Shown: positions 1 to 64,000 of the stretch, piece by piece
How the letters are laid out: every line of letters starts with the position of its first letter
Position numbering within the stretch: position 1 is the stretch's first letter
Assembly (NCBI GenBank): GCA_040219255.1
Contig: JAVJSW010000049.1
Location: forward strand, 128,001 to 192,000
Length of the DNA stretch: 64,000 nt
Source: Sumerlaeia bacterium
Lineage (GTDB): Bacteria; Sumerlaeota; Sumerlaeia; SLMS01; JAHLLQ01
Reading direction: 5' to 3'
The notes under the pieces: generated by a model
Database searches by the model: none
Told to the model about the DNA's origin: nothing
The model's input: the letters and a program-made list of their open reading frames with translations, nothing else
Position numbers and translations under genes: made by a program

Positions 1-2
1 GC

Positions 3-845
3 CTGGAATATCTTCGCGAGACCAGCGATGGCACCGGCCATTCCTTCCACCTCGAAGCTCTCGCCGAAAACCTCGGCTACTCCAAAGGCAAGAACCACGG
101 CGCGAGCCTCTGCCGGGGCAAATATATCTGGCTGCTGGACAACGACATCGAAGCCGACCCGGGCGCCGTCACCCGCCTCGTCGATCACATGGAAGCCCAC
201 GAGGCCGTCTGGGCCAGCATGCCGCTCCTCTACGATGGCACCGAGCGCGACCGTGTCTTCAACAGCGGCGGAAAATTCACGCCCTACGGCATCAGCTTTC
301 GCGGCAACGCCAACCTGCGAAGTCGCACGCTGGACCCGGCGACCGAGGCCGTACCGATTTCCTATCCGGCGGGCGGCGTGCTTTTTGTGAGGCGCGACTG
401 GTGGGAGCGCTCCGGCGCCTTCGATCCTATGGCGCGGTTGTACCTCGACGACTACGATTTCGGCGCCCGGACCTGGGTGGCGGGGGGCGAGGTGCACCTG
501 GTCCTGACCGCCCGCACCTATCACCACGAGGACGCACCGAACGATTACATGGAGCGCGGCGATTGGAAATGGCGCGAGGAATTCCGCGGCGGCGCGATGT
601 TCTTGATAAAGAATTTTCAAATGCGCAACGTGCTTGTCATGCTGCCGCTGTTGCTGGCGCGGCATGGCGTGCAGATTCTGAAAGTGGCCTGGTTCCGCAG
701 GCGCCCGCTCTTCGTCTTCACGGTGTGGCTGCCGTCGCTGGCCAGCCTCCTCGCCCCCGAAACGCGGCGCCATCTCGCGAACGAGCGGCGGCGCGTTCAA
801 GCACTGCGCACCCGCCCCGACCGCGATTTTCTCTTCAAGGTGTGA
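3..845 (+). CDS. Glycosyltransferase family 2 (5'-truncated by window edge)
   Basis: The frame of ORF 189..845 stays open back to base 3 and reads ...ENLGYSKGKNHGA...GKYIWLLDNDI (GT-A DxD region), followed by 'GAFDP...LYLDDYDFGAR', typical of GT2 rhamnosyltransferase-like enzymes. Confidence 0.8.
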   Translation: MEYLRETSDGTGHSFHLEALAENLGYSKGKNHGASLCRGKYIWLLDNDIEADPGAVTRLVDHMEAHEAVWASMPLLYDGTERDRVFNSGGKFTPYGISFRGNANLRSRTLDPATEAVPISYPAGGVLFVRRDWWERSGAFDPMARLYLDDYDFGARTWVAGGEVHLVLTARTYHHEDAPNDYMERGDWKWREEFRGGAMFLIKNFQMRNVLVMLPLLLARHGVQILKVAWFRRRPLFVFTVWLPSLASLLAPETRRHLANERRRVQALRTRPDRDFLFKV

Positions 846-857
846 AACCGAGGACCC

Positions 858-1283
858 TTACCGCCGGCAGCGGCAACGCGGACAAACCGCATAACGATCG
901 TAGCAACTGTCGATCACCAGTGGAATCCAGAACAGAATCCAGCACATCACCAGCAGAATCACCAGGATGATGACCCCCGTCGTGTTGAACGCCCGCTTCA
1001 ACTGCACCGGCCCAGTGTAGCCGCAAACCGGGCAGGCCGCGGAGGCGACCAGGCCGGTGGAGTGATAACTCAAGTACGGGTCGTGCTCGCCATCGGCAGA
1101 GGCCGGAACCGGCAAGGCGAAAGCCGCCGGGAACACTTCGATAGCCGGTTTCCAGTCCGCCATGCCCTCGCACCAGACCAGCACCGAATCCGCCAATCGG
1201 CCGTGGCGCAATGCTTCCTCCAGCTCGGACTCGCTGTAGGTCAGGGTTTCTCCACTGTCGAGAGCGACGCGAAACTGCTTCAT
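858..1283 (-). CDS. GYF_2 (DUF4339)-like domain fused to LITAF-like zinc-ribbon membrane domain
   Basis: N-terminal 'LVWCEGMADWKPAIEV' (GYF_2-like); C-terminal CPVC - hydrophobic stretch - CPRC (LITAF-like layout). Confidence 0.7.
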   Translation of the reverse strand: MKQFRVALDSGETLTYSESELEEALRHGRLADSVLVWCEGMADWKPAIEVFPAAFALPVPASADGEHDPYLSYHSTGLVASAACPVCGYTGPVQLKRAFNTTGVIILVILLVMCWILFWIPLVIDSCYDRYAVCPRCRCRR

Positions 1284-1387
1284 GGCCTGGGCGGGCGTCC
1301 GATAGGAAGATCGAAGGGTCGATCAAACCCTGGGCATAGCCCGGGAATGGGGCAAGCGGGATGGCCGCCCCGGGGCTTTCTTGAGTC

Positions 1388-1425
1388 AAAAAAAATACCC
1401 CGCGGCTTTGCGGAAAGCGGCGGGG
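1388..1425 (-). terminator. Probable intrinsic terminator after rsmG
   Basis: Stem CCCCGC.GCTTT/AAAGC.GCGGGG next to an A-run (U-tract on minus strand), downstream of the rsmG stop. Confidence 0.55.
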
Positions 1426-1462
1426 AATGGAAATTGGCCGGTGTGGCGAAGGCGCGGCGGGC

Positions 1463-2227
1463 TTAGCCGCGACTGGCGCGGAGCGGGCGCTTGGCGGGGA
1501 TGCCTTCGCGGCGCGGGTAGCGGTCCGGAGTCAGGCCCGTCTTGGGAATCCAGAGGGCGCTGCTGGGCTTGGCGCCGGGGCCGGGGGTATAGGTGCGAAC
1601 TTCCGGTTCACCGGCGCCGAGCTTATCGAGGGCGAAACGGGCGTCGTCGATTTCCTCGCTCACCTTCGGACCGCTCGGGCCCTTGAAGGTCAGCATCCAG
1701 CCATCGAGAACGAGATAGGGCAGGCAGAGTTCGAGGGCGATGGGCAAGGGGGCGAGGGCGCGGCAGGTCACCAGGTCGAAGCGTTCGCGCCAGCGCAGTT
1801 CGCGGGCATGGATTTCCGCGCGGCCGTCCAGGATCGTGCAGTTCTTGAGTTCGAGCGTATCGATGACTTCCTGGAGGAACTCCAGCTTCTTCTTGTTCGA
1901 CTCCATCAGGAAGACGTCGCACTCGGGCCAGTAGATGGCATAGACGATGCCGGGGAGGCCAGCGCCGGTGCCCACATCGAGCAGTTCTTCGGGGCACTCT
2001 TCGAGGAAGCCTTCGGGGGCCGTTTCAAGAGGGGCGAGGGCGTCGCCGACGACGTGGGTGACGAGTTCTTCGTAGTCGCGGAAACCGGTCAGATTGTTGT
2101 CCCGGCCCCGATTTTTCAGCATGTCGAGATAGGTCTCGTACTTTTCCAGAGCGGTGGCGCGGTGGCCGTTGAGGTTCTGGAGATAGGGCTCGATGTGTTC
2201 TGCGAGAAGGGACTGAAGTTCGTTCAT
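1463..2227 (-). CDS. rsmG: 16S rRNA m7G527 methyltransferase RsmG (GidB)
   Basis: NLTG, HVVGDAL, LLDVGTGAGLPG, ESNKKK, GRAE, FDLVTCRA, YPRREGIPAKRPL motifs; ATG at 2227 overlaps upstream stop (ATGA). Confidence 0.93.
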   Translation of the reverse strand: MNELQSLLAEHIEPYLQNLNGHRATALEKYETYLDMLKNRGRDNNLTGFRDYEELVTHVVGDALAPLETAPEGFLEECPEELLDVGTGAGLPGIVYAIYWPECDVFLMESNKKKLEFLQEVIDTLELKNCTILDGRAEIHARELRWRERFDLVTCRALAPLPIALELCLPYLVLDGWMLTFKGPSGPKVSEEIDDARFALDKLGAGEPEVRTYTPGPGAKPSSALWIPKTGLTPDRYPRREGIPAKRPLRASRG

Positions 2228-2940
2228 AGGACGTACACCGGTGGCTGGCGGAACAGGAATCGCCATTGGGCGAGGAGTCCGGCCAGCAGGATTTTGAGAT
2301 TGAAGGTGGATTGGCCCGCGCGGCGTTCCTCAAAAAGAATGGGAACCTCCGCGAAGGTCGCGTTTTGGGCTTTCGCTGCGACGAGGATTTCCTGAACCAG
2401 AGCGGGTCCGCGGGAATTGACCCGGCTCCAGTCGATGCCCTCCAGCACCGGGCGCCGGAAAATCCGGTAGCCCGACGTGCAATCCCGGATGGGCAGGCGC
2501 AGCAGGATTCGAATGTAGAGATTGGCCGCCAGCGTGATCAGCTTGCGGATGCCGCGGCGCCCGGTTTCTCCCCCACCTGTCACCAGGCGGGACCCGATCA
2601 CCACATCGGCGCTTTCCGTGGCTTTGAGCATGCGGGGCAGGAAGCGGGGATGGTGTGACCAATCCGCGTCCATTTCCACAATCAGGTCGGCCCCCAGGTC
2701 GAGGGCCTTTTGAAAACCCGCCACACCGGCGGTGCCGCGGCCGCGGTCCGCCGTGCGGTGGAGCAAATGCACCCGGGGCTCGGCGGCGCACTTTTCCGCC
2801 ACCAGTTTCCAGGTACCATCCGGCGAGTTGTCGTCGATCACGAGCACCTCAAGACACGGAGAGATGGCGAGAAGAGCCTCCACCAGCGGGAGAATGTTCC
2901 GGGCTTCGTTGTAAGTCGGCAGCGTCGCCAGAATTCTCAT
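2224..2940 (-). CDS. Polyprenol monophosphomannose synthase-like GT2 (DPM1-like)
   Basis: PTYNE, IDDNSPDGT, EMDADWSH, VVIGSR, DCTSGYR, EVPILFEERRAGQS motifs. Confidence 0.9.
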   Translation of the reverse strand: MRILATLPTYNEARNILPLVEALLAISPCLEVLVIDDNSPDGTWKLVAEKCAAEPRVHLLHRTADRGRGTAGVAGFQKALDLGADLIVEMDADWSHHPRFLPRMLKATESADVVIGSRLVTGGGETGRRGIRKLITLAANLYIRILLRLPIRDCTSGYRIFRRPVLEGIDWSRVNSRGPALVQEILVAAKAQNATFAEVPILFEERRAGQSTFNLKILLAGLLAQWRFLFRQPPVYVL

Positions 2941-3466
2941 CGCAGAGACTGCTTCGTTTCCAGGCGCCGGGATGGAACGGGAAAGGCGGGATCAGGAAAG
3001 TCCGAGGGACGTAAAGGAGCCTTCGAATCGCGAAGAAGAAAAACGGTTTTCTTCTTCAATCCCCTGCCCAACGAGGCGGTGACCATACGATTCAAAACCT
3101 CGCGGTTTTCGGTCTATCCTGGCCCGGTCTCAACTGCTCAACCAAGCGCGGCCATATGGGTGAAAGCATTGACTTGATTGGGTTTCCCCGGCAAGCGAAA
3201 AATCCGAAAAAGAGGGCGCAAGCCGTTTTTTCATCTTTGACAGAGAGAACCCCACCAACGACCCAAAACACTGAAAATCCATACGTTACATACCGATTTC
3301 AGAGCGAATTTGCACCTTAAATTTTCCTGTGAAGCGAACGAAAACCGATCCCCGCCCACGCAACGGTTATCCCCCGCCTTTTGAAACGGCCCGAATACAC
3401 AGCGGTCCAATTCCGATAACGGCGGCGAAAAACAAAATGTTTCTTGGAGGAAAAAGCGGAAGAAAA

Positions 3467-3543
3467 TGGTCGGGGTGGCGAGACTCGAACTCGCGACCTC
3501 CCGCTCCCGAAGCGGACGCGCTAGCCAACTGCGCCACACCCCG
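3467..3543 (-). tRNA. tRNA-Pro(CGG)
   Basis: Reverse complement CGGGGTGTGGCGCAGTTGGCTAGCGCGTCCGCTTCGGGAGCGGGAGGTCGCGAGTTCGAGTCTCGCCACCCCGACCA: 77 nt, cloverleaf, anticodon loop TT-CGG-GA, GTTCGA T-loop, encoded CCA. Confidence 0.96.
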
Positions 3544-3696
3544 ACACAAGGGACGGCAGTGAACGCAACCCGCCCCGGCCCCGTCAACGGAAAAGCGAGG
3601 AAAATCCGCCACCCCCACGCCTTTCCTTGCTTCGCGCCGCGCCTCTGGTCTCAAATCCAGACTCCCGACTTCTCTGGTTCTGGATTTTTCGCGGTC

Positions 3697-5142
3697 ATGA
3701 CCACCCAAGACCCCGCACCTCCCTTCTCCACCGATATGGAAGAAAACCTCGCCGATACCCGTCCCATCGGCGCCGGGTTTCGCGCGCCCTTCTCTCCCAC
3801 CTTGATTCCCGGGGTGGAACTCTCGCGCCACCTCGGCTCCGGCGCCAGCGCCTCCGTCTACCTCGGCCGCGACGGCGAGACGGGCCAGCAGGTCGCCGTC
3901 AAGATTCTGTCCGAATACTACTGCGCCTATCCGGAAGCCCTCAAGCGGTGGGAGCGCGAAGCGGCCGCCGTCGAAAAACTCCGCCACCCCAACATCGTCC
4001 GCGGCCTGCGCCACGGCACCACCGGCGGCCGGCCCTGGATGCTGATGGAGTTCTTGCAGGGCGAAACCCTCGCCAATCGGCTCCGCCGCAAAGGCATCAT
4101 TCAGGAGGAGGAAGTCTTCCGCATCGCCGAGGCGGTCCTTCAGGCTCTGAAGGAAGCCCACAAATTCAGCATCATCCACCGCGACATCAAACCCAGCAAC
4201 ATCCTGATCGCCCAGGACGAAGTACTGAAGCTGATGGATTTCGGCCTGGCCAAGGTGGAGGACGACCGCGACCTGACGCAGCTCGGGGCGGTCCTGGGCA
4301 CGCCGATCTACATCTCGCCCGAGCAGGCCCGCGGCGACCTGGACGTCGACATCCGCAGCGATTTCTACTCCCTCGGCGTCATGCTCTACCACCTGGCGAC
4401 AGCGGAAACGCCCTTCAGCGAGTTCAACACGTCGCTTCTGCTGACCAAGAAAATCACCGACGATGTGCCGGACGTGCGTTACGCGAAGCCGGACGCGAGC
4501 GCCGGACTGGCGTTGATGGTTCACCGGCTTTGCGCCCGCGAACGCACCAATCGCCCCGACAATCCGGACAAGGCCCTCGAACTGCTCGATCTTGTTCGGC
4601 GCGGCGAAATCACCACCGTCAATTTCGCCAAAGCCATCCCGGAAAGCGGTCGCGCCGCCCTGCGTCCCGTGAAGCCCAACGACACCGACATGCGCGACAG
4701 CCACCCGGTGTTCCGCACCCTACTGGACGACGGCACGCTGCACGAACCGCCCAAGCTTCTGAAAGAAGGCACCGTCCTCTTTTACGAAGACGACACGAGC
4801 CGCGAGGCCTACGTCTTTCTCCACGGCAAACTGGAAGTCCTCAAGGCCGGCCGCCGCATCGCCGTGATCGAGGAGTCGGGCAGTTGGATCGGCGAAATGT
4901 CCTCACTCCTGGAAGCCCCCCGCACCGCCACGGTGCGCGCGCTCGAGGACAGTTTGCTGCTCGAAGTGGAGGAGGAGGAATTCAAAACGTTCCTCTATAA
5001 GCACACGGAAATGTGCTACGGTCTGGCGAAGTCGCTGGCGGAACGGCTGGAGAAAACCAACCAGCAACTCCGCGATTCGCAGCGGCGGCTGGCGGTGATT
5101 CGCAAGCACTTCAAAATGGTGGCGAAGGAGATCGAGGAGTAG
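3697..5142 (+). CDS. Hanks-type Ser/Thr protein kinase with C-terminal cyclic-nucleotide-binding domain
   Basis: LGSGASASVY, VAVK, HPNIV, HRDIKPSN, DFG, GTPIYISPEQ, SDFYSLG; C-terminal 'GEMSSLLEAPRTATVRA' cNMP phosphate-binding cassette. Start moved from 3466 (inside the tRNA) to ATG 3697. Confidence 0.9.
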   Translation: MTTQDPAPPFSTDMEENLADTRPIGAGFRAPFSPTLIPGVELSRHLGSGASASVYLGRDGETGQQVAVKILSEYYCAYPEALKRWEREAAAVEKLRHPNIVRGLRHGTTGGRPWMLMEFLQGETLANRLRRKGIIQEEEVFRIAEAVLQALKEAHKFSIIHRDIKPSNILIAQDEVLKLMDFGLAKVEDDRDLTQLGAVLGTPIYISPEQARGDLDVDIRSDFYSLGVMLYHLATAETPFSEFNTSLLLTKKITDDVPDVRYAKPDASAGLALMVHRLCARERTNRPDNPDKALELLDLVRRGEITTVNFAKAIPESGRAALRPVKPNDTDMRDSHPVFRTLLDDGTLHEPPKLLKEGTVLFYEDDTSREAYVFLHGKLEVLKAGRRIAVIEESGSWIGEMSSLLEAPRTATVRALEDSLLLEVEEEEFKTFLYKHTEMCYGLAKSLAERLEKTNQQLRDSQRRLAVIRKHFKMVAKEIEE

Positions 5143-5165
5143 GCGTGGTGGGGGATCTTTTTTTC

Positions 5166-5382
5166 GCCACGGATGGACGCGGATAGACGCGGATGGGGTG
5201 GTTGGTGAGGGAGTGTAGGTGGTTGAAAGCGAAGGGGAATTTTATTTTTGTTTTGGAAACTACAGATAGTTCGTCCAATAAATACAATTTGCGGAATTCT
5301 TATATTCTCAAGAGTATGTAATTAAAATACTTTCCTCCCCCGCCACAAACCCCATCCGCGTTCATCCGCGTCCATCTGTGGC
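5166..5382. repeat. Pair of 34-bp periodic elements in inverted orientation around an AT-rich core
   Basis: 5166-5199 GCCACGGATGGACGCGGATAGACGCGGATGGGGT matches the reverse complement of 5349-5382 at 31/34; 10-bp internal periodicity. Confidence 0.85.
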
Positions 5383-5408
5383 TAAATTAAAAATCCTTCT
5401 CACCACCC

Positions 5409-6956
5409 CTACCCCTTCACCACCTGCATCACCATCGCCTTCGGCCCATCATCCAGGCCTTGCTCGGCCATTTCGATGGCGCGCAGGACGCCCCGGGCTT
5501 TGTTGAGGGTTTCCTGGTATTCGTTCTCGGGAACGGAGTCCGCCACGATGCCGGCACCTGCCTGGACGTAGGCTTTGTCGCCCAGCAGCAGCGCGGTGCG
5601 GATGACGATGGCCGAGTCCATGGCGCCGTTGAATCCGAAGTAGCAGACGGCCCCGGCGTAAGGGCCGCGGCGCACGGGTTCGAGTTCGTCGATGATTTCC
5701 ATGGCGCGGATTTTCGGCGCGCCGCTCACCGTGCCCGCCGGAAAGCTGGCCTCGAGGAGATCGAAGGCGTCCCTGCCCTCTTGCAGTTCGCCGACGACGT
5801 TGCTGACAATGTGCATGACGTGGCTGTAGCGTTCGATAATCTGGAAGGCATCGACCCGCACCGTGCTGAAGCGGCAGACGCGGCCGAGGTCGTTGCGGCC
5901 CAGATCGACCAGCATGATGTGTTCGGCGATTTCTTTCTCGTCCGCCAGAAGATCCTTCTCCAGCGCGAGATCTTCCTCGGGCGTCGCGCCGCGGGGGCGG
6001 GTGCCGGCGATGGGGCGCAGGTTGGCCCGGCCTTGCTCGTCGCAACGCACCAGAATTTCCGGCGAGCTGCCCGCGATCTGCAGATCGCCGCAGGACAGAT
6101 AGAACATGTAGGGCGATGGATTGACCGCCCGCAGCGCCCGGTACACGTCGAAGGGATTGCAACTGATGCGGGTGCAAAGGCGCTGGCTGAGGACGACCTG
6201 GAAGATGTCGCCGGCGGCGATGTATTCCTTGGCGCTGCGGACGGCGTCTTCGAAGCCTTGCTTGGTGAAAGAGGAGACCGGATCGGCGCTCTTGCCGGTG
6301 CCGTTGCCCGCCGCCGGGCGGCGGCGGGGCATGGGGCGATAGGGGGCGGTGACGCGTTCGTGCAGTTTCCCCAGCCGATAGAGCGCGTCGGCGTAGGCCT
6401 GCTCGGCCTCGGCCGGCGCTTCGCACTTGGCGTTCACGATCAGGATCATGCGGCGCTTGGCGTGATCGAAGGCCACCAACTGATCGGCCACCATGAAGAG
6501 GTACTCGGGCGTGCCCAGTTCGTCCGGGTTTTCGTCGGGAACGCGCTCGATGTCGCGCACCGCGTCGTAGGCCATGAAACCCACGGCGCCACCGGTGAAG
6601 GGCGGCAGGTCCGGGTCGGGCACAAAGCGGTAATGGCCCATGATTTCGCGCAGCGTCGCCAGGGGCCGGCCCTGACGGGAAATGGGACGCTCGTCGCGCT
6701 CGAAGAGGATTTCCTGGCGATCGCCCTGGGACTTGTAAATCAAGTACGGATCGGCCCCCAGGAAGGAATAGCGCCCCACCTGATCGCCGTTTTCCACGCT
6801 TTCCAGGAGGAAGGAAAAGGGGCTGTCGGCGAGCTTGCGGTAAACGGAAACGGGCGTTTCCAAATCCGCGAGGATTTCCTGATAAATCGGGATCAGGTTG
6901 CCTTGCTGGGCGCGCTCTTTGAACTGGTCGAGGGTGGGGCGAATCAGGGCGGTCAT
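5409..6956 (-). CDS. trpE: Anthranilate synthase component I
   Basis: DLETPVS, FLLESVE, GRYSFLG, GDIFQVVLSQR, NPSPYM, GSSPEIL, PIAGTRPRG, EHIMLVDLGRND, FPAGTVSGAPK, QAGAGIVADS. Confidence 0.95.
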   Translation of the reverse strand: MTALIRPTLDQFKERAQQGNLIPIYQEILADLETPVSVYRKLADSPFSFLLESVENGDQVGRYSFLGADPYLIYKSQGDRQEILFERDERPISRQGRPLATLREIMGHYRFVPDPDLPPFTGGAVGFMAYDAVRDIERVPDENPDELGTPEYLFMVADQLVAFDHAKRRMILIVNAKCEAPAEAEQAYADALYRLGKLHERVTAPYRPMPRRRPAAGNGTGKSADPVSSFTKQGFEDAVRSAKEYIAAGDIFQVVLSQRLCTRISCNPFDVYRALRAVNPSPYMFYLSCGDLQIAGSSPEILVRCDEQGRANLRPIAGTRPRGATPEEDLALEKDLLADEKEIAEHIMLVDLGRNDLGRVCRFSTVRVDAFQIIERYSHVMHIVSNVVGELQEGRDAFDLLEASFPAGTVSGAPKIRAMEIIDELEPVRRGPYAGAVCYFGFNGAMDSAIVIRTALLLGDKAYVQAGAGIVADSVPENEYQETLNKARGVLRAIEMAEQGLDDGPKAMVMQVVKG

Positions 6957-7157
6957 GGCTTCCGAACCGGTCGAGTATGGGATCGTTGGGGCCGGGAGTG
7001 TGACAACGGCGCGGCGGGAATGCTAGCGGGAAGTGGAACGACGGCCGGATCGAGGGAACTTGGAGCGGAGGGGGCCGCGTGGAGTTTCTGCGGGAGGAGC
7101 GCGGGAGGGGCCTTGAAAGCTCGATCCCTGAGTAGGCAAGCTTTATTTTTGTAGTCA

Positions 7158-7255
7158 GATTTTTAAATTCAAGAATCTGGCTTTAAGCCCTTGACAAGAA
7201 TGCTTTTCTGGACTTCAGGTGCTTTCGAATCTACTTATTAGAGTCGATTTAATAA
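7158..7255 (+). promoter_or_regulatory. Promoter region of GH114-like gene: TTGACA (7191), GATTTTTAAA motif (7158), palindrome TTATTA-N9-TAATAA (7235-7255)
   Basis: AT-rich intergenic stretch with a perfect -35 hexamer and a dyad; AGGAG RBS just before ATG 7277. Confidence 0.5.
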
Positions 7256-7276
7256 TCGTCTCCAGGAGTTATCCCG

Positions 7277-10200
7277 ATGAGTCCAACCCATCAGAGCGCC
7301 CTCGCCACCGCGGGCCTCCTCGCTCTCGCCTTCACAGGGGCGTCCGCCACGGCGGCCACCCCTGTGGAGCGCTTCACCAATCAGGACACGTACTACATCT
7401 ACTACGGCGCCTGGGACTCCACCCGCATCGACACGGTCGAGTCGAACGGCTACAAAATCGTCGTCTGCGAACCCCGCAATCTCGTCCGCAGCCAAGTCGA
7501 AGACATCCAGGACGGCGCCGACGACATCTCCGGCAACAGCGACGACATCCGCGTCCTGGGCTACATCTCCCTGGGCGAGGACAACCGCCCGTCGATCTAC
7601 ACCACCGACGGCAGCGGCAACACTGTGTTCGCCCCGGTCAGTGGCGGCACCGGCCCCCGCATGGATCCGCGCCTGAACCCCACGACCGGCGCGGCGCCTT
7701 CGCCGATGCCGAGCATCGAGAGCACGATCAACGGCGACGGCTCCGCTTCCCTCGGCCTCCCCTCGCCCGGCGGCACGGGCTACGCCAGCTTCTACCTGGA
7801 TCAGGCACCCTTCGACGGCTACCCCGACGCCAACGGCGAATTCGCCGGCGCCTTCGTCAACGCCGGCGATCCGGCCTGGTACACCACCGTCAAGAACATG
7901 GTCCAGTCGGTCGATGGCAACTGCGGCCTGGATGAAATCATGACGACCACGGTGGGCAAGGGCCTCGGCTGCGACGGCATCTTCATGGACACGATCGACA
8001 CCTGCGCGCCGAACAACTTCAGCCCGCTGACCCAGTTCGAATGGACCGGCCCGGGCTATCGCCAGCTCATCAAGACCATCCGCGAAGCCTACACCGACAA
8101 AATCCTGCTGCAAAACCGCGGCACCTTCTTCTTCCGCACCGACGTCGAGCACTACAACTTCACCGTCCGCCCCTATGTGGACATGGTGTTTTTCGAGAGC
8201 TACTACGGCGACTCGAACGACTTCGACACGCAGAGCCCCTACCTGAACGACAACAAGTGGAACGTCGGCAAGAAGATGAACGCCGAAGCGGACCGCGACG
8301 ACGGCTTCACGGTCCTCTCGCTCGGGTACCTCGAACCCCGCGCCGTGCGTGACACCATCACCATCGATGGCACCGTGACGGATTGGGACGCGGAGTCCCG
8401 CCTGCAAGTCAACGGCACCACCCCCGGCACCGACCCGATCCAGGCCGTCTATGCCAGCAACGACGCCAACTACCTGTATCTGCGCATCTCGACACTGGCG
8501 GGCACGAATCTGAATTCGTCGAACTTCAACATCTACTTCGACACGGACGACGAAGCCGACTACGGCGACATCTCGACCTTCGACAACACCGGCGTGGCTT
8601 GCGGCACGGCGGTGCAGAGCGGCTACGTGCCCACCGGCGCGACGGAAAACGCCGACATCTGGTGCCCCGCCTCCGGTTCGGTGGTGACCATCACGGACTC
8701 GCGCATTCGCTCCGAACTGCTCTATCAATGGGGCGGACTCTACAGCCAGGACACCGGCGTCTTCAACGTGAACGGCTCCATCGGCTCGGCCACGGTGGCC
8801 GCCAACGGCACCCAATCGGAGTGGGAAATCCGCATTCCCCGCAGCATCACGCACCCCAGCAACCACGGCCGCTATCCGAACGAGAGCGTCTTCGGCGCCG
8901 ACGGCTCCCACGTCCTGATGACCATGTCGTTCCACGACGGCAGCACCACCACCTGGTTCCCCCACGAGTTCCATCGCGGCTTCGAGAAGAACGTCGGTTA
9001 CCGCTTCGAGCAGGCAAGCCCCGGCTCGGTTTACGACGGCGACTTCGAAGAGTCCCAGGAAATCCAGGGGTGGCTGCTCTACGAGACGGATAAGTTCCTC
9101 TCCTTCGCCCCCAACACCCGCACCACCACCTGGAACAGCCAGAATGCCGACACCTCGGCTCCAGTCTGGGGCACCACCGCCAATGGCTTCATCGCCCGCG
9201 GCGGCTCGCCCACCAACAGCGCCCGCACCGGCATCCAGGAAGTCGTCGCTGGCGACGGCGAAGTGACGGTCCGCTGGGATCTCGCCGATGACCAGACCCG
9301 CCCGGTTCGCTACAAAATCTACTACGCCCCCGACGCCACCGCCGGTTCCGACATGACGGTTTCGCCATGGGTCAATACAGGCCTGGTTTCCGGAACCGCT
9401 CCGGCCAACTACAAGTACGGTTCCTGGACCGCCAACAACACGAACGTCTATTCCAATGAATACACCGTCACCGGCCTGGACAACGGCGTCACCTACCGCT
9501 TCTGCGTCCGGGCCGTGGACAGCGCTTCCACCCCCCACGAAACGACCAACACGAACACCCTGACGGCCACTCCGCAGGTCAACGGCGGCTCGGCCTGGGC
9601 GACGATCACCGTCGATGGCAGCTTCAGCGATTGGCCCGCAGCCGCCAAAATCTGGGAAGACCCCAGCGGCGACAACGGTACCGCCACCTCCGACGTCAAA
9701 GCCATCTGGGTCGCCAACGATGCGGATAACATCTATATGCGCGTCGAAACCCACAACAGCCACGACTTCCCGAACCAGTACAACAACATCTACTTCGACA
9801 CCGATCTGAACGGCAGCGACACGGCCTTCAACCCCCACGGCATCGGCGCCATCTTCAGCGAACTGCTGCTCCAGGGCGGCTCGCTCTATTCGCAGAAGAA
9901 CGGCAACTTCAACGATGGCTCGCTGGGTACCGTCGGCATATCACCCTTCGCCGTGAACGCCACCAGCTGGGAATGGTCCATCCCGCGCAACCTGCAGCAC
10001 CCCTCCGGCCTCGGCGGCGGCGACGTCTTCTCCTCCACCGGGTTCAAGGTCCTCGTGACCAGCGGCAGCTCGTCCTCCGATGAATTGGCCGGCGCGGCCA
10101 CCTACACCTTCGCCACCCCGTCCACCTACGCCACCATCACCGCCGACGGCACCCTCGGCGCCGGCGAATGGCCCGCCTCCGCCAAGGTTTACAGCGATCC

Positions 10201-11254
10201 CGCCAGCGACACCCTCGGCGCCGCCACCGACTTCGCCGCCATCTGGATGGCGAACGACACCTCGAACCTCTACGTCCGCGTCGATACCCACAACAGCCAC
10301 AACATGCCTGGCGCGTTCAACAACTTCTACTTCGACACGGACCTCGGCAATACGCCCGGCTTCAACCCGCACGGCCTCTCGAAGATCAGCTCGAAGCTGC
10401 TCCTCAACGGCGTCAGCCTCTTCAGCGAAGGCAACGGCGGCTACAACGACGGCTATATTTCCGGCACGACCTACGGCCCTACGGCGGGCACCAGCGCCAC
10501 CTCCTGGGAGTTCGCCATTCCGCTCAACATCGTCCACCCATCTGGCTCCGGCGCCCGTGCCAACCAGAACGTCTTCCCCGCTCTCGGCAGCACCATCCAG
10601 GCGCTCTTCACCAGTGACAATTCCGGCGCGGCCGAGTTCGCTCCCGACGCCGGCGCCCTCAGCTACATCCTCGCCGACCTGCCGATCACGCCTCAGGGCA
10701 CCTCGGCCACCATCACCGTCGATGGCAACGGCAGCGATTGGCCCACCGGCGCCCAGGTCTGGACCGACGCCAGCGGCGACAACAGCGGCGCCGCCAGCGA
10801 TGTCGCGGCGGTCTGGCTCGCCGACGACGCCGATTACATCTACCTACGCGTCGATACCCACAACAGCCACGACTTCGTCTCGGCCTCGAACAACATCTAC
10901 TTCGATGCAAACCTTAGCGCCGCCAGCGGCTTCAACCCCCACAGCCTGCTCTTCGGTTCCGAGATGCTGATGGTCAACACGGGCCTTTACAGCCAGAAGA
11001 ACGGCGGCTGGAACGAGGGCGGCGTCACATCGAGCAGCGGCAAGACGGTTTCCGTCTCTCCCGGCAGCGGCAGCGCCACCACCTGGGAATGGCGCATCCC
11101 CCGCGACCTCGTCCACCCCAGCGCCGGCGGAAACGTCTTCGCCCAGACCGACAAGTCCTTCTTCCTGCTCGTCACCAGCGACAATAGCGGTGCGGCGGAA
11201 CTCGCCCCCGACAACCCGTCCAGCGAGTGGATCTGGTACGTCCCAGTGAACTGA
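7277..11254 (+). CDS. Secreted multidomain GH114-like (endo-alpha-1,4-polygalactosaminidase-like) protein with FN3 and four 'ITxDG..W' beta-sandwich modules
   Basis: Signal peptide; YYIYYG, VLGYISLGED, CDGIFMDTIDT, ILLQNRG, VFFESY resemble the GH114/TM1410 TIM barrel; FN3 'VTVRW...YTVTGLDNGVTYRFCVRA'; internal repeats. Confidence 0.72.
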   Translation: MSPTHQSALATAGLLALAFTGASATAATPVERFTNQDTYYIYYGAWDSTRIDTVESNGYKIVVCEPRNLVRSQVEDIQDGADDISGNSDDIRVLGYISLGEDNRPSIYTTDGSGNTVFAPVSGGTGPRMDPRLNPTTGAAPSPMPSIESTINGDGSASLGLPSPGGTGYASFYLDQAPFDGYPDANGEFAGAFVNAGDPAWYTTVKNMVQSVDGNCGLDEIMTTTVGKGLGCDGIFMDTIDTCAPNNFSPLTQFEWTGPGYRQLIKTIREAYTDKILLQNRGTFFFRTDVEHYNFTVRPYVDMVFFESYYGDSNDFDTQSPYLNDNKWNVGKKMNAEADRDDGFTVLSLGYLEPRAVRDTITIDGTVTDWDAESRLQVNGTTPGTDPIQAVYASNDANYLYLRISTLAGTNLNSSNFNIYFDTDDEADYGDISTFDNTGVACGTAVQSGYVPTGATENADIWCPASGSVVTITDSRIRSELLYQWGGLYSQDTGVFNVNGSIGSATVAANGTQSEWEIRIPRSITHPSNHGRYPNESVFGADGSHVLMTMSFHDGSTTTWFPHEFHRGFEKNVGYRFEQASPGSVYDGDFEESQEIQGWLLYETDKFLSFAPNTRTTTWNSQNADTSAPVWGTTANGFIARGGSPTNSARTGIQEVVAGDGEVTVRWDLADDQTRPVRYKIYYAPDATAGSDMTVSPWVNTGLVSGTAPANYKYGSWTANNTNVYSNEYTVTGLDNGVTYRFCVRAVDSASTPHETTNTNTLTATPQVNGGSAWATITVDGSFSDWPAAAKIWEDPSGDNGTATSDVKAIWVANDADNIYMRVETHNSHDFPNQYNNIYFDTDLNGSDTAFNPHGIGAIFSELLLQGGSLYSQKNGNFNDGSLGTVGISPFAVNATSWEWSIPRNLQHPSGLGGGDVFSSTGFKVLVTSGSSSSDELAGAATYTFATPSTYATITADGTLGAGEWPASAKVYSDPASDTLGAATDFAAIWMANDTSNLYVRVDTHNSHNMPGAFNNFYFDTDLGNTPGFNPHGLSKISSKLLLNGVSLFSEGNGGYNDGYISGTTYGPTAGTSATSWEFAIPLNIVHPSGSGARANQNVFPALGSTIQALFTSDNSGAAEFAPDAGALSYILADLPITPQGTSATITVDGNGSDWPTGAQVWTDASGDNSGAASDVAAVWLADDADYIYLRVDTHNSHDFVSASNNIYFDANLSAASGFNPHSLLFGSEMLMVNTGLYSQKNGGWNEGGVTSSSGKTVSVSPGSGSATTWEWRIPRDLVHPSAGGNVFAQTDKSFFLLVTSDNSGAAELAPDNPSSEWIWYVPVN

Positions 11255-11332
11255 GCCAAACCTTGGAGGCCTGAGCGCACCCGCTTTCGCCTCCCCAAAC
11301 TATCCCGTCCGCGAGCGGGATAACAGGGGGTC

Positions 11333-11369
11333 GCCCCCGGCGTCTGACACAGGCGCCGGGGGCACTTTT
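11333..11369 (+). terminator. Intrinsic terminator
   Basis: GCCCCCGGCGTCTG-aca-CAGGCGCCGGGGGC then ACTTTT, about 80 nt after the stop at 11254. Confidence 0.65.
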
Positions 11370-11509
11370 CGTATCCGGCTCTATCCAATGGATCGCTTCC
11401 AGCTCTTTCCGGCCAGCCAGCACGGCTCCTCGGACCTCGGAATCCGTGGGCCTGCCGGGTCCGGTCCTAAGTCCCTTTAGGCTGATACGTCTGTTTTGTC
11501 TGTTAAGTT

Positions 11510-11580
11510 CGATAAGTGAATCTTGTCTATCTTGTTCCCGAAGCTCCACATGAGGGGACAAACCGATCGGCCTGTGAGAC
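11510..11580. repeat. 71-bp dispersed intergenic repeat, copy A
   Basis: 62/71 ungapped identity with 42148-42218. Confidence 0.85.
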
Positions 11581-11776
11581 CCTTCCGCCAATCCAGCTCA
11601 CCGCTCCTGAGCACACCCCGGAGGATCCCATGGCACACCCCATCTCCCATCCCGTCAAGCACCCCGTCGAATCGGCAAGGCACCGCATCCGCCAGCGCCC
11701 CCGGCACCGCATCCGCTCCTCGATCGGGCCCATGAATCCGGCGAGGGGGAACGCCCCCGCACCGCCCTTCGCGGCG

Positions 11777-12277
11777 TCACTTCGCCATGCCGGCCTTGAT
11801 GTACTCGACCAACTGATCGAGCACCGTACCCCAGCCCTGCTCGAAGCCCATGTCCGCGTGGGTTTTGCGGCCCGCCGGATCGCGGTGCATCGCGATGGCG
11901 GTGTACCGCGTGCCCGTGCCCTCCGGTGTGAGCGACAAGATCGCTGTGAAAGGCAGATCGACATCCGCCGCTGGCCGATAGCCGGGCCGCAAGGCGCTCG
12001 TCCACACCAGCTGGCGATTCGGCACGACCTCCAGGAAACACCCGCCCTCGTCGGGGAATTCCTGGCCCTCGGGCGAACGCATCACGGTGCGGAAAATCCC
12101 GCCGGGCCGCGGGTCCAGCTCGCACTCGGCCACCGACCACGGCTTGGGGCAAAACCAGTGCTTCAGGTGCTCCGGCGTGGTCCAGGCTTCATAGACCAGC
12201 TCCGGCGGCACATCGACGAAGCGGTCGAGCTTGAGGTCCAACTCGGGGTTGAACGGGGGAAAAATTTCCGAAGTCAT
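11777..12277 (-). CDS. SRPBCC/AHSA1-like domain protein
   Basis: 'RFVDVPPELVYEAWTTPEHLKHWF', 'LDPRPGG', 'GWGTVLDQL'; ATG 12277 coupled to ArsR stop. Confidence 0.9.
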   Translation of the reverse strand: MTSEIFPPFNPELDLKLDRFVDVPPELVYEAWTTPEHLKHWFCPKPWSVAECELDPRPGGIFRTVMRSPEGQEFPDEGGCFLEVVPNRQLVWTSALRPGYRPAADVDLPFTAILSLTPEGTGTRYTAIAMHRDPAGRKTHADMGFEQGWGTVLDQLVEYIKAGMAK

Positions 12278-12618
12278 GTTCTCTTCTCTTTCAGTTCCAG
12301 AAGGTACGCATCGAGTTGGTCGAGCCGCCGCTCCCACAAAGCCCGTTGCCCAGCCAGCCAGTCCTCGGCGGGACGGGCCCCGCCGGGCACAAGCTCGACC
12401 GTGCGGACGCGGCCCCGCTTCTTCGAACGCACCAGCCCGCACTTCTCCAGCACCGCGAGGTGCTGGACGAACGACGGCAGCGCCATATCGAAGGGCGCGG
12501 CCAGTTCGCTGACCGTTGCTGGGCTGCGGCCGAGCCGTTCCAGCACTTGCCGCCGCGTCGGATCCGCCAGGGCCCGAAAGACTTCATCCACGGATGGGGT
12601 TTCTGCGAGCACGTTCAA
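12274..12618 (-). CDS. ArsR/SmtB family transcriptional regulator
   Basis: 'VFRALADPTRRQVLERL...VSELA...SFVQHLAVLEKCGLVRSKKRGRVR...WERRLDQLD'. Confidence 0.9.
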   Translation of the reverse strand: MNVLAETPSVDEVFRALADPTRRQVLERLGRSPATVSELAAPFDMALPSFVQHLAVLEKCGLVRSKKRGRVRTVELVPGGARPAEDWLAGQRALWERRLDQLDAYLLELKEKRT

Positions 12619-12658
12619 CCTCTCGATTCCGAATGGAAATGGAGCTGAATCATGATTG

Positions 12659-12674
12659 TTAGGTCAATGCCTAA
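12659..12674. promoter_or_regulatory. Putative ArsR autoregulatory operator TTAGG-N6-CCTAA
   Basis: Perfect 5-bp dyad about 40 nt upstream of the ArsR start. Confidence 0.5.
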
Positions 12675-12693
12675 GTATTGGAACCGCCGCATG

Positions 12694-12720
12694 AAAAAAA
12701 CTCCCCTGTTGCCAGGGGAG
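12694..12720 (-). terminator. Intrinsic terminator of the 647-aa gene
   Basis: CTCCCCTG-loop-CAGGGGAG followed by T7 on the minus strand. Confidence 0.75.
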
Positions 12721-12756
12721 CCGCGAGCGGGAGCGCGCTGGACCGGGGAAGGAGCC

Positions 12757-14700
12757 TCAGCGCACCGAAATCACGATCGTGTCCAGATAGACGTCGTCGG
12801 CGTTGCCGCTGGCGTCACAGACGAAGCGGAATTGAATGCCGGGGCCGAAGGTGATGTCGGCAGGGCTCAAGAAGAGCGTCTCCTGATAGACTTGGCCGTT
12901 CTGGAAATCCTGCCCTTGGGCCCAGGTTTTCACCGTCGTCCAGCCCGACCCGTCGTTGACTTCGAGATAGAAGTCCTCACTCGGATTGTCCATCGAGACG
13001 GCCTTGAAAGCGAACTCGAACTTCATTTCCGAGTAGCCGCTGAAGTCGAACCCGTAGATGTCGATCGAGGAATCGAGGCCGCTGTTGTCCTGGATGTTGG
13101 CGGCGTTGTTGCCCTGGGGCGCATGCGTCCCGCCGGTGTAAAGCGAGGCGTCGGCGCCACCATCGTTCCATCCGACAAAGCCGCTCTCGAAATCGACGCT
13201 GCTGAGCACGGTCCAAGGGTCCGGCGTCGGCGTCGGGGTCGGTGTGGGAGTAGGCGTCGGAGTGGGTGTTGGTGTCGGGGTTGGCGTGGGTGTCGGGGTT
13301 GGCGTGGGGGTTGGGGTTGGGTTGGAGCCATCGACCACCGGCACCACCGGGGCGATCACGTTGATGCCGCCATAGTTGGCGTTCCACACGTCGGTCCCTG
13401 TGGCGGCATGCCGGCTGGCGAAGCGCACCGAGTACTCCGGCGTGTAGTAAAGATCGATGTCGTCGTCCGGAATCCAGACGCCGAAGCCGATCTGGGCGCC
13501 GGGGCTGTACCACGTCGGGATCGGCACGGTATAGCTGACCGTGTTGGACGAACCAGGCGTCCAACTGCGCGGGTCGGCGCCGGTCCAGTAGTACACCAGT
13601 TCGCCGCCGCCCGCCTCGAAGACTTTGATGTAAACGGGCCGGTTGCTGTAAATCGGCGCGTAACCCGTGTTGGCGACAGTGAAGGAAACGGTGACGTCGG
13701 TGCCGGGGACGACTTCGGCGGGCACGTCGGCGCTGGTCAGTTCAAAGCGGTAGCCGAGCTTCGCGCGGATCGTGTCGCCGCAATTCGCCTGCTCGTCCCA
13801 GTACTGGAAAATCGTTTTCCAGCCATTGTTCGCATCGGCCCACCAGTCGGTGTTGATGAAGCTCCACTGCTGGTTGGCCATTTCGCCCTGCACGGCGGCG
13901 CACTGAGTGATGACGTCGGAGCAGGTCTCGCCGCCCATGGGCGCGGTGGTGGCCTGGGACGCGATGTAGGCCTTCCATTGCGATTCGCTCAGGCAGCCGG
14001 AAACCCACGGATAGCAGGTGTAGCCTTCCAGGCCGGCGTCGCCGCTCATGAAACAATCGTTGTACACGCCGACGCGCGCCACGCGGTTCGCCGCGCCGCC
14101 CGCTGCCGCGTACTCCTCCAGATAATACGCCGTGCGAACCATCACGTAGGCGTTCGAAGGAATCACGTCGAACATCTTGTCGAGGAGCGCCTTGCGGTCC
14201 GCCGTCGAAGTGTAGGGCGTGAAGTACCACTCGCCATAGGCGCCGAAGCTGCCGGCCTGATAGGCCACGATGACCTCGTCGTAATCGGTGTAGATCGGCG
14301 CCATCGCGTCCAGATGCGCCAGCATCGTGGAAAGACCCGGTTCGTTCGGCGAACTGAAGCTGCCGTCCTCGTGGTAAACGATGCGGACGAGCGCTTTGAG
14401 ACCGTTGGTTTTGCAGCGCTCGAGCCAGGTGCGGATTTCCTGCTCTTTGGCGCCGCCCGGCGAAAGATTCGACGACGGCGTGAGACGGATCAGCCCCCAG
14501 GCAATGGTCGAACCCCCGGCGCGCAGCGTGTCGAGGGTGCCGAGGCTGGCCGAATCCACGGTCATCAGCTTCATGGTGCCACGTTCGGGATTCAAAACGT
14601 TTCCCGGGTTTTCATTGAACGAGACGGTGGCGGCGCCGAGGGGCAGCGCCAGGGCGGCCGTCAGCACCGCGGTGGGGGCAAGTTTCGTGAGTGAGAGCAT
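12757..14700 (-). CDS. Secreted DUF4874/DUF4832-type putative glycoside hydrolase with Pro-Thr linker and C-terminal jelly-roll module
   Basis: Signal peptide; NPERG, GLKALVRIVY, QAGSFGAYGEW, NDCF, MGGETC, LGYRF, NTGYAP; (PT)n linker then a beta-rich domain. Confidence 0.72.
   Translation of the reverse strand: MLSLTKLAPTAVLTAALALPLGAATVSFNENPGNVLNPERGTMKLMTVDSASLGTLDTLRAGGSTIAWGLIRLTPSSNLSPGGAKEQEIRTWLERCKTNGLKALVRIVYHEDGSFSSPNEPGLSTMLAHLDAMAPIYTDYDEVIVAYQAGSFGAYGEWYFTPYTSTADRKALLDKMFDVIPSNAYVMVRTAYYLEEYAAAGGAANRVARVGVYNDCFMSGDAGLEGYTCYPWVSGCLSESQWKAYIASQATTAPMGGETCSDVITQCAAVQGEMANQQWSFINTDWWADANNGWKTIFQYWDEQANCGDTIRAKLGYRFELTSADVPAEVVPGTDVTVSFTVANTGYAPIYSNRPVYIKVFEAGGGELVYYWTGADPRSWTPGSSNTVSYTVPIPTWYSPGAQIGFGVWIPDDDIDLYYTPEYSVRFASRHAATGTDVWNANYGGINVIAPVVPVVDGSNPTPTPTPTPTPTPTPTPTPTPTPTPTPTPTPTPDPWTVLSSVDFESGFVGWNDGGADASLYTGGTHAPQGNNAANIQDNSGLDSSIDIYGFDFSGYSEMKFEFAFKAVSMDNPSEDFYLEVNDGSGWTTVKTWAQGQDFQNGQVYQETLFLSPADITFGPGIQFRFVCDASGNADDVYLDTIVISVR
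13219..13325 (-). repeat. (Pro-Thr)n coding linker repeat
   Basis: About 16 tandem PT dipeptides with synonymous codon variation. Confidence 0.9.
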
Positions 14701-15030
14701 AAGCGGGTCCTTAGTCGGGTTTGGCGAAGACATGCGATGACGTTTATCAAAAGCGTTTTATTATCTGACCGTCAAGAGCTGTCACTGGAGAATCATTCTC
14801 TCAGAGACTTGAGAAATAGGCTCGCAATCCGGGACTTCCCCCAGCCCATGCGGGCTGCAACCATTTGTGTCTATGATTTTTAATCTCTCTTTAAAATCTG
14901 GTTGACGAAGAGCGGGGCAGCACCCTACCTTCCCCCCAAGCTTGCCAGTTTCAGACAGGCCGCAAGCCAGCGGACCACCAGCTTCCCCAAGCGAAAATCC
15001 GCCGATTTTCTTCCCAGGAGCCTTCCTCGC

Positions 15031-15660
15031 ATGAAGCTCAAACTCTATTCTCTCTTACTCCTCTTCGCCGCTCTGGTCTCCGTCTCCAGCGCCCAGACCT
15101 ACGTCTCCGTCACCGTCGACGGCGACGCCTCCGAGTGGGCCGGCGTCCCCCTCTACGAATCCGACCCCACCACCGACAGCACCAGCACCGCCGACATCTC
15201 CGCCGTCTATCTGGCGAACGACGACAATTACCTTTACGCTCTCGTGGAAATGACCACCGACACGGTCGCTCTTGGCGCCGACGGCGGCTTCTACACCTTC
15301 ATCGACGGCAATGGAAACGCGTCGGAGGGCTTCGGCCCCAACGGCGGCAGCGAGTTCTCCGAGTTCGCCAGCCAGGAAAGCTTCTTCTTCTTCCAGAGTT
15401 CCGGCGTCTTCAACACCGGCGGCTCGCCCACCGGCGTGGACTTTCTGATCGCTCCGGCGGCGGCGACCCCCGCCCAGTTCTACGAAATGCGCTTCTCGCG
15501 CGCGTCCGACGGTTTCACCGGCAGCCCGGCGACCACCGCCTTCATGGTTTCCCCCCGCGACGGCGCGTTCGCCGCCACCGATCTGGCGCCGAACGACGCG
15601 CCGACGACCTACACCTTCGCGATTTCCTCCTCCGTCTCCGATTGGCGGATGATCGATTGA
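15031..15660 (+). CDS. Small secreted single-module 'VTVDG..EW' protein with C-terminal Trp tail
   Basis: AGGAG RBS; signal peptide MKLKLYSLLLLFAALVSVSSA-Q; VTVDGDASEW, AVYLANDDNYLY; ends SSSVSDWRMID. Confidence 0.8.
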   Translation: MKLKLYSLLLLFAALVSVSSAQTYVSVTVDGDASEWAGVPLYESDPTTDSTSTADISAVYLANDDNYLYALVEMTTDTVALGADGGFYTFIDGNGNASEGFGPNGGSEFSEFASQESFFFFQSSGVFNTGGSPTGVDFLIAPAAATPAQFYEMRFSRASDGFTGSPATTAFMVSPRDGAFAATDLAPNDAPTTYTFAISSSVSDWRMID

Positions 15661-15810
15661 CCGCTTCTTCCGGTCGAAAGGCGTTGATTGTTTGAGCCAT
15701 TGCAGGGGCCGAAGAAGGGCCAGCCGGAACCGGCTGGCCCTTCTTCGCGAGAACGCTCCCGCCATCCCTTCCATACCGCCGAATTCTTTCCTGGAGACAC
15801 CCTATCCCTC

Positions 15811-17997
15811 ATGAAACGCCCCTGCCTTCCATCCCTCGCCTCGTCCGCGTTCGCGCTGACCGCGGCCGCCTCCGCGCTGGCGCAGGCCCCCATCGGCCGC
15901 CTCGCCGATTTCGAATCCAGCGACAGTTACCACATTTACTACGGCTCCTGGGACGCCACGCGCATCGCCGACGCCCGCGATAACTTCCGCCTCGTGGTGC
16001 TCGAACCGTCCTCGAACATCACCGCCGCCGACGTGGCCAATATCCAGCGCGGCCCCGACCTGACCGCCGGCACGGCGGACGATGTCCTCGTCCTGGGGTA
16101 CATTTCCCTGGGCGAAGACAACCGGCCGGAAATCTTCGATGGCATGAACGACATCCTGACCATCCCCGGCGGCGAAGGCCCTCGGGTCGATCCGCGCGAT
16201 TTCCCCGCCACGGAAACCCTGGCCAGCACCGTCAGCGCCGGCATCCCGACGCTCGGCGACCCATCCCCCGGCGGCACCGGCTATGCGCGGTTCTATGTGG
16301 ACGACGATCCGGTGGACGGCATTCCGGACCGGAACTCGGAATTCGGCGGGGCCTATGTCAACGCGGGCGATCCCCAGTGGTACGCCACCGTCAAGTCCAT
16401 GACGGCCCTGAGCGGCAGCAACGCCGGGCTCGACGAAATCATGGGGACTTCGGTGGGCAAAGCCCTCGGCTGCGACGGCATCTTCATCGATACCCTGGAG
16501 ACGCCCGCGCCCAACAGCTTCGGCGGCACCATGTACGAGTGGACCGCCCCCGGCGCCCAATACCTGCTCAAGGAAATCCGCACCGATTTCCCCGATAAGG
16601 TTCTGCTGCTCAATCGCGGACTGTTCTTTTTCTCGCCCAATTTCGAGCACTACCAGTTCTCGCTGGCGCCCTATGTTCAGGCGGTCATGTTCGAAAGCTA
16701 TTACACCACCAACAGCGACGCGAGTGTCACCAACCCGACCTTCAACGACAACAAGTACAACTTCGCGCCGAAGATCAACGCGGAGGCCAACCGCGAGAAT
16801 GGCTTCACGGTGATCGCGCTGGGCTATGACGAGCCTTCGACCATCACCCAACCCACGAAGGACCAGGACTTTATCGAGTCCACGGAACTTCAGGGGTGGC
16901 CGCTCTACCGCACGAACCGCAGCCTGGACGATGCCATGCGCTTCACGTCGCAGGCCTGGAACACGGCGAACCCGGACAGCGACCCGCCGGTGTGGGACAC
17001 GACGGCGCCGCTGTTCGTCGGCGAGTTGGACCCGGCCCCCACGCCCCGCGAAGGCGTGCAGGAATTGGTCGCGGGCGACGCGGAAATCACCGTCCGTTGG
17101 GATGTCGCCCGCGATCAGTCCCAGCCCGTCCTCTACAACCTTTACTACGCCGAGGACTCGGTCGTGACGGCCATCGGCGATGCGGGCTGGACCCAGGTGA
17201 TGCGCGTGGCCGGCGAAGCCCCCGCGAACTACGTGGAGGAGGGCTCGGGCGCGGGGCGCTATGCCAACGAATACACCCTGACCGGCCTGGTCAACGGGGT
17301 GACGTACCAGGTGGCGGTGCGCGCGGAAGACAGCGCCCCCACCCCGCACGAGGAAACGAACACCGTGGTCTTGACCGCGATGCCCTTCTCGCCCGCGGAC
17401 CTGTACCGCACCATCACCATCGATGGCGACATGAGCGACTGGCTCGGCGTTCCGGCCTATGTCAACGATCCCAACAACGACGGCGGCACGCCGGAAGGCA
17501 CCGCGCTCTACCTGGCGAACGACGACGATTACCTCTATGTGCGCGTCACCATCGAAGCCGGAGCGGCCATCCAGGCCCCCGGCGGCTACAACGTCTTCGT
17601 GGACACGGATGGCGATTCGGGCACCGGCTTCACGGCCTTTGGCAGCCCGAACTTCGGATCGGAATTGTTGCTACAGAACGGCGGGTTCTACCAGCAGCGG
17701 GGCGGAGGGTTCAACGAGGGCGGTATCAGCAACGCCGATTTCGCCATCGCTCCGGCCCCGGCGACCCAGGCCACGGACTACGAGTTCCGCATCAGCCGCT
17801 CGGCCACCTACGACAGCGACAGCGCGAACGTCTTTCCCGCCATGGCGAGCCTGCGCCTCGTGATGGACCTGTTCGACGGTGGCTTCGCCAGCGTCGATAC
17901 GCTGCCGAACTTGCCATCGGTCAATGCGCCCCTGTACAATTTTGCCACGGCCACTTCGGACCTCGGCCATTCGGAATGGATGACGCTGGATCGATGA
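15811..17997 (+). CDS. Second GH114-like secreted protein (paralogue of 7277..11254) with FN3 and one 'ITIDG' module
   Basis: Near-identical blocks VLGYISLGEDNRP, SPGGTGYA, GAYVNAGDP, GCDGIFIDT, FESYY; ends SEWMTLDR. Confidence 0.75.
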   Translation: MKRPCLPSLASSAFALTAAASALAQAPIGRLADFESSDSYHIYYGSWDATRIADARDNFRLVVLEPSSNITAADVANIQRGPDLTAGTADDVLVLGYISLGEDNRPEIFDGMNDILTIPGGEGPRVDPRDFPATETLASTVSAGIPTLGDPSPGGTGYARFYVDDDPVDGIPDRNSEFGGAYVNAGDPQWYATVKSMTALSGSNAGLDEIMGTSVGKALGCDGIFIDTLETPAPNSFGGTMYEWTAPGAQYLLKEIRTDFPDKVLLLNRGLFFFSPNFEHYQFSLAPYVQAVMFESYYTTNSDASVTNPTFNDNKYNFAPKINAEANRENGFTVIALGYDEPSTITQPTKDQDFIESTELQGWPLYRTNRSLDDAMRFTSQAWNTANPDSDPPVWDTTAPLFVGELDPAPTPREGVQELVAGDAEITVRWDVARDQSQPVLYNLYYAEDSVVTAIGDAGWTQVMRVAGEAPANYVEEGSGAGRYANEYTLTGLVNGVTYQVAVRAEDSAPTPHEETNTVVLTAMPFSPADLYRTITIDGDMSDWLGVPAYVNDPNNDGGTPEGTALYLANDDDYLYVRVTIEAGAAIQAPGGYNVFVDTDGDSGTGFTAFGSPNFGSELLLQNGGFYQQRGGGFNEGGISNADFAIAPAPATQATDYEFRISRSATYDSDSANVFPAMASLRLVMDLFDGGFASVDTLPNLPSVNAPLYNFATATSDLGHSEWMTLDR

Positions 17998-19379
17998 TTT
18001 CCTACAAGGACCTTCGCAGGCCCATGATCGACGGATTGCTTCCTTTTCTGACTGCCACTTGGATCGTGTTCGCCGCCCCGGCGGATACACCCGAACTCGC
18101 CTGGCACCCCATCGCCGCCGATCCGGCCGCCGCCCCCGCGGACAATCCGTTGAAGGGCTTCATGCCTTACATCGGCGAGTACGACCTGCCCCACAGCCTG
18201 GAATACAGCTACGTAGGTCTCGCCGAGGCCATGATCGCCCCGGGCAACTACGCCTTCGAGACCGCCATCGATCCACTGCTGGAGGACGCGGCGTCGCGCG
18301 GGCACCAGATGGTGTTGCGGGTCTTCATCGACTATCCGGACGAGACCCTGTCGCTGCCGCAATTCTTCATCGACGAAGGCATCACCCTGACGCCCTACAG
18401 CGACCACGGCGGCGGCATGAGCCCGGACTACGACTTTCCGGCCCTTGTCGAAGCCCTCGAGGATTTCATCGCGGCCCTCGGCGCCCGCTACGATGGCGAT
18501 CCCCGGCTTGGCTACTTCCAGGTCGGCCTGCTGGGCCACTGGGGCGAGTGGCACACCTATCCGAACTACAGTCTGTTTCCTTCCCTGGCGACGCAAAACC
18601 GCATCCTCGCCGCCTTCGACGCGGCGTTCGACGAAACCCATATCCTCGTTTCGCAGGACAGCATGGGCCAGGACCCGGTGGCAAACCTCGCCGCCACGGC
18701 CGTGGGCTTTCACGACGACGCGTTCACCGAAGGCACCCTCGGTCCCGACGACTGGATGTTCGTGCCAAGGCTCAACGCCTTTGGGTTCGATGAACGCTGG
18801 AAAACCATCCCCATGGGCGGCGAAGTCCTTCCCGATTTGCAGGACGACATCCTGGCCGATCCGCCGACCGCTCCCCAGGATTACCTCGCCTGCGTCGGCG
18901 CGACCCACGCGACCTGGCTGCTGAACCAATACCCCTTCGACCTCTCCCCCGGCGACGCCGCCCGCCGCGAGCGCGCCATCGCGCTGTCGCGGGCGCTGGG
19001 CTATGAACTGACCGTGACGGAGGCCGCCGCTCAGTTGACGACCGGCGCCCTGACCATCGGCGTCCGGATCGAAAACACAGGCGTCGCGCCCTTCCCTTAC
19101 GATTGGACGGTGACGGTGCGGTTGCTGGACAGCGGGGGCGAAGTTCTGGAAACCATCGAAACGCCTTGGCGCCTGACGGAGGTCATCCCAGGCGAACCGC
19201 CTCGCGAGTGGATCGTGGAGGCACCTATCGAGCCGCAGCTCGCCGCCTGCCTGACCGAAGCGCGTCTCTGGATCGAAAACCCCCTGAGCGGTGGTTTGCC
19301 TGTGCGCTTTGCCAATGAAGGCCAAAACGGATTCGGACTCTCGATCGCCCAATTCCCCCATTCTTGCCCGGCCCGTTGA
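17994..19379 (+). CDS. DUF4832-type putative glycoside hydrolase
   Basis: ATGA-coupled to upstream gene (alternative start 18024); DNPLKG, VLRVFIDYP, YDGDPR, QVGLLGHWGEWH, PMGGEV, LGYEL, NTGVAPF. Confidence 0.72.
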   Translation: MISYKDLRRPMIDGLLPFLTATWIVFAAPADTPELAWHPIAADPAAAPADNPLKGFMPYIGEYDLPHSLEYSYVGLAEAMIAPGNYAFETAIDPLLEDAASRGHQMVLRVFIDYPDETLSLPQFFIDEGITLTPYSDHGGGMSPDYDFPALVEALEDFIAALGARYDGDPRLGYFQVGLLGHWGEWHTYPNYSLFPSLATQNRILAAFDAAFDETHILVSQDSMGQDPVANLAATAVGFHDDAFTEGTLGPDDWMFVPRLNAFGFDERWKTIPMGGEVLPDLQDDILADPPTAPQDYLACVGATHATWLLNQYPFDLSPGDAARRERAIALSRALGYELTVTEAAAQLTTGALTIGVRIENTGVAPFPYDWTVTVRLLDSGGEVLETIETPWRLTEVIPGEPPREWIVEAPIEPQLAACLTEARLWIENPLSGGLPVRFANEGQNGFGLSIAQFPHSCPAR

Positions 19380-19411
19380 ACGGTTCGCCATCGATCGAAA
19401 AGGACGTTCTC

Positions 19412-20767
19412 ATGACTCCACAACGATTTCTCAAGGCGGGCGCGGCCGCCGCGTTCCTGGGCCTCGCGGCCTCGCCGGCCAACGCGATCGAGAGGACCTT
19501 TCCACCTTCGGACGAAGTCTTCATCAACCCGGAGCGCGGGTTCTACTTTCCGGTCCAATTCCGCAACGTGCCGTCGCTCGGCGCCATCCCGGCCCAGGGC
19601 ATTTCCCTGATTTATGCGGACATCTACCTGCCCGAATACCGGGATGGCCCCATCGCCCAGGATCGCCTGGACAACATCGTGGCCTCGTTCGACCGAACCC
19701 GCCAGGCGGGATTGAAGGCCATCGTCCGCATCACCTACAACCACGCCATCGGCGACGATGACGCGCCGCTCTCGGTGGTGGAGACGCACCTGGAGCAACT
19801 CGCCCCCATCTTCGAAGCCCACGCCGACGTGATCTACGGGTTCCAGGCCGGAATCATCGGCTCCTGGGGCGAATGGCACAGCTCCTCGAATGGCCTGACC
19901 AGCGAACCGAACCGCCGCGCCGTGATCGAGCTGCTCCTGCAACACACGCCCCCCGGCAAGTTCATTGCCCTGCGGACGCCGCCTTTCAAATGGGACTACA
20001 CCGGCGGAACGGCGCTGCTGCCTCAACAGGCTTTCACCGGCGTCCCCATCGCCCGGCTGGCGCATCACAACGATTGCTTCCTGGCCAGTTCGACCGATGT
20101 GGGAACCTATCCCGGCGACAGCGTCGAACTCTGGAAATCCCGCCTCGGCTTTGACACGCAGTTCGTCCCCATCGGCGGGGAAACCTGCCGCGTCAGCGAA
20201 TTCGGCACCTGCGGCTTCGGCATTCCGGAAATGGAGCGCCTCCACTGGAGCTACCTCAACATCGCCTACAACCAGGACGTCCTCGACGACATGGCGCCTT
20301 GCCGCCTGGAATTCGAGCGGCGCCTCGGCTATCGCTTCCGCCTGGTGAGCGCCTCCCTGCCCGATCAGTTGGTGACGGGGCGGGAGGCGACCGTGCGGCT
20401 CGTCTTCGCCAACGATGGCTTCGCGCCGATCTACAACCCAAGGCCCGTGGTGCTGCGGCTCCTGCGTTCGGACGACGTCGTGATGGAGATTCCCCTGACA
20501 ACGGCCGACCCGCGGCGCTGGCTGCCGGGCGAGGGTTTGACCTACACCGTGCAGGAGACCTTCACCGTGCCACCGGAAATCATCCCCGGCGATGTGGACT
20601 TGGCGATCAGGATGCCCGATCCGTCGGGGGCGCTGGAGGGCGATGCGCGCTATGCGATCCGCTTGGCCAACCCGGACCTGTGGGACGCGGCGGGTGGCCA
20701 GAATGTGTTTCTGCGCGGCGTTCCGCTGCAAGCGGTGCAGCCCGGCTCGACGTGGGCGGTGCGGTAA
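19412..20767 (+). CDS. Secreted DUF4874/DUF4832-type putative glycoside hydrolase
   Basis: Signal peptide; NPERG, AGLKAIVRITY, QAGIIGSWGEWH, HHNDCFL, IGGETC, HWSYLN, LGYRF, NDGFAP. Confidence 0.78.
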   Translation: MTPQRFLKAGAAAAFLGLAASPANAIERTFPPSDEVFINPERGFYFPVQFRNVPSLGAIPAQGISLIYADIYLPEYRDGPIAQDRLDNIVASFDRTRQAGLKAIVRITYNHAIGDDDAPLSVVETHLEQLAPIFEAHADVIYGFQAGIIGSWGEWHSSSNGLTSEPNRRAVIELLLQHTPPGKFIALRTPPFKWDYTGGTALLPQQAFTGVPIARLAHHNDCFLASSTDVGTYPGDSVELWKSRLGFDTQFVPIGGETCRVSEFGTCGFGIPEMERLHWSYLNIAYNQDVLDDMAPCRLEFERRLGYRFRLVSASLPDQLVTGREATVRLVFANDGFAPIYNPRPVVLRLLRSDDVVMEIPLTTADPRRWLPGEGLTYTVQETFTVPPEIIPGDVDLAIRMPDPSGALEGDARYAIRLANPDLWDAAGGQNVFLRGVPLQAVQPGSTWAVR

Positions 20768-20777
20768 AAAAAACGGC

Positions 20778-20804
20778 GATGGGGGAGCGGCCAGCTCCCC
20801 CATC
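20778..20804. terminator. Bidirectional terminator hairpin between convergent genes
   Basis: GATGGGGGAGC-ggcca-GCTCCCCCATC with an upstream A-run and downstream TCTTT. Confidence 0.7.
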
Positions 20805-20829
20805 TCTTTCCCTGCAATCACTCGTTCCC

Positions 20830-21780
20830 TCAGACCACGCTGGCGCGGGCTTCCTCGAACCAGGCCACGGTCTTCGCGAGGCCATCGCGGAAGCTCACTT
20901 CCGGCTCGAACCCGAGAAGCGCCTGGGCCCGGCCGATACCCGCGTGGGAATGGCGCACATCGCCCGGCTTGGCGGGTTCGAAGAGGGGATCGAACTCCGT
21001 CTTCATCACGTCGTTCAGAGCCTCCACCAAATCGATCAGCGAGTACGACGCGCCGCATCCGAGGTTGATGACTTCGCCCGGGGCGGTTTCCGACTCCATC
21101 GCCAGCAGGTTCCCCTTCACGATGTTATCGACGTGGATGAAGTCGCGCGATTGCAGGCCATCGCCGAAAATGATGGGCCGCTCGCCGTTGAGCATCCGCG
21201 TGATGAACTTGGGAATCACGGCGGCGTATTCGCTCTTCGGGTCCTGGCGCGCGCCGAAGACGTTGAAGTACCGCAGCGCCACCGTTTCGACGCCGTGGAG
21301 GCTGTGGTACACGCGCAGGTATTGCTCGCAGGCCAGTTTATGCACCGCGTAGGGCGAGAGCGGCCGGGGCAGCAAATCCTCGGTCTTGACCGGTTCCTCG
21401 CCATCGCCGTAGGCGGCGGAGGAGGCGGCGAAGACGAAGCGCTTCACGCCGTGGCGGCGGGCGCCTTCCAGGAGCCGCAACGTGGCCGTGATGTTCGTGT
21501 CGTGGGTCGGCAGGGGCTCGGCGACACTGCGGGGCACGGAGGCGACGGCGGCCTCGTGATAGACGCAGCGCGTGCCGGGAAGGATTTCGTCGAGAAGATC
21601 TTCATCGGCGACGGAGCCGCGGACGAATTCGATGCGGCCGTCGAGGTGCGCGATGTTCTCGCGCTTGCCGGTCGAGAGGTTATCGACGACGACGACTTCG
21701 TGACCGCGTTCGACGAGCGCGGTGGCGATGTGGCTTCCGATAAATCCGGCGCCGCCGGTAACGATGATTCGATCAGTCAT
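20830..21780 (-). CDS. NAD-dependent UDP-hexose/UDP-HexNAc 4-epimerase (WbpP-like extended SDR)
   Basis: TGGAGFIG, DNLSTG, ASSAAYG, YAVHK (YxxxK), LRYFNVFGARQDPKSEYAAVIPKF. Confidence 0.88.
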   Translation of the reverse strand: MTDRIIVTGGAGFIGSHIATALVERGHEVVVVDNLSTGKRENIAHLDGRIEFVRGSVADEDLLDEILPGTRCVYHEAAVASVPRSVAEPLPTHDTNITATLRLLEGARRHGVKRFVFAASSAAYGDGEEPVKTEDLLPRPLSPYAVHKLACEQYLRVYHSLHGVETVALRYFNVFGARQDPKSEYAAVIPKFITRMLNGERPIIFGDGLQSRDFIHVDNIVKGNLLAMESETAPGEVINLGCGASYSLIDLVEALNDVMKTEFDPLFEPAKPGDVRHSHAGIGRAQALLGFEPEVSFRDGLAKTVAWFEEARASVV

Positions 21781-21841
21781 GGAACCTGTTGTCTTTCTGG
21801 TGTTCGTTGGTCAGGGAATCACACTCGCGCCCGGGTTCGCG

Positions 21842-22888
21842 CTAGTTTTGCAGCAACCGCTGGCATTCGGCCAAGGAAAACTCGGGGCCGTTGCCTCCGA
21901 TAATGCCTCGGGCGATCTCCAGAAGGCGGGTGCGAAAGAAGTTACGGTTTTCCGTCAAGGACAAACGTTCCTGCGGCGGGACGATGATTTCGCCGGCCAC
22001 TTCGATGATGCCGACGCCTTCGCTCTTGATGAACCGCAGCGAATCGGGCGTGCGGAAATCGGGATGGCGCAGGAACACGTGGGCGGTTGCGCTGTGGCCG
22101 TCGGCGCGCAGGAGCAAGTTGCACGTCGCCTGGCCGGGGTCCGTCGCCTTCCACCGGCGAATCAGTTCGCCGCCGGTGACGATCACATTTTCCTGAGCCC
22201 CGCGCAGCCGCGCCACCGGACACGGCCAATGGAGCCATTCGACGGTGCATCCGTGGTGATGCTGCAAGGCGGCTTCACGCGCCGTCTCGACGGGCAAGGA
22301 GAGTTTGCGGAACAACTGAAGGTGCTGGTGCGCCAGAACCGATGCCCCCGCCCAGGCCACGTCGCTGTTCGACGCGGCCAGCCAGCGCGGCGCCCGGGCA
22401 AGAAACCCCGCCATTTCCCGCAGGCTACGCTCGTCCATGCGCATCGGCTCGGCGTCACGCACGTTCATCACGAAATGGCCCTTGTGCAGGGGAAAGGGCG
22501 TTGCATGGGCAAAGTACCGCACGCCGGCGCTTTCGAACTCGAAGGCGCGCAGGAGGGGTTTCCATGGCGACGCCACATTCTCCCAGCAGAGCGGGTTTTC
22601 CGGCTGGTCTTCCATGCGGTCCGCCGGGCGGTAGCCGAGCCGCGAGTAGTTCACCTGGAGCCGGAAGGTGACGCCGTATTCATCGTCGCGTTCTTGCAGG
22701 TACAGGTTCGGCCGGGTCAGGTGGGCGAAGTATCCCTGGCGCTGGGACCACGCCTCCAGGGCGTCGAGGGCGCCGCTCAGTTCGCCGGTTTGGCTCGTCA
22801 GGGCGTCGAGGCGTTTCTGCACCTCGTCCTGATCAAGCATCGCATCGGGCAATGCGAGGGCTTCTTGATCGGTGGGGGGCAAACTCAT
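21842..22888 (-). CDS. galT: Class-II galactose-1-phosphate uridylyltransferase-like (GalT)
   Basis: 'SNSDVAWAGASVLAHQHLQ' and 'IKSEGVGIIEVAG' resemble class-II GalT 'SNADLPIVGGSILxHxHxQ' and 'KKENIGLIEVMG'; ATGA-coupled to upstream gene. Confidence 0.68.
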   Translation of the reverse strand: MSLPPTDQEALALPDAMLDQDEVQKRLDALTSQTGELSGALDALEAWSQRQGYFAHLTRPNLYLQERDDEYGVTFRLQVNYSRLGYRPADRMEDQPENPLCWENVASPWKPLLRAFEFESAGVRYFAHATPFPLHKGHFVMNVRDAEPMRMDERSLREMAGFLARAPRWLAASNSDVAWAGASVLAHQHLQLFRKLSLPVETAREAALQHHHGCTVEWLHWPCPVARLRGAQENVIVTGGELIRRWKATDPGQATCNLLLRADGHSATAHVFLRHPDFRTPDSLRFIKSEGVGIIEVAGEIIVPPQERLSLTENRNFFRTRLLEIARGIIGGNGPEFSLAECQRLLQN

Positions 22889-25800
22889 CGGGCTTCCACC
22901 TCCTCGATCCACAGGATGCCGGGGCGCGCGGCGGGGCCGCTGCCGGTCGGTTGATAGACGCGCAGTTCGCGCAGGGTCCGGGGTTCGAAGCTGACCTCGC
23001 TGCGTTCTTCGGGCTGGCCGGGGCGCACCTCCGCCAACAACTCCCATGGGGCGGTGGGGCTGGTGCGGCCTTCGATGCGGACGAACTGCGACGTCTGGTG
23101 CACGTTCGAGTCCATGGCCCAGTGAATCGCGACGCGGCTGAGAGTGCGCGGCTCCTTGAGGAGGAAGGTGGCCCAGTGAGGCTGGAGGCCTTCTTCGCTG
23201 GCCCAGGCCGCCTCGGACCAATCCTTGTTCGACGTGTCCGTGACCCCATCGTTCAGCGGCCGGGGCGTGTAACCCCAGAAGTTCGAGTCGGTGGCGACTT
23301 CCACCGAACTTTCCCGCAGCAGGCTGCTTTCCTGGGACAAACGCACGACGCGGAAGGAGGCCTTGGAGAGCGGCTGGCCCTGATCACCGATCAGCGAAAC
23401 AGTGACGGGAGCAGTGATTTCGCCAGAGGTGCCCTGAGGTTGGAAGACGATGGCCAACTCTTGCGTTTCTCCGTCCGGCAGCAGCAAGTCCGCCGCCGGT
23501 TCGACCGTGGCGGAGAGGCCCGCCGGCAAACCCTCGACCCGGATGCGGGCGGCGAGGTCTTCGACCAGATTGTTATGAACCGAGAGCGTGGCCCGGCCCC
23601 GGTCGCGGAAGACCGTTTCCGCCGGAATATCGCCCAATTCGACGGGCGGCACGATGGGAAGCAGGGCTTCGTAGAGCAGGCGCTCTTCGAGCGAAGCGCC
23701 CCGGCCCGTTTCCGTGACCACGACGCGGATTTCCCCGCCCAGGGGCGCGTCCCCGGAAACGAGCAGAGTGGCGGTGTGATCGTCGAGCGGCAGCCGGGTC
23801 AGTTCGCCGCCCCAGCCCGCGCGTACCAGCAGGGCGCCGTCGCGTTCGGGCAATTGAATCCGCAGCGGATAACCCGGCGAGGCCACGGCGGGGACCATCG
23901 GTTCAAAGCGGTCGCCCTCGATTTCCTGCCAGAGCAGGCTTTCGAGCGTGCGCAGGAAGGCGGCCTGGCGGGTCCATTCGATGTCGCGGTAGAGATCTTC
24001 GAGGCTGGGCGCGAGAGTCTTTTCCCAGGCCGCCAGGGTGGCCAACGCGCGCCCTGGATCGGTGAGACTGGAACCGGCGAAGGCTTCGGCTTCGTCGGCC
24101 ATCTTACCGGGGATCATGCCGTGGCGGCGCCATTTATCGGCCAGCTCGGCCATCGCACGGCGGGCGCCCCGGGTTTCCGTTTCCAGGCTCTCGCGGTCGC
24201 GTCGGAAAACCAGGATCGCCCGCACATCCAGCGGCGCCACATCGGCTTCAAAAGAACGGCCGTCCTCGGAAAGGGAGAGCCGTTTGCCTTGGATCAAGTC
24301 CCAGGCGACCACGTCCGGCGAGTCGCCAAACAGCGCGGGATCGAGCGTGACGCGGCCCCGGCGGCCCACGTCGGACGGGTTGTAGAGCGTGAAGCCCACA
24401 CGCCGCGTGTTGAGCGGCGTTCCACGATAGGCTCCGCCGCCCCAGCGTTCGGCCAGCAGATCGGGCCGGTCGAGGCTCGCCAGCGTGATCGGCTCCCAAC
24501 CCATCGAGGTCAGCAAACCTTGCGGCGCCATGAACTTCAGCGACAGCCACCGGTCTTCATTATAGAGGCGGGCGTTTTCCCAGTACGGGTCGCTGGCGGC
24601 GTCGTGGCTGAAGAACCCGGGCCACATGCCGTAGTGCAGGCACCGGGCGAAATACTGCTCCACCTTCTTGCCGCGGAAACGGTCGAAGGGTACGTTTTGC
24701 AGGAAGCAGTAAGGCTTCTGATAACTGAGCGTGCGGATGAAATCCATCATGTCGATGGAGGGCGGCGTGAGATGTTCGCCCCCGCCCCAGTTCGTCTCGA
24801 TCCCGAGGACGTCGAGGAGCGGGCCGCTCCAGCCGAACTTGTAGAGCGCCGTGTTCGCCATCAGCAGATGCCCGTTCTGGTGAACGCGGCGGGCGGCTTC
24901 CTCGGCAAAGGCGAAGTTGTGCCACATGTTGATCTGGCCGACGGCGCCCGTGGCGGGATGGAAGGTCAGCGGGTAGGGGCTCAGGGCGTTATTCGCGGCG
25001 CGGTAGTCGAGCTGCACCGCTTCCCAGCCTTCGAAGCTGTCGAGGTAGAACCCGGTGACCGCTTCCGCGTCGGCGGCGGTGGCTTCGAAGCCGGCGTTTT
25101 CGAGCAGGTTCCCGGCCGACGGATCGCCGGCGGGGCGCGCGTCCACGTGGTCAATGAGGACCTCGCCACCTTGGGCGATCAACTCGAGCCTCGGATTGGT
25201 CGCGCCGGGGTCTACCGCCACGGTCTGGCGCTGCCACACATGGGGGGCGTCCGGCGCCAGGGTCTTGGTATCGCCGCTGGCGCCCCGCACCATCAGGCGC
25301 GTGTTTTCTCCGGCGAGATAGCGAACGGTGACTTCGAGTTCCGAAGCGCCGGGCCGCCCCGCTGGGATCGTCTGAAAAGCGGAAGAACCGTCGGCCAGGC
25401 GAAGCGCCCGGCCTTGGGCCTGGATCACGTTGCGCTCGGCGACGCCACCGCCTTTCCAGGCGAGCGGCTCGGCCGACTGCTGCCTGGCAAGAAGGTCGCT
25501 GTAGGGCTGCCAGGACAGATCGAACCCGTTGACCGGGTTGCGGTCCGTGCGTGGAATGCGCGGGTTCGAATTCATCGGAATGCGCGCGCCATCCGCCCAG
25601 GGAAAGATGGCGAAGGTGGTCGAGAATTGACCGTCCGGGCCGTAGGAGCCGCTGGAGCGGACCGCCGACCCCTGAGCCGTGTCGAGGGAGTCGATGTAGG
25701 GGAACAGCTCCGCGGTGTCGCGCGCCATACCGGCGGGCATCTGCACCCACTGCACCGTCGGTTCGCAGTAAACCAGCGACCAGATGTCGTTCTGGTTATT

Positions 25801-26805
25801 ATAGGCCACCGAGACGTTGGGGTGGTATTCGTGGTACTTGAAGCGGAAGTCTTCCGGGCGTTGGACGTGGTTGACTTGCGTGAAAGGCATCCATTGGCCT
25901 TGGGACTTGGACCGGTTGGCAAAGGCCTCCGGCGCCAGATCGTAGTAGGCCCGGGTCATACCCCGGAATCCGAATTCGCCTGGGAAAGGAAAAACCCAGT
26001 ATTCGAGGGGGACCTGGTGGGGGCTGCTGGTCAGGTGGGCGCTGAGGGCGACGTCGATCTCGATGGCCAGTTCGCCCTGCGGTCCGTCCCAGAGGACGCG
26101 GTGCAAACGCGGCTGGTCCGGCGGCAGGCCCACCCCCACGCCGCCCCAGGGCCCCGTCAGGCCGCCCCACATATAGCGGGAAATCGCGCCGGTGGCTCCG
26201 GCGGCGATGGAGAACGTGTCCTGGATTTCGGCGTTGGCCAGGGCTTGCTGCGAGCCGTTCAAGTGGCCCTGCCACTCCAACTCCCCGTCCTCCGCGCCAT
26301 CGATGGGCACGGAGAAGCGAACGGTGACAATGCGTTCGTCCCCGAAAGTTTCGGGGTCGGCGTTCTCGATGGCGCCGAAAACCCGCAGGTATCCCTCGCC
26401 ATCGGCCCATCGGACCCAACCACGAAGCCCGCGCTCCTCGGAATGCCACTTGGCCGCGTCGCCGAGCGAATTGCTGATGAGCGCATCGCCGGACAGAGGC
26501 CAGCTCACTTGCCCGATGGCGGTCAATTGCGAGCGAACTTCCTCCTCGGCGAGCAAACTGCCCACGGTGTTTTCCGGCGCGGCTGTTGTGGAGGAGGGCT
26601 TGCCGGCGGCATCCGCCGAGCCCCTCCATTCCGTCACCGTGAGGGCCAGTGGCCGAGCCGACAAGGTCTGGCCATCCCTGGAGAGTTGGACTCCGTTTTC
26701 CCGTGTGACTTGCAAACCGTCTGGAGTAGCGGCCGCCAGAGTGCCGGCGAACGCGCAAACACCTGCGGCCGCCAGAGCCCGGCCCTTTTTCGAAAAGCAT
26801 CTCAT
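22885..26805 (-). CDS. Large secreted uncharacterised protein; probable glycoside hydrolase with an inserted CBM-like domain and C-terminal F5/8 (CBM32-like) domain
   Basis: Signal peptide; 'GFYLDSFEGW', 'LLMANT', 'DVLGIET' TIM-barrel-like motifs; 'NLLENAGFE' CBM4-like; C-terminal 'LNDG...WAS...PHWATFLL...VAIHW...WIEEVE'. Confidence 0.65.
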   Translation of the reverse strand: MRCFSKKGRALAAAGVCAFAGTLAAATPDGLQVTRENGVQLSRDGQTLSARPLALTVTEWRGSADAAGKPSSTTAAPENTVGSLLAEEEVRSQLTAIGQVSWPLSGDALISNSLGDAAKWHSEERGLRGWVRWADGEGYLRVFGAIENADPETFGDERIVTVRFSVPIDGAEDGELEWQGHLNGSQQALANAEIQDTFSIAAGATGAISRYMWGGLTGPWGGVGVGLPPDQPRLHRVLWDGPQGELAIEIDVALSAHLTSSPHQVPLEYWVFPFPGEFGFRGMTRAYYDLAPEAFANRSKSQGQWMPFTQVNHVQRPEDFRFKYHEYHPNVSVAYNNQNDIWSLVYCEPTVQWVQMPAGMARDTAELFPYIDSLDTAQGSAVRSSGSYGPDGQFSTTFAIFPWADGARIPMNSNPRIPRTDRNPVNGFDLSWQPYSDLLARQQSAEPLAWKGGGVAERNVIQAQGRALRLADGSSAFQTIPAGRPGASELEVTVRYLAGENTRLMVRGASGDTKTLAPDAPHVWQRQTVAVDPGATNPRLELIAQGGEVLIDHVDARPAGDPSAGNLLENAGFEATAADAEAVTGFYLDSFEGWEAVQLDYRAANNALSPYPLTFHPATGAVGQINMWHNFAFAEEAARRVHQNGHLLMANTALYKFGWSGPLLDVLGIETNWGGGEHLTPPSIDMMDFIRTLSYQKPYCFLQNVPFDRFRGKKVEQYFARCLHYGMWPGFFSHDAASDPYWENARLYNEDRWLSLKFMAPQGLLTSMGWEPITLASLDRPDLLAERWGGGAYRGTPLNTRRVGFTLYNPSDVGRRGRVTLDPALFGDSPDVVAWDLIQGKRLSLSEDGRSFEADVAPLDVRAILVFRRDRESLETETRGARRAMAELADKWRRHGMIPGKMADEAEAFAGSSLTDPGRALATLAAWEKTLAPSLEDLYRDIEWTRQAAFLRTLESLLWQEIEGDRFEPMVPAVASPGYPLRIQLPERDGALLVRAGWGGELTRLPLDDHTATLLVSGDAPLGGEIRVVVTETGRGASLEERLLYEALLPIVPPVELGDIPAETVFRDRGRATLSVHNNLVEDLAARIRVEGLPAGLSATVEPAADLLLPDGETQELAIVFQPQGTSGEITAPVTVSLIGDQGQPLSKASFRVVRLSQESSLLRESSVEVATDSNFWGYTPRPLNDGVTDTSNKDWSEAAWASEEGLQPHWATFLLKEPRTLSRVAIHWAMDSNVHQTSQFVRIEGRTSPTAPWELLAEVRPGQPEERSEVSFEPRTLRELRVYQPTGSGPAARPGILWIEEVEAR

Positions 26806-26917
26806 GGCAATCTCACATCCTTGTAGTGGTCGTCTGGCTGCGCGGCGAGTCGTCCGGTCCCCGGTTGCGCGCCCGCGGGGGTGGGACTGGGCGAACCCTG
26901 GAAAGCCGCGGTGGTTC

Positions 26918-28402
26918 TCAGGGGATCGGCAGGGCGATGGGGCCGTGCTGGGGAGCCCAATCGGCGGGCGCCCAATCCGTGTCGGTCGTTCCCACCCAGA
27001 CGCGCAATGTCGAGCCTGAGCGCAGATTCAGCAACTCGAAGGGGACGGCATGGGAGATCGAATCGGCGGCGGTTTCGGGCTGGGTGTCGCTGAGAATCGG
27101 ACTCCATTGCCAGGCGCTCGCGGCGCCGCTGTGCCGATAGAGTTGCTGGCCCTCGATCATCATGTCGGCCCCGTGCTGCATCGCGGTCTCGTAACCCGTC
27201 GTGGTGTCGCCATCGGTGTCGAAATAGACGTGGAGTCCTTCGAGCCGAGGCGTTGCGGCGAAGCGCGTCGTGACAATCAGGTTCGAGGCGTCGGCGAAGA
27301 GCGAGACACCGGTGATGTCGTCCGCCATGCTGGCCGTGTCGCCCCGGGCGTCGGTGGCTTCTTCCTGGCTCAGCTTGTTCATCCTGCGTGTATCGGCGGG
27401 GGCTTTGACGGTCTGGCGCGTGGTGGTGCTTTGGCCGGAAACGGCCAGCGGCGCCGCGTCCGGCACGGCGTCAGAGAAGGTGCCGCCAAGGTCCATCGCC
27501 TGGGCCCAGACGCGGGCCGACTCCAGCGAACCACCGACGTCCTCGTCCGTAACCGTATAGGTGATGACATTGCCTGTCCAATCGGAGGCGTTTTCGTGCA
27601 GGAATTCCCAATTCCACTCGCGCGGGTTGCTGCCGGCGAAGCGGTACAGACGCGTGCCTTCGACCATGTACTCGGCGCCCGCGTGGGCGGAGGATTGGTA
27701 GCCCGTCCCGGAATCGCCATCCCCATCGACGTAGAATTGGTAGGTCGAGAAGGAAGTCAGTTCGATCGGGCGGGTGTACTCCACGGAGAAACGGAGGGCG
27801 TCGGAGGCGCGTTCGAGAGTGGCGCCCAGGAGATCGAAGTCCGCGTTGGCGGCGTCACCGCGCCGGTCGGCGATGTGGCGGGCGCCCTTGCTGTCCCAGG
27901 TCCGATCGGTCGTTGGACTGGAGCTTGCGGCGGGGGCCGCGGCGGGAGGGAGGTCTTCCCCGCGCAGGAAGGCGAGAAGCGCGTCCGCCGTCATAGGCCC
28001 GGTATGGCGGGCCAACTCGGTGGGGCTGCCGCCGCCGGAGAACAGGATCAGCGTCGGAACGCGATGCACGCCCATACGCGAGCAGAACGGATGCACCTGG
28101 CGGTCGTCCGCGTTGACGAAGAAAAGCTCTCGCTTCTCGAGTTCCTCGCGCACTTCCACCCGGTCGGTCATCAGGCTCTCGAGTTCCCGGCAGACGGTGA
28201 CGGTGCCGACACGGAAGTAAACGAGGGCGTTCGCGGGGGGGACGAAGGACTGGGAGCCGACGCGCTTCCAGTCGAGTTCGCCTCCGGTTGTCCGGCCCGC
28301 CGCGGGAGCGGAGCCGAGCAGCGCGAGGGCCAGGAGCAGCAGGAGTTCCCAGGCGGCGGCGCGCTTTCGCCAGCGCGGCGGGTCAGTCGGATTGGCAGTC
28401 AT
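26918..28402 (-). CDS. Secreted thioredoxin-fold-like protein (no CxxC) with two 'D..GD...Y.D.DGD..TGY' modules
   Basis: Hydrophobic signal; 'VTVCRELE...FFVNADD...MGVHRVPTLILF...ELARHTG' Trx-like; two repeats with YVDGDGDSGTGY / YFDTDGDTTTGY. Confidence 0.62.
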   Translation of the reverse strand: MTANPTDPPRWRKRAAAWELLLLLALALLGSAPAAGRTTGGELDWKRVGSQSFVPPANALVYFRVGTVTVCRELESLMTDRVEVREELEKRELFFVNADDRQVHPFCSRMGVHRVPTLILFSGGGSPTELARHTGPMTADALLAFLRGEDLPPAAAPAASSSPTTDRTWDSKGARHIADRRGDAANADFDLLGATLERASDALRFSVEYTRPIELTSFSTYQFYVDGDGDSGTGYQSSAHAGAEYMVEGTRLYRFAGSNPREWNWEFLHENASDWTGNVITYTVTDEDVGGSLESARVWAQAMDLGGTFSDAVPDAAPLAVSGQSTTTRQTVKAPADTRRMNKLSQEEATDARGDTASMADDITGVSLFADASNLIVTTRFAATPRLEGLHVYFDTDGDTTTGYETAMQHGADMMIEGQQLYRHSGAASAWQWSPILSDTQPETAADSISHAVPFELLNLRSGSTLRVWVGTTDTDWAPADWAPQHGPIALPIP

Positions 28403-29549
28403 GATAGGCCTCGATTCGCAGGCCGTCGCCGCAGCGGACCCGCCAGTAAGGGGCGCCCATGTCGTCGAGGACACGGCAAACGCCTTCAGTGTGCTCTTCT
28501 TCGCAGAGGACGAAGCAGGTGCCGCCTCCACCGGAGCCGTTGATCTTTCCGCCGAGCGCACCGTGCTCGCAGGCGTTCGCCAGGATGGAGTCGATGCGCT
28601 CTGTCGAAACACCCAGGGATTTGGAGAGTTGTGTGTGATGTAAACTGAGCAATTTTCCAAGCCTTTCCAGGTCGTGCCGGTCCATCGCGGGACCGCCTTG
28701 GTCAAAGAGTTCGCGCGCCGCTTCGGTCAGGCGCCGGTTCACGAGATTGCCTTCGATCAGCCGGCGAAGGGCGCCGTCCTCCGCCTGAGACTCGTCCGCC
28801 GAACCGTTCCCGCTCGTGAGCTTGCGATGCTCCCACTCGGCGAACGGATCGTGCTTGGTGGTGCAAACGAAGCCAGCCCTCTCCAGAGGGCGGCGCACAC
28901 GGCCCAACACGCCGTTCGTATCCTTGGGCTGGCCGCTGCCGATCAGCAGGATCACGCCCCCGAAACCCGGCAGCGTCTGCACCGGATAAGGCGGAAGCGT
29001 CTTGAGGTAGACCACCCCGCCGAAGGCCGAGGAGAACTGATCCATCATGCCGCCGGGCGAGCCAAATTCCAGCACTTCGCTCTGGTGTGCCAGCATCGCC
29101 ACCGCGTGCGGATCGTTGGCCCGGGGCGAACCGGCGGCGGCATAGAGAAACGCGGACCAGGCGATCTGAAGCGCCGAGGAGCTTGAGGCGCCCCCGTTGA
29201 TCGGGATCGTGCTCTTGACTTCCACGTCGTATCCGGCCGGCCAGGAAATCCCTTGGCGCAGAATGCAATTCGAAGCGGCGGGCAGATAATCGCGGTCGTG
29301 CCGGTAGGCGAACGGCTTGTTCGGGTCGTAGGAGAATTCCTCGCCCACGTCGGGCAGCGAGATGCGCCACTTAGGACCGTTGCGGCGTGAGCCGCGCAAC
29401 TCGACTCGCAGGTCGATGGCGCTGGCGATGACCGGCAATCCGAGGTAATCTTGATGTTCGCCGAAAAGACAGATGCGTCCGGGAGCGCTGGAAACCAAGC
29501 TCGCCGGGGGCGACACGACGCCCTCTTGATCCACTAGGAAGCCAGACAT
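28383..29549 (-). CDS. galK: Galactokinase-family GHMP kinase
   Basis: APGRICLFGEHQDY, PINGGASSSSA, GMMDQ, GGKINGSGGGG. Confidence 0.82.
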   Translation of the reverse strand: MSGFLVDQEGVVSPPASLVSSAPGRICLFGEHQDYLGLPVIASAIDLRVELRGSRRNGPKWRISLPDVGEEFSYDPNKPFAYRHDRDYLPAASNCILRQGISWPAGYDVEVKSTIPINGGASSSSALQIAWSAFLYAAAGSPRANDPHAVAMLAHQSEVLEFGSPGGMMDQFSSAFGGVVYLKTLPPYPVQTLPGFGGVILLIGSGQPKDTNGVLGRVRRPLERAGFVCTTKHDPFAEWEHRKLTSGNGSADESQAEDGALRRLIEGNLVNRRLTEAARELFDQGGPAMDRHDLERLGKLLSLHHTQLSKSLGVSTERIDSILANACEHGALGGKINGSGGGGTCFVLCEEEHTEGVCRVLDDMGAPYWRVRCGDGLRIEAYHDCQSD

Positions 29550-30628
29550 GGGGCGATCTCCGAGATTTCAATAGGCCGGCCTTCGCGCAGAGAACGCTCC
29601 GCGGCCAAGGCGATGAGCAGCGCGTCGCGCCCCACTTCGGCGCTGGCTGTGGGGACGGTTCGCCGGGCGCAGGCATCCAGAAATTCCCGCCGCTGCGTCT
29701 GGCAGCCGATGTGGCCGATGCCCTCGTTGTCCGCCAGCATGTCCATCCGCTCGAAAGTGAGCGGCTGCCCCAGACCGCCCACCCCCAGGCGCGCGTCCTG
29801 ATAGGCGATCATCTGGCGGCCGCTCAGGGAAATGGCGCCCACTTCCAGCCCTTCCGGCATCACATTGTGGGGGCGCAGGTACATGCACAAAATCAGGGAC
29901 GCGCGGCCACCATTCTCGTAGTCGATCGTCACCAGCGCGTGATCCACCGTGTCGATGGACGCGACGGCCAATGGCGGGTCGGGGCAGTAGTCGCAATCGA
30001 TGATCGAGCCGTCTTTCCAGACGTGCTGGCCACCGGTGGCCCAGACGCGCGTGGGGCGGCTGCCGATCATCCAGTTGAACAGGTCGAAGTGATGGCAGTC
30101 CTTCTCGACCATCGTGCCGCCGGTGGCGGCCTGGCTGTAGAACCAGGGTTTCTGCGGGAAGCACTGGCGCAGTTCCTTGCACCACATCAGGCGCACCGGA
30201 TGAGCCGGGTCGGCGGACAGCTCGGCCATGCGGCGATAGAGGTTCGAGTAGCGGTAGACGAGACCGATCTGAAGCACGGCGCCGCACCGTTCGGCCTTCG
30301 CGATAATCGCGTCGCAATCGCCGATGGTGTTCGAGATCGGTTTTTCGAGAAGAAGATCGGCGCCCGCGTCGAGACACGCCTCGGCCACCTCGCGATGAGC
30401 ATCGTCGGGCACCGCGATCACCACCGCGTCCGGCTTTTCATCCGCCAGCATGCGGCGGAAATCGGTGTAGTGGCGCGGTGCCTCGTGGCGCCATTCGATG
30501 GGGCGGATCGCCAACGCCGCCGCATCCCGGTCCGCCGTGGCCACCACGCGGCAATCGTCGAGCCTGTCGAACCCACGGGCGTGGGCCGCGCCCATATCGC
30601 CCAAACCAATAACTGCTATTCGAAGCAT
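29534..30628 (-). CDS. Gfo/Idh/MocA family oxidoreductase
   Basis: IAVIGLGDMG, DAVVIAVP, LLEKP, GGTMVEKDCHHFD. Confidence 0.9.
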   Translation of the reverse strand: MLRIAVIGLGDMGAAHARGFDRLDDCRVVATADRDAAALAIRPIEWRHEAPRHYTDFRRMLADEKPDAVVIAVPDDAHREVAEACLDAGADLLLEKPISNTIGDCDAIIAKAERCGAVLQIGLVYRYSNLYRRMAELSADPAHPVRLMWCKELRQCFPQKPWFYSQAATGGTMVEKDCHHFDLFNWMIGSRPTRVWATGGQHVWKDGSIIDCDYCPDPPLAVASIDTVDHALVTIDYENGGRASLILCMYLRPHNVMPEGLEVGAISLSGRQMIAYQDARLGVGGLGQPLTFERMDMLADNEGIGHIGCQTQRREFLDACARRTVPTASAEVGRDALLIALAAERSLREGRPIEISEIAPCLAS

Positions 30629-30685
30629 GATCGAAACCCTTCGCGGAAATGTCGGTTGCTGAAGCGTGGCGGAATCGCGAGTGCC

Positions 30686-31297
30686 TTACGGCGCGATCCC
30701 CGGGATTCCGGAGGACGAACCGCCATAACGCACCACGTCGCCATTGGACACGGTCCCGTTGGTGGCGTCGTACACGCCGTTCTCCGCGATGATTCCATCG
30801 TTGTCGGCCGGATCGCCCACCAGATCGAAGTCCAGATCGGGCCCCATGCTGCGGAGCGACCAGGCCTCCGCGTCCCAACGCAGAAAACCCACCGGCGGAT
30901 CGCTGGCGTAGTGGAAATATCGGTACGACGGGCCCCACGGCTCGGTGAAGTTCTTCTGCGGGTTGGCCGAGAGTTGGGGCTCGCCAGCCTGGAACGGATC
31001 GGCCGGAACGGACGTGATGTAGGCGATCGGCGTCGTCAGGAAGAAAACCGCCGTCTCGCCGTAGGGACCGCTCGTCGCCGGGTTGGTCCCGTAGAAGGGC
31101 GGGTAGTGGTTGTAGTCGACGACGTAAGCCTCGAAGGCGGTGGCCAGGGTACGCAGATCGGACTGGGCGCGGGAGACCTTGGAGCGCGTTTGCGCTTCCA
31201 GGAAGTTCGGCACGGCGATGGCCGCGAGGATGGCGATGATGGCGACGACGATGAGCAGTTCGATCAGCGTGAAGGCCGAGCGGCGGGAGTGAGTCAT
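30686..31297 (-). CDS. Prepilin-type N-terminal cleavage/methylation (pseudopilin-like) protein 1
   Basis: SA|FTLIELLIVVAIIAILAAIAVPNF class III signal; GGAGG RBS upstream of ATG 31297. Confidence 0.88.
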   Translation of the reverse strand: MTHSRRSAFTLIELLIVVAIIAILAAIAVPNFLEAQTRSKVSRAQSDLRTLATAFEAYVVDYNHYPPFYGTNPATSGPYGETAVFFLTTPIAYITSVPADPFQAGEPQLSANPQKNFTEPWGPSYRYFHYASDPPVGFLRWDAEAWSLRSMGPDLDFDLVGDPADNDGIIAENGVYDATNGTVSNGDVVRYGGSSSGIPGIAP

Positions 31298-31508
31298 GGC
31301 GGGTGTCCTCCGACAATTTTTCGCTCTCATTCTTTAAAGAGCTTGAATTTCTATGACGGTGCCCTCGACCCGCCCTCCTGTCAATGACTATCTCATCCCG
31401 ATTTCACGAGCGAATCACTTTTTTGCAGAAGCCTTAAAAATAAAAAATCACTCCACCGACTGGACTTGCGGCGGAGCGCTTCGTTTTTGTTCAAGCGGCT
31501 GCGTTTTT

Positions 31509-32801
31509 TTAGAGCACCTGCTCGAGGTTCACGTGCGAGGTCATGAAGATGTGGTGCAGCACGATGGCGGCGGCGCCGAGGGTGCTTTCGTTCTCGCGTT
31601 GCTGGCTGATGATGAGCCTGGTGCGGGGGCGGACCGCCGGGAGCACCAGCCGTTCGAGGTTTTTCTCCACCATCGGCATGAACAGCGCGTTCGAGCGGCA
31701 CACGCGGCCTGTCAGGATCACCGCCTCCGGGTTGAACAGGGAAATCACCGTCGCGATGCCGTAAGCCAGATGCAGTGCGAAGCGCTCGATCACCTCCGTC
31801 GCCTCTCGATCGCCCTGGGATGCCATTTCGGCGATCTCCGAGGCGTCGCGGAAGTTCAGGCCCGCCAGCCGGCCGAGGCGGGCGATGCCGGCACCGGACG
31901 CCACGTTCTCCAGCCCGCGCTCGATCCCCGTGTACCAGGGCACGCCGGCGTCGCCGAGGGGGATGTGACCCAGTTCGCCGGAGAATCCCATGGCGCCGCG
32001 GAACAGTTTCTTGTCGATGACGATGCCCATGCCCAGGCCGAAGCCGATGTTGATGACGGCGAAGGTGTTGAGGTCGCGGCCGGTGCCGAACCACATCGAG
32101 CCGAGGGCGCTCATGCGGGCGTCGTTGTCGAGGAAGACGGGAACGCCGAAGCGTTCTTCCAGGCTGTGGCGGATCTGGCGTTCGTCCGTGCCGCCACCCG
32201 CGTGCGTCGCGGCGGCGCCGTTCGATGCGGGCCCGGCGGGGCGTTCCGGTTCGCCGACGAGACCGGGCAGAGCCACGCCGATGCCGGCCAGCGGCGGAAG
32301 CATGGAAGCCTGGGAGACGTAGAGGTTTTCGCCGAGGCGCACCAGCCGCTTGGCCAGTTCCTCCGCGGATTCGGACTCCGGCGTGTCTTCTTCGATGCGG
32401 GCGAGGATCGTGCCCCCCAGGCTGACCGCCACACCGGTGGTTAGGCGCTTGCCGGCGTCGATGCCGACGACGCAGGCGGCCTGGGGATTGAGCGTGACGA
32501 GTTTGGAATGGCGGCCCAGCCGGCTGGTCTTGCTTTTCTCTTCGAAGACGAGGTGTTCATCGAGGCTCTCCTGCACGAAGGAGGAGACGCTGGGCAGGTT
32601 GAAGCCGGAGATATCGACGATATCGCGGCGGGAGATCGGCCCCGACTGGCGGATGATGTTCAGAACCTGGTGCTTGCGAAGACGGCGCTTCTCCAGGCTG
32701 CGGGCGGCGGGGCTGGAGGAGTCGGGCAGAACGACCAGATCGGGGCGGGTCTTCAAGGGGGAAGTCAAGGAGGGCGAAACCTCGTGTGAATGGTTGCGCA
32801 A
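31509..32801 (-). CDS. ROK family transcriptional repressor (HTH + ROK)
   Basis: N-terminal 'VLNIIRQSGPISRRDI' HTH; GIDAG, GIGVALPG, DNDAR, GLGMGIV, GELGH. Confidence 0.9.
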   Translation of the reverse strand: MRNHSHEVSPSLTSPLKTRPDLVVLPDSSSPAARSLEKRRLRKHQVLNIIRQSGPISRRDIVDISGFNLPSVSSFVQESLDEHLVFEEKSKTSRLGRHSKLVTLNPQAACVVGIDAGKRLTTGVAVSLGGTILARIEEDTPESESAEELAKRLVRLGENLYVSQASMLPPLAGIGVALPGLVGEPERPAGPASNGAAATHAGGGTDERQIRHSLEERFGVPVFLDNDARMSALGSMWFGTGRDLNTFAVINIGFGLGMGIVIDKKLFRGAMGFSGELGHIPLGDAGVPWYTGIERGLENVASGAGIARLGRLAGLNFRDASEIAEMASQGDREATEVIERFALHLAYGIATVISLFNPEAVILTGRVCRSNALFMPMVEKNLERLVLPAVRPRTRLIISQQRENESTLGAAAIVLHHIFMTSHVNLEQVL

Positions 32802-32804
32802 TCG

Positions 32805-33683
32805 TCAACTCTTCAGACCGGTCGTCGCAATACCAGAGACGAAGGCCTTTTGAGCGCAGATGTACAGGACCAGGATTGGCAAAATCGAGACCATGGCTGC
32901 GGCCATCATTTTCGGCCAGTCGCTGCTGAATTGGCCTTGCAGGAAAGAGAGCCCAGCCGTCAACGGCATTTTTTCTAAAGTGTCTATATAAATGAGCGGA
33001 TTGAGCAGATCGTTCCAGCTCGCCATGAAGGTGAAGACCCCCAGCGTGGCGAGCGCGGGCCGCGACAGAGGCAGGTAGATCCGCCACAGGATCGTGAAAG
33101 GATTGCAGCCGTCCACCAGCGCCGCCTCGTAGAGATCTTTTGGTATGGAGATATAAAATTGCCGCAGAAAAAAGACGCCGAAGGCCCCGCCAAAAAACGT
33201 CGGCAGCCAAAGCGGATAGTGAGTGTCCTTCCAGCCGAGCCACTGGAACAGGATGAACACCGGGATGATCGTGAGTTGATAGGGCACCATCAGCGTCACC
33301 AGCGTCGCGCCGAAAATCACGGGCCGCCCCGGAAAGTTCAACCGCGCCATGGCGAATGCCGACATCGAGCAGGACAGCAGCATTCCCAAAACCGCCAACC
33401 CCGTGATCTTGAAGCTGTTGAGCGTGAAGCGCAGCACGGGCAGGTAGTCCTTCGTGAAAAGGTCCGTGTAGTTGCTCCAGTTCCATGCTTCCGGAATCAG
33501 CGTGGGCGGATAGGCGAAGGCCGACGAGAAGGTCTTGAGGGACGTCGACACCATCCAGAGGAACGGAAACACCATCGCCAGGGCGATGACTGTGAGCACA
33601 AAGTACCAGCCCGCGGCGGTGGCAATTTTCGAACCGCGGGGCCAGTTGTCGACCCAGCGGGGGGCCTGCGGAGATTTAGTCAT
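32805..33683 (-). CDS. Carbohydrate ABC transporter permease (MalG-like)
   Basis: PFLWMVSTSLK, EAALVDGC (EAA loop), WNDLLNP, GLKS end. Confidence 0.93.
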   Translation of the reverse strand: MTKSPQAPRWVDNWPRGSKIATAAGWYFVLTVIALAMVFPFLWMVSTSLKTFSSAFAYPPTLIPEAWNWSNYTDLFTKDYLPVLRFTLNSFKITGLAVLGMLLSCSMSAFAMARLNFPGRPVIFGATLVTLMVPYQLTIIPVFILFQWLGWKDTHYPLWLPTFFGGAFGVFFLRQFYISIPKDLYEAALVDGCNPFTILWRIYLPLSRPALATLGVFTFMASWNDLLNPLIYIDTLEKMPLTAGLSFLQGQFSSDWPKMMAAAMVSILPILVLYICAQKAFVSGIATTGLKS

Positions 33684-34704
33684 GATGCACCCAAACTCTC
33701 TGAGCCCAGATCTGAATCAGGGTCACGGCGAAAATGATGACAAAGAGGGCGGTTCCGATAGTGGTCGCATAGCCCATCTGGAGGTATTCGAAGCCATTGC
33801 GGTAGAGATAGTACACAAGCGTCAACGTCGAGTCCGCCGGCCGGCCGTCGCGGGCCATGATATAGACCTGGTCGAAAACTTGAAATCCGGAAATCAATGT
33901 GATCACGATGACGAAAAAGGTGATGGGAGAAATCGTCGGCAGGGTCACGTGGAGGAACCGCTGAAAGCGGCCCGCGCCATCTAGGGTGGCCGCTTCGTTG
34001 AGAGACACGGGGACTTCCTGCAAGGCCGCCAGGAAAATCACCATGTTGTAACCGAGGCCCTTCCAGACGCTCATAATGATAATCGCCAGCATCGCCGTTC
34101 GAGGATCGTTCAGCCATTTGACGGGCTCGGGAGGCGTCAGTCCCACGAATTTGAAAGTCTGGGAAATCAGATAATTCAGAACCCCGATGTTCGGATCGTA
34201 GAACCACGTCCAAACCAGCGACACCGCCACGAAGGAAGTGACCACCGGCAGGAAATAGAGCGTGCGGAACACCTTGATGCCGGGCAGTTTCTGATTCACC
34301 AGGATCGCCAGCAGCAGCGACAGGACGACCCCCAGCGGCACGGACAGTGCCACGAAGTAGGCCGTGTTGGCGGAGGCCTTCCAGAACAGGCCGTCGGTCA
34401 GCAGACGCGTCCAATTGCCCAGCCCCTTGAACTCGGGCGCGGTGACGCCGTTCCACTCGCACAGGCTCAGAACCCAAGTGAAAACCACCGGTCCGGCGAC
34501 AAAAAACAGGAGGCCGAAGATGTAAGGCCCGGCCAGGATCAGACCCCACGTTCTCTCGAGCCGCTCCAACGGGCCTCTCCGGCGGGGTCGCTTCTTGGTG
34601 AGGGGCGGGTTCTGGCGAACCGTTTCGACCGCCACATCGGCGGCTTGGTGCTCGGGCCCGTCGTCGCGGACGGGCGCTTCGGACTTCAGCAGAGCCGCGC
34701 TCAT
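33676..34704 (-). CDS. Carbohydrate ABC transporter permease (MalF-like)
   Basis: GLGNW, FRTLYFLP, WKGLGYNMVIFLAALQ, EAATLDGA; ATGA-coupled to the SBP gene. Confidence 0.93.
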   Translation of the reverse strand: MSAALLKSEAPVRDDGPEHQAADVAVETVRQNPPLTKKRPRRRGPLERLERTWGLILAGPYIFGLLFFVAGPVVFTWVLSLCEWNGVTAPEFKGLGNWTRLLTDGLFWKASANTAYFVALSVPLGVVLSLLLAILVNQKLPGIKVFRTLYFLPVVTSFVAVSLVWTWFYDPNIGVLNYLISQTFKFVGLTPPEPVKWLNDPRTAMLAIIIMSVWKGLGYNMVIFLAALQEVPVSLNEAATLDGAGRFQRFLHVTLPTISPITFFVIVITLISGFQVFDQVYIMARDGRPADSTLTLVYYLYRNGFEYLQMGYATTIGTALFVIIFAVTLIQIWAQRVWVHHD

Positions 34705-36023
34705 GGCGCCGTCGCCTCGGCCAGAATCGCCTCCACCTCGGCGGCGGCGTCGCGGCAAGCCTCGGTCGCCTCCTTGCGCCCCAGCCACACCAACTCCAAC
34801 TGCGACCGGATCGCCGCTTCCCATCGCGGAAAGCCCGGCGTGAACGGCAGCGGCTGGGCGTATTCGAACTGCGCCAGGAACGCCTCCTTCACCGCCGGCC
34901 GGTCCGCCAGGTACTCGGGCGACTCGGCGACGCTCTTCAGCGCCGGGATCGACGCGCGCAATTCAGCCAGCTTCTTCTGGTAGGCTTCCGACCCCATGAA
35001 CCGGATGAAGCGCCAAGCCGCTTCCTTGTCCGGCGAGGTGCTCGACATCACGTGGCACAACCCGTTCACCGGCGCGGCTTCACGTTTGCCGGCGGGCAGG
35101 GGAACCACGCTCCACTCAAAGGCGTCGATCTCGTCGTAATTGTTCACCATCCACGACCCATCGGTCGTCATCGCGACCCGGCCGGTCAGGAACATCTGCG
35201 ACCCAAAGGCCGCGGCCTGCGAAGCGTCCGGCGACACCTCGTGCTCGGTCACGAGCGAGGTGTAGAACTCGAGAGCCTCGCGGGCGGCCGCCGTGTCGAG
35301 CAGGCACTCCGTGCGATCTTCCGAAAGAATCCGCCCGCCGTTCTGCCATACGAAGGACCCCCAGTGAACCTCCATCGATTCGAAGGAGGCCAGAAAGCCG
35401 AACTGATCGGTGCGCCCATCGCCGTCGTGATCCCGCGTCAACGCCTTCGCCGCCTCCAGCAGATCGGGCCAGGTCCACTCGCTCGTGGGATGCGCGATGC
35501 CCGCCTCGTCGAACAGGTTCTTGTTGAAATACAGGGCCACCGTGTTGCAATCGCGGGGCATGCCGTAGCGTCGGCCATCCACGGTGAAGACCTCGATGGG
35601 AGCCTGATAGTAGGCGCCGAGGTCGATGGACGGATCGTTGGCGAAACGCTCGGTCAAGTCCTCGATCTGACCCAGAGCCAGGTAATCGTGGAACTGCGTG
35701 CCGCCCAGGAGGAAGACATCGGGGGCGCTCCTGGCCGCCATCTGAGCCTGGATTTTCCGGTTGTATTCGGCCCAGGAGGCGTACTCCACCTTGATCTCGA
35801 TATCGGGGTTCTGGGCTTCGAAGAGCGAAATCAGCTCCTTCTCCGCCGCGATCTCCGAAGGCAACCCCCAGCGGCCGTAGCGCACCAGCGTCTTCTCCGG
35901 AGCGCCGCTTCCGCCGCCGCAGGCCGACAGCAGGGCCAGACCCGCCAGCGCGGTCGCGAAGCAAACCCCCAGGCCCGGCGCCCCGTTCTTTCTCAGTGAG
36001 TTTCGAAGTCGAAAAAGCCGCAT
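34701..36023 (-). CDS. Sugar ABC transporter substrate-binding lipoprotein
   Basis: Lipobox LSA-C; FEAQNPDIEI, APDVF, YGMP, LYFNKNLFDEAG, WTWPDL, FLTGRVAM. Confidence 0.9.
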   Translation of the reverse strand: MRLFRLRNSLRKNGAPGLGVCFATALAGLALLSACGGGSGAPEKTLVRYGRWGLPSEIAAEKELISLFEAQNPDIEIKVEYASWAEYNRKIQAQMAARSAPDVFLLGGTQFHDYLALGQIEDLTERFANDPSIDLGAYYQAPIEVFTVDGRRYGMPRDCNTVALYFNKNLFDEAGIAHPTSEWTWPDLLEAAKALTRDHDGDGRTDQFGFLASFESMEVHWGSFVWQNGGRILSEDRTECLLDTAAAREALEFYTSLVTEHEVSPDASQAAAFGSQMFLTGRVAMTTDGSWMVNNYDEIDAFEWSVVPLPAGKREAAPVNGLCHVMSSTSPDKEAAWRFIRFMGSEAYQKKLAELRASIPALKSVAESPEYLADRPAVKEAFLAQFEYAQPLPFTPGFPRWEAAIRSQLELVWLGRKEATEACRDAAAEVEAILAEATAP

Positions 36024-36177
36024 GGCGAAAAACCCTTTCCCAGAGGTCGGCGACCGCCGCGCACGGCGCGATGGAGCCGCGAGGAGAAGTCGATGTTGCA
36101 ACAAGAGGTAGGGGAGGCCGCACGAGTTTGTCAATTCGATTTTTAAAACTTCTACAACAATGGTTGCGCCTTTCTTT

Positions 36178-37149
36178 TCAGGCATCCGCGCTTCCAGTCC
36201 CGTCTCTTCGCGAACGCTCCGGCCGGCGGAATCCGAGCTGGGCGGCACTGACCGGCAGGCCCATCTCCGGCGACACCTCCCACCGCACGCGGTCCAGCGC
36301 CACCGGCAAGACCGCCTTGGCCAGCGAAAGGGCCGCCATGGTACCGACCGACGGCGCAACGATCAGATCGAAGATTTCCACGCCCGGACCCTCGCCCGGC
36401 ATCAGCGATGCCACGCCGCAAGGCAGACCGGTGGCCAACGGGCCGCCATCGAGAACGGCGATGCGGTGCCTTGCCACGTCCCACGACGGAGCGAAGAGCT
36501 TCGCCAGAAGCGGGTGCTCGAGCGAACCCGGCCGGTCCATCCCCAGGCCCCGCCAGGCGAATCCAGCGGGAGCCTGCGGCGGCAGGCAAAAAAGGTTCAG
36601 CCGGGGCCAGTCACCCCATTCGAACCCGCGCACCCGCCACCGGTGCGCTTCTCCGCAGGACGGGGGAACGGTTCCCCAGACCATGGCACCAGCCAGGCCG
36701 GGGACGGAGCGAAAACCCATCTTGCCATAGAACGCCTCCTGATGCGAATCGGGTTCCACATTGAGTTGCAGGCAACGCACGCCGCGGCCTCCGCAATCGG
36801 CCAGCAGGGCCCCGAAAAGTGCCCTGGCGATGCCGCGCCGGCGATGACTCGCTCGCGTGAACACATGGCCCAGCAATCCGGCGCCTCCGCCCTCCCAGGT
36901 GCACACGTTGGCAACCGGCTTGCCATCGTCGAGCGCCAGATAGAAGCGCCACGCGAGCCCGTCGCGCACACCGGGGGCCTCCTCTCCGCCTTGGCGGCGG
37001 AAGTCCTCGAGATGGGCCATCCAAGGCTGACCCTTGTGCCCCAGAAGATCGGCGAGTTCGAAGGAGGACAGGGAGCGATGCACCGCCAGGGCGAGACCGT
37101 CGTACTCGCCCAAAGGACTGAAATCATCCGCATTGTTGGCCGGTTTCAT
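36178..37149 (-). CDS. GNAT family N-acetyltransferase
   Basis: 'LGHVFTRASHRRRGIARAL' (motif A, R-x-x-G-x-A), 'FYGKMGF'. Confidence 0.78.
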   Translation of the reverse strand: MKPANNADDFSPLGEYDGLALAVHRSLSSFELADLLGHKGQPWMAHLEDFRRQGGEEAPGVRDGLAWRFYLALDDGKPVANVCTWEGGGAGLLGHVFTRASHRRRGIARALFGALLADCGGRGVRCLQLNVEPDSHQEAFYGKMGFRSVPGLAGAMVWGTVPPSCGEAHRWRVRGFEWGDWPRLNLFCLPPQAPAGFAWRGLGMDRPGSLEHPLLAKLFAPSWDVARHRIAVLDGGPLATGLPCGVASLMPGEGPGVEIFDLIVAPSVGTMAALSLAKAVLPVALDRVRWEVSPEMGLPVSAAQLGFRRPERSRRDGTGSADA

Positions 37150-37303
37150 CTCGAAATCCTTTCCGCGTGGGGGCTCTTTTTTCTGGGGAGGATGTGAAAA
37201 TCTATTGACAGGGAATGTCAAACTGGATTTTTAAAACGCATTCAATAAATGACCTCAAGAATTGCGGGCCAGTCCCTTCCACCCTATCAGGAGTTCGCAG
37301 CGT

Positions 37304-38011
37304 ATGGTTTTCTCTTCCCCTTTCCGGAGACTTCCGGCTCCTCCGGCAGTCCGTCGCGGAGCCCTCAAGGGGGTCACTTTCCGGGCCTTCACACTGATCG
37401 AGCTTCTGATCGTCGTCGCGATCATCGCCATTTTGGCGGCCATCGCGGTTCCCAATTTCCTGGAAGCCCAGACTCGTGCGAAGACCTCGCGCGTGAAGTC
37501 CGACATGCGCTCCCTCGCCACCGCCCTTGAGTCCTACCGTGTGGACTCGAATCAGTACCCTTACGGCGATGGCACGGGCGACGGGTTCACGGCGGTCGCG
37601 GGGACACGGCGCCTGACGACACCGATCGCTTACATGACGACGATTCCGATCGATGTGTTCTCGCCCGATCCGAACACGGCGCCGTCCGCCGGTGCCTTTA
37701 TCCATCCCTACTCGCCCGCTTTCTTCTACGTTTCCTCGCGCCCCGGCGGCTTCCCTGGAATCGCGGCCAGCGCGGGCACTTGGGGCTGGCTCGTCGTCGA
37801 CTATCGTGTCAACGCCCTCGCCGTCGCCCCCAACACGGTGCTGGGAGCCGCTCTCGCCAACGAGTCGGAGAACGTTTTCTGGGAGCTTCGCAGCCTCGGT
37901 CCCGACCGCGAAGGCAACTCCAGCTTCCCCTACGATCCCACGAACGGAACGATCAGTTCCGGCGACGTCACCCTCTTCGGTCCCGGCAACTCGGGCAAGA
38001 ACGGCTTCTGA
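37304..38011 (+). CDS. Prepilin-type N-terminal cleavage/methylation protein 2
   Basis: RA|FTLIELLIVVAIIAILAAIAVPNF; AGGAG RBS; TTGACA at 37205. Confidence 0.88.
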   Translation: MVFSSPFRRLPAPPAVRRGALKGVTFRAFTLIELLIVVAIIAILAAIAVPNFLEAQTRAKTSRVKSDMRSLATALESYRVDSNQYPYGDGTGDGFTAVAGTRRLTTPIAYMTTIPIDVFSPDPNTAPSAGAFIHPYSPAFFYVSSRPGGFPGIAASAGTWGWLVVDYRVNALAVAPNTVLGAALANESENVFWELRSLGPDREGNSSFPYDPTNGTISSGDVTLFGPGNSGKNGF

Positions 38012-38090
38012 CGCCGCCGTCTTTCCCGGCCGGCGCCACCCTCGAATCGAACGACCCCCGCTTCACTTCCCACAGGAGATTTTCCCCATC

Positions 38091-39518
38091 ATGCCACACA
38101 ATTTCAGAAACCACCTCCTGGGCTTCGCCGCCCTCAGCGCCCTTCCGCTTCTCGCTTCCGGAGCCGGCGCGCAGACACTCATCGAGAACTTTGAATTCGC
38201 CACCGACAACGCCGCCACCTCCGCCGCTCTGACCGTTGGCGTGGACCCTTCCGTGACCCTGAATCCCGTCAGCGGTTCCGGCGCCGACGCCAACGAGGGC
38301 ACTTTCTCCCTGGGCCTGGACCTCAATCTGGGCGGCGCCGCCTTCGAATCCGGGTTCGTGCGCCGCGTCCTCGCCGCGCCGGTCGCACTGTCCAAACCCT
38401 ACACCACCAGCGGCGTCGACAGCGACAACATCGCCGACCTGCGCGTCACCATCGACGTCAAGGGTGCCCCCGCCTTCGCCAGTTCCCTGAACACCAACCT
38501 GTGGATTCGCCTCAACGAAGCCGATGGCGACATCTGGCGCTACATCAACTTCAGCGACCCCGCCCTCAACGCCGCCACCTACACCGACGACCTGCGCCTG
38601 TTCGGCTTGGTTGATCGCGATGGGGCCTCCACCGGCGACGGCAACTTCACGGAAATCGTCAGCGTCGATCTGCTGATCCAAAACCCCGACGCCGTCGCCA
38701 AAGTGGGCACCATCTTCCTCGACGATCTGAAGGTGGAAGAACCCTCCGACGGCCCCACCTCCACCGGCCTGACCTATGTGGTGCCCCTGATCGATCCCGG
38801 CAACGCCCCCGACGTGACGGATTCCACCTTCGACGCGATCTTCGACAACGGCGGCGCCCATCAGGTCATCACCGGCGAGGACTGGAAAGACTGGGCTTCC
38901 CGCGCTTCCGACGAAGGCACTCCGATCACCGACAACCCCACCTCGGGCACGGAAATCGCCGCCACGTCCAAGGCCTATCTGCTCAGCGACGGCGACACCC
39001 TGTACTTCGGCATGCTCGTTTACGATCCCGACACCTCGGCCATGACCGCCGACACGGGCGACGACACCTATACGAAGTTCAATGTGGAAGACATCGAGGT
39101 CGCCTTCTCCGCCCTCTCCGGCGCCGCAGGCGTCAGCGACGCGGTCAAGCTGACCGCCGACGCTTTCGGAAACTTCGACGACATGATGCCCGACAGCCCC
39201 GCCGGCACGGCGATCAACACGTCGGCCCTGACGAACAGCAACAGCTACATCATCGACGCTAACACCTGGGCCGTGGAATGGAGCGTCGGCATCAATGAGT
39301 TGGTCAACCTCAGCGCGGCCAATCTCACGAACACCCTGCCCAGCGCACCGGGCACCTGGTACGGCCATATCGGCTATCAGTCGCCCTTCCCCACGGCCAA
39401 CCCGCGCGTTCCGCTCTATGCCGCCGGCCACGCCAACGGCTTCGCGAACTTCTCGGTCGAGTTCCTGCTTCCCGGCCCGGCTTCCGCCCACCTCGCCGTG
39501 TGGTCGCTCTACGAGTAA
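38091..39518 (+). CDS. Secreted two-domain protein (CBM-like + CBM9/DOMON-like) with C-terminal Trp tail
   Basis: AGGAG RBS, signal peptide; 'LIENFE...IFLDDLKV' jelly-roll; 'AYLLSDGDTLYFGMLVYD...EDIEVAF...WAVEWSV' CBM9-like; ends SAHLAVWSLYE. Confidence 0.7.
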   Translation: MPHNFRNHLLGFAALSALPLLASGAGAQTLIENFEFATDNAATSAALTVGVDPSVTLNPVSGSGADANEGTFSLGLDLNLGGAAFESGFVRRVLAAPVALSKPYTTSGVDSDNIADLRVTIDVKGAPAFASSLNTNLWIRLNEADGDIWRYINFSDPALNAATYTDDLRLFGLVDRDGASTGDGNFTEIVSVDLLIQNPDAVAKVGTIFLDDLKVEEPSDGPTSTGLTYVVPLIDPGNAPDVTDSTFDAIFDNGGAHQVITGEDWKDWASRASDEGTPITDNPTSGTEIAATSKAYLLSDGDTLYFGMLVYDPDTSAMTADTGDDTYTKFNVEDIEVAFSALSGAAGVSDAVKLTADAFGNFDDMMPDSPAGTAINTSALTNSNSYIIDANTWAVEWSVGINELVNLSAANLTNTLPSAPGTWYGHIGYQSPFPTANPRVPLYAAGHANGFANFSVEFLLPGPASAHLAVWSLYE

Positions 39519-39552
39519 AACCACCGGCCCTCTGACAGGCATCCTCCACACA

Positions 39553-39597
39553 AAGAAACCCAGCGTTGAGCGACAAGACTCGGACGCTGGGTTTCTT
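39553..39597. terminator. Bidirectional terminator between convergent genes
   Basis: AAGAAACCCAGCGT...ACGCTGGGTTTCTT perfect 14-bp inverted repeat. Confidence 0.75.
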
Positions 39598-39619
39598 CTT
39601 GAGATCCCGGGCTTGCGGC

Positions 39620-40312
39620 TTACCCCGGGAACGCCCGCGAAGGAATCCGGAACACGTTCCCCATGCTGACCGTTCCGTTCGTCGGATCGTAGCGATTCCC
39701 CAGGTTGTACCGCGACATCGATATCGTGACGCCATTTTCATCCACCACGTGCAGCGTCTGGCTCGGGCCCACGCTGAACAGCAGCCACCGCGCCGGCGTC
39801 AGCGCCGGATCCGTTACCGCCGTGTCCGGGCCGATACCCTCCATCCTGCCGTTGCCCACCGCGTCGGCCGGCACCAGCACCGCCATCGCCGTCGTCCTCG
39901 TGCCGTCGAGATAGCCGAAACCGGCCCGCTCGTAGTAATACGGCCCCTCTGTAAACGTCAGCCCGGAGCCCGAATCGAGCGGATGCTTGAAGGCGTCTTG
40001 CGGCACATCGGTCATGTACGCGATCGGCGTCGTCAGCCCGCCGGGCCGCTCCACCGCGTTCAGCCGCGGATAGCCTTCGGGCACCATGAACAGCGCCCCG
40101 CCCACCGACTCCGAATACGGATAGGTGTTGTTGTCCACCGCGTAGGCCTCGACCGCCGTGGCGATGGTGCGCATGTCCGACGCCACGCGCGAGACCTTAC
40201 TGCGCGTCTGCGCCTCCAGGAAATTCGGCACGGCGATCGCCGCCAGGATCGCGATGATCGCCACCACGATCAAGAGTTCGATGAGTGTGAATGCTTGTGT
40301 TCTGTTCTTCAT
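39620..40312 (-). CDS. Prepilin-type N-terminal cleavage/methylation protein 3
   Basis: QA|FTLIELLIVVAIIAILAAIAVPNF; same downstream conserved blocks as paralogues 1 and 2. Confidence 0.88.
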   Translation of the reverse strand: MKNRTQAFTLIELLIVVAIIAILAAIAVPNFLEAQTRSKVSRVASDMRTIATAVEAYAVDNNTYPYSESVGGALFMVPEGYPRLNAVERPGGLTTPIAYMTDVPQDAFKHPLDSGSGLTFTEGPYYYERAGFGYLDGTRTTAMAVLVPADAVGNGRMEGIGPDTAVTDPALTPARWLLFSVGPSQTLHVVDENGVTISMSRYNLGNRYDPTNGTVSMGNVFRIPSRAFPG

Positions 40313-40566
40313 GATATTCAATCCAGCCTCCAATACAGCGGGTGATTTCGAACGGTCTTGTGGACCTTCCAATTCCGATTTCACGCATCCTATTTCCCGC
40401 CCCCTCACCGGTCAAGGTTCATCGGGCCGCACGGAAAGCTTTGTCCTGTAGGGGACAAAAGCGCAAACTGGCCAATCTATTCATCCTTGATGGGAGAACC
40501 TCCGGTCATGCCGACGGGGCCTTGCTCTTCATTCGAGCTTTACCTACCCCTCCTCGAAACTAACCC

Positions 40567-40595
40567 CTCCGTGCCTTCGTGTCTCCGTGGTGAAA
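40567..40595 (-). repeat. Periodic CCACGGAG 3'-flank element
   Basis: Minus strand TCACCACGGAGACACGAAGGCACGGAG; 23/27 identical to 62276-62302. Confidence 0.7.
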
Positions 40596-40612
40596 CCTCT
40601 TCAAGGCGGCGC

Positions 40613-41959
40613 CTAAACCCCTGCCAGCGCCGCCTCCGGCTCCCGCGTCAACACCTCGCCCAGCAGCGTATGCGAGTGCCCCTCGGTGATCCGCACGTCC
40701 ACCAGTTGGCCGACGAGCCGCTCCTCGCCGCTGAACACCACCGTCTTGTCCGTGCGCGTGCGGCCTTTCAGGTCGTTGCCGCGGCGGCTCGGGCCCTCGA
40801 CCAGAACCTGGTGCACGCGGCCCACTTCGGCGGCGTTCAGCTCGGCGCTGATGCGCTCCTGCAGCGCGATCAGCCGCTCCAGCCGGTCCTTCTTCACCAA
40901 CATCGGCAGTTGATCCTCCAGCGTGGCGGCGGGCGTTCCCTGGCGCGGGCTGTACATGAACATGAACGCCGTGTCGTAGCGCATGTCCTCCACCAGCCGC
41001 AGCGTGTCCTGGAACTCCTCCTCCGTCTCGCCGGGAAAGCCGACGATGATGTCGGTCGTCAGGCCACAGACCGGATTCTGCTCGCGGAATTGATCCACCA
41101 GCATGCGGTAGCGTTCGATGTTGTAGGCGCGCTTCATGTTGCGCAGCACGGTGTTGTTGCCGGCCTGAACGGGCAGGTGCAGGCTTTCCATCACCTTCTC
41201 GCACTCGGCGATGGCCGAGAGGTGGCGGCGCTGGGCGCTCTTGGGGTTCGACGTGGTGTAGCGGATGCGCCAGAGCCCCTCGATCTCGTTCAGCGCGTGC
41301 AGCAAATCGGCGAAGTCGTGGCGGTCGTCGTCGCGATAGGAATTCACGTTCTGGCCCAGGAGACAAATCTCTTTGTACCCGCGAGAGACGAGGTCCTCGC
41401 ATTCCGCGACGATTTCCGCCATCGGCCGGCTCCACTCCACCCCGCGCGTGTAGGGCACGATGCAGAAGGTGCATTTGTTGTTACAGCCGAACATGATGTT
41501 CACGAACGCCTTCAGGCCGCTCTTGCGCGCCGGCAACGTCGGCAGCGACAACGGTTTATCCAGGTCCTCGATGCTGACAAAGCGGTCGCCCGTGCGGCGC
41601 ACTTCGTCCACCAGTTGATCGACCTTCACATAATCCCGCGTCCCCATGATCAGGTCCACGTGGGGGAATTTTTCCAGCAGTTCCTGGCCCTTGTCCTGCG
41701 CCGCGCAGCCGCTGATCGCGATCACCATGTCGGGGTTTTTCGCCTTCGCCGGCTTCAACGACATCACCCGCCCATAGGCCCGCTGCTCGGCCCCGTCGCG
41801 CACCGTGCAGGTGTTGAAGACGATCACGTCAGCGTCGTGCTCGTTCTCTTCGGGGGCCTGCTCCTCGAGCCCCCGATTGCGCAGCAGCGCCGCCATGATT
41901 TCGCTGTCATGCTCGTTCATCTGACAGCCATAGGTGATGATGCGGTACTTGCCGGCCAT
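40613..41959 (-). CDS. miaB: tRNA-2-methylthio-N6-dimethylallyladenosine synthase MiaB
   Basis: TYGCQMNEHDSE, NTCTVR, GCNNKCTFCIVP (radical SAM), LLGQNVNSY, DIIVGFPGET, C-terminal TRAM. Confidence 0.95.
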   Translation of the reverse strand: MAGKYRIITYGCQMNEHDSEIMAALLRNRGLEEQAPEENEHDADVIVFNTCTVRDGAEQRAYGRVMSLKPAKAKNPDMVIAISGCAAQDKGQELLEKFPHVDLIMGTRDYVKVDQLVDEVRRTGDRFVSIEDLDKPLSLPTLPARKSGLKAFVNIMFGCNNKCTFCIVPYTRGVEWSRPMAEIVAECEDLVSRGYKEICLLGQNVNSYRDDDRHDFADLLHALNEIEGLWRIRYTTSNPKSAQRRHLSAIAECEKVMESLHLPVQAGNNTVLRNMKRAYNIERYRMLVDQFREQNPVCGLTTDIIVGFPGETEEEFQDTLRLVEDMRYDTAFMFMYSPRQGTPAATLEDQLPMLVKKDRLERLIALQERISAELNAAEVGRVHQVLVEGPSRRGNDLKGRTRTDKTVVFSGEERLVGQLVDVRITEGHSHTLLGEVLTREPEAALAGV

Positions 41960-42147
41960 GATGCGTGCGGTGCTCCGGGTGCGAAGGGCGTCGTGAATTC
42001 TCGGCGGCAAGCGAAATCTCTCGCCAGCGCGTGGAGCAATGTCCCGGCCCGCCGCGGGTTTGTCAAGGCGCGCCGGGGTCGGGAGTCCAACGCCCGGCGG
42101 CGAAAAACCGAAAGGGCAAAGGATCGCGGGCGGAGAGACCCGATGTG

Positions 42148-42218
42148 CGATAAGTGTATTTTGTCTATCTTGTCCCGTAAGCTCCACATGAGGGGACAAA
42201 CGGCCCGGCCTGTGAAAC
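42148..42218. repeat. 71-bp dispersed intergenic repeat, copy B
   Basis: 62/71 identity with 11510-11580, same orientation. Confidence 0.85.
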
Positions 42219-42312
42219 ACTCTCCCCGGATCGTCACCTCACCGGGAGCCCCCACGCCATGACCACCCTATCGCACACCGAGCCGGCCACCTTACCGGCC
42301 ACCCGTTTATCG

Positions 42313-43782
42313 CTATTCCGTCCGCTGGATGATGTGGAAGCCGAACTGGGTTTCCACGATGTCGGCGGCGACTTCGCCGGGTTCGAGGGCGAACGCCGCG
42401 TTTTCGAACGGCGGCACCATCTGACCTTGACCGAACGTGCCGAGGTCGCCGCCTTGCGGGGCGCTGGGGCCGTCGGATTCGGTGCGGGCGAATTCCTCGA
42501 AACGCGACGGGTCCGCCTTCACCTGGGCCAGGAGGCCCAGCGCCTTCGCCCGGGCTTCTTCCTTGGTGCGGCTGCCGACTTTGTCGGAAGCCGACGCGGC
42601 GCCTTCGTAGGCGATCAGGATGTGGCGCGCGCCGATGGTGGCCGGCCACTCGGCCTGTTCGTCCGCCGCGGCCGCTTCCTGCGTCAGCTCCGGCATCGAC
42701 GTCATCAGCGGCGCGACCTTGAATCGCGGAAGCTGGAACGCCCAGCCATCGGCCATGCGGTCAATGCGCGCCGCTTCCTCGATCACTTCCTCCACGGACT
42801 TGAGCGTGTCGCTGTTCGGCACGTCCACGTTCCGCAGGGTTTCCTCGTATCGGGCCTCGATGATGCCGTAGTACGTCGCCGGGCTGCCTTCGGTGCGGCT
42901 CAGCGTCAGACTCAGCATCAGACCGTCGTAGGTGGTCGCCGTGATGAGGGTCTGGCTCGTCAGATCGCTCGGCGGTTTGGACATGACCTCCTCGAAGCTC
43001 AGACCCTGGAACGCGCGGCCGAGGGCCGTGAAGTTCGATTGGGGCTTGGCTTCGCGGCCGGCCGGCACGGCCTTGATGCTCCAGTCGCCGCGGGAGCCAT
43101 CGGTGCGGACGAGTTCGGCCGACAGCTTCGACGGGTCGCCGTAGAGCGGCCCGATGCTGAGGTCGCTCAGCCGGTTCGGATCGATGTCCGTCAGGTCCTT
43201 CTCCATCCAGTCGTCCACCCGCGGCTGGGGCTTGGACATCTGGGTCTTGGCGAAATAGGTCTGGTCGCTGCCCACGGGCCGCATGTAGACGCCGACGGTG
43301 TTGTCGTCAAGAGCCCGGCCGCTGTTGCCCAGGATGACGGACAGAAGCGGATCGCCGCTCTCTCCGAGCGTGACCAGCCGGCTGTCGGCGCCCGGTTCGG
43401 CGGGATCGCCCAGGCCCAGCTTTTCGTGCAGCGCGCGATTGGAGGTCTTCGCCTCCACATCGCGCATGGTTCCGAAGCCCCGCAGCAGATCGACCACTTT
43501 GTCCTCAGCGGCGAAGTAGCCTTCGCCGCCCTCAAGGCGCCAGACGCCCTCGACCCTGGCGAGTTCGAGCGTTTCCGCCGGACCCTTGACTTCGATGCGT
43601 TCGATGGTTTCGAGCTTCTGGCCAAAGTCCTCCGGCAGGAGGCCGGCGGTGGCCGTGGCGGAACCCCGGTCCCCAGTGGCGGCGGGGCTCGCCGGTTCGT
43701 CCTCTTGAAGGATCCACCAGGCGCCCAGCACCGCCAGCGCCGTGATCACGGTCACGATTGCGAGTGTTTTGAATTCTTTCAC
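42313..43782 (-). CDS. DUF4340-like membrane-anchored protein fused to parvulin-type PPIase
   Basis: N-terminal TM; last gene of Gld-like ABC operon; C-terminal 'ARHILI...FEEFARTESD...GGDLGTF..GQMVPPFENAAF...VETQFGFHIIQR' rotamase. Confidence 0.8.
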   Translation of the reverse strand: MKEFKTLAIVTVITALAVLGAWWILQEDEPASPAATGDRGSATATAGLLPEDFGQKLETIERIEVKGPAETLELARVEGVWRLEGGEGYFAAEDKVVDLLRGFGTMRDVEAKTSNRALHEKLGLGDPAEPGADSRLVTLGESGDPLLSVILGNSGRALDDNTVGVYMRPVGSDQTYFAKTQMSKPQPRVDDWMEKDLTDIDPNRLSDLSIGPLYGDPSKLSAELVRTDGSRGDWSIKAVPAGREAKPQSNFTALGRAFQGLSFEEVMSKPPSDLTSQTLITATTYDGLMLSLTLSRTEGSPATYYGIIEARYEETLRNVDVPNSDTLKSVEEVIEEAARIDRMADGWAFQLPRFKVAPLMTSMPELTQEAAAADEQAEWPATIGARHILIAYEGAASASDKVGSRTKEEARAKALGLLAQVKADPSRFEEFARTESDGPSAPQGGDLGTFGQGQMVPPFENAAFALEPGEVAADIVETQFGFHIIQRTE

Positions 43783-43789
43783 GATCCAG

Positions 43790-45691
43790 TTACCTCCGTC
43801 GGCGGCGCGACACGCGGATGCCGCCCACCACCAGGGCCGCGAGGGCCACCAGCAGCGGAACCGCTCCCAGGTTGATGAGCTTGAGGCGCGTGCCCAGTTC
43901 GTCGATGTCGGCGCGCAATTGGCGCCGCACCTCGCGAAGCTCGACGCGCGTTTCCGCCCGCTTCTCTTGCAGTTTCTCGATTTCCTGGCGTTGCTCCGGC
44001 GTCATCACGAGGGCGTTGGCGTCCTCGCGGCCGGCTTGCAGTTCGGTAATGCGCTGCTCGGTTTCTTCCAGAGCGGCGCGCAACTCTTCCTGGCGCTCGC
44101 GGAACCGCTCCTGCGCCTGCTCTTCCAGGTCGTTGACGACTTCGAAGGGACGCTGGAAGGAGCCGCGGCCGCGGACGCTGATAAGCGCTTCGCTACCGAA
44201 CAGATTCTCCACCGCGTTCAGAGCGAAGTCGCCGTTGCTGGCCTGCGGCTGATAGATGCGCTGGCCGAAGAACGGAATGACCTGCACCCAGTAGCGGTCG
44301 AAAATCATGTCCACGTCGGACACCAGGATCACGTTGATCGGGGACTGGGCCTCGGCGATGTGCTCCTCGTCGGCGGGGGCTTCCTCGCCATCGGCGGCGG
44401 GGGCGCCATTGGGGAACGCGGAGGGCACCTGACCGGTCAGGCGCACGGCCATCGGGAAGGTCTGACCGGAGGGTTCGAATTCCTTCAGCAGTTCCGAGGG
44501 ATTCTGCACGAAGCGGATTTCGCTCACCGGCTTGAGCATCGACTCGGTCGAAGATTCGACCAGTGTGGTGACTTCCGCCTTGGCGTCCTCGGCGATCTGG
44601 AAGGCGCCAGGCTGGAAGTAGATGAGGCCCTGGTTGATGTTGTTGGTCACCACATCGTCCTGGTTGAGGTATTCCTCGCCCAGGAGGCGGAGCAGGTTCG
44701 GCGCGTTGACTTGCTCGATGCCGCGCTGGGTCTGCACCGGAACCTGAAGGGCCGCTTCGCGATCCAGCAGGACCTGGCCGTCGGCCAGGGTCACGCCCCA
44801 GTTTTCCTCTAGGACGCCGAGCGACGAAGACTTGTCTGCGGTGAAGGCGGCGAACTGGTTCTGTGGGTCCGGGGGGGGTTGATAGACGTCGGCGAAGCTG
44901 TCGACGAAGGCCAGCAGGCGGCCGCCGCGCAGCACGAACTGGTCGATGGCGTAGAGCGTCGCTTCGCTCAGGTTCATCGGCTGAATCACGATCAGGACGT
45001 CGACATCGTCGGGGATGCGGCGGGTGCCGGTGGAGACTTCGCGAACGTCGTAGAGTTGGCTGAGCATGTCGTAGATGACCCAGGGCTGGGACCCGCGGCC
45101 CTGCATGCGGGCCATCATGTCCTGTTCGCCCATGACGGGCAGGTTGGTCATCAGACCGACGACCTTTTCCTCGAAGTCGGAGAGTTCGTACACCGAGCGG
45201 GTCAGATCGTATTCGAGGAGGTTTTCACGGCGGGGATCGAAGAAGGCGATGACTTCCTTTTCGTCGATCGTGTTGGTCAACACGGCGCCGAAGAAGAAGG
45301 GGTCGCCACCTTGTTGCAGGGGAGCGGCCTGCAACCCGGCCAGGGAGGCCTGATCTTCCTCTTCCGAGAAAGGTTCCGGGTTGATCACCGTCAGGGTCAT
45401 TTTGTCCCCGGCGATGTCGCTGTATTCGCGCAGGAGTTCCTGGACATAGTTCCCGTAGCTCTTGAGGCTCGGGTAGCCGCTGGCCATTTGCTCGGAGAAG
45501 TAGAAGGTGACCTCGATCGGTTCCTCCAGATTGCGGAGAATCTCGCGGGTGCCCTCAGAGAGCGTGTAGAGCTTCTCCTCGGTCAGGTCCACGCGCGCTC
45601 CGCGAAAGAGCCCCCGGCTGATAATGTTCACCGCGACCAAGAGGACCACGGCGAGCAGGAGGCCTGTGAGGGAGAATAGTTTTCTTCCCAT
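43790..45691 (-). CDS. GldG-like ABC transporter auxiliary component
   Basis: 'RVDLTEEKLYTLSEGT', 'NPEPFSEEED', 'EYDLTR', 'AIDQFVLRGG', C-terminal coiled coil + TM. Confidence 0.88.
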   Translation of the reverse strand: MGRKLFSLTGLLLAVVLLVAVNIISRGLFRGARVDLTEEKLYTLSEGTREILRNLEEPIEVTFYFSEQMASGYPSLKSYGNYVQELLREYSDIAGDKMTLTVINPEPFSEEEDQASLAGLQAAPLQQGGDPFFFGAVLTNTIDEKEVIAFFDPRRENLLEYDLTRSVYELSDFEEKVVGLMTNLPVMGEQDMMARMQGRGSQPWVIYDMLSQLYDVREVSTGTRRIPDDVDVLIVIQPMNLSEATLYAIDQFVLRGGRLLAFVDSFADVYQPPPDPQNQFAAFTADKSSSLGVLEENWGVTLADGQVLLDREAALQVPVQTQRGIEQVNAPNLLRLLGEEYLNQDDVVTNNINQGLIYFQPGAFQIAEDAKAEVTTLVESSTESMLKPVSEIRFVQNPSELLKEFEPSGQTFPMAVRLTGQVPSAFPNGAPAADGEEAPADEEHIAEAQSPINVILVSDVDMIFDRYWVQVIPFFGQRIYQPQASNGDFALNAVENLFGSEALISVRGRGSFQRPFEVVNDLEEQAQERFRERQEELRAALEETEQRITELQAGREDANALVMTPEQRQEIEKLQEKRAETRVELREVRRQLRADIDELGTRLKLINLGAVPLLVALAALVVGGIRVSRRRRR

Positions 45692-45728
45692 GATTGAAGC
45701 AGTCCTTATTTGACAGAATCGCCAGGGC

Positions 45729-46463
45729 TCAGCGGCCCTTCTTCATGCCAACGACAACCGCGTTGGCGAACAGGAACGTTGCGATGAGCGTGGCGAAGAA
45801 CACCAGGTCGCGCACCTCGATCCGTCCCTGGGTGATCGCGTTGAAGCGATTCAGGAAGCTGAAGTAGCTGATCGTATCCACCACCGGCTGGGGCAGCCAG
45901 CTGCTGAACGCGTCCATTACCATTGGAAAGTTCGCCACCAGGAACAGGAAGCAGACGACCACGCTGAGCACGAAGGCGATGACTTGGTTCTTGGTCACCG
46001 CGGAAATGCAGGAGCCGATGGACAGGTAAGCCCCGGCCATCAGGAAACTGCCCAGATAGCTGGCGAGGATCACGCCGTTGTCGGGCTCGCCCAGGTAATT
46101 GACGGTGATCCACATCGGAAACGTCAGGGCCAGCGCGATGCCGGTGAAGGCCCAGGCGGCGAGGAACTTGCCGATGACAGCCTCGCCCATGGAGATGGGC
46201 AGCGTCAGCAGCAGTTCGATGGTGCCTTGCTTGCGTTCCTCGGCCCACAGGCGCATCGAAATGGCCGGGATCAGGAAGAGGTAAAGCCAGGGATGGAAGT
46301 TGAAGAAGGGAACGAGGTCGGCCTGGTTGCGGGCGTAGAAGTTCCCCAGATAGAACGTGAACGCACCCGTCAGCAGCAGGAACACGACGATGAAAATGTA
46401 AGCCACCGGCGTGACGAAATAGCCGGTCAGCTCGCGTTTGAAGATCGAAAGGGAGGGTTTCAT
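45729..46463 (-). CDS. GldF-like ABC-2 permease
   Basis: 'FKRELTGYFVTPVAY', 'SMRLWAEERKQGTIELLLTLP', 'TKNQVIAF'. Confidence 0.92.
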   Translation of the reverse strand: MKPSLSIFKRELTGYFVTPVAYIFIVVFLLLTGAFTFYLGNFYARNQADLVPFFNFHPWLYLFLIPAISMRLWAEERKQGTIELLLTLPISMGEAVIGKFLAAWAFTGIALALTFPMWITVNYLGEPDNGVILASYLGSFLMAGAYLSIGSCISAVTKNQVIAFVLSVVVCFLFLVANFPMVMDAFSSWLPQPVVDTISYFSFLNRFNAITQGRIEVRDLVFFATLIATFLFANAVVVGMKKGR

Positions 46464-47599
46464 TCCTTCTCCTCCTTGCCGCTGCCGGCCTTGTCGCTGT
46501 TGGCCTTGTCACCGTTGGCCTTGTCACTGTTGGCCTTGTCGGTGCCGGAATTCTTCGCGGCGGCCTTCTTGGGGGCCTCGCCCCGGCCGAGGGTCAGGTC
46601 GCGGAAGACTTCGTCGAGGCGGCCGGTCTCGGCGCGCATGTCGTGCAGCGCCCAGTCCTTGCCCCGGGCCAGCTTGGTTACATCGGCCAGGATCGGTTTG
46701 CCGTGGCGGGGCGTGGCCAGAAGGGTCACGTGGCCGTTGTGCGCGGGCTCTTCCGTGACGGTCTGGACGTCCTTCAGGCTTTGCAGGTCTTTGGTCACTT
46801 CGGCCACCTTGGCCTTGTCCACGGTCACGGTGACCGCGTTATGGCGGGCCGACTTCTTCTGGAGGGCTTCGGGTGTGCCGTCGAAGATGGTCTTGCCGCG
46901 GGCGATGATGATGGCGCGGCTGCAGACGGCCTCGACTTCTTCGAGGATGTGGGTCGAGAGGATGATGACTTTGCCCTCGGCCATACGGCGGATCAGCTCG
47001 CGGACCTCGTGCTTCTGGTTCGGGTCGAGACCGTCGGTGGGTTCGTCGAGGATGAGCACGGGCGGATCGTGGAGGATCGCCTGGGCGAGGCCGACGCGGC
47101 GTTTGAAGCCCTTCGAGAGGGTTTCGATGGGCTGGTGGTACACGTCTTCCAGGGCGGCGGCCTGAACGGCGCGGTCGATGGCCGTGCGCTGTTTCTGGCC
47201 GCTGAGGCCGCGAATTTCCGAGACGAATTTCAGAAAGCTCGCCGGGGTCATGTCCGGATAGGCGGGGGCGCCTTCGGGCAGATAACCGATTTTAGTGCGC
47301 ACTTCCCGCGATTTGTTGAGGATGTCATATCCGCAAACGCTCGCCGTCCCGTGGGTCGGCGTAAGGAAGCAGGTCAGCATTTTCATCGTGGTGGATTTGC
47401 CGGCGCCGTTCGGACCGAGGAAGCCGAGGACTTCCCCGCTTCCGACCTCGAACGAGACGCCATCCACCGCGGTGATGGGACCGAAGCGCTTCACCAGGCC
47501 GTCGAGCACGACCGCCGCGTCTCTGCCCCTGGCGGGTTTGGCCCGTCTGGGTTTGGCCCCGTTGGGTTTGGAACTTTCCGACTTACTGTCAGACATCAT
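46460..47599 (-). CDS. GldA-like ABC transporter ATP-binding protein
   Basis: GPNGAGKST, LSKGFKRRVGLA, LILDEPT, LSTH. Confidence 0.93.
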   Translation of the reverse strand: MMSDSKSESSKPNGAKPRRAKPARGRDAAVVLDGLVKRFGPITAVDGVSFEVGSGEVLGFLGPNGAGKSTTMKMLTCFLTPTHGTASVCGYDILNKSREVRTKIGYLPEGAPAYPDMTPASFLKFVSEIRGLSGQKQRTAIDRAVQAAALEDVYHQPIETLSKGFKRRVGLAQAILHDPPVLILDEPTDGLDPNQKHEVRELIRRMAEGKVIILSTHILEEVEAVCSRAIIIARGKTIFDGTPEALQKKSARHNAVTVTVDKAKVAEVTKDLQSLKDVQTVTEEPAHNGHVTLLATPRHGKPILADVTKLARGKDWALHDMRAETGRLDEVFRDLTLGRGEAPKKAAAKNSGTDKANSDKANGDKANSDKAGSGKEEKE

Positions 47600-48015
47600 G
47601 AAGCCAAGACTCCTTGCGGGAATCGGAGGATGAGTGAAGATTCACGAGGCAACGGACTCAGCCTCATAAGGATGAGGTTTGTTTTCCGGTCCAAGAATTC
47701 CTGAGCCGGGCGTTGCGCCACGTTGTCATCGCTCCCTCGAAAGAGTGGGAATGGGCGGAGGGAAACAATTTTCGAACCAAGAGCGAATTTTCCGAAAATG
47801 CCCGGACGACCGGCCTTCTCCCTCGATTCCCGCCCAGCCTCTCCGCCCGCACCCCGGGCGTAAAGGCCCATCCGCCCCGCCGGCCGTTTCCATCTGACAC
47901 ATCGGGGGTGCTGGCGATTTCTGGCTCGCCGCCTTGCCGAAAGGGGTTGAGTCCGAATTCTTGCTGGTTCAATGGTTGCGTTAGATCCGCACTACGCTCG
48001 GAGGAGTTCCATACC

Positions 48016-48924
48016 ATGGCGCATCAGAAACCGCTTCGCCGGCTTGGCCTCACCGCCGCCTTGGCCTTTGGCCTGGCGACATCGTCTTTCGCATTCGACT
48101 GGACGCAGGTCCTCTCGGAAGAAAACGAGCAGGAGCTGCCTTCCTCGGCCGCGCGGCTTTACGAGGAAGCGCTCGAGTTGGCCGATCACATCGACTATCC
48201 GAACGCGGTGCGCACGCTGGTGGAAGCTGGCGAAGCCGCGCCCGAGCACATTGAGCTGCAATTCGTGATCGTCCGCTGGGCCCGCTACATGGGCGAGGTC
48301 TCCTACGGCGACACGTCGCTGCGCTACTTCGACTATGCGGAAGAGGCGCTGCGCCGGTTGCTGTCAAATTCGGCCATCGGGCCCGAGGAACGGAGCCGCG
48401 CCCTGACGGAAGCGACGCGCGTGCGCGGGTCGAAAGACAGCCTGCGCGAGCGCGATCAGGAACGGATGGAAAGCGGTGGCCTGCTGGTCGACAACATCCG
48501 CTCCTTCCGGATCGAAACCGCCTCCGGTCCCTACGCGGACAATCTGCGCGAGCGCGAACGAGGCGACGTCGAAAGCCGCGAACGCGAAGAAGAAGAAAAG
48601 GAACCCAAGGCCAATCCTTTCGCCAAAGCTCCCGGTGAAGACATCCAGCTTTCCGCCGCTCCCCAGGCCATTCGAGGCGCCGCGGGCGGTTTGAACCCGC
48701 AGTTCGGCGGAGCCGATCCCTTCGGCGGCGGCGCCGATCCCTTCGCCGCTGGCGGTGGCGGGGCCGATCCCTTCGGCGGCGGTGCCGATCCGTTCGCCGC
48801 TGGCGGCGGCGGGGCCGATCCCTTCGGCGGAGGCGGCGGTGCCGATCCGTTTGGCGGCGGTGGGGGCGCGGATCCCTTCGGCGGCGGCGGGGGTGCCGAT
48901 CCTTTTGGCGGAGGCGGAAAGTAG
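48016..48924 (+). CDS. Secreted helical protein with C-terminal (Gly-rich-ADPF)x8 repeat tail
   Basis: GAGGAG RBS; signal peptide; helical/TPR-like middle; eight ADPF repeats. Confidence 0.75.
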   Translation: MAHQKPLRRLGLTAALAFGLATSSFAFDWTQVLSEENEQELPSSAARLYEEALELADHIDYPNAVRTLVEAGEAAPEHIELQFVIVRWARYMGEVSYGDTSLRYFDYAEEALRRLLSNSAIGPEERSRALTEATRVRGSKDSLRERDQERMESGGLLVDNIRSFRIETASGPYADNLRERERGDVESREREEEEKEPKANPFAKAPGEDIQLSAAPQAIRGAAGGLNPQFGGADPFGGGADPFAAGGGGADPFGGGADPFAAGGGGADPFGGGGGADPFGGGGGADPFGGGGGADPFGGGGK

Positions 48925-49341
<417 letters not shown>

Positions 49342-49374
49342 TCGTTCTCTCAGCAAGGTTGACGACCCCCAATC

Positions 49375-50208
49375 ATGACGACTCTTTCCACGGACAACCG
49401 GATCGAAGCGCTCTTTCGCCGCACCAGGGAGGAAAACCGCGCGGCTCTGATCCTGTATCTGACGTCGGGTTTTCCGAACGAGGAAACGACCCGCAGGCTC
49501 CTGCCGGTGCTGGCGGAAGCGGGCTGCGACCTGATCGAGCTGGGCGTTCCCTTTAGCGATCCGATCGCCGACGGGCCGACGATCCAGAAGGCGTCGAGCG
49601 TCGCGCTCGACAACGGCATGACGCTCTCGAAGACGCTGGAGATCGCCCGGGAATTCCGCGCCGCCCACGAGACGCCGCTGATTCTCTTCGGGGCGCTCAA
49701 TCCGTTTCTCAAGCGGGGTCTGGAGGCGAGCGCCAGGGCCGCCAGGGAAGCCGGTGCGGATGGGTTTCTGGCCGCCGATCTGCCCGCCGAAGAAGCCGAC
49801 GAGTTCGCCGAAATCTGCGAGCGCGAGAACCTGAAACTGGTCCTCCTCGCCGCCCCCACCAGCCCCGACGGGCGCCTGCGCGCCATCGCCGCGAAGTCCA
49901 CCGGGTTTCTCTACTGTATCTCCAGCCGGGGCATCACCGGCGCCCGCGATACAATGGGTCCCAACGTGACCGAGTACCTGGGCCGCGTGCGCGCCCAGAT
50001 CGAAGCCACCGGCAAGCCCCTGCCGCTGGCGGTCGGCTTTGGCATTTCCAAGCCCGAGCACGCCGCCCTGATGGCGCCGCACTGCGAAGCGGTCGTCGTC
50101 GGCAGCGCTCTGATCAACCTGATTCAGGAATGCGCCAACCGAGGCGAAGACCCGGCCGAGCCCGTGCGGGCCTTCGTCCGCGCCATGGCCGACGCCACGA
50201 GGCGCTGA
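49375..50208 (+). CDS. trpA: Tryptophan synthase alpha subunit
   Basis: IELGVPFSDPIADGPTIQ, GFLYCIS.RGITG, AVGFGIS, VVVGSA. Confidence 0.95.
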   Translation: MTTLSTDNRIEALFRRTREENRAALILYLTSGFPNEETTRRLLPVLAEAGCDLIELGVPFSDPIADGPTIQKASSVALDNGMTLSKTLEIAREFRAAHETPLILFGALNPFLKRGLEASARAAREAGADGFLAADLPAEEADEFAEICERENLKLVLLAAPTSPDGRLRAIAAKSTGFLYCISSRGITGARDTMGPNVTEYLGRVRAQIEATGKPLPLAVGFGISKPEHAALMAPHCEAVVVGSALINLIQECANRGEDPAEPVRAFVRAMADATRR

Positions 50209-50251
50209 CGCTCGGTAGGCCTGGGTCCGATTCCCCCATCATGAAAAACGG

Positions 50252-50286
50252 AAGAAGCCGCCCGGCATGGTCGCGGGCGGCTTCTT
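50252..50286. terminator. Bidirectional terminator
   Basis: AAGAAGCCGCCCG...CGGGCGGCTTCTT between convergent trpA and the DUF1573 gene. Confidence 0.75.
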
Positions 50287-50317
50287 TCGTTGGTGCGATC
50301 GGAGAGTGTCGGAGGGC

Positions 50318-51520
50318 TTACGGAGCCGAGGTGTTGGGCTCGACCGGCGCCGGGGCGGCGGAGGTCGTGTAGGGTTCGCGCACGACCATGCTGAAGGGAA
50401 CGGTCAGTTCCTGGGCGGCGCCGGCGGCGTTGCCCTTGACGACGAGAGTGCCGCGATAGGCGCCGATTTCATCGGGAGCGGTGACGCTGGCGCGCAGGCG
50501 CGGCGTGGGGGTGTCTTCCCCAACGAGTTCCAGGCCGAAGCCGATCTTTTCCGCGTCCACCACTTCCTGGCTGGTGCCAAAGGTGGTATTGGTGAGTTCG
50601 TAGCCGGTGAGTTCGAAGGTCTTGCCGGGGCGGACCTTCATGGTCAGGGCCTGGGTCTTGGAGTCGCCGGGGGAAACGACGCCAAACCAGAGGGTGTTTT
50701 GAATGATTTCCACATCGCCGCTGATCTGGCCGGTGATGAGGGCGGAGAACATGGGGTAGTCGGCGTAATCGGTGCGGAGCGTCAGGTTTCCCGCGAGCCG
50801 CTTGGCCGTGGAATTCTCCGGCACCGTCAGGGTCACAGGCGTCCGGGTGCCGGTGCGGCCCCCTTCTTCGGTGTACTCTTCCGGCTCGCCGACGGATGTC
50901 TCGACGGGGATGTTGTCGGGGCTGATGCTGACGTTGAGGATCTTGACCTCCACATCGGGTTCGAAGTCGTAGAGGTAGATCGTCTGGGTGGCGCCTTCGT
51001 TGGCATCCACATCGCCGAAGTTCACGGTGCGGTCGGACAGTTCGACCTTGCGAACCACATCGCCCGCCAGATTGAGGGCGACGGTGGGCTGCCGCTCATA
51101 ATCGGTCATCAGCGTGATGGTCTTGCGCTGGGCGCCGCTGCGGCCGCGGGAGTTGAAGGTGGCGCGGACCGCGTCGCCTTCGCCGGGCTGGAAGGTGCGG
51201 CCGATCAGTTCGTCCTTATTGCCAGCGGTGCAGCCGCAGGACGTGCGCAGATCGGTGATCTTGATGGGTTTGTCACTGGTGTTGACGAAGGGGAATTCAA
51301 CCTTGGCTTCCGCGCCTTCGTCAATGGTGCCGAAGTTCACCGTTTGGGTGGTGAAGGCCAGACCGGGCGAGGACTCCGCGGCGGGACGGGCTTCCGGGGC
51401 TTCCTTCATGTCGACGGTGCCGGGCAGGGGCTCGGCCTGTTGACCATAAGCCATGGTCAGTGGAAGCGCCAGAAAGCCGGAGAGAAGAAGATGGCTGGCG
51501 CGGAATTTCAGAGGCATCAT
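50318..51520 (-). CDS. DUF1573 domain Ig-like secreted protein
   Basis: Signal peptide; 'NFGTI...FPFVNT...ITDLRTSCGCT...PGE...TFNS' plus two further Ig-like repeats. Confidence 0.85.
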   Translation of the reverse strand: MMPLKFRASHLLLSGFLALPLTMAYGQQAEPLPGTVDMKEAPEARPAAESSPGLAFTTQTVNFGTIDEGAEAKVEFPFVNTSDKPIKITDLRTSCGCTAGNKDELIGRTFQPGEGDAVRATFNSRGRSGAQRKTITLMTDYERQPTVALNLAGDVVRKVELSDRTVNFGDVDANEGATQTIYLYDFEPDVEVKILNVSISPDNIPVETSVGEPEEYTEEGGRTGTRTPVTLTVPENSTAKRLAGNLTLRTDYADYPMFSALITGQISGDVEIIQNTLWFGVVSPGDSKTQALTMKVRPGKTFELTGYELTNTTFGTSQEVVDAEKIGFGLELVGEDTPTPRLRASVTAPDEIGAYRGTLVVKGNAAGAAQELTVPFSMVVREPYTTSAAPAPVEPNTSAP

Positions 51521-51580
51521 GGATGCGATTCTCCTCGTGATTGCGATACGTTTCGGGACGGTCCCGAAGATGAGACGAGA

Positions 51581-52468
51581 TTATCCCGTGGGAGGTTTGT
51601 CGTCGGACAGAACCGCGTTCAAGCCCCCACTGGCGAACCCGGCCAAATCGAGCGTGATCCAGCGGAATCCGAGTCGCCGGTATTCCCGCACGAGGCGGTC
51701 ACGGTGCGCAAGGAGGATTGGAAACGCCTCCGGTTCGACCTCGATGCGGGCCACTTCGCCATGATGGCGGCAGCGCAGGTTCCCCGTGACGCCGAGACCC
51801 CGCAGGTACTTCTCCGCCAGGGCGACCTGCGTCAATTTGTCCTCCGTGATGCGCTCGCCGTAGGGCACCCGGCTCGACAGACAAGGCGCCGCCGGTTTGT
51901 CGTGGTTCGGCAAGCCCCAGCGCTTGGCGATGGCGCGCACTTCGGCTTTGGTGATGCCGCAATCGCGCAGCGGCGACAGCACGCCCCGCTCCGCCACGGC
52001 CTTCAGTCCCGGGCGGTAATCGCCGCCGTCGTCGGCGTTCGTGCCGTCGCACACGGCGCCAAAACCCTCGGCCCGGGCCACCGCTGTCAGTCGGTCGTAC
52101 AGCTCGGACTTACAGTAATAGCAACGGTTGGCCGGGTTGCTGGCGTAGTTGGGGATGGCGAGTTCGCTGTACTCTATGACGCGCAGGGCGAAGCCGTGCT
52201 CCGCGGCGAGGCCCTCGCACAGCGCCACATCGTCGGTGGTGTTCGATTCGCTCTTGGCCACGACGCCCAGCGCCCCCGCCTCGAGCGCTCGGTGGGCCGC
52301 CGCCATGACGACGGTGCTGTCGACTCCGCCGCTGAACGCCACCAGCACCCGCGGCCCCAGGGCCCGCAGCCGGGCAAGGAGGGCGTCGATTTTCTCGTCG
52401 AGGGTCAAATCCGGGGTGGTGATGGCCAGGGCAGACAAAGGGGAACTCCGCGCAGGGGGTAGGGGCAT
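51581..52468 (-). CDS. larE: LarE-like ATP-dependent sacrificial sulfur transferase (TIGR00268 family)
   Basis: VAFSGGVDST (PP-loop), NRCYYCK, DGTNADD..DYRPG, SPL, PCLSSRVPYG; start uncertain. Confidence 0.88.
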   Translation of the reverse strand: MPLPPARSSPLSALAITTPDLTLDEKIDALLARLRALGPRVLVAFSGGVDSTVVMAAAHRALEAGALGVVAKSESNTTDDVALCEGLAAEHGFALRVIEYSELAIPNYASNPANRCYYCKSELYDRLTAVARAEGFGAVCDGTNADDGGDYRPGLKAVAERGVLSPLRDCGITKAEVRAIAKRWGLPNHDKPAAPCLSSRVPYGERITEDKLTQVALAEKYLRGLGVTGNLRCRHHGEVARIEVEPEAFPILLAHRDRLVREYRRLGFRWITLDLAGFASGGLNAVLSDDKPPTG

Positions 52469-52706
52469 CGCCTGCAAAGGGCGCGCCGCCGAGAACTTTT
52501 TAGAGGTTGGGGGCGGGTTCTGGCAATGGGGAGTGCTTGGAGGCTTCACAAATCTTTGGGAGAGCGGGGCGGGCGGGGGGAGACGGAGAGCGCGGAGGGA
52601 ATGTCGTGACGCAACGGCCTCATCCCGCCGTTGCGTCCGCCGCGCCGCTGTGGCATCGGTGCGCGGCTGATTTGGCCCCGGGGGGCTGGTGGAGGTTCGT
52701 TTGCCG

Positions 52707-53540
52707 ATGCGCATGAGGGTGATTGTGACGGGGTCTGGGACCTCGACGGGGGTGCCTCCCATCGGGTGCGAGGCGCCGGTGTGCCTGTCCGGCGACCCGC
52801 GCAACAAGCGCCTGCGGTCGGGGCTGTACTTTCAGGAACTCGGCGGCCAGAGCAGCCCCCACGCCCCCGGCGAGCACCCGCTGGCCTTTATCGTGGATTG
52901 CAGCCCGGATTATCGCCAGCAGGCCCTGACCCACAAAATCAACCGCATCGATGGGGTTTTGCTGACGCATTCGCATTTCGACCACGTGGCGGGTCTGGAT
53001 GATTTGCGGATTTATAATTTCCGGCAAAAACACGCCCTGCCGCTCTATGGCCCGGCGTGGACGCTGGACGATGTGCGGCGGCGCTGCGATTATTTCTTCA
53101 ACCCGCCGCAGGAAGGCGGCGGCGTGGCCAGTTTCGACCTGCGCCCCGTGGACCCGGCGGTGCCTTTTGTCTTTCTCGACCGCCTCGCTGTCGAGCCGGT
53201 GCCGGTGAAGCACGGCATCGCGGACGTGTTCGGTTACCGGTTCGGCGATTTCGCCCACATCACGGACGCGAGCGAAATCCCGGCGTCGTCTCTGGAGAGA
53301 CTGCGAGGCTGCCGCGTGCTGATCCTGAACGCGCTGCGCAGCCGTCCCCACTCGACGCACCTGAGCCTCGACGAGGCGGTCGAGGTGGCGCGGGATCTCG
53401 CCCCCGAGCAGACCTACTTCGTCCACATGAACCACGAACTCGATCATGAGGAAACGAACGCCAAGCTGCCGCGCGGAATGGCGCTGGCGTACGATGGCCT
53501 GGCCTTCGAGATCGAGGCGCGCGAGGCCACCGCCGAATAA
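52707..53540 (+). CDS. MBL-fold metallo-hydrolase (PhnP-like)
   Basis: GSGTSTGVPPIGC..VC, THSHFDHVAGLDD, HITD, HMNH, AYDG. Confidence 0.9.
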   Translation: MRMRVIVTGSGTSTGVPPIGCEAPVCLSGDPRNKRLRSGLYFQELGGQSSPHAPGEHPLAFIVDCSPDYRQQALTHKINRIDGVLLTHSHFDHVAGLDDLRIYNFRQKHALPLYGPAWTLDDVRRRCDYFFNPPQEGGGVASFDLRPVDPAVPFVFLDRLAVEPVPVKHGIADVFGYRFGDFAHITDASEIPASSLERLRGCRVLILNALRSRPHSTHLSLDEAVEVARDLAPEQTYFVHMNHELDHEETNAKLPRGMALAYDGLAFEIEAREATAE

Positions 53541-53938
53541 TGGCCCGCAAACCGACCTACTATGAGGTGCTGCAAGTCGCCCCCGACGCCGACCGCGAGG
53601 TGATCCTGGCGGCGTACCGGACGCTGCAGAAGAAGCACCATCCGGATAGTGGCGGTTCGGAGGAGATGGCGCGGCTGCTGAACGAGGCGAAGGGCATCTT
53701 GCTGGATCCGGCGCGGCGGCGGGCCTATGACGAGTATCTGACCAGCCGCAACCGCCCGCGCCCGGCGGCGGCTTCCGGGCAAGACTGGGAGGAAGGCTCG
53801 GGCCGCCTGCCCCGGGTCATCCACAACCACGAGGCGGAGGAGGAAGACGGGGCGGAGCCGATCGTGTGGATTCTGGTGGGGCTGGTGGGGGGGCTGATCG
53901 GAGTGGCATTGCTGGCGTACGCGACAACAGTAAATTAA
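53540..53938 (+). CDS. J-domain protein with C-terminal TM anchor
   Basis: YYEVLQV, AYR, HHPD, LNEA, LLDPARRRAYD; C-terminal hydrophobic helix. Confidence 0.88.
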   Translation: MARKPTYYEVLQVAPDADREVILAAYRTLQKKHHPDSGGSEEMARLLNEAKGILLDPARRRAYDEYLTSRNRPRPAAASGQDWEEGSGRLPRVIHNHEAEEEDGAEPIVWILVGLVGGLIGVALLAYATTVN

Positions 53939-54085
53939 TGGTACCTGTCAAAAATTAACTTCCGGGGCCCAAAATTGGCCCGCTCCAATGCAACAATTTG
54001 CTTGATTGTGGCTGCCTGGGGGAAGCAGGCTCGGCATTGTGTCTACGACATGGAGTTCAAGTTTATTTTCTGCAAGGAGTGCCTC

Positions 54086-55630
54086 ATGAAGCATTCTCAT
54101 CTTTTGGCCATGCTGGCTGGGTTCGCGGCCGTTCCCGTTCTGGCCCCGGCTGCCACCGCCTTCGTCGACGGCGTGACCACCACGACCATTGAAGCGGCTT
54201 ACGCCTCTCTGAACCGCGCCGACGGCGAAGCGGACGTGATCGACATCGTGGGCGACGCGACCTCCGCGGGTCTCTACATTGACAGCAACGGCGCCACGAG
54301 CGACTCGCTGACGATCGAAGGCAACGGCAACCGGATCACCTTCACCGGTGAACTGGCGAACTTTTCAGCTGGTACCGGCTCTCTGATCGACGTCGACGTC
54401 GCGGCGGGGCAGGAAGTCCGTTTCCAGAACTTCACCATGGTGATCGACTGGGCATCGAGCGGCACGATCGGCCGGACAAACGGCATCCTTGTGGACGAAG
54501 CCGACGGCGTCGGCCCGAACGGCGCCATCGTGGAATTGAACAACGTTCAGCTCCGTATGGTGGACAGCGCCAACAACCTGATTCCGCTGGGTGACAACCC
54601 GGTCGGTTCCTACGGCATCGCGTTTGGCGGCGGGTGGTTCTCGACGCCGGCCAGCACAGCGCAATTCAACTTGGTGGACTGCGTGATTCAGACCAAGCAC
54701 GTGGAAACCGGTGGTTTCGCCAGCGGCTGGGAGTTCTACCTGGACGACATGGCTGCCCTGGTCGACAATTGCTCCTTCTACACTTACGGCCCGGACGATG
54801 GTTCCGGCGGTGGCGATTCGCTGTTCTTCAGCGCCGCTAACGGCGCCGATATCACCGTGCAGAATACCTATCTGACGGCGGAATCGCAGGGCATCAACAA
54901 CAGCAGCAGCAGCGGAATCGGCACTGCGTCGACCACGCTGTTGCTGGACACGATCGTTGTCGAAAACTGCGGCGACTTCGGCGTCGAACTTGACGAGGGC
55001 GTCGTCACCATCGTGAACTCGAGCTTCCTGAACAACGGCCAGGAAGGCCTCAAAGTCGTCGACGGCACCACGGTCGTCACCGGCATCACCGACTCGGTCT
55101 TCTGCAACAACGCGTTCTACGGCATCGAGTTCAACGAAATCGACCTGAGCGTCGATCCGATCATCTCGGGCTGCCTGTTCGTGAACAACGGCAGCGATTC
55201 GGGCCACCAGGGCCAGTTCCGCATCGGCGACACGAACGCCACGACGGCGACGCTGACGATCGTGAACAGCACGTTCCACGACGCGGCCACGACCTACGCG
55301 ATCCGCATCAACTCGGCGCTGACCAATGCCGACATCGACGGCTGCATCTTCACCGGCGACGCCGCCGAGCAGGCCGTGGAAGTGACCGGCTCCGGTTCCT
55401 CCGCCACCATCGACGACAGCGCGGTCGTCCTGATGGCGCAGGGCGATGGCACCTTCACCAACATCACCACGGTCGATCCGTCCTACACGAACACGAACTG
55501 CCCGCCGGACGCGGACAGCTTCGACATCAACGACCCGGCCTACTTCACCGCCGGCCCCGGCGGCGCGCAGCTGACCGGCTTCGGCGATCCGAACCCGGCC
55601 AAGGTCGGTTCGTGGCGCATGCTCGACTAA
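54086..55630 (+). CDS. Secreted right-handed beta-helix protein with C-terminal Trp tail
   Basis: AAGGAG RBS; signal peptide; repeated 'NCSF/NSSFLNNG/DSVFCNN/GCLFVNNG/NSTF' parallel beta-helix rungs; ends AKVGSWRMLD. Confidence 0.78.
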   Translation: MKHSHLLAMLAGFAAVPVLAPAATAFVDGVTTTTIEAAYASLNRADGEADVIDIVGDATSAGLYIDSNGATSDSLTIEGNGNRITFTGELANFSAGTGSLIDVDVAAGQEVRFQNFTMVIDWASSGTIGRTNGILVDEADGVGPNGAIVELNNVQLRMVDSANNLIPLGDNPVGSYGIAFGGGWFSTPASTAQFNLVDCVIQTKHVETGGFASGWEFYLDDMAALVDNCSFYTYGPDDGSGGGDSLFFSAANGADITVQNTYLTAESQGINNSSSSGIGTASTTLLLDTIVVENCGDFGVELDEGVVTIVNSSFLNNGQEGLKVVDGTTVVTGITDSVFCNNAFYGIEFNEIDLSVDPIISGCLFVNNGSDSGHQGQFRIGDTNATTATLTIVNSTFHDAATTYAIRINSALTNADIDGCIFTGDAAEQAVEVTGSGSSATIDDSAVVLMAQGDGTFTNITTVDPSYTNTNCPPDADSFDINDPAYFTAGPGGAQLTGFGDPNPAKVGSWRMLD

Positions 55631-55680
55631 GCGTAGTGGGCGCAACCTCCTCCTGGATGTGCTAAGTTGAGAGAAGAACT

Positions 55681-55713
55681 GGGCTCCTTCCTTCACCGGA
55701 GGGGGCCCTTTTT
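55681..55713 (+). terminator. Intrinsic terminator
   Basis: GGGCTCCTTCC-loop-GGAGGGGGCCC then TTTTT. Confidence 0.7.
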
Positions 55714-55784
55714 CTTATGGCGGCGCCCGCCTCCAGGCGGGCACCATGGCGGCGAATTTTGCCCATGGAAGAGAATGCCGCGAC

Positions 55785-56429
55785 ATGTCCGAACTGAGAG
55801 TGGAAACCCTGCCTGTGGGGCCGATGCAGGCCAATTGCTATCTCCTGCGCGACGCGGCGCGAAAGGCCTGCGTCGTGGTCGATCCGGGGGGCGACGCGGA
55901 CGACATCGTGGAGGCCATCGGAGATGACCGCGTCGAAGCGATCTGGCTGACGCACGCCCATTGCGATCACATCGGCGGTCTGGAGGCGGTGCGGCTTAAG
56001 ACTGGCGCGCCGGTGTGGCTGCACGCGGCGGAGGCCGATTGGCTTTCCGACGACACCAAGAACCTGGGCGCTTTCATTGGCCTGGAAATCGAGCCGAGCC
56101 GCGCCGATCATCATTGGGGCGACGGCGAGGAGTTGGAAGGGCTGGGGCGGACGTGGCGGATTCTGCACACGCCGGGCCATTCGCCCGGCTGCGTGGTGAT
56201 TCATTGCGCGGCGGAAGCGGCGGCCATGGTGGGCGACCTGATCATGCGGGGCAGCATGGGGCGGGTCGATTTTCCCGGCAGCGACCCCGCCGCGATGGAC
56301 GAGAGCCTGAAGCGCGCGGCCCGCGAGCTGCCGCCGGAGACGCGGCTTTTTTCCGGCCATGGCCCCGGCACCACGATGGCGGCGGAATTGGCCTCGAATC
56401 CTTTTCTGTTGCAGTTGATGCGCGGTTAG
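55785..56429 (+). CDS. MBL-fold hydrolase (glyoxalase II/YcbL-like)
   Basis: NCYL, VDPG, THAHCDHIGG, HTPGHSPG, GD, SGHG. Confidence 0.9.
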   Translation: MSELRVETLPVGPMQANCYLLRDAARKACVVVDPGGDADDIVEAIGDDRVEAIWLTHAHCDHIGGLEAVRLKTGAPVWLHAAEADWLSDDTKNLGAFIGLEIEPSRADHHWGDGEELEGLGRTWRILHTPGHSPGCVVIHCAAEAAAMVGDLIMRGSMGRVDFPGSDPAAMDESLKRAARELPPETRLFSGHGPGTTMAAELASNPFLLQLMRG

Positions 56430-56470
56430 GGAACTTCGATAATTCAGAAGCAAAGTAGAGGATTCGCCCG

Positions 56471-57493
56471 ATGCCTCTCCAAGCCGGTCAGTACGATGAG
56501 CGCCGCGGTGTCCTGAAGGTCCTGCTGGACGAGCACGGCGAGTTGGAGCGGCTGGGCTGGAGCGAGGGCTATTGGCGCAACCCGCTGGTCTTGTGCGTCA
56601 CGGGGGTCCGGGGGGCGCGTTTTCGGGGCGAGGACGCGCTGGCTTACCTGCCGTGGTTCTTTGTCACCGTGCTGGAAATCGCCGCGATCCACGCGGCGAT
56701 TCATTCCTTCGTGCCACCGGGGGTGATGGTGTGGTTGGGGCTGCCGCTGATGGTGGCGGTGATGCTGCTGGGCGGCTTTTGCGGCGCGGTGTGCCAGACG
56801 CTCCACGCCCGTCAGGTGATGCGGCGCTGGAATCTATCCGAACTGCTGCTGACAAACCTGACGGCGCCTGAAATTGCCTATGGCTTTTCGGCCCGGCCCT
56901 TGGCGATTCAGAAGCGGGCCATTTGGGTGAACAGCGCCGTGGCGCTTGTGCTGTGGACGGTGTTCCTTGCCGCCGCGCTCAGCACAGTGCTCGGTGTGGG
57001 CGAGGCCGTCATGCTGCTGATCGTTTACACGGTCTGGCAGTTCCTCATCCGCGTGATTGTGGCCTATGGAGCTGTGGGGGCCGGCAGCGCCCTGGCGCTG
57101 CGCGAGATTCTGCTGCGCGGCGGCGAAGGCGCGGGCTGGCGCGCAGCGGGAACCTGGACCCTGATGGCCTTTTTGATTCTGTTCGCCTTCGAACTGCTGG
57201 TGTTCGTCTATCCGATGACAGTCGGCCAGGCCTCCGCGTCCAATGGCTTTGCCATTCTCAGCGCGATCGCTAGCGTTGTCGTGGGCGGACCGATCCTGAT
57301 GATTTCCGTCGGCGTGGGTTTCTACCATTGGGAGGAAGCCATCCAGAAGGAAATCCTGGCGCGGCGCGGGGAATGGCGCCACACGGCTGACCGGCGCGCG
57401 CCCGCTTCCTCCCGCGAGGCCGCGCTGACCATGGCCCGCGATGTCCTCGAAGGGTTGCGCCTGAGCCTCTGCAAACGGGTGGTCCGAGGGTGA
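56471..57493 (+). CDS. Polytopic membrane protein (ABC-2-permease-like), paralogue A
   Basis: About 6 hydrophobic segments; 'LSELLLTNLTAPEI' echoes the ABC-2 permease loop. Confidence 0.6.
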   Translation: MPLQAGQYDERRGVLKVLLDEHGELERLGWSEGYWRNPLVLCVTGVRGARFRGEDALAYLPWFFVTVLEIAAIHAAIHSFVPPGVMVWLGLPLMVAVMLLGGFCGAVCQTLHARQVMRRWNLSELLLTNLTAPEIAYGFSARPLAIQKRAIWVNSAVALVLWTVFLAAALSTVLGVGEAVMLLIVYTVWQFLIRVIVAYGAVGAGSALALREILLRGGEGAGWRAAGTWTLMAFLILFAFELLVFVYPMTVGQASASNGFAILSAIASVVVGGPILMISVGVGFYHWEEAIQKEILARRGEWRHTADRRAPASSREAALTMARDVLEGLRLSLCKRVVRG

Positions 57494-58464
57494 AGACAAT
57501 GGCGACCTCCACCTCCCAATCCTCCCCGGCTCCCATCCGCCGCCGGCACGGCCCCGCCTTCTGGCTGCGCGCCTGCGCGTTTCTGCGGCTGCCGGGCACG
57601 GAAAAGCTGCTGCGCAACCCGGTGGTTCTGCATATCACGGGTCGGCGGCGGGGCTTCCTGGCGGAGGATGTGGTGGCGCTGACGCCGTGGGTGCTGCTGA
57701 GCATTGTCGAGGTCGTTTACATTCTGGCCAACTGGGGATTCCAGAGCCCGATGGCGTTACTGCCGCTGGCGTTGGCGGAGGGCTTCCTGGCCCCGCCGTT
57801 GGCCGGATTCGCGGCGGGTTTCGCCCAGGTGTTCCATGCGCGGAACGTGCGCGGCATCGTACCGCTGGAGCAATTGGCGGTCACAAAAATCCGGGGCGAG
57901 GAATTGACCGACGGCCTCGCCGCGCGGCCGGTGCAGCTTCAGACGCTGGCGCTCCTGGCGAATACCCAGATCATCCTGTTGCTGTTCCTGGTGAATGTCC
58001 TCTCGGGCGGCGGTTTCTGGGTGATGTGGCCGACGCTGCTGTGGGTGGTGGGATTCCTGGTGCTGCGGTGGCTGTTCGCCCAGGGCAGCTTGCACGTCGG
58101 CTCGGCGCTGGCGTTGCGGGTGTGCCTGCTGGAAGGCGAGGAGGCGGTATGGATGGCGCAGGCGGTCAAGGTGCTGCTGCGGCACTATGCAATGTATCTG
58201 ACCTTCGTGGCGGGGGCCGGGCTGAGCCTTCTATTTGCGGGGCGCTTCGGCCTGCCGCCGGTGCTGGTGGTGATGTTCTGGGTGCTGGCGCTGTTCCGGC
58301 TGATCGCCGAGAGCGCGGACGAAGCGGGCCGCATCCGCCGGGGCATCGCCGCCGACCGCGATTATTGGTGGCTGGCCCGGGGCGCGGACCGCACGGACTG
58401 GGATTTCCGGCCCAGCCTCTACCGCCACCAGAAGCGCGCGCGCATCGTGGTGCGGGATCGGTGA
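57490..58464 (+). CDS. Polytopic membrane protein, paralogue B
   Basis: Shares RNP.VL..TG, ED..A..PW, HAR, ARP..Q, GSALALR with the upstream gene; GTGA overlap. Confidence 0.6.
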   Translation: MKTMATSTSQSSPAPIRRRHGPAFWLRACAFLRLPGTEKLLRNPVVLHITGRRRGFLAEDVVALTPWVLLSIVEVVYILANWGFQSPMALLPLALAEGFLAPPLAGFAAGFAQVFHARNVRGIVPLEQLAVTKIRGEELTDGLAARPVQLQTLALLANTQIILLLFLVNVLSGGGFWVMWPTLLWVVGFLVLRWLFAQGSLHVGSALALRVCLLEGEEAVWMAQAVKVLLRHYAMYLTFVAGAGLSLLFAGRFGLPPVLVVMFWVLALFRLIAESADEAGRIRRGIAADRDYWWLARGADRTDWDFRPSLYRHQKRARIVVRDR

Positions 58465-58468
58465 GGGC

Positions 58469-59899
<1,431 letters not shown>

Positions 59900-59966
59900 A
59901 GTGCGGCTCCTGGGGGAACGGTGAGGGGAGAAGGATAGCGACCTTCGCACCAAGGCAAGAATGGGA

Positions 59967-60035
59967 CACGGAATTCACAGAGATCGGAGTTTCGCGAAGG
60001 GGAAACTTTCTGTGTTCATCCGTGCAATCTGTGGC
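59967..60035 (-). repeat. Periodic CCACAGA 3'-flank element with partial inverted partner
   Basis: Minus strand GCCACAGATTGCACGGATGAACACAGA begins 6 nt after the stop at 60041; imperfect complement at 59967-59983. Confidence 0.65.
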
Positions 60036-60040
60036 AAGAA

Positions 60041-61804
60041 TCAAAACCGCCAGTCGCTCTCCTCTGGCACGTCCGCGCCCTGCGGCACGAAGAGGCCGAG
60101 TTGGGTGTTGCGGGATTGGAAGGGGCTGCCGGGCAATTCGACGTAGTGGCGCGCGACGGCGTCGGCGATCACCGGTACGCGGCCGGTCTGGCGCAGGTCG
60201 AGGAGCAGAAGAGGGATCTCGCGCCGGCGCAGCATGGCGGCGACTTCCTGCATTTTCAGCATGCCCTCGCCTTCCTCGCCGGTGCCCTTGGTGACGTAGA
60301 ACTGCTCGTTCATCCACTTGATCTGCCAAAGGTAGTTCTCCGCCAGCTCGCCCGCCACCTTGCGATCCGTGGCCCAGGCGTAGAACGGCGGCGCCAGGAT
60401 CGGATCGCCGGGCTGGGTGGTTTGATCGATCAGGCGCATCATCTGGCGCACGCCCGGTTCAGGCAGTTCGGACTGAAGGCCCTCCGTCGTCAGCCACAGG
60501 TTCGTGGCGAAGTTGTGGGGGATCTGGCCTTTGAGAGCCGTCTGCGTATTCTGGAACACGAGCCACCCCGTGAAAATCCCGAACGCGACCGCCAACACCA
60601 GGAACAGCGGCCGCAGAAAGCCGAGCGTCGCGCCGAAGCGGATGCTCTTCATGTCGGCCAGCAGATCGGGCCAGAAGGCGGGCGCGGGCTCGGCGGGTTC
60701 CGCTTTCTCGCGCCGGATCAGGCGCGCCAGCGTCCGCCGCCCCCGCACCAGCCCGTCCGCCGCGAAGAGCGCCACGGCGGGCTCGCCCAGCACGAAGATG
60801 TAGTTCGCGGTGCCGCCCTTGGCCGTGAAGCCGATGGAGAGCCACATGCCCAGCGCGCTCCAGGCGGCGAATTCCCAGCGCCGGTAGCCGTCCGCGTTCG
60901 GGTCGTCGCCGAACTCCCGCAGGCGCTCGCGGGTGCCGAGGGCGAGGCTGAGCGCTGCGAGAAGCAGGAAGGGGGCTTCGAGGACGAGGACTTCGAAGCC
61001 TTGGCTGCGCCATTTCCCCCAGACGTATTCCGGCAGCGAACTGCCCGACGCCGCCAGGATTTCCGGGTTGGGAAAGCTGCCGACCTGATTCAGCACCACG
61101 TTGTCCAGGTACGGAAAGCCCGCCCACGCGTACGCCAACGCCGCCCCCAGCCCCCACACGCCGAGCGCCGCCGTGATGTACGGCACCGCCAGCCGGGGCC
61201 GCCGGCAGAGCAGGAACAGCGCGTTCACCAGGAAATACGGAACGCCCGTCATATTGCAGTGCATCGCCAGGGCGCTCGCCACCCCGGCCCACACCACCCA
61301 CCGCGTCCTCAACGTCAGCAGGCCGCAGAAGGCCGCCATCAGGAACACGATCTCGATGTTTTCGCTCTGCAAGCACAACCCCCACCAGAACCCGATCGGC
61401 AGGAACAGGTACACGCCCGCCGCCATGATCGCACGCGCCATGCAGCCAAAGACCTGACGCGCCGCCACATAGATCAACGCCGCCTGGGCCAGCCGCACCA
61501 GCAGGCAATACAACCGCGCGCCGATCAACTGGCTGTCCGCGACCAGCACCCCCACCTTCTGGGCCAGCGCCGCGAGCGCCAGATGCAGCGGGGGCTGAGG
61601 CGCCAGAATATCCCGGTACGGCACCAGCCCGTCGTTCATCCGCGCCCCTACATACAGGTAATTCCCATCGCCGAAATCCCAATACGTCAAATCCCACAGG
61701 GGAATGTTAACCAGGGCGTAGAGCAGAAACAGGGCGCCGAGGAGGGCGAGTTGGAGGGGGAGGGCGTGGGGGTTGAGGCCTCTTCGGATCATATCGTGGG
61801 GCAT
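60041..61804 (-). CDS. GT-C fold membrane glycosyltransferase (ArnT/PMT-like)
   Basis: First loop 'WDFGDGNYLYVG...GLVPYRD...PQPPL', many TM helices, periplasmic C-terminal domain. Confidence 0.7.
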   Translation of the reverse strand: MPHDMIRRGLNPHALPLQLALLGALFLLYALVNIPLWDLTYWDFGDGNYLYVGARMNDGLVPYRDILAPQPPLHLALAALAQKVGVLVADSQLIGARLYCLLVRLAQAALIYVAARQVFGCMARAIMAAGVYLFLPIGFWWGLCLQSENIEIVFLMAAFCGLLTLRTRWVVWAGVASALAMHCNMTGVPYFLVNALFLLCRRPRLAVPYITAALGVWGLGAALAYAWAGFPYLDNVVLNQVGSFPNPEILAASGSSLPEYVWGKWRSQGFEVLVLEAPFLLLAALSLALGTRERLREFGDDPNADGYRRWEFAAWSALGMWLSIGFTAKGGTANYIFVLGEPAVALFAADGLVRGRRTLARLIRREKAEPAEPAPAFWPDLLADMKSIRFGATLGFLRPLFLVLAVAFGIFTGWLVFQNTQTALKGQIPHNFATNLWLTTEGLQSELPEPGVRQMMRLIDQTTQPGDPILAPPFYAWATDRKVAGELAENYLWQIKWMNEQFYVTKGTGEEGEGMLKMQEVAAMLRRREIPLLLLDLRQTGRVPVIADAVARHYVELPGSPFQSRNTQLGLFVPQGADVPEESDWRF

Positions 61805-61808
61805 GGGC

Positions 61809-62252
61809 TCAAATCCCTCGTTCTGAGGGAAGCCTTTCTGGAGAAACGGGAGCCCCGTAGAGGCTCAGAATCTTGGCCAACTCGGTGTTTCGGACATGAA
61901 GTGCCAGGTCCAGCGGTGTTCGTCCAAAGCTTGATCGTTGTTCCAGCATGAGCTTGCTCCGTGAACAGAGCAGATGAACGACGTCCGACGCACTTCCCAT
62001 CACCGCGTGGTGCAGAGCGTTCCGGTCCGCGTTGTCTCCACAGAGGAGATCCGCTCCCTGATCGAGGAGATACTCGATGGTCAGAGGTTGCCGTTTTCTT
62101 GCGGCGCGCATCAGTGCGGTTTCTCCCGAATCGATGGGCGAATCGATCGCCATTCCTGCCGCCAGCGCGGCCCTGACCGCACCAATGTCGCCTTCACCAG
62201 CGGCTTCGACGAACTCCTTGATATCCGCAGCTTCTCGTTCGTACTTCGGCAT
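61809..62252 (-). CDS. Ankyrin repeat protein
   Basis: GETALMRAA, RNALHHAV, GRTPLDLAL, 'LLDQGAD', 'YGA'. Confidence 0.85.
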   Translation of the reverse strand: MPKYEREAADIKEFVEAAGEGDIGAVRAALAAGMAIDSPIDSGETALMRAARKRQPLTIEYLLDQGADLLCGDNADRNALHHAVMGSASDVVHLLCSRSKLMLEQRSSFGRTPLDLALHVRNTELAKILSLYGAPVSPERLPSERGI

Positions 62253-62275
62253 GTCTCTTGCCCCGCCAACCGCCT

Positions 62276-62302
62276 CTCCGTGTCTCCGCTTCTCCGTGGT
62301 GA
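62276..62302 (-). repeat. Periodic CCACGGAG 3'-flank element
   Basis: Minus strand TCACCACGGAGAAGCGGAGACACGGAG begins 4 nt after the stop at 62306. Confidence 0.7.
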
Positions 62303-62305
62303 TTC

Positions 62306-63283
62306 CTAAACCACCCCCGCCACGTCATCCACAATATCCTCGATCCCCCGCTGAGGCGCATAGCCAATCAACTCAGCGATCCGCGTCATGTCTGGTTTGC
62401 GGCGCTGCATGTCTTCGAAGTCCTCGTCGTAGGCTTCCTCGAAGGGAATCGTCTGGATTTCGGAGCGCGAGTCGGTGCGTGCGACGATCAGCCGCGCCAG
62501 GTCCATGATGGTGATTTCTTCCATGCCGCCGACGTTGAAGACGCGGCCCATGGCGCCGGGGGTTTCGAGGAGACCCGCCAGCGCCCCGACCGCGTCGGCC
62601 ACGTGGCAGAAGGTGCGGCTTTGCGAGCCATCGCCGTACACCGTCAGCGGTTCGCCGGCTTTGGCCTGGGCCACAAAGCGCGGGATCACCATGCCGTAGC
62701 GCCCCGTCTGGCGCGGGCCGACGGTGTTGAACAGCCGAGCCACCACGACCGGCAGTTTCTTCTCGCGCGCGTAGGCCAGCGCCAGGAATTCATCGATCAG
62801 CTTCGAACACGCATAGGCCCACCGGGGCCGGCGCGACGCGCCCAGGACCACGTCGTCTTCCTCGGCGAAGGGCAGCTTGGGCGACTTGCCGTAGACCTCG
62901 CTGGTGCTCGCGATCAGGACCCGCTTGCCTTTGCGGGCGCAGGCCTGGAGCACGTTCTCCGTCCCGGCGATGTTGGTTTCGATGGTGTGGACGGGACGTT
63001 CCACGATCAGCCGCACGCCGACCGCCGCGGCCAGGTGATAGACGGCGTCGGCGCGATCCACCGCCTCCGCCAGATCGCGGGGCTCGCGGACGGTGCCGAA
63101 GGTGAAGCGGAAGCGTTCGTTGCCTCGCAGGTGATCGATGTTCGTGATCGAACCGGTGGAAAGATCGTCCAGCACTTCGACCCGGCACCCGGCCTCGATC
63201 AGCAAATCCGCTAGGTGCGACCCGATGAAACCGGCGCCTCCGGTGATGAGAACGTTGTGCGGGGTGATCGGTGGGGATGGCAT
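62306..63283 (-). CDS. NAD-dependent nucleotide-sugar epimerase/dehydratase
   Basis: TGGAGFIG, HLAAAVGV, STSEVYG, YACSK, RLFNTVGPRQ; ATG 63283. Confidence 0.9.
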   Translation of the reverse strand: MPSPPITPHNVLITGGAGFIGSHLADLLIEAGCRVEVLDDLSTGSITNIDHLRGNERFRFTFGTVREPRDLAEAVDRADAVYHLAAAVGVRLIVERPVHTIETNIAGTENVLQACARKGKRVLIASTSEVYGKSPKLPFAEEDDVVLGASRRPRWAYACSKLIDEFLALAYAREKKLPVVVARLFNTVGPRQTGRYGMVIPRFVAQAKAGEPLTVYGDGSQSRTFCHVADAVGALAGLLETPGAMGRVFNVGGMEEITIMDLARLIVARTDSRSEIQTIPFEEAYDEDFEDMQRRKPDMTRIAELIGYAPQRGIEDIVDDVAGVV

Positions 63284-63468
63284 GGTGGCTCCGGGGCGAG
63301 GGAGGATGAAGGGCTGAAAGCCTTGGGGAGCGGAAGGGTTTGGGGCAAGGGGAAGGGTTGGGTCCGCCGAGTCGCGACAGGACCCGGCGGCGCCCTCGGC
63401 CTCGTCGAAGGGGTGTAGGAAACCGTGACGAAGCCTTCGGGGGCTCGATCGAATTCGCCGGGTCGAGC

Positions 63469-64000
63469 CTACAGCGTGACCCAAACGAGTGCCGCCAGGA
63501 GCGCGATCAACGTCAGCCAAATGCCAAGGGCCGTGCGGGTCATTCGCACGGCGGAGTCTTTCTCCCAATAGGAACGCGGCCCGATGCCCTTGATCGCGAA
63601 GGTGCCTACCGCGGCCAGATTGACGGCGATCACGTTCACCGCCGTCAGCAGCGCGGCGTGGGCCGCTCCGGAAAAGTCGCCCGCGCCGAAGAGCAGGCCC
63701 GTCGTCACGAGCGGCGGCATCAGTGCGACGGCGACCATGACGCCGACAAGCGCCGCGGGGACTCCGGTGGTGACCGCGATGGCGCCGGCCACTCCAGAGG
63801 CGAGGGCGAGGGCGATGTCCGTGTAACCGACCTCGGTGCGACTCAAGATTTCCGCCGTGGAAACGTCCAGACCCGGCACCAAGCCGAGGAGCATGGCCAA
63901 GGTCAGCGCCAAGAACAATCCGATGGCGTTGGTGCGAAGGGCTCCGCGGATCAGCGACCACTTTCCCAGGGTGGTTCCCAGAGCCAGGGCCATGTTCGGG
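63469..64000 (-). CDS. TIGR00341/DUF389 family membrane protein (5'-truncated)
   Basis: 'EILSRT', 'LALASGVAGA', 'LVGVMVAVALMPP', 'NVIAVNL'. Confidence 0.85.
   Translation of the reverse strand, partial: PNMALALGTTLGKWSLIRGALRTNAIGLFLALTLAMLLGLVPGLDVSTAEILSRTEVGYTDIALALASGVAGAIAVTTGVPAALVGVMVAVALMPPLVTTGLLFGAGDFSGAAHAALLTAVNVIAVNLAAVGTFAIKGIGPRSYWEKDSAVRMTRTALGIWLTLIALLAALVWVTL

Follow-up and report, generated by a model that had tools for sequence, protein, structure and literature searches.

A short C-terminal tryptophan tag on unrelated secreted proteins of Sumerlaeota and Hinthialibacterota, a candidate address label for a secretin-type exporter

Tagged proteins and prepilins at the locus

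The window, the whole stretch of 64,000 nucleotides of Sumerlaeia bacterium DNA analysed here, contains five forward-strand open reading frames with signal-peptide-like N-termini that end in a short tail carrying a tryptophan close to the stop codon (Table 1). All five had been singled out in a first-pass annotation, and all are present as described, at stops 15660, 17997, 20767, 39518 and 55630. The carriers were said to have mostly unrelated folds. The last domain of the 728-aa protein is paralogous to the 209-aa protein; because this domain is shared, the window offers four independent cases, not five. The tails at 17997 and 20767, both with negative matrix scores, satisfy only a looser rule. 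A ‘beta-helix’ label for the protein ending at 55630 found no backing, with no Pfam match at E<=0.1, and a homologue search with the 209-aa protein returned itself alone, its single-sequence structure model (pLDDT 36.6) being unusable.

Secreted proteins of 647, 1306 and 494 aa in the window are tail-less, as previously claimed, and so are a 1325-aa protein and a second 451-aa protein. Two paralogues of the tagged 451-aa protein (12757-14700 and 18024-19379) likewise lack the tag.

Table 1. Tagged secreted proteins, their C-terminal tags and neighbouring prepilins in the window.
Feature	Position	Strand	Leave-one-out matrix score
Secreted protein, 209 aa; one DOMON-like domain, weak match to Firmicu-CTERM-associated domain; ends in tag	15031..15660	+	
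Trp tag SSSVSDWRMID, canonical	15625..15657	+	18.7
Secreted GH114-like + fn3 + DOMON-like protein, 728 aa	15811..17997	+	
Trp tag SDLGHSEWMTLDR, divergent, W at -6	17956..17994	+	-2.4
Secreted DUF4874+DUF4832 protein, 451 aa	19412..20767	+	
Trp tag PGSTWAVR, short second form, W at -4	20741..20764	+	-4.3
Prepilin of expanded family; putative export-machine part	37304..38011	+	
Secreted protein, 475 aa, no Pfam/NCBIfam match; flanked by two prepilin genes	38091..39518	+	
Trp tag ASAHLAVWSLYE	39480..39515	+	8.2
Prepilin, same expanded family as 37304..38011	39620..40312	-	
Secreted repeat-rich protein, 514 aa, no Pfam/NCBIfam match	54086..55630	+	
Trp tag PAKVGSWRMLD	55595..55627	+	13.9

A strictly C-terminal tag across the genome

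In a gene set of 3803 genes produced with our own gene caller, with signal peptides and gene starts assigned by our own heuristics, tryptophan occupies positions -4 to -6 in 119 of 910 signal-peptide proteins versus 68 of 1988 cytoplasmic proteins across the whole genome (odds ratio 4.2, p=8e-21), bearing out the enrichment suggested by the first-pass annotation; elsewhere within -1 to -15 its frequency is ∼1-2% in both classes alike. A hand-curated set of ∼98 proteins in 61 families carries the tag genome-wide, amounting to ∼2.5% of the proteome. The tag is 8-10 residues long, with the canonical consensus [AS]-[SND]-V-x-[DNG]-W-x-[LIM]-[YF]-(E/D) and a weaker second form, G-W-Φ-Φ-x, among the same proteins; this corrects the earlier consensus, since the residue at W+3 is an aromatic [YF] where M/L-hydrophobic-D/E had been read, and 0-2 further residues may follow it. 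The core tag score is reached by 43 of 50 tails versus 11 of 21,346 internal tryptophan sites: the tag is strictly C-terminal and almost never internal.

Upstream lie linkers rich in Pro, Ser, Ala and Gln, some of them pure PT repeats. The logo has an aromatic, amphipathic spacing of V, W and Y/F and no fixed P1 residue, and neither logo nor tails contain a membrane helix or basic cluster, so the proposed distinction from LPxTG, PEP-CTERM and GlyGly-CTERM signals stands. No Pfam or NCBIfam model covers the tag, and no description was found in the literature searched, mostly papers outside subscription and main texts throughout. A tail query of the ESM Atlas gave a best score of 0.81, which is chance level, and the tail profile, run against PDB sequences, matched only Tako8, presumably a designed repeat protein, a match taken as chance. 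The tag is confirmed as real, genome-wide and not due to chance; it is not described in any database and is a new entry among C-terminal sorting signals.

Cargo and the anchor slot

Pfam matches were obtained for 37 of the 53 tagged proteins scanned, and the domains are of extracellular type, including FG-GAP, lamin-tail, beta-helix, TSP3, Calx-beta, PKD and CotH, together with enzymes such as endonuclease I, subtilase, GH16/GH18/GH31 and C25; one S13 DD-carboxypeptidase is an exception. All envelope residents among 113 proteins scanned are untagged, namely three solute-binding proteins, an amidase, an LD-transpeptidase, two PPIases, two Omp85 proteins, a TonB receptor and six secretins. A BAM beta-signal is rejected, since the carriers have soluble folds, the Omp85, TonB-receptor and secretin proteins are untagged, and the terminal aromatic is not fixed as the last residue.

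The tag directly follows choice-of-anchor domains, which end at residue 895 of 918 (type D), 2453 of 2483 (type Z) and 754 of 768 (type Q), and homologues of MtsC and ExeM are among the tagged proteins. In three paralogue pairs it is replaced by a terminal, dockerin-like end with one EF-hand. In its place right after choice-of-anchor domains and its exchange for a dockerin-like end, the tag behaves like a label for sorting or docking. Neither end is present on many enzymes that are likely extracellular (GH16+CBM6, GH31, GH66, GH97, pullulanase). The same terminal slot on the same kinds of protein is occupied by the tripartite signals LPXTG, PEP-CTERM, GlyGly-CTERM and MYXO-CTERM, as treated in the accessible part of Haft 2023 (10.1101/2023.06.07.544157), from which the tag differs in lacking a hydrophobic segment or basic cluster. 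An exosortase reading is rejected: the tag lacks the arrangement of motif, helix and basic cluster, and exosortase PF09721, the one cognate sortase searched for, is absent from this 92% complete genome.

Range across genomes

The tag recurs in Sumerlaeota and Hinthialibacterota (OLB16), and in a few Pacearchaeota proteins. A DNA tag pattern gave 822 matches versus 147 in reversed controls across 75 Sumerlaeota genomes, and 1152 versus 169 across 35 OLB16-phylum genomes; in 22 of the 75 Sumerlaeota genomes the count lies within two of the control. A strict scan of 185,579 species genomes found 44 loci, of which 26 terminate long open reading frames (13 Sumerlaeota, nine OLB16-type, three Pacearchaeota and one chance enzyme). 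The earlier idea of a ‘lineage-specific export/surface-attachment tag’ thus came through every refutation test run, but with a range of two phyla, not one lineage. As sister phyla, the two count for roughly a single independent origin, and any core gene that they have in common will therefore co-occur with the tag.

Tags are scarce in some members. No tail-HMM match was obtained in G033, a complete genome, or in G070 of the same genus, and a 14% sample of G033 contained no tags in 113 signal-peptide proteins. No pattern matches occur in G085, a weak tag-less control because its genes look frameshifted.

A proposed linear address label for a secretin-type exporter

Sec-type signal peptides, evident in the sequences themselves, bring the tagged proteins to the periplasm. 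There, the free 8-10-residue tail very probably binds one shared partner through hydrophobic contacts of V, W and Y/F, and such binding would pick ∼2.5% of the proteome for the cell exterior. The partner is probably part of a type II secretion-type IV pilus family machine, built on a secretin and a pseudopilus, with two candidate readers: a K/X-type minor pilin, to which the tail would add a strand, or a periplasmic double-cohesin protein encoded at the head of a PilMN-secretin operon. Taken jointly, these steps describe a linear C-terminal address label for a type II/IV-pilus-like exporter, a reading to which we give a probability of about 0.6. A further step, in which one of two conserved PorU-like C25 peptidases would cleave close to the tail and pass the protein to a surface glycolipid, modelled on PorU with A-LPS, is doubtful; by this analogy, a C25 sortase perhaps both cuts and anchors tagged proteins.

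Eight secretins are encoded in this genome and three to nine in each of 35 OLB16-phylum genomes, and SprA and PorV were above cut-off in none of four genomes, a Bacteroidota control being positive; the secretin/pseudopilus machine is the sole outer-membrane exporter of folded proteins found in these genomes. Gene content of this kind makes the first-pass guess of a pilin/T2SS-like machine plausible. Folded periplasmic cargo leaving through a secretin, as proposed here, would resemble type II secretion, whose known signals are composite and structural in the accessible part of Pineau 2021 (PMC7949064), in contrast to the single transferable linear tag proposed.

The closest parallel in logic is the type IX system, with its C-terminal domain (TIGR04183/PF18962) and PorU sortase (Gorasia 2015, PMC4560394, in the part available). 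In both, many extracellular proteins of unrelated kinds pair a Sec signal peptide with a helix-free C-terminal label, and C25-family peptidases and a nearby O-antigen-ligase gene are present, but the type IX label is a folded domain of ∼70 residues, against 8-10 here, and the present genomes have secretins, no SprA or PorV, and C25 peptidases below the PorU cut-off. A type IX reading is rejected, since no tail matches TIGR04183/PF18962 and the sole match in the genome is internal, in an untagged protein.

Alternative readings

A serious alternative, though one that we consider rather unlikely, is a sub-case of the address label in which the tail is a donor beta-strand that completes a minor pilin of the K/X family at the tip of the pseudopilus, the ∼100 cargos being loaded singly, as tip adhesins are, and driven out via the secretin. 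In PilC/PilY1/MshQ tip adhesins a C-terminal beta-strand is added to the PilK/PilX minor pilins, and the resemblance extends to a very short, helix-free terminal peptide on Sec-exported proteins and to the presence of K/X minor pilins and secretins in the same genome; the length and terminal position of the tail are compatible with it. This genome encodes 59 prepilin-like proteins and at least six K/X-like pilins, and nine of 98 tagged genes have a family pilin no more than three genes away, versus a mean of 4.5, nine being reached in 6 of 300 random sets. However, the known systems have one tip adhesin, whereas the tag is here on ∼100 enzymes and adhesins of unrelated kinds in each genome, and no PilC/PilY1-type beta-propeller carrier was matched among the 53 tagged proteins scanned, the carriers falling into unrelated families. 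Judged by sequence, no K-like pilin clearly lacks its last strand as an acceptor would; five keep Trp-bearing ends of their own, which score as background on the tag matrix. The exchange of tag for EF-hand dockerin is also hard to reconcile with strand addition.

Alternatively, a conserved C25 transpeptidase may recognise and remove the tail, linking the protein to glycolipid while export is decided otherwise; we regard this, too, as possible rather than probable. C25 peptidases occur in 73 of 75 Sumerlaeota and 35 of 35 OLB16-phylum genomes. Two large tag-less clades, represented in both phyla, retain the catalytic Gly-His-Gly and Cys positions, and with the double-cohesin protein these large C25s are one of two candidate machines kept in both phyla. 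Their best NCBIfam match is PorU, but at 108-194 bits (including 189 and 167), far under the cut-off of 420. The 1822-aa C25 here shares an operon with an O-antigen-ligase-family gene, and ligase and sugar-dehydratase neighbours are kept in G006 and G016, although OLB16-phylum loci do not retain this neighbourhood. Both large C25s are missing from tag-less G033 and G070, a joint absence in genus g28 that amounts to a single loss event, and in G035, G038 and G046 a large C25 is present with no tail-HMM matches. The variable P1 residue also argues against a sortase substrate. The narrower idea that the 1800-aa C25 clade alone tracks the tag is rejected, since family f11 has tags with no member of that clade found, and HMM scores misplace known members.

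A further reading, unlikely though consistent with several features, is that the double-cohesin protein, as an adaptor in the periplasm or a scaffold on the surface, binds both the tail and the one-EF-hand end as ligands. This protein, a low-copy core gene product with a cohesin-dyad fold, occurs in 74 of 75 Sumerlaeota and 34 of 35 OLB16-phylum genomes and in 0 of 211 others; its gene stands first in a cohesin-PilMN-secretin operon at 8 of 8 OLB16-phylum loci, and neither PilM nor a secretin gene adjoins it at 11 Sumerlaeota loci. The swapping of ends between paralogues fits such a role, as does the lack of proteins with both ends (87 and 21 carriers), although with 1.9 expected this exclusion is not significant. 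The dyad survives in tag-less genomes, with two copies in G033 and one kept in G085. Cohesin-dockerin docking, including a non-cellulosomal ‘planctosome’ proposal (PMC6461901, as far as accessible), likewise pairs a cohesin-fold protein with dockerin-like ends in one genome, but here there is no multi-cohesin scaffoldin, and the tag has no calcium-binding EF-hand loop and no significant likeness to a dockerin. Derivation of the tag from a vestigial dockerin helix was dropped: the best register with the EF-hand exit helix is as predicted, yet 48% of shuffled columns equal it. A complex prediction of G075 double-cohesin domains with a 32-residue tail scored 0.02 without controls and counts neither way.

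A receptor-free anchor, whose V-W-Y face would insert in the outer leaflet or bind a surface polymer, has little probability; the aromatic, amphipathic spacing and the near-identical tags of two Pacearchaeota without a cohesin dyad are consistent with it, but the invariant tryptophan, fixed spacing and acidic flanks in two phyla suggest a protein pocket, and eight net-negative residues would anchor poorly in a membrane. That the tail is no signal at all, being instead the closing strand of whichever domain comes last or a fragment inherited from a common ancestor, as a pre-tail domain common to eight tagged proteins might suggest, is largely refuted by 80 different, unrelated preceding segments among 98 proteins, by tails behind pure PT linkers and by tail-less but complete copies of the same last domains, the Golvesin-type domain being an example.

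Significance

How secretin systems choose cargo is a long-open question, with a composite structural signal as the prevailing view in the accessible text of PMC7949064. With candidate readers named, an eight-residue tag carried by ∼100 unrelated proteins opens cargo selection to tests with peptides and purified proteins, and offers a means of predicting the secretomes of two uncultured polymer-degrading phyla. Decidedly tentative is a wider reading, in which an undescribed export and display pathway of Sumerlaeota and Hinthialibacterota would comprise a type II/IV-pilus secretin machine, the linear tag, a double-cohesin adaptor and a PorU-like sortase pair, and some Pacearchaeota would keep the tag to dock on such hosts. 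Such a pathway would make the linear tag interchangeable with a one-EF-hand tag and join type IX-like logic to type II hardware. C25 peptidases and cohesin domains may have a role beyond the type IX system and the cellulosome, and the tag, if portable, would be a minimal display tag for engineering.

Form and enrichment of the tag

All five tryptophan-bearing tails that the first-pass annotation reported in the window are present, and the enrichment in signal-peptide proteins that it proposed to test for holds across the source genome (G000; Sumerlaeota, by the names given to homologues of a core protein; 5.35 Mb, 92% complete; window at G000:C49:128001-192000), where Trp lies at positions −4 to −6 in 119/910 signal-peptide versus 68/1988 cytoplasmic proteins (p = 8e-21), an excess of about 88 proteins; genes (3803, dicodon model) and protein classes (hydropathy heuristic) are our own approximations. 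A tag matrix score of at least 10 (leave-one-out) was reached by 41/910 signal-peptide, 1/95 lipoprotein, 2/681 membrane and 3/1988 cytoplasmic proteins, a comparison that is partly circular because the matrix was seeded from signal-peptide proteins; most of the membrane and cytoplasmic matches look like exported proteins put in the wrong class.

The tag reads [AS]-[SND]-V-x-[DGN]-W-x-[LΦ]-[YFL], then 0–2 residues, often Glu or Asp, with a second form (approximately P..[GS]-W-Φ-Φ-x, Trp at −4) on about 28 further proteins. Its core is strictly terminal, the score being reached by 43/50 tails, yet only by 11 of 21,346 internal Trp sites; directly upstream lies an excess of Pro, Gln, Ser and Ala, and pure PT repeats precede some tails. 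The curated set, the union of matrix and rule matches edited by hand (16 removed, 7 added), comprises 98 tagged proteins from 61 families; the segments that lead into their tails are of 80 unrelated kinds.

The 50 tails drew no match from Pfam or NCBIfam, and no description of the tag was found in the literature searched, whose supplements could contain an unnamed motif. The passages found in Haft 2023 (10.1101/2023.06.07.544157) set out the tripartite design of sorting signals and mention neither Sumerlaeota nor BRC1; those found in Fang 2021 (PMC8092238) hold no export analysis. The tag is genuine, occurs widely and lacks an earlier description; we put at about 0.85 the probability that it acts like a sorting or docking signal.

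Cargo and a second terminal tag

Pfam matches, nearly all to extracellular types, were obtained for 37 of the 53 tagged proteins scanned (out of 98), while every recognisable envelope resident falls among the untagged signal-peptide neighbours (113 of 143 scanned), together with a number of glycoside hydrolases for which secretion is quite plausible. The tag is carried by homologues of MYXO-CTERM-, GlyGly-CTERM- and LPXTG-anchored proteins, and in three proteins choice-of-anchor D, Z and Q domains stop immediately before it. Eight proteins share a 120-residue domain ending H/Y-G-P, possibly an unnamed choice-of-anchor domain, immediately ahead of the tag; one further copy of it is untagged. 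One cluster in the window combines DOMON-like repeats with two GH114-like proteins and three DUF4874/DUF4832 paralogues; the tag is present on only some of its members, suggesting that a single polysaccharide system is divided between locations.

In about 21 further exported proteins the extreme C-terminus is instead one dockerin-like EF hand (D-x-N-x-D-x-x-V-D-[VI]-A-D-Φ-Φ). This is a second terminal tag, interchangeable with the first: the two are swapped in three paralogue pairs, and no protein bears both (1.9 expected). Likeness between tail and EF-hand helix did not exceed chance.

Distribution

The DNA pattern for the tag, true in 11 of its 13 matches in the source genome, gave 822 matches versus 147 in reversed controls across 75 Sumerlaeota genomes (45 exceeding their own control by at least 5, 22 within 2 of it), and 1152 versus 169 in the OLB16 phylum, where 34/35 genomes match. 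A profile of the tails (tail HMM) matched at E ≤ 1 in 69/75 Sumerlaeota genomes, the exceptions being G033, G070, G035, G038, G046 and G073. A stricter pattern, which detects one tag variant only, so that phyla with divergent tags could escape, found 44 loci in all 185,579 species genomes: long ORFs end in it at 13 Sumerlaeota, 9 OLB16-type and 3 Pacearchaeota loci, the remainder being one cytoplasmic enzyme and 18 frames of at most 80 residues.

Two Pacearchaeota genomes (DPANN archaea, 30–33% GC) have almost identical canonical tags on signal-peptide proteins that are unrelated. In G078, five copies share a single contig with genes resembling toxin-antitoxin systems and transposases. These archaea may have gained the tags by gene transfer, or may use them to dock on a bacterial host. 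Three Methanovirga matches fall in short frames; their flanking sequences are nearly identical, and they are probably a repeated non-coding element.

Candidate machinery

Neither SprA, PorV nor exosortase was found in the 92% complete genome, which encodes two Omp85 proteins, eight secretins, several GspE/PilB-type ATPases and 59 prepilin-like proteins. Handling of the tag by a secretin/pilin machine is, overall, likely; type II substrate recognition is treated by Pineau 2021 (PMC7949064).

As to the reader, a minor pilin is a tentative candidate. PilC/PilY1 dock on K-type minor pilins by a C-terminal strand, which the tag resembles in size and terminal position, and tagged genes adjoin family pilins about twice as often as random exported genes (9 versus 4.5; 6/300 random sets reached 9). 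At least six K/X-like pilins are encoded, none clearly without its last strand as judged by sequence; five end in a Trp-bearing segment of their own that scores as background on the tag matrix. The expanded prepilin family, which has at least 27 members sharing the motif Y-D-P-T-N-G and is frequently encoded next to regulators and sugar ABC transporters, is reminiscent of DUF1559 pilins.

Processing by C25 peptidases, as an additional step, is likewise a tentative proposal. These peptidases occur in 73/75 Sumerlaeota and 35/35 OLB16-phylum genomes, and two large groups without the tag (~1800 and 1250–1600 residues) are common to both phyla (trees by FastTree only; in one tree the Sumerlaeota members of the ~1800-residue group do not join those of the OLB16 phylum). 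They are conserved across two phyla lacking a T9SS, retain Gly-His-Gly and Cys, and match PorU best, below its cut-off; Gorasia 2015 (PMC4560394) describes the T9SS C-terminal domain with its PorU sortase. Downstream of the 1822-aa gene of the source genome lie genes of TPR, membrane, sugar-dehydratase and O-antigen-ligase type; only G016 and G006 largely retain this order. In families f11 and f15 the second type is duplicated and the first was not found, as if a pair were always retained. Among genomes at least 85% complete, both are missing only in G033 and G070, of one genus, which also lack tail-HMM matches; in an 840-kb sample of G033, 0/113 signal-peptide proteins meet the tag rule (86/1005 in G000; ~10 expected). 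This co-loss is, however, one event, and G035, G038 and G046 keep a large C25 without tail-HMM matches.

A double-cohesin protein (cohesin dyad) is a less probable candidate reader. Relatives occur in 74/75 Sumerlaeota and 34/35 OLB16-phylum genomes; against this role, it persists in G033 and G085, where no tags were detected. Found by a cohesin search, the protein has a signal peptide and is encoded beside an MshEN protein and a GspE/PilB ATPase, and its structure model (pLDDT 79) best matches type II cohesin dyads (E 1e-15). Profile searching recovered 350 unnamed representatives at 1e-30. None of 201 genomes drawn from the phylum that includes a Kiritimatiellae record has the dyad, nor does any of 10 others; it is lacking in both Pacearchaeota genomes. 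In the OLB16 phylum the cohesin gene comes first (8/8 loci) in an operon with a PilM-PilN fusion, a membrane-anchored 430–540-residue protein and a secretin (1000–1300 residues, except at one locus where it is split); the equivalent operon on contig C44 of the source genome, weakly like Akkermansia Amuc_1098-1101, lacks it, and the linkage is kept in 0/11 Sumerlaeota loci. Passages of a giant-gene preprint (10.1101/2023.11.21.568195) place Omnitrophota dockerin-type giants near T2SS-like loci, and those of PMC6461901 propose a non-cellulosomal cohesin-dockerin 'planctosome'.

Coordinates of features (G, genome; C, contig; L, fetched locus; source genome G000 unless stated)
Feature	Location
Large PorU-like C25 peptidases	C39:174038-179506 (L140); C8:84678-89189 (L141)
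120-residue pre-tag domain, carriers	C26:14681, C30:54697, C37:78514, C39:11115, C49:93914, C60:240211, C70:29681, C76:2564
Same domain, untagged	C42:199125
EF-hand ends	C37:274, C59:9959, C68:89510, and ~18 more
Tag/EF-hand swap pairs	C65:95720/C27:84158; C77:38796/C39:113563; C83:251/C46:237491
Cohesin-dyad protein; paralogue	C37:60239; C11:59404
PilM-PilN fusion and 1262-aa secretin operon, conserved in OLB16 phylum	C44:18442-24938 (L069)
Exported proteins, cohesin-like N-terminus or common C-terminal repeat without known family; possible surface scaffolds	C1:85877, C42:103566, C60:248100
TPR-like membrane-anchored 500-aa gene between gspE and gspF, T2SS operon	C11:38031
Open frames of 3300-4000 residues containing secretin domains	G077:C6, G111:C11, G113:C9
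Partly tagged GH114-like/DUF4874/DUF4832 cluster	window 7277-20767
Expanded prepilin family members	window 30686-31297, 37304-38011, 39620-40312
Helical exported protein, Gly-Ala-Asp-Pro-Phe repeats at its end	window 48016-48924
Tagged Pacearchaeota proteins (G078, G079)	L024:2207-4027, L035:3641-4027, L031:1724-4027
Methanovirga matches	L019, L026

Placement among sorting signals

The tag works similarly to the T9SS signal and the PilY1 docking strand, yet falls outside each catalogued signal family tested, and is placed beside them as a separate variant among C-terminal sorting signals.

Follow-up and report, generated by a model that had tools for sequence, protein, structure and literature searches.

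A large family of GspG-like filament subunits, dispersed through Candidatus Sumerlaeota genomes and partly embedded in sugar operons

Three pilin-like genes in the window

The window, i.e., the whole stretch of 64,000 nucleotides that was analyzed, is part of a 5.35 Mb MAG of Candidatus Sumerlaeota and contains three genes of one pilin-like family. Paralogue 1 (30686..31297, minus strand) encodes a protein of 203 aa, counted from the nearest ATG, with a class-III signal and a GspG-like head; a longer alternative ORF begins at 31330. Paralogue 2 (37304..38011, plus strand, 235 aa) ends 80 nt 5' of a gene for a secreted protein of 475 aa (38091..39518, plus strand). This protein has no Pfam match, and its resemblance to CBM9 and CIA30 is to be taken as a lead only. 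The pairing was not found at the orthologue of paralogue 2 in G040. Paralogue 3 (39620..40312, minus strand, 230 aa) is located 3' of miaB on the same strand.

An earlier note on this DNA had described paralogue 1 as the first gene of a catabolic run. Instead, it is situated inside a co-directional cluster on the minus strand, which is conserved in relatives. The cluster starts with a GNAT acetyltransferase gene (36178..37149; Acetyltransf_1, E 6e-11), which is kept 5' of the binding-protein gene in five relatives, and continues with a CUT1-type sugar ABC substrate-binding lipoprotein (34701..36023; SBP_bac_8/SBP_bac_1, E 1e-41/5e-40), two ABC permeases (33676-34704 and 32805-33683; BPD_transp_1, E 1e-16 each), and a ROK-family regulator/kinase (31509..32768; ROK, E 7.6e-51) directly 5' of paralogue 1. 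On the 3' side follow a GFO/IDH/MocA oxidoreductase (29534-30604), a GalK-like GHMP kinase (28383-29534), and a conserved protein of 494 aa (26918-28402). The binding protein comprises 440 aa (database record P0058), has an LSAC lipobox, and shares 52-57% identity with its orthologues. The order of the last three genes is kept in G029, G040, G051, and G045. Orthologues of gene 1 with 57-59% identity are present between the ROK and GFO genes in two of these four informative loci (G040 and G051); an orthologue is absent from the corresponding operon of G029 and G045, so that gene 1 is dispensable there.

The sequence features that the earlier note had listed were recovered in a MAFFT alignment. 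The three ORFs share an identical N-terminal block of 31 residues (residues 19-49 of the first ORF) and the blocks D..N.YP, LTTPIAY.T..P.D.F, W.L.S.GP, and YD.TNGT.S.G, while the intervening segments differ in length and could not be aligned. In all three genes Ala precedes the Phe of the cleavage site. All three proteins match N_methyl (PF07963; E 2e-8 to 2e-6; 27.5-33.9 bits versus a Pfam cut-off of 21.2) and TIGR02532 (29.3-29.8 bits versus a cut-off of 16.3), which places the class-III signal above a curated threshold; the match to T2SSG (PF08334) is marginal in each case (22.2-24 bits, cut-off 21). The predicted pilin- or pseudopilin-like nature of the three genes, in which a constant assembly helix is combined with heads that vary, is thereby supported. 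Among the 50 window proteins that were scanned, none matched a T2SS or T4P assembly family, a TonB-dependent receptor, or SusD, again as noted before.

A dispersed family with a constant helix and variable heads

The number of three paralogues had to be revised for the genome. A six-frame motif scan yielded 39 ORFs with a class-III signal, 34 of which carry the C-terminal motif Y[DN]x[TS]NG, and one additional copy is interrupted by a contig end (total about 35). These 34 family members are included in the 59 ORFs of the genome that exceed the N_methyl cut-off, and they are dispersed through the genome as single copies. All 61 Sumerlaeota genomes searched contain the family, with 17-50 matches each. 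A profile of the heads alone retrieved 3572 cluster representatives at E<=1e-10, and one named relative belongs to Hydrogenedentes. The three window genes thus have nothing exceptional within a large family of putative type-IV-filament subunits that is typical of Candidatus Sumerlaeota.

At the N-terminus of each protein, a leader that is short and basic is followed by the cleavage site, [A/G]-F. The residue at position -1 is Ala in 27 of the 34 copies and Gly in seven, and the canonical Gly is absent from the three window genes. Six residues (F, T, L, I, E, and L, including the Glu at +5) are invariant in all 34 copies. The first approximately 28 residues of the alpha-1 helix are identical in most paralogues, namely in 23 of 34; at the nucleotide level these blocks average 84% identity and differ at 46% of the third codon positions. 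A difference of this size between genes encoding an identical block excludes chance resemblance, and it indicates that the block is kept by purifying selection and that gene conversion is not the cause. Further downstream, the GspG-like sheet of the head is marked by LTTPIAY..P.DPF and W.L.S.GPD, and an invariant C-terminal loop, YDPTNGT.S.GD, precedes the last strand in the structural model. Three insertions in the heads are hypervariable and measure 14-121, 29-86, and 8-67 residues, respectively.

Relationship to the major pseudopilin GspG

With the GspG equivalog model TIGR01710 the window proteins scored 55.2, 55.3, and 57.3 bits, below the cut-off of 88.85, whereas three bona fide GspG sequences, used as positive controls, scored 184-190 bits. 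An hhalign comparison of the 34-member alignment with the three true GspG proteins resulted in a probability of 99.4% (E 3.9e-21, 130 columns). It spans the IAY..P.DPF and S.GPD motifs and stops at the latter, before the C-terminal loop.

Two AF2 models were obtained with pLDDT values of 70 and 78.5, the latter for paralogue 1; residues 11-62 are helical, with a pLDDT above 90. In an unbiased scan of 48,161 PDB representatives EpsG was the best fold match of paralogue 1 (Z 7.4, with an rmsd of 2.6 over 93 residues), PulG came second, and the best 20 rows were all pilins or pseudopilins. When Foldseek matches were re-examined, the best five were all of the GspG type (Z 8.0-8.7); on the scale of the tool, fold Z values of 7-8.7 are intermediate. 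Profile and modeled fold agree in that GspG is the closest relative, and the heads are predicted to be built on the fold of this major pseudopilin of the T2SS. The Y-D-x-T-N-G-x-x-S-x-G loop occupies the same fold region as the C-terminal loop of GspG, and it may correspond to the calcium site of GspG, an equivalence that did not emerge from hhalign, the alignment of which stops at S.GPD.

Assembly machinery in the genome

The genome contains 18 T2SSE-family matches over the cut-off, T2SSF genes, eight secretins, and a single PilD-type prepilin peptidase (592 aa, A24_N_bact and Peptidase_A24). On contig C26, a GspE-GspF-GspF-minor-pseudopilin operon ends with a paralogue. This paralogue is the only copy in a gsp-type context, and 33 of the 34 copies are devoid of adjacent assembly genes. 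The other pilus-type loci that were checked, on contigs C34, C11, and C60, have their own N_methyl genes. Because the N-terminus is held identical by purifying selection and only one PilD-type peptidase is encoded, a shared machine, as had been proposed earlier, is the simplest reading.

Association with sugar loci and genes for exported proteins

The association of the paralogues with sugar loci, which the earlier note had proposed as a test, holds for a part of the family. It stands for loci with SBP_bac_1 binding proteins and for two conserved placements, and it does not extend to the 22 of 34 copies that have no carbohydrate gene nearby. A gene for carbohydrate degradation or uptake is present within ±3 genes of 12/34 paralogues versus 7/40 random centres (one-sided Fisher p=0.07), a weak enrichment for which the categories were fixed after the pilin neighborhoods had been seen. 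Three of 11 loci for sugar-type ABC binding proteins (SBP_bac_1) have a paralogue within 3 kb, while 0.43 were expected (permutation p=0.007), and in the sister genome G013 the values were 3/10 versus 0.5. In G005, which belongs to another family, the association was 0/9 at 3 kb, and 1/9 at 5 kb versus 0.65 expected.

The two sugar-operon placements that are conserved across families are the ROK-pilin-GFO arrangement of gene 1 and a paralogue 5' of a GH16-CBM6 gene, which is kept at all three orthologous loci of full length, including one from another family. For other neighbors the adjacency was not conserved: GHL10 0/6, alpha-amylase 0/13, PrfB 0/19, and MiaB 0/21, the last being the arrangement of paralogue 3, compared with the MiaB loci of other genomes in the order. 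The neighbors are highly diverse, in this genome as well as at 10 loci of other Sumerlaeota MAGs, and several paralogues adjoin housekeeping or peptidase genes.

The 3' same-strand genes carry a signal peptide or an N-terminal membrane signal in 10/20 cases versus 364/2337 genome-wide (p=0.0004); both the test, which is crude and flags membrane proteins too, and the gene calls were home-made. The exported-type genes 3' of paralogues include those for GH16-CBM6 (twice), a GHL10 protein of 1037 aa, an alpha-amylase of 945 aa, and the secreted 475-aa protein. No k-mer was enriched upstream of the paralogues, and the heads of sugar-linked copies were no richer in aromatic residues than those of the other copies (p=0.43).

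Possible functions of the family

We lean slightly towards the view that members of a dispersed GspG-like family are fed into common assembly machinery and are expressed with their local operons, and that the heads of the operon-embedded subset serve these operons. The single PilD-type peptidase would cut and methylate all paralogues, which would then enter the common assembly platform(s) of the T2SS/T4P-type machines of the genome. Such a shared route would leave the helix frozen while the remainder of the protein drifts. Expression with the local operon is probable, because the genes are scattered singly and lack a common upstream motif. Which paralogue is produced at a particular moment would then determine the surface of a common (pseudo)pilus stem. 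Where a copy is stably embedded in a glycan operon linked to LacI or ROK, as gene 1 is, its head probably serves that operon; it could aid the export or the holding of the exoproteins of the operon, or it could bind its substrate. For most of the remaining copies, gene 3 included, the placement would be recent and unconserved.

A sugar-catching pilus is an attractive idea, but only a minority of the copies reside in operons for sugar use. According to this idea the subunits of a surface pilus would each capture a specific glycan with their variable heads, and the pilus would deliver oligosaccharides towards ABC importers and replace SusC/D or TonB-dependent uptake. The genome contains one TonB-dependent receptor, paralogues lie beside 3 of 11 loci for CUT1-type binding proteins, two placements in sugar operons are shared between families, and there are precedents in Sulfolobus (PMC3047682) and planctomycetes (PMC5394234). 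Nevertheless, we regard it as unlikely, given the 22 copies away from carbohydrate genes, the lack of aromatic enrichment in sugar-linked heads, the absence of an ABC association in G005, and the window binding protein, which is an ordinary lipoprotein and not a class-III protein. Moreover, the nearest fold is that of a periplasmic pseudopilin rather than a surface pilin, and with this fold as the closest a role in secretion would fit at least as well as capture. With operon-encoded GspG-like subunits built in, a T2SS pseudopilus might recognize or push out the neighboring exoenzymes, in accordance with the GspG-type fold and profile match, the paralogue in the GspE/GspF operon, the conserved pairing of pilin and GH16, and the overrepresentation of exported or membrane proteins 3' of paralogues (half of the genes versus 16% genome-wide). 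However, that overrepresentation depends on the crude signal-peptide test, the pairings with GHL10 and amylase are not conserved, and the genes 3' of gene 1 encode cytoplasmic enzymes (GFO and GalK). In addition, cargo is recognized in the studied T2SS by other parts, and alternative major pseudopilins are not known to have this role. We consider such a matching of subunit and cargo improbable.

It is rather unlikely that the heads have no local function at all. The paralogues would be interchangeable filament subunits that insert at any place in the genome and become diverse because of external pressures, for instance recognition by phages or predators, or surface variation, and the proximity to sugar genes would be incidental or due to hitch-hiking. 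In the paralogue tree, which has the shape of a star, terminal branches measure about 1.1 substitutions per site. The placements are mostly genome-specific with very diverse neighbors, one copy is located on a 7.1-kb contig together with a plasmid RepA gene, and the overall carbohydrate enrichment has p=0.07. Against this, two genomes of the family show a significant association with binding-protein loci, the 3' genes are enriched for exported proteins, and orthologous copies with 57-59% identity have been kept within two sugar operons across families. Very unlikely, in our opinion, is that the proteins are not filament subunits, and that after cleavage by PilD the class-III signal merely anchors small proteins of the periplasm or envelope in the inner membrane, their heads acting as monomeric factors of the envelope. 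The scarcity of adjacent assembly genes and the separate N_methyl genes of the pilus-type loci on C34, C11, and C60 would agree with it, but the identical alpha-1 helix exceeds the needs of a membrane anchor and matches the constraints of filament packing and assembly, and Glu5 is invariant.

Comparison with known systems

A precedent for polysaccharide on bacterial pilus-like fibers is given by the fibers of planctomycete crateriform structures, which bind gold-labeled dextran (PMC5394234); a kinship of their subunits with the Sumerlaeota family is not implied. In the Sulfolobus bindosome (Bas) class-III proteins are functionally tied to sugar ABC uptake, and the sugar-binding proteins carry class-III signals and require a pilus-type assembly system with its ATPase and platform (PMC3047682). 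However, the class-III signal is there found on the binding proteins themselves, whereas the window binding protein is a lipoprotein (L-S-A-C) and the Sumerlaeota class-III proteins are small GspG-like heads. Furthermore, that system is archaeal, with an S-layer and without an outer membrane.

The N-terminal helix of the family resembles that of the type IVa pilins PilA and PilE (profile E 1e-20 to M. xanthus PilA and 4e-12 to the gonococcal pilin), but the sequence match is limited to the helix and the fold Z is 6.4 or less. With the type IVa major pilin model NF041775 the window proteins reached 58-64 bits, by N-terminal residues only, versus a cut-off of 400. As 25 of the 34 paralogues are devoid of cysteine, a disulfide-bonded D-region is lacking. 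The DUF1559/H-X9-DG prepilin-type expansions of Planctomycetes, Verrucomicrobia, and Lentisphaerae, with dozens of scattered pilin-like paralogues in a genome and an N-terminus that stays constant, are similar to the Sumerlaeota family in this respect and differ from it in head family and phylum. In the Pfam and NCBIfam scans none of the three window proteins matched PF07596 or the H-X9-DG model at E<=0.01.

In comparison with GspG, PulG, and EpsG (TIGR01710, PF08334), the Sumerlaeota heads are 60-130 residues longer, owing to the three variable insertions, Ala predominates at -1, YDPTNGT.S.GD is present where GspG has its own tail, and the window genes stay under the equivalog cut-off (55-57 versus 88.85 bits). 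Also, about 35 dispersed copies per genome contrast with a single gene in the gsp operon. With these proteins the family has in common the class-III signal with Glu5, the long alpha-1 helix, a head that aligns through the P.DP[FW] and S.G.D strands, and one paralogue that terminates a GspE/GspF operon.

Results

The window genes belong to a large family

The earlier note had singled out three pseudopilin-like paralogues in the sugar locus. They are real members of one family, but merely three of about 35 in the genome. In the ORF listing gene 1 spans 30686-31330 on the minus strand (30686-31297 from the nearest ATG), gene 2 spans 37262-38011 on the plus strand (37304-38011), and gene 3 spans 39620-40408 on the minus strand (39620-40312). 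A MAFFT alignment bears out the claim that an identical 31-residue block and several internal motifs recur in all three (D..N.YP, LTTPIAY.T..P.D.F, W.L.S.GP and YD.TNGT.S.G), and that the segments between the motifs are unlike in both sequence and length. In Pfam, all three genes exceed the cut-off of N_methyl and are marginal matches to T2SSG, and the NCBIfam equivalog models for GspG and PilA match them with scores far under the cut-offs. A Pfam scan of 50 window proteins yielded no assembly protein of a type II secretion system (T2SS) or type IV pilus, no TonB-dependent receptor and no SusD-like protein, in agreement with what had been noted about the lack of pilus or T2SS assembly genes and of a SusC/D pair.

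The sugar locus continues upstream (12757-26637) with a GalE-like epimerase, a protein of 1250 aa that ends in an F5/8 type C domain, and three DUF4832 genes, two of them also with DUF4874, which we take to be possibly GH-like. At 38091-39518 on the plus strand a secreted protein of 475 aa is encoded that has no Pfam match; as a lead, the ESM Atlas points to a CBM9-like and a CIA30-like domain (feature score 0.91, structure TM 0.48).

The genome assembly comprises 5.35 Mb in 83 contigs and is 92% complete and 3.3% contaminated. A six-frame scan found 39 ORFs with the class-III motif, 34 of which also have the C-terminal motif Y[DN]x[TS]NG, and one further copy is truncated where its contig ends. 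Because 59 ORFs exceed the Pfam N_methyl cut-off, about 25 further pilin-like genes are of other kinds. The 34 aligned paralogues have identities of 38-54% to gene 1. Invariant among them are the N-terminal FTLIEL, the prolines of LTTPIAY and S.GPD, and the residues Y, D, T, N, G, S and G of the C-terminal loop, while three segments range from 14 to 121, 29 to 86 and 8 to 67 residues. The cleavage site is preceded by alanine in 27 and by glycine in seven of the 34.

Family matches were present in all 61 Sumerlaeota genomes searched, with 17 to at least 50 per genome. In contigs representing one genome per species, all full-length relatives came from Candidatus Sumerlaeota/BRC1 MAGs, and matches in other phyla were limited to the helix. 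A profile of the head only (alignment A6) was compared with a database of 1.84 billion sequences and matched 3572 representatives of clusters at 50% identity at E≤1e-10 and 6322 at E≤1e-3, mostly proteins of 180-250 residues with the head beginning near residue 60. The head-only homologues carry source names such as "prepilin-type...", "pseudopilin PulG" and "type II secretion system protein G", and one stems from a Hydrogenedentes MAG. No head-specific model was among the Pfam and NCBIfam matches obtained here. The profile also matches longer proteins (P0143, P0144, P0146 and others; 369-1214 aa) in two to four stretches, often the C-terminal motif region, and therefore the YDPTNG-type module exists in repeated or fused form as well.

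Sequence and modelled fold point to GspG-like subunits

Sequence-profile matches in the PDB were confined to the N-terminal helix. An hhalign comparison of the family with three true GspG proteins (from loci L088, L095 and L097; 184-190 bits with TIGR01710) extended over 130 columns (probability 99.4%, E 3.9e-21) and paired IAY..P.DPF with the P.DPW region of GspG, and W.L.S.GPD with its S.G.DG strand. AlphaFold2 models consist of a helix at residues 11-62 and a small sheet, with a pLDDT of 70 when 34 sequences and 78.5 when 75 sequences were supplied. Foldseek gave no match in the PDB at E≤0.001, and every row that it listed was a pilin. When VIA-align was run on that list, GspG-type structures took the first five places (Z 8.0-8.7, rmsd 2.6-4.3 over 93-103 residues). 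On 48,161 PDB representatives EpsG was first (Z 7.4) and PulG second (6.5), the top 20 rows being pilins or pseudopilins throughout. By the scale of the tool itself these are middle-range Z values, and thus the profile match weighs more. In contrast to type IVa pilins, 25 of the 34 paralogues are devoid of cysteine. Taken together, these comparisons identify the family as predicted subunits of type IV filaments that resemble GspG but have larger, variable heads and are not GspG equivalogs.

The helix is under purifying selection

An identical block of 28 residues is present in 23 of the 34 paralogues. The respective 84-nt blocks have a mean nucleotide identity of only 84% (range 75-93%), and 46% of the third codon positions differ. 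Identity of the residues despite these differences reveals purifying selection on the protein, and it excludes recent duplication or gene conversion as the source of the block. Silent pilS-like cassettes were also rejected, because every copy has a complete leader and a start codon. A quick tree of the 34 paralogues was meant to show whether sister copies have homologous neighbours. It is star-like, its terminal branches reach about 1.1 substitutions per site, and 26 of its 31 inner branches are open. The sole close paralogue pair in the genome is formed by the copy at C8:38805 and a copy on the 7.1-kb contig C71 (L032), where a plasmid RepA_C gene lies as well and ORFs of 81 aa, 95% identical to each other, stand in opposite orientation at the two ends. 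This contig could represent a mobile element or small plasmid that carries a family gene, or else a repeat in the assembly.

The identical N-terminus would be explained most simply if all paralogues took the same route of processing and assembly. The genome contains a single prepilin-peptidase candidate, a PilD-type fusion protein of 592 aa with A24_N_bact, Peptidase_A24 and a C-terminal MshEN domain (C7:49923-51701; L165:1424-3202). Domains of the MshEN type bind c-di-GMP, and the fusion hints at second-messenger control of pilin processing. Furthermore, 18 matches to the T2SSE ATPase family exceed the cut-off (six span the full length at E≤1e-120), and eight secretins are present. On contig C26 a compact T2SS-like operon (25440-31560; L014) encodes GspE, two GspF-like proteins and three small pseudopilin-like proteins, and is closed by a family member of 282 aa with a 121-residue insertion; no secretin match was found on this contig. 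Upstream of the 34 genes no 6- to 8-mer was enriched compared to 2319 other upstream regions when multiple tests were considered, and therefore the paralogues are probably expressed at the level of operons.

Association with sugar loci is partial

Genes were called with a home-made codon log-odds model, and in the relatives, including low-GC genomes, as longest ORFs. The three genes on either side of every paralogue were compared with Pfam. Glycoside hydrolases and CBMs (including NamZ, NAGPA and GHL10), SBP_bac_1/8, BPD_transp_1, LacI, ROK, GFO/IDH/MocA and GalK were counted as carbohydrate genes, all at E≤1e-8, and this list was fixed after the pilin neighbourhoods had been seen. As a control, 40 gene centres were drawn at random and 238 of their neighbours were scanned; two genes belonging to one centre, one of them of 5630 aa, were left out. 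The random control regions included three tandem Uma2-family (putative restriction endonuclease-like) genes (C20:~21200-23500; L121/L143) and giant genes of 3303 aa (with RHS repeats) and 5630 aa (C65:49269-76146).

The proposed tie to CAZyme and ABC loci was recovered at a subset of loci, but not for the family as a whole. A carbohydrate gene is found within ±3 genes of 12/34 paralogues versus 7/40 random centres (one-sided Fisher p=0.07), and an ABC binding protein or permease or LacI/ROK is nearby for 5/34 versus 0/40 (p=0.017, post hoc). Three of the 11 SBP_bac_1 matches in the genome have a family member within 3 kb, compared to 0.43 expected (20,000 permutations, p=0.007), and at 5 kb three SBP_bac_1 loci and five paralogues are involved (p=0.024 and 0.0003). 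The sister genome G013 has a family member at 3/10 SBP_bac_1 loci (0.5 expected), while no association was seen in G005, from another family (0/9 at 3 kb), or in G004 (0/2). The association with sugar ABC loci is partial and lineage-restricted.

Among the genes near the other 22 paralogues are those for peptidases (M28, M42), an amidohydrolase, PrfB, Pth, MiaB, an aminoacyl-tRNA synthetase, FabD/FabG, HemC/HemD, kinases and glycosyltransferases, and an all-against-all BLAST of the ±3 neighbours detected no universal partner gene. At ten loci of other Sumerlaeota MAGs (±2 genes, 33 proteins, without a control) the genes beside family members are of many kinds, among them DUF2961, PrfB, sulfatase, PTS EIIA/EIIB, flagellin, AcrB and FGE-sulfatase. 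The aromatic content of the heads did not differ between sugar-linked paralogues and the rest (p=0.43). Of the same-strand downstream genes within 400 nt, 10/20 have a crude signal-peptide or N-terminal membrane signal versus 364/2337 genome-wide (p=0.0004). A complex prediction for the gene 1 head (residues 31-203; A4) and the substrate-binding protein of the window (residues 36-440; A5) scored 0.00 twice, which is uninformative either way.

Two placements are conserved across families

Adjacency was assessed in other Sumerlaeota genomes with a flank of at most 1.5 kb. The cluster GNAT-SBP-permease-permease-ROK-GFO-GalK-494 aa is kept in G029, G040, G051 and G045, and in G018 the contig stops at the ROK gene. 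The arrangement ROK-[pilin]-GFO of gene 1 recurs in two of the four informative genomes, G040 (another family) and G051, where the orthologues of gene 1 have identities of 57-59%, and is absent from G029 and G045. For GH16-CBM6 all three full-length orthologues, in G013, G015 (another family) and G038, have a pilin directly upstream and on the same strand, as in the genome studied here. Retention across families indicates that these two placements in regulated sugar operons are old. The same arrangement with a family member was found at none of six loci for GHL10, 13 for alpha-amylase (eight full-length orthologues, one at a contig end), 21 for MiaB (gene 3; at one locus a copy in convergent orientation lies no more than 1.5 kb away) and 19 for PrfB (two loci at contig ends), and most other placements are genome-specific. 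In G040 the secreted 475-aa protein has an orthologue of 60% identity, beside which no family member lies.

A glycan locus on contig C4 (132904-142829; L003/L004) is flanked by two family members in convergent orientation, the order being LacI, pilin, two GH16-CBM6 genes, two ABC permeases, a binding protein, a 384-aa unknown protein and the second pilin. The window ABC locus lies between genes 1 and 2 in much the same way.

Discussion

A published account of this pseudopilin expansion was not found in the literature on Sumerlaeota pili and genomes, pseudopilin paralogues and DUF1559. Of two Sumerlaeota genome papers, one has a single sentence on twitching by a type IV pilus (PMC8092238), and in the other the pilus and secretion terms searched are absent (PMC10866078). 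The family represents a natural experiment, in which selection freezes the assembly helix while the heads radiate. Its identity, size and range, the selection on its helix and its conserved placement in two glycan operons are established, and the annotation is clear: the genes encode dispersed GspG-like subunits. Even if the link to sugars were incidental, annotation would still be affected, as these genes are no evidence of a local T2SS or of twitching motility.

It is an old, unproven idea that pilus-like fibres participate in polysaccharide acquisition by some bacteria that lack SusC/D-type uptake. With the heads at the two cross-family glycan-operon placements, small soluble domains of about 140-170 residues, it could be put to the test. 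The earlier note had suggested that the variable heads may be glycan-capture subunits of a shared pilus that stand in for SusC/D. This interpretation is partly supported: the family identity and the two conserved sugar placements are in agreement with it, and so is the presence of a single TonB-dependent receptor in the genome, but the association with sugar loci is just partial and lineage-restricted. For glycan capture by the heads, a reading of low probability, precedents are the bindosome of Sulfolobus (PMC3047682) and dextran-binding fibres of planctomycetes (PMC5394234). Secretion or tethering of neighbouring exoproteins by the heads fits at least as well as capture, in view of the GspG-type fold and the bias among downstream genes. 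For most copies a reading without any local function would suffice.

The paralogues probably share peptidase and platform, and in the conserved subset the function of the head may be related to the neighbouring operon. In the most far-reaching reading, which we consider rather improbable, Sumerlaeota would possess a modular (pseudo)pilus with an invariant stem helix and dozens of exchangeable operon-encoded heads, and the heads from LacI/ROK operons would be substrate-specific adaptors that catch glycan or tether enzymes at the envelope and thereby feed ABC importers. If true, this modular pilus would correspond to the bindosome of archaea, in a bacterial lineage where TonB-dependent receptors are almost lacking.
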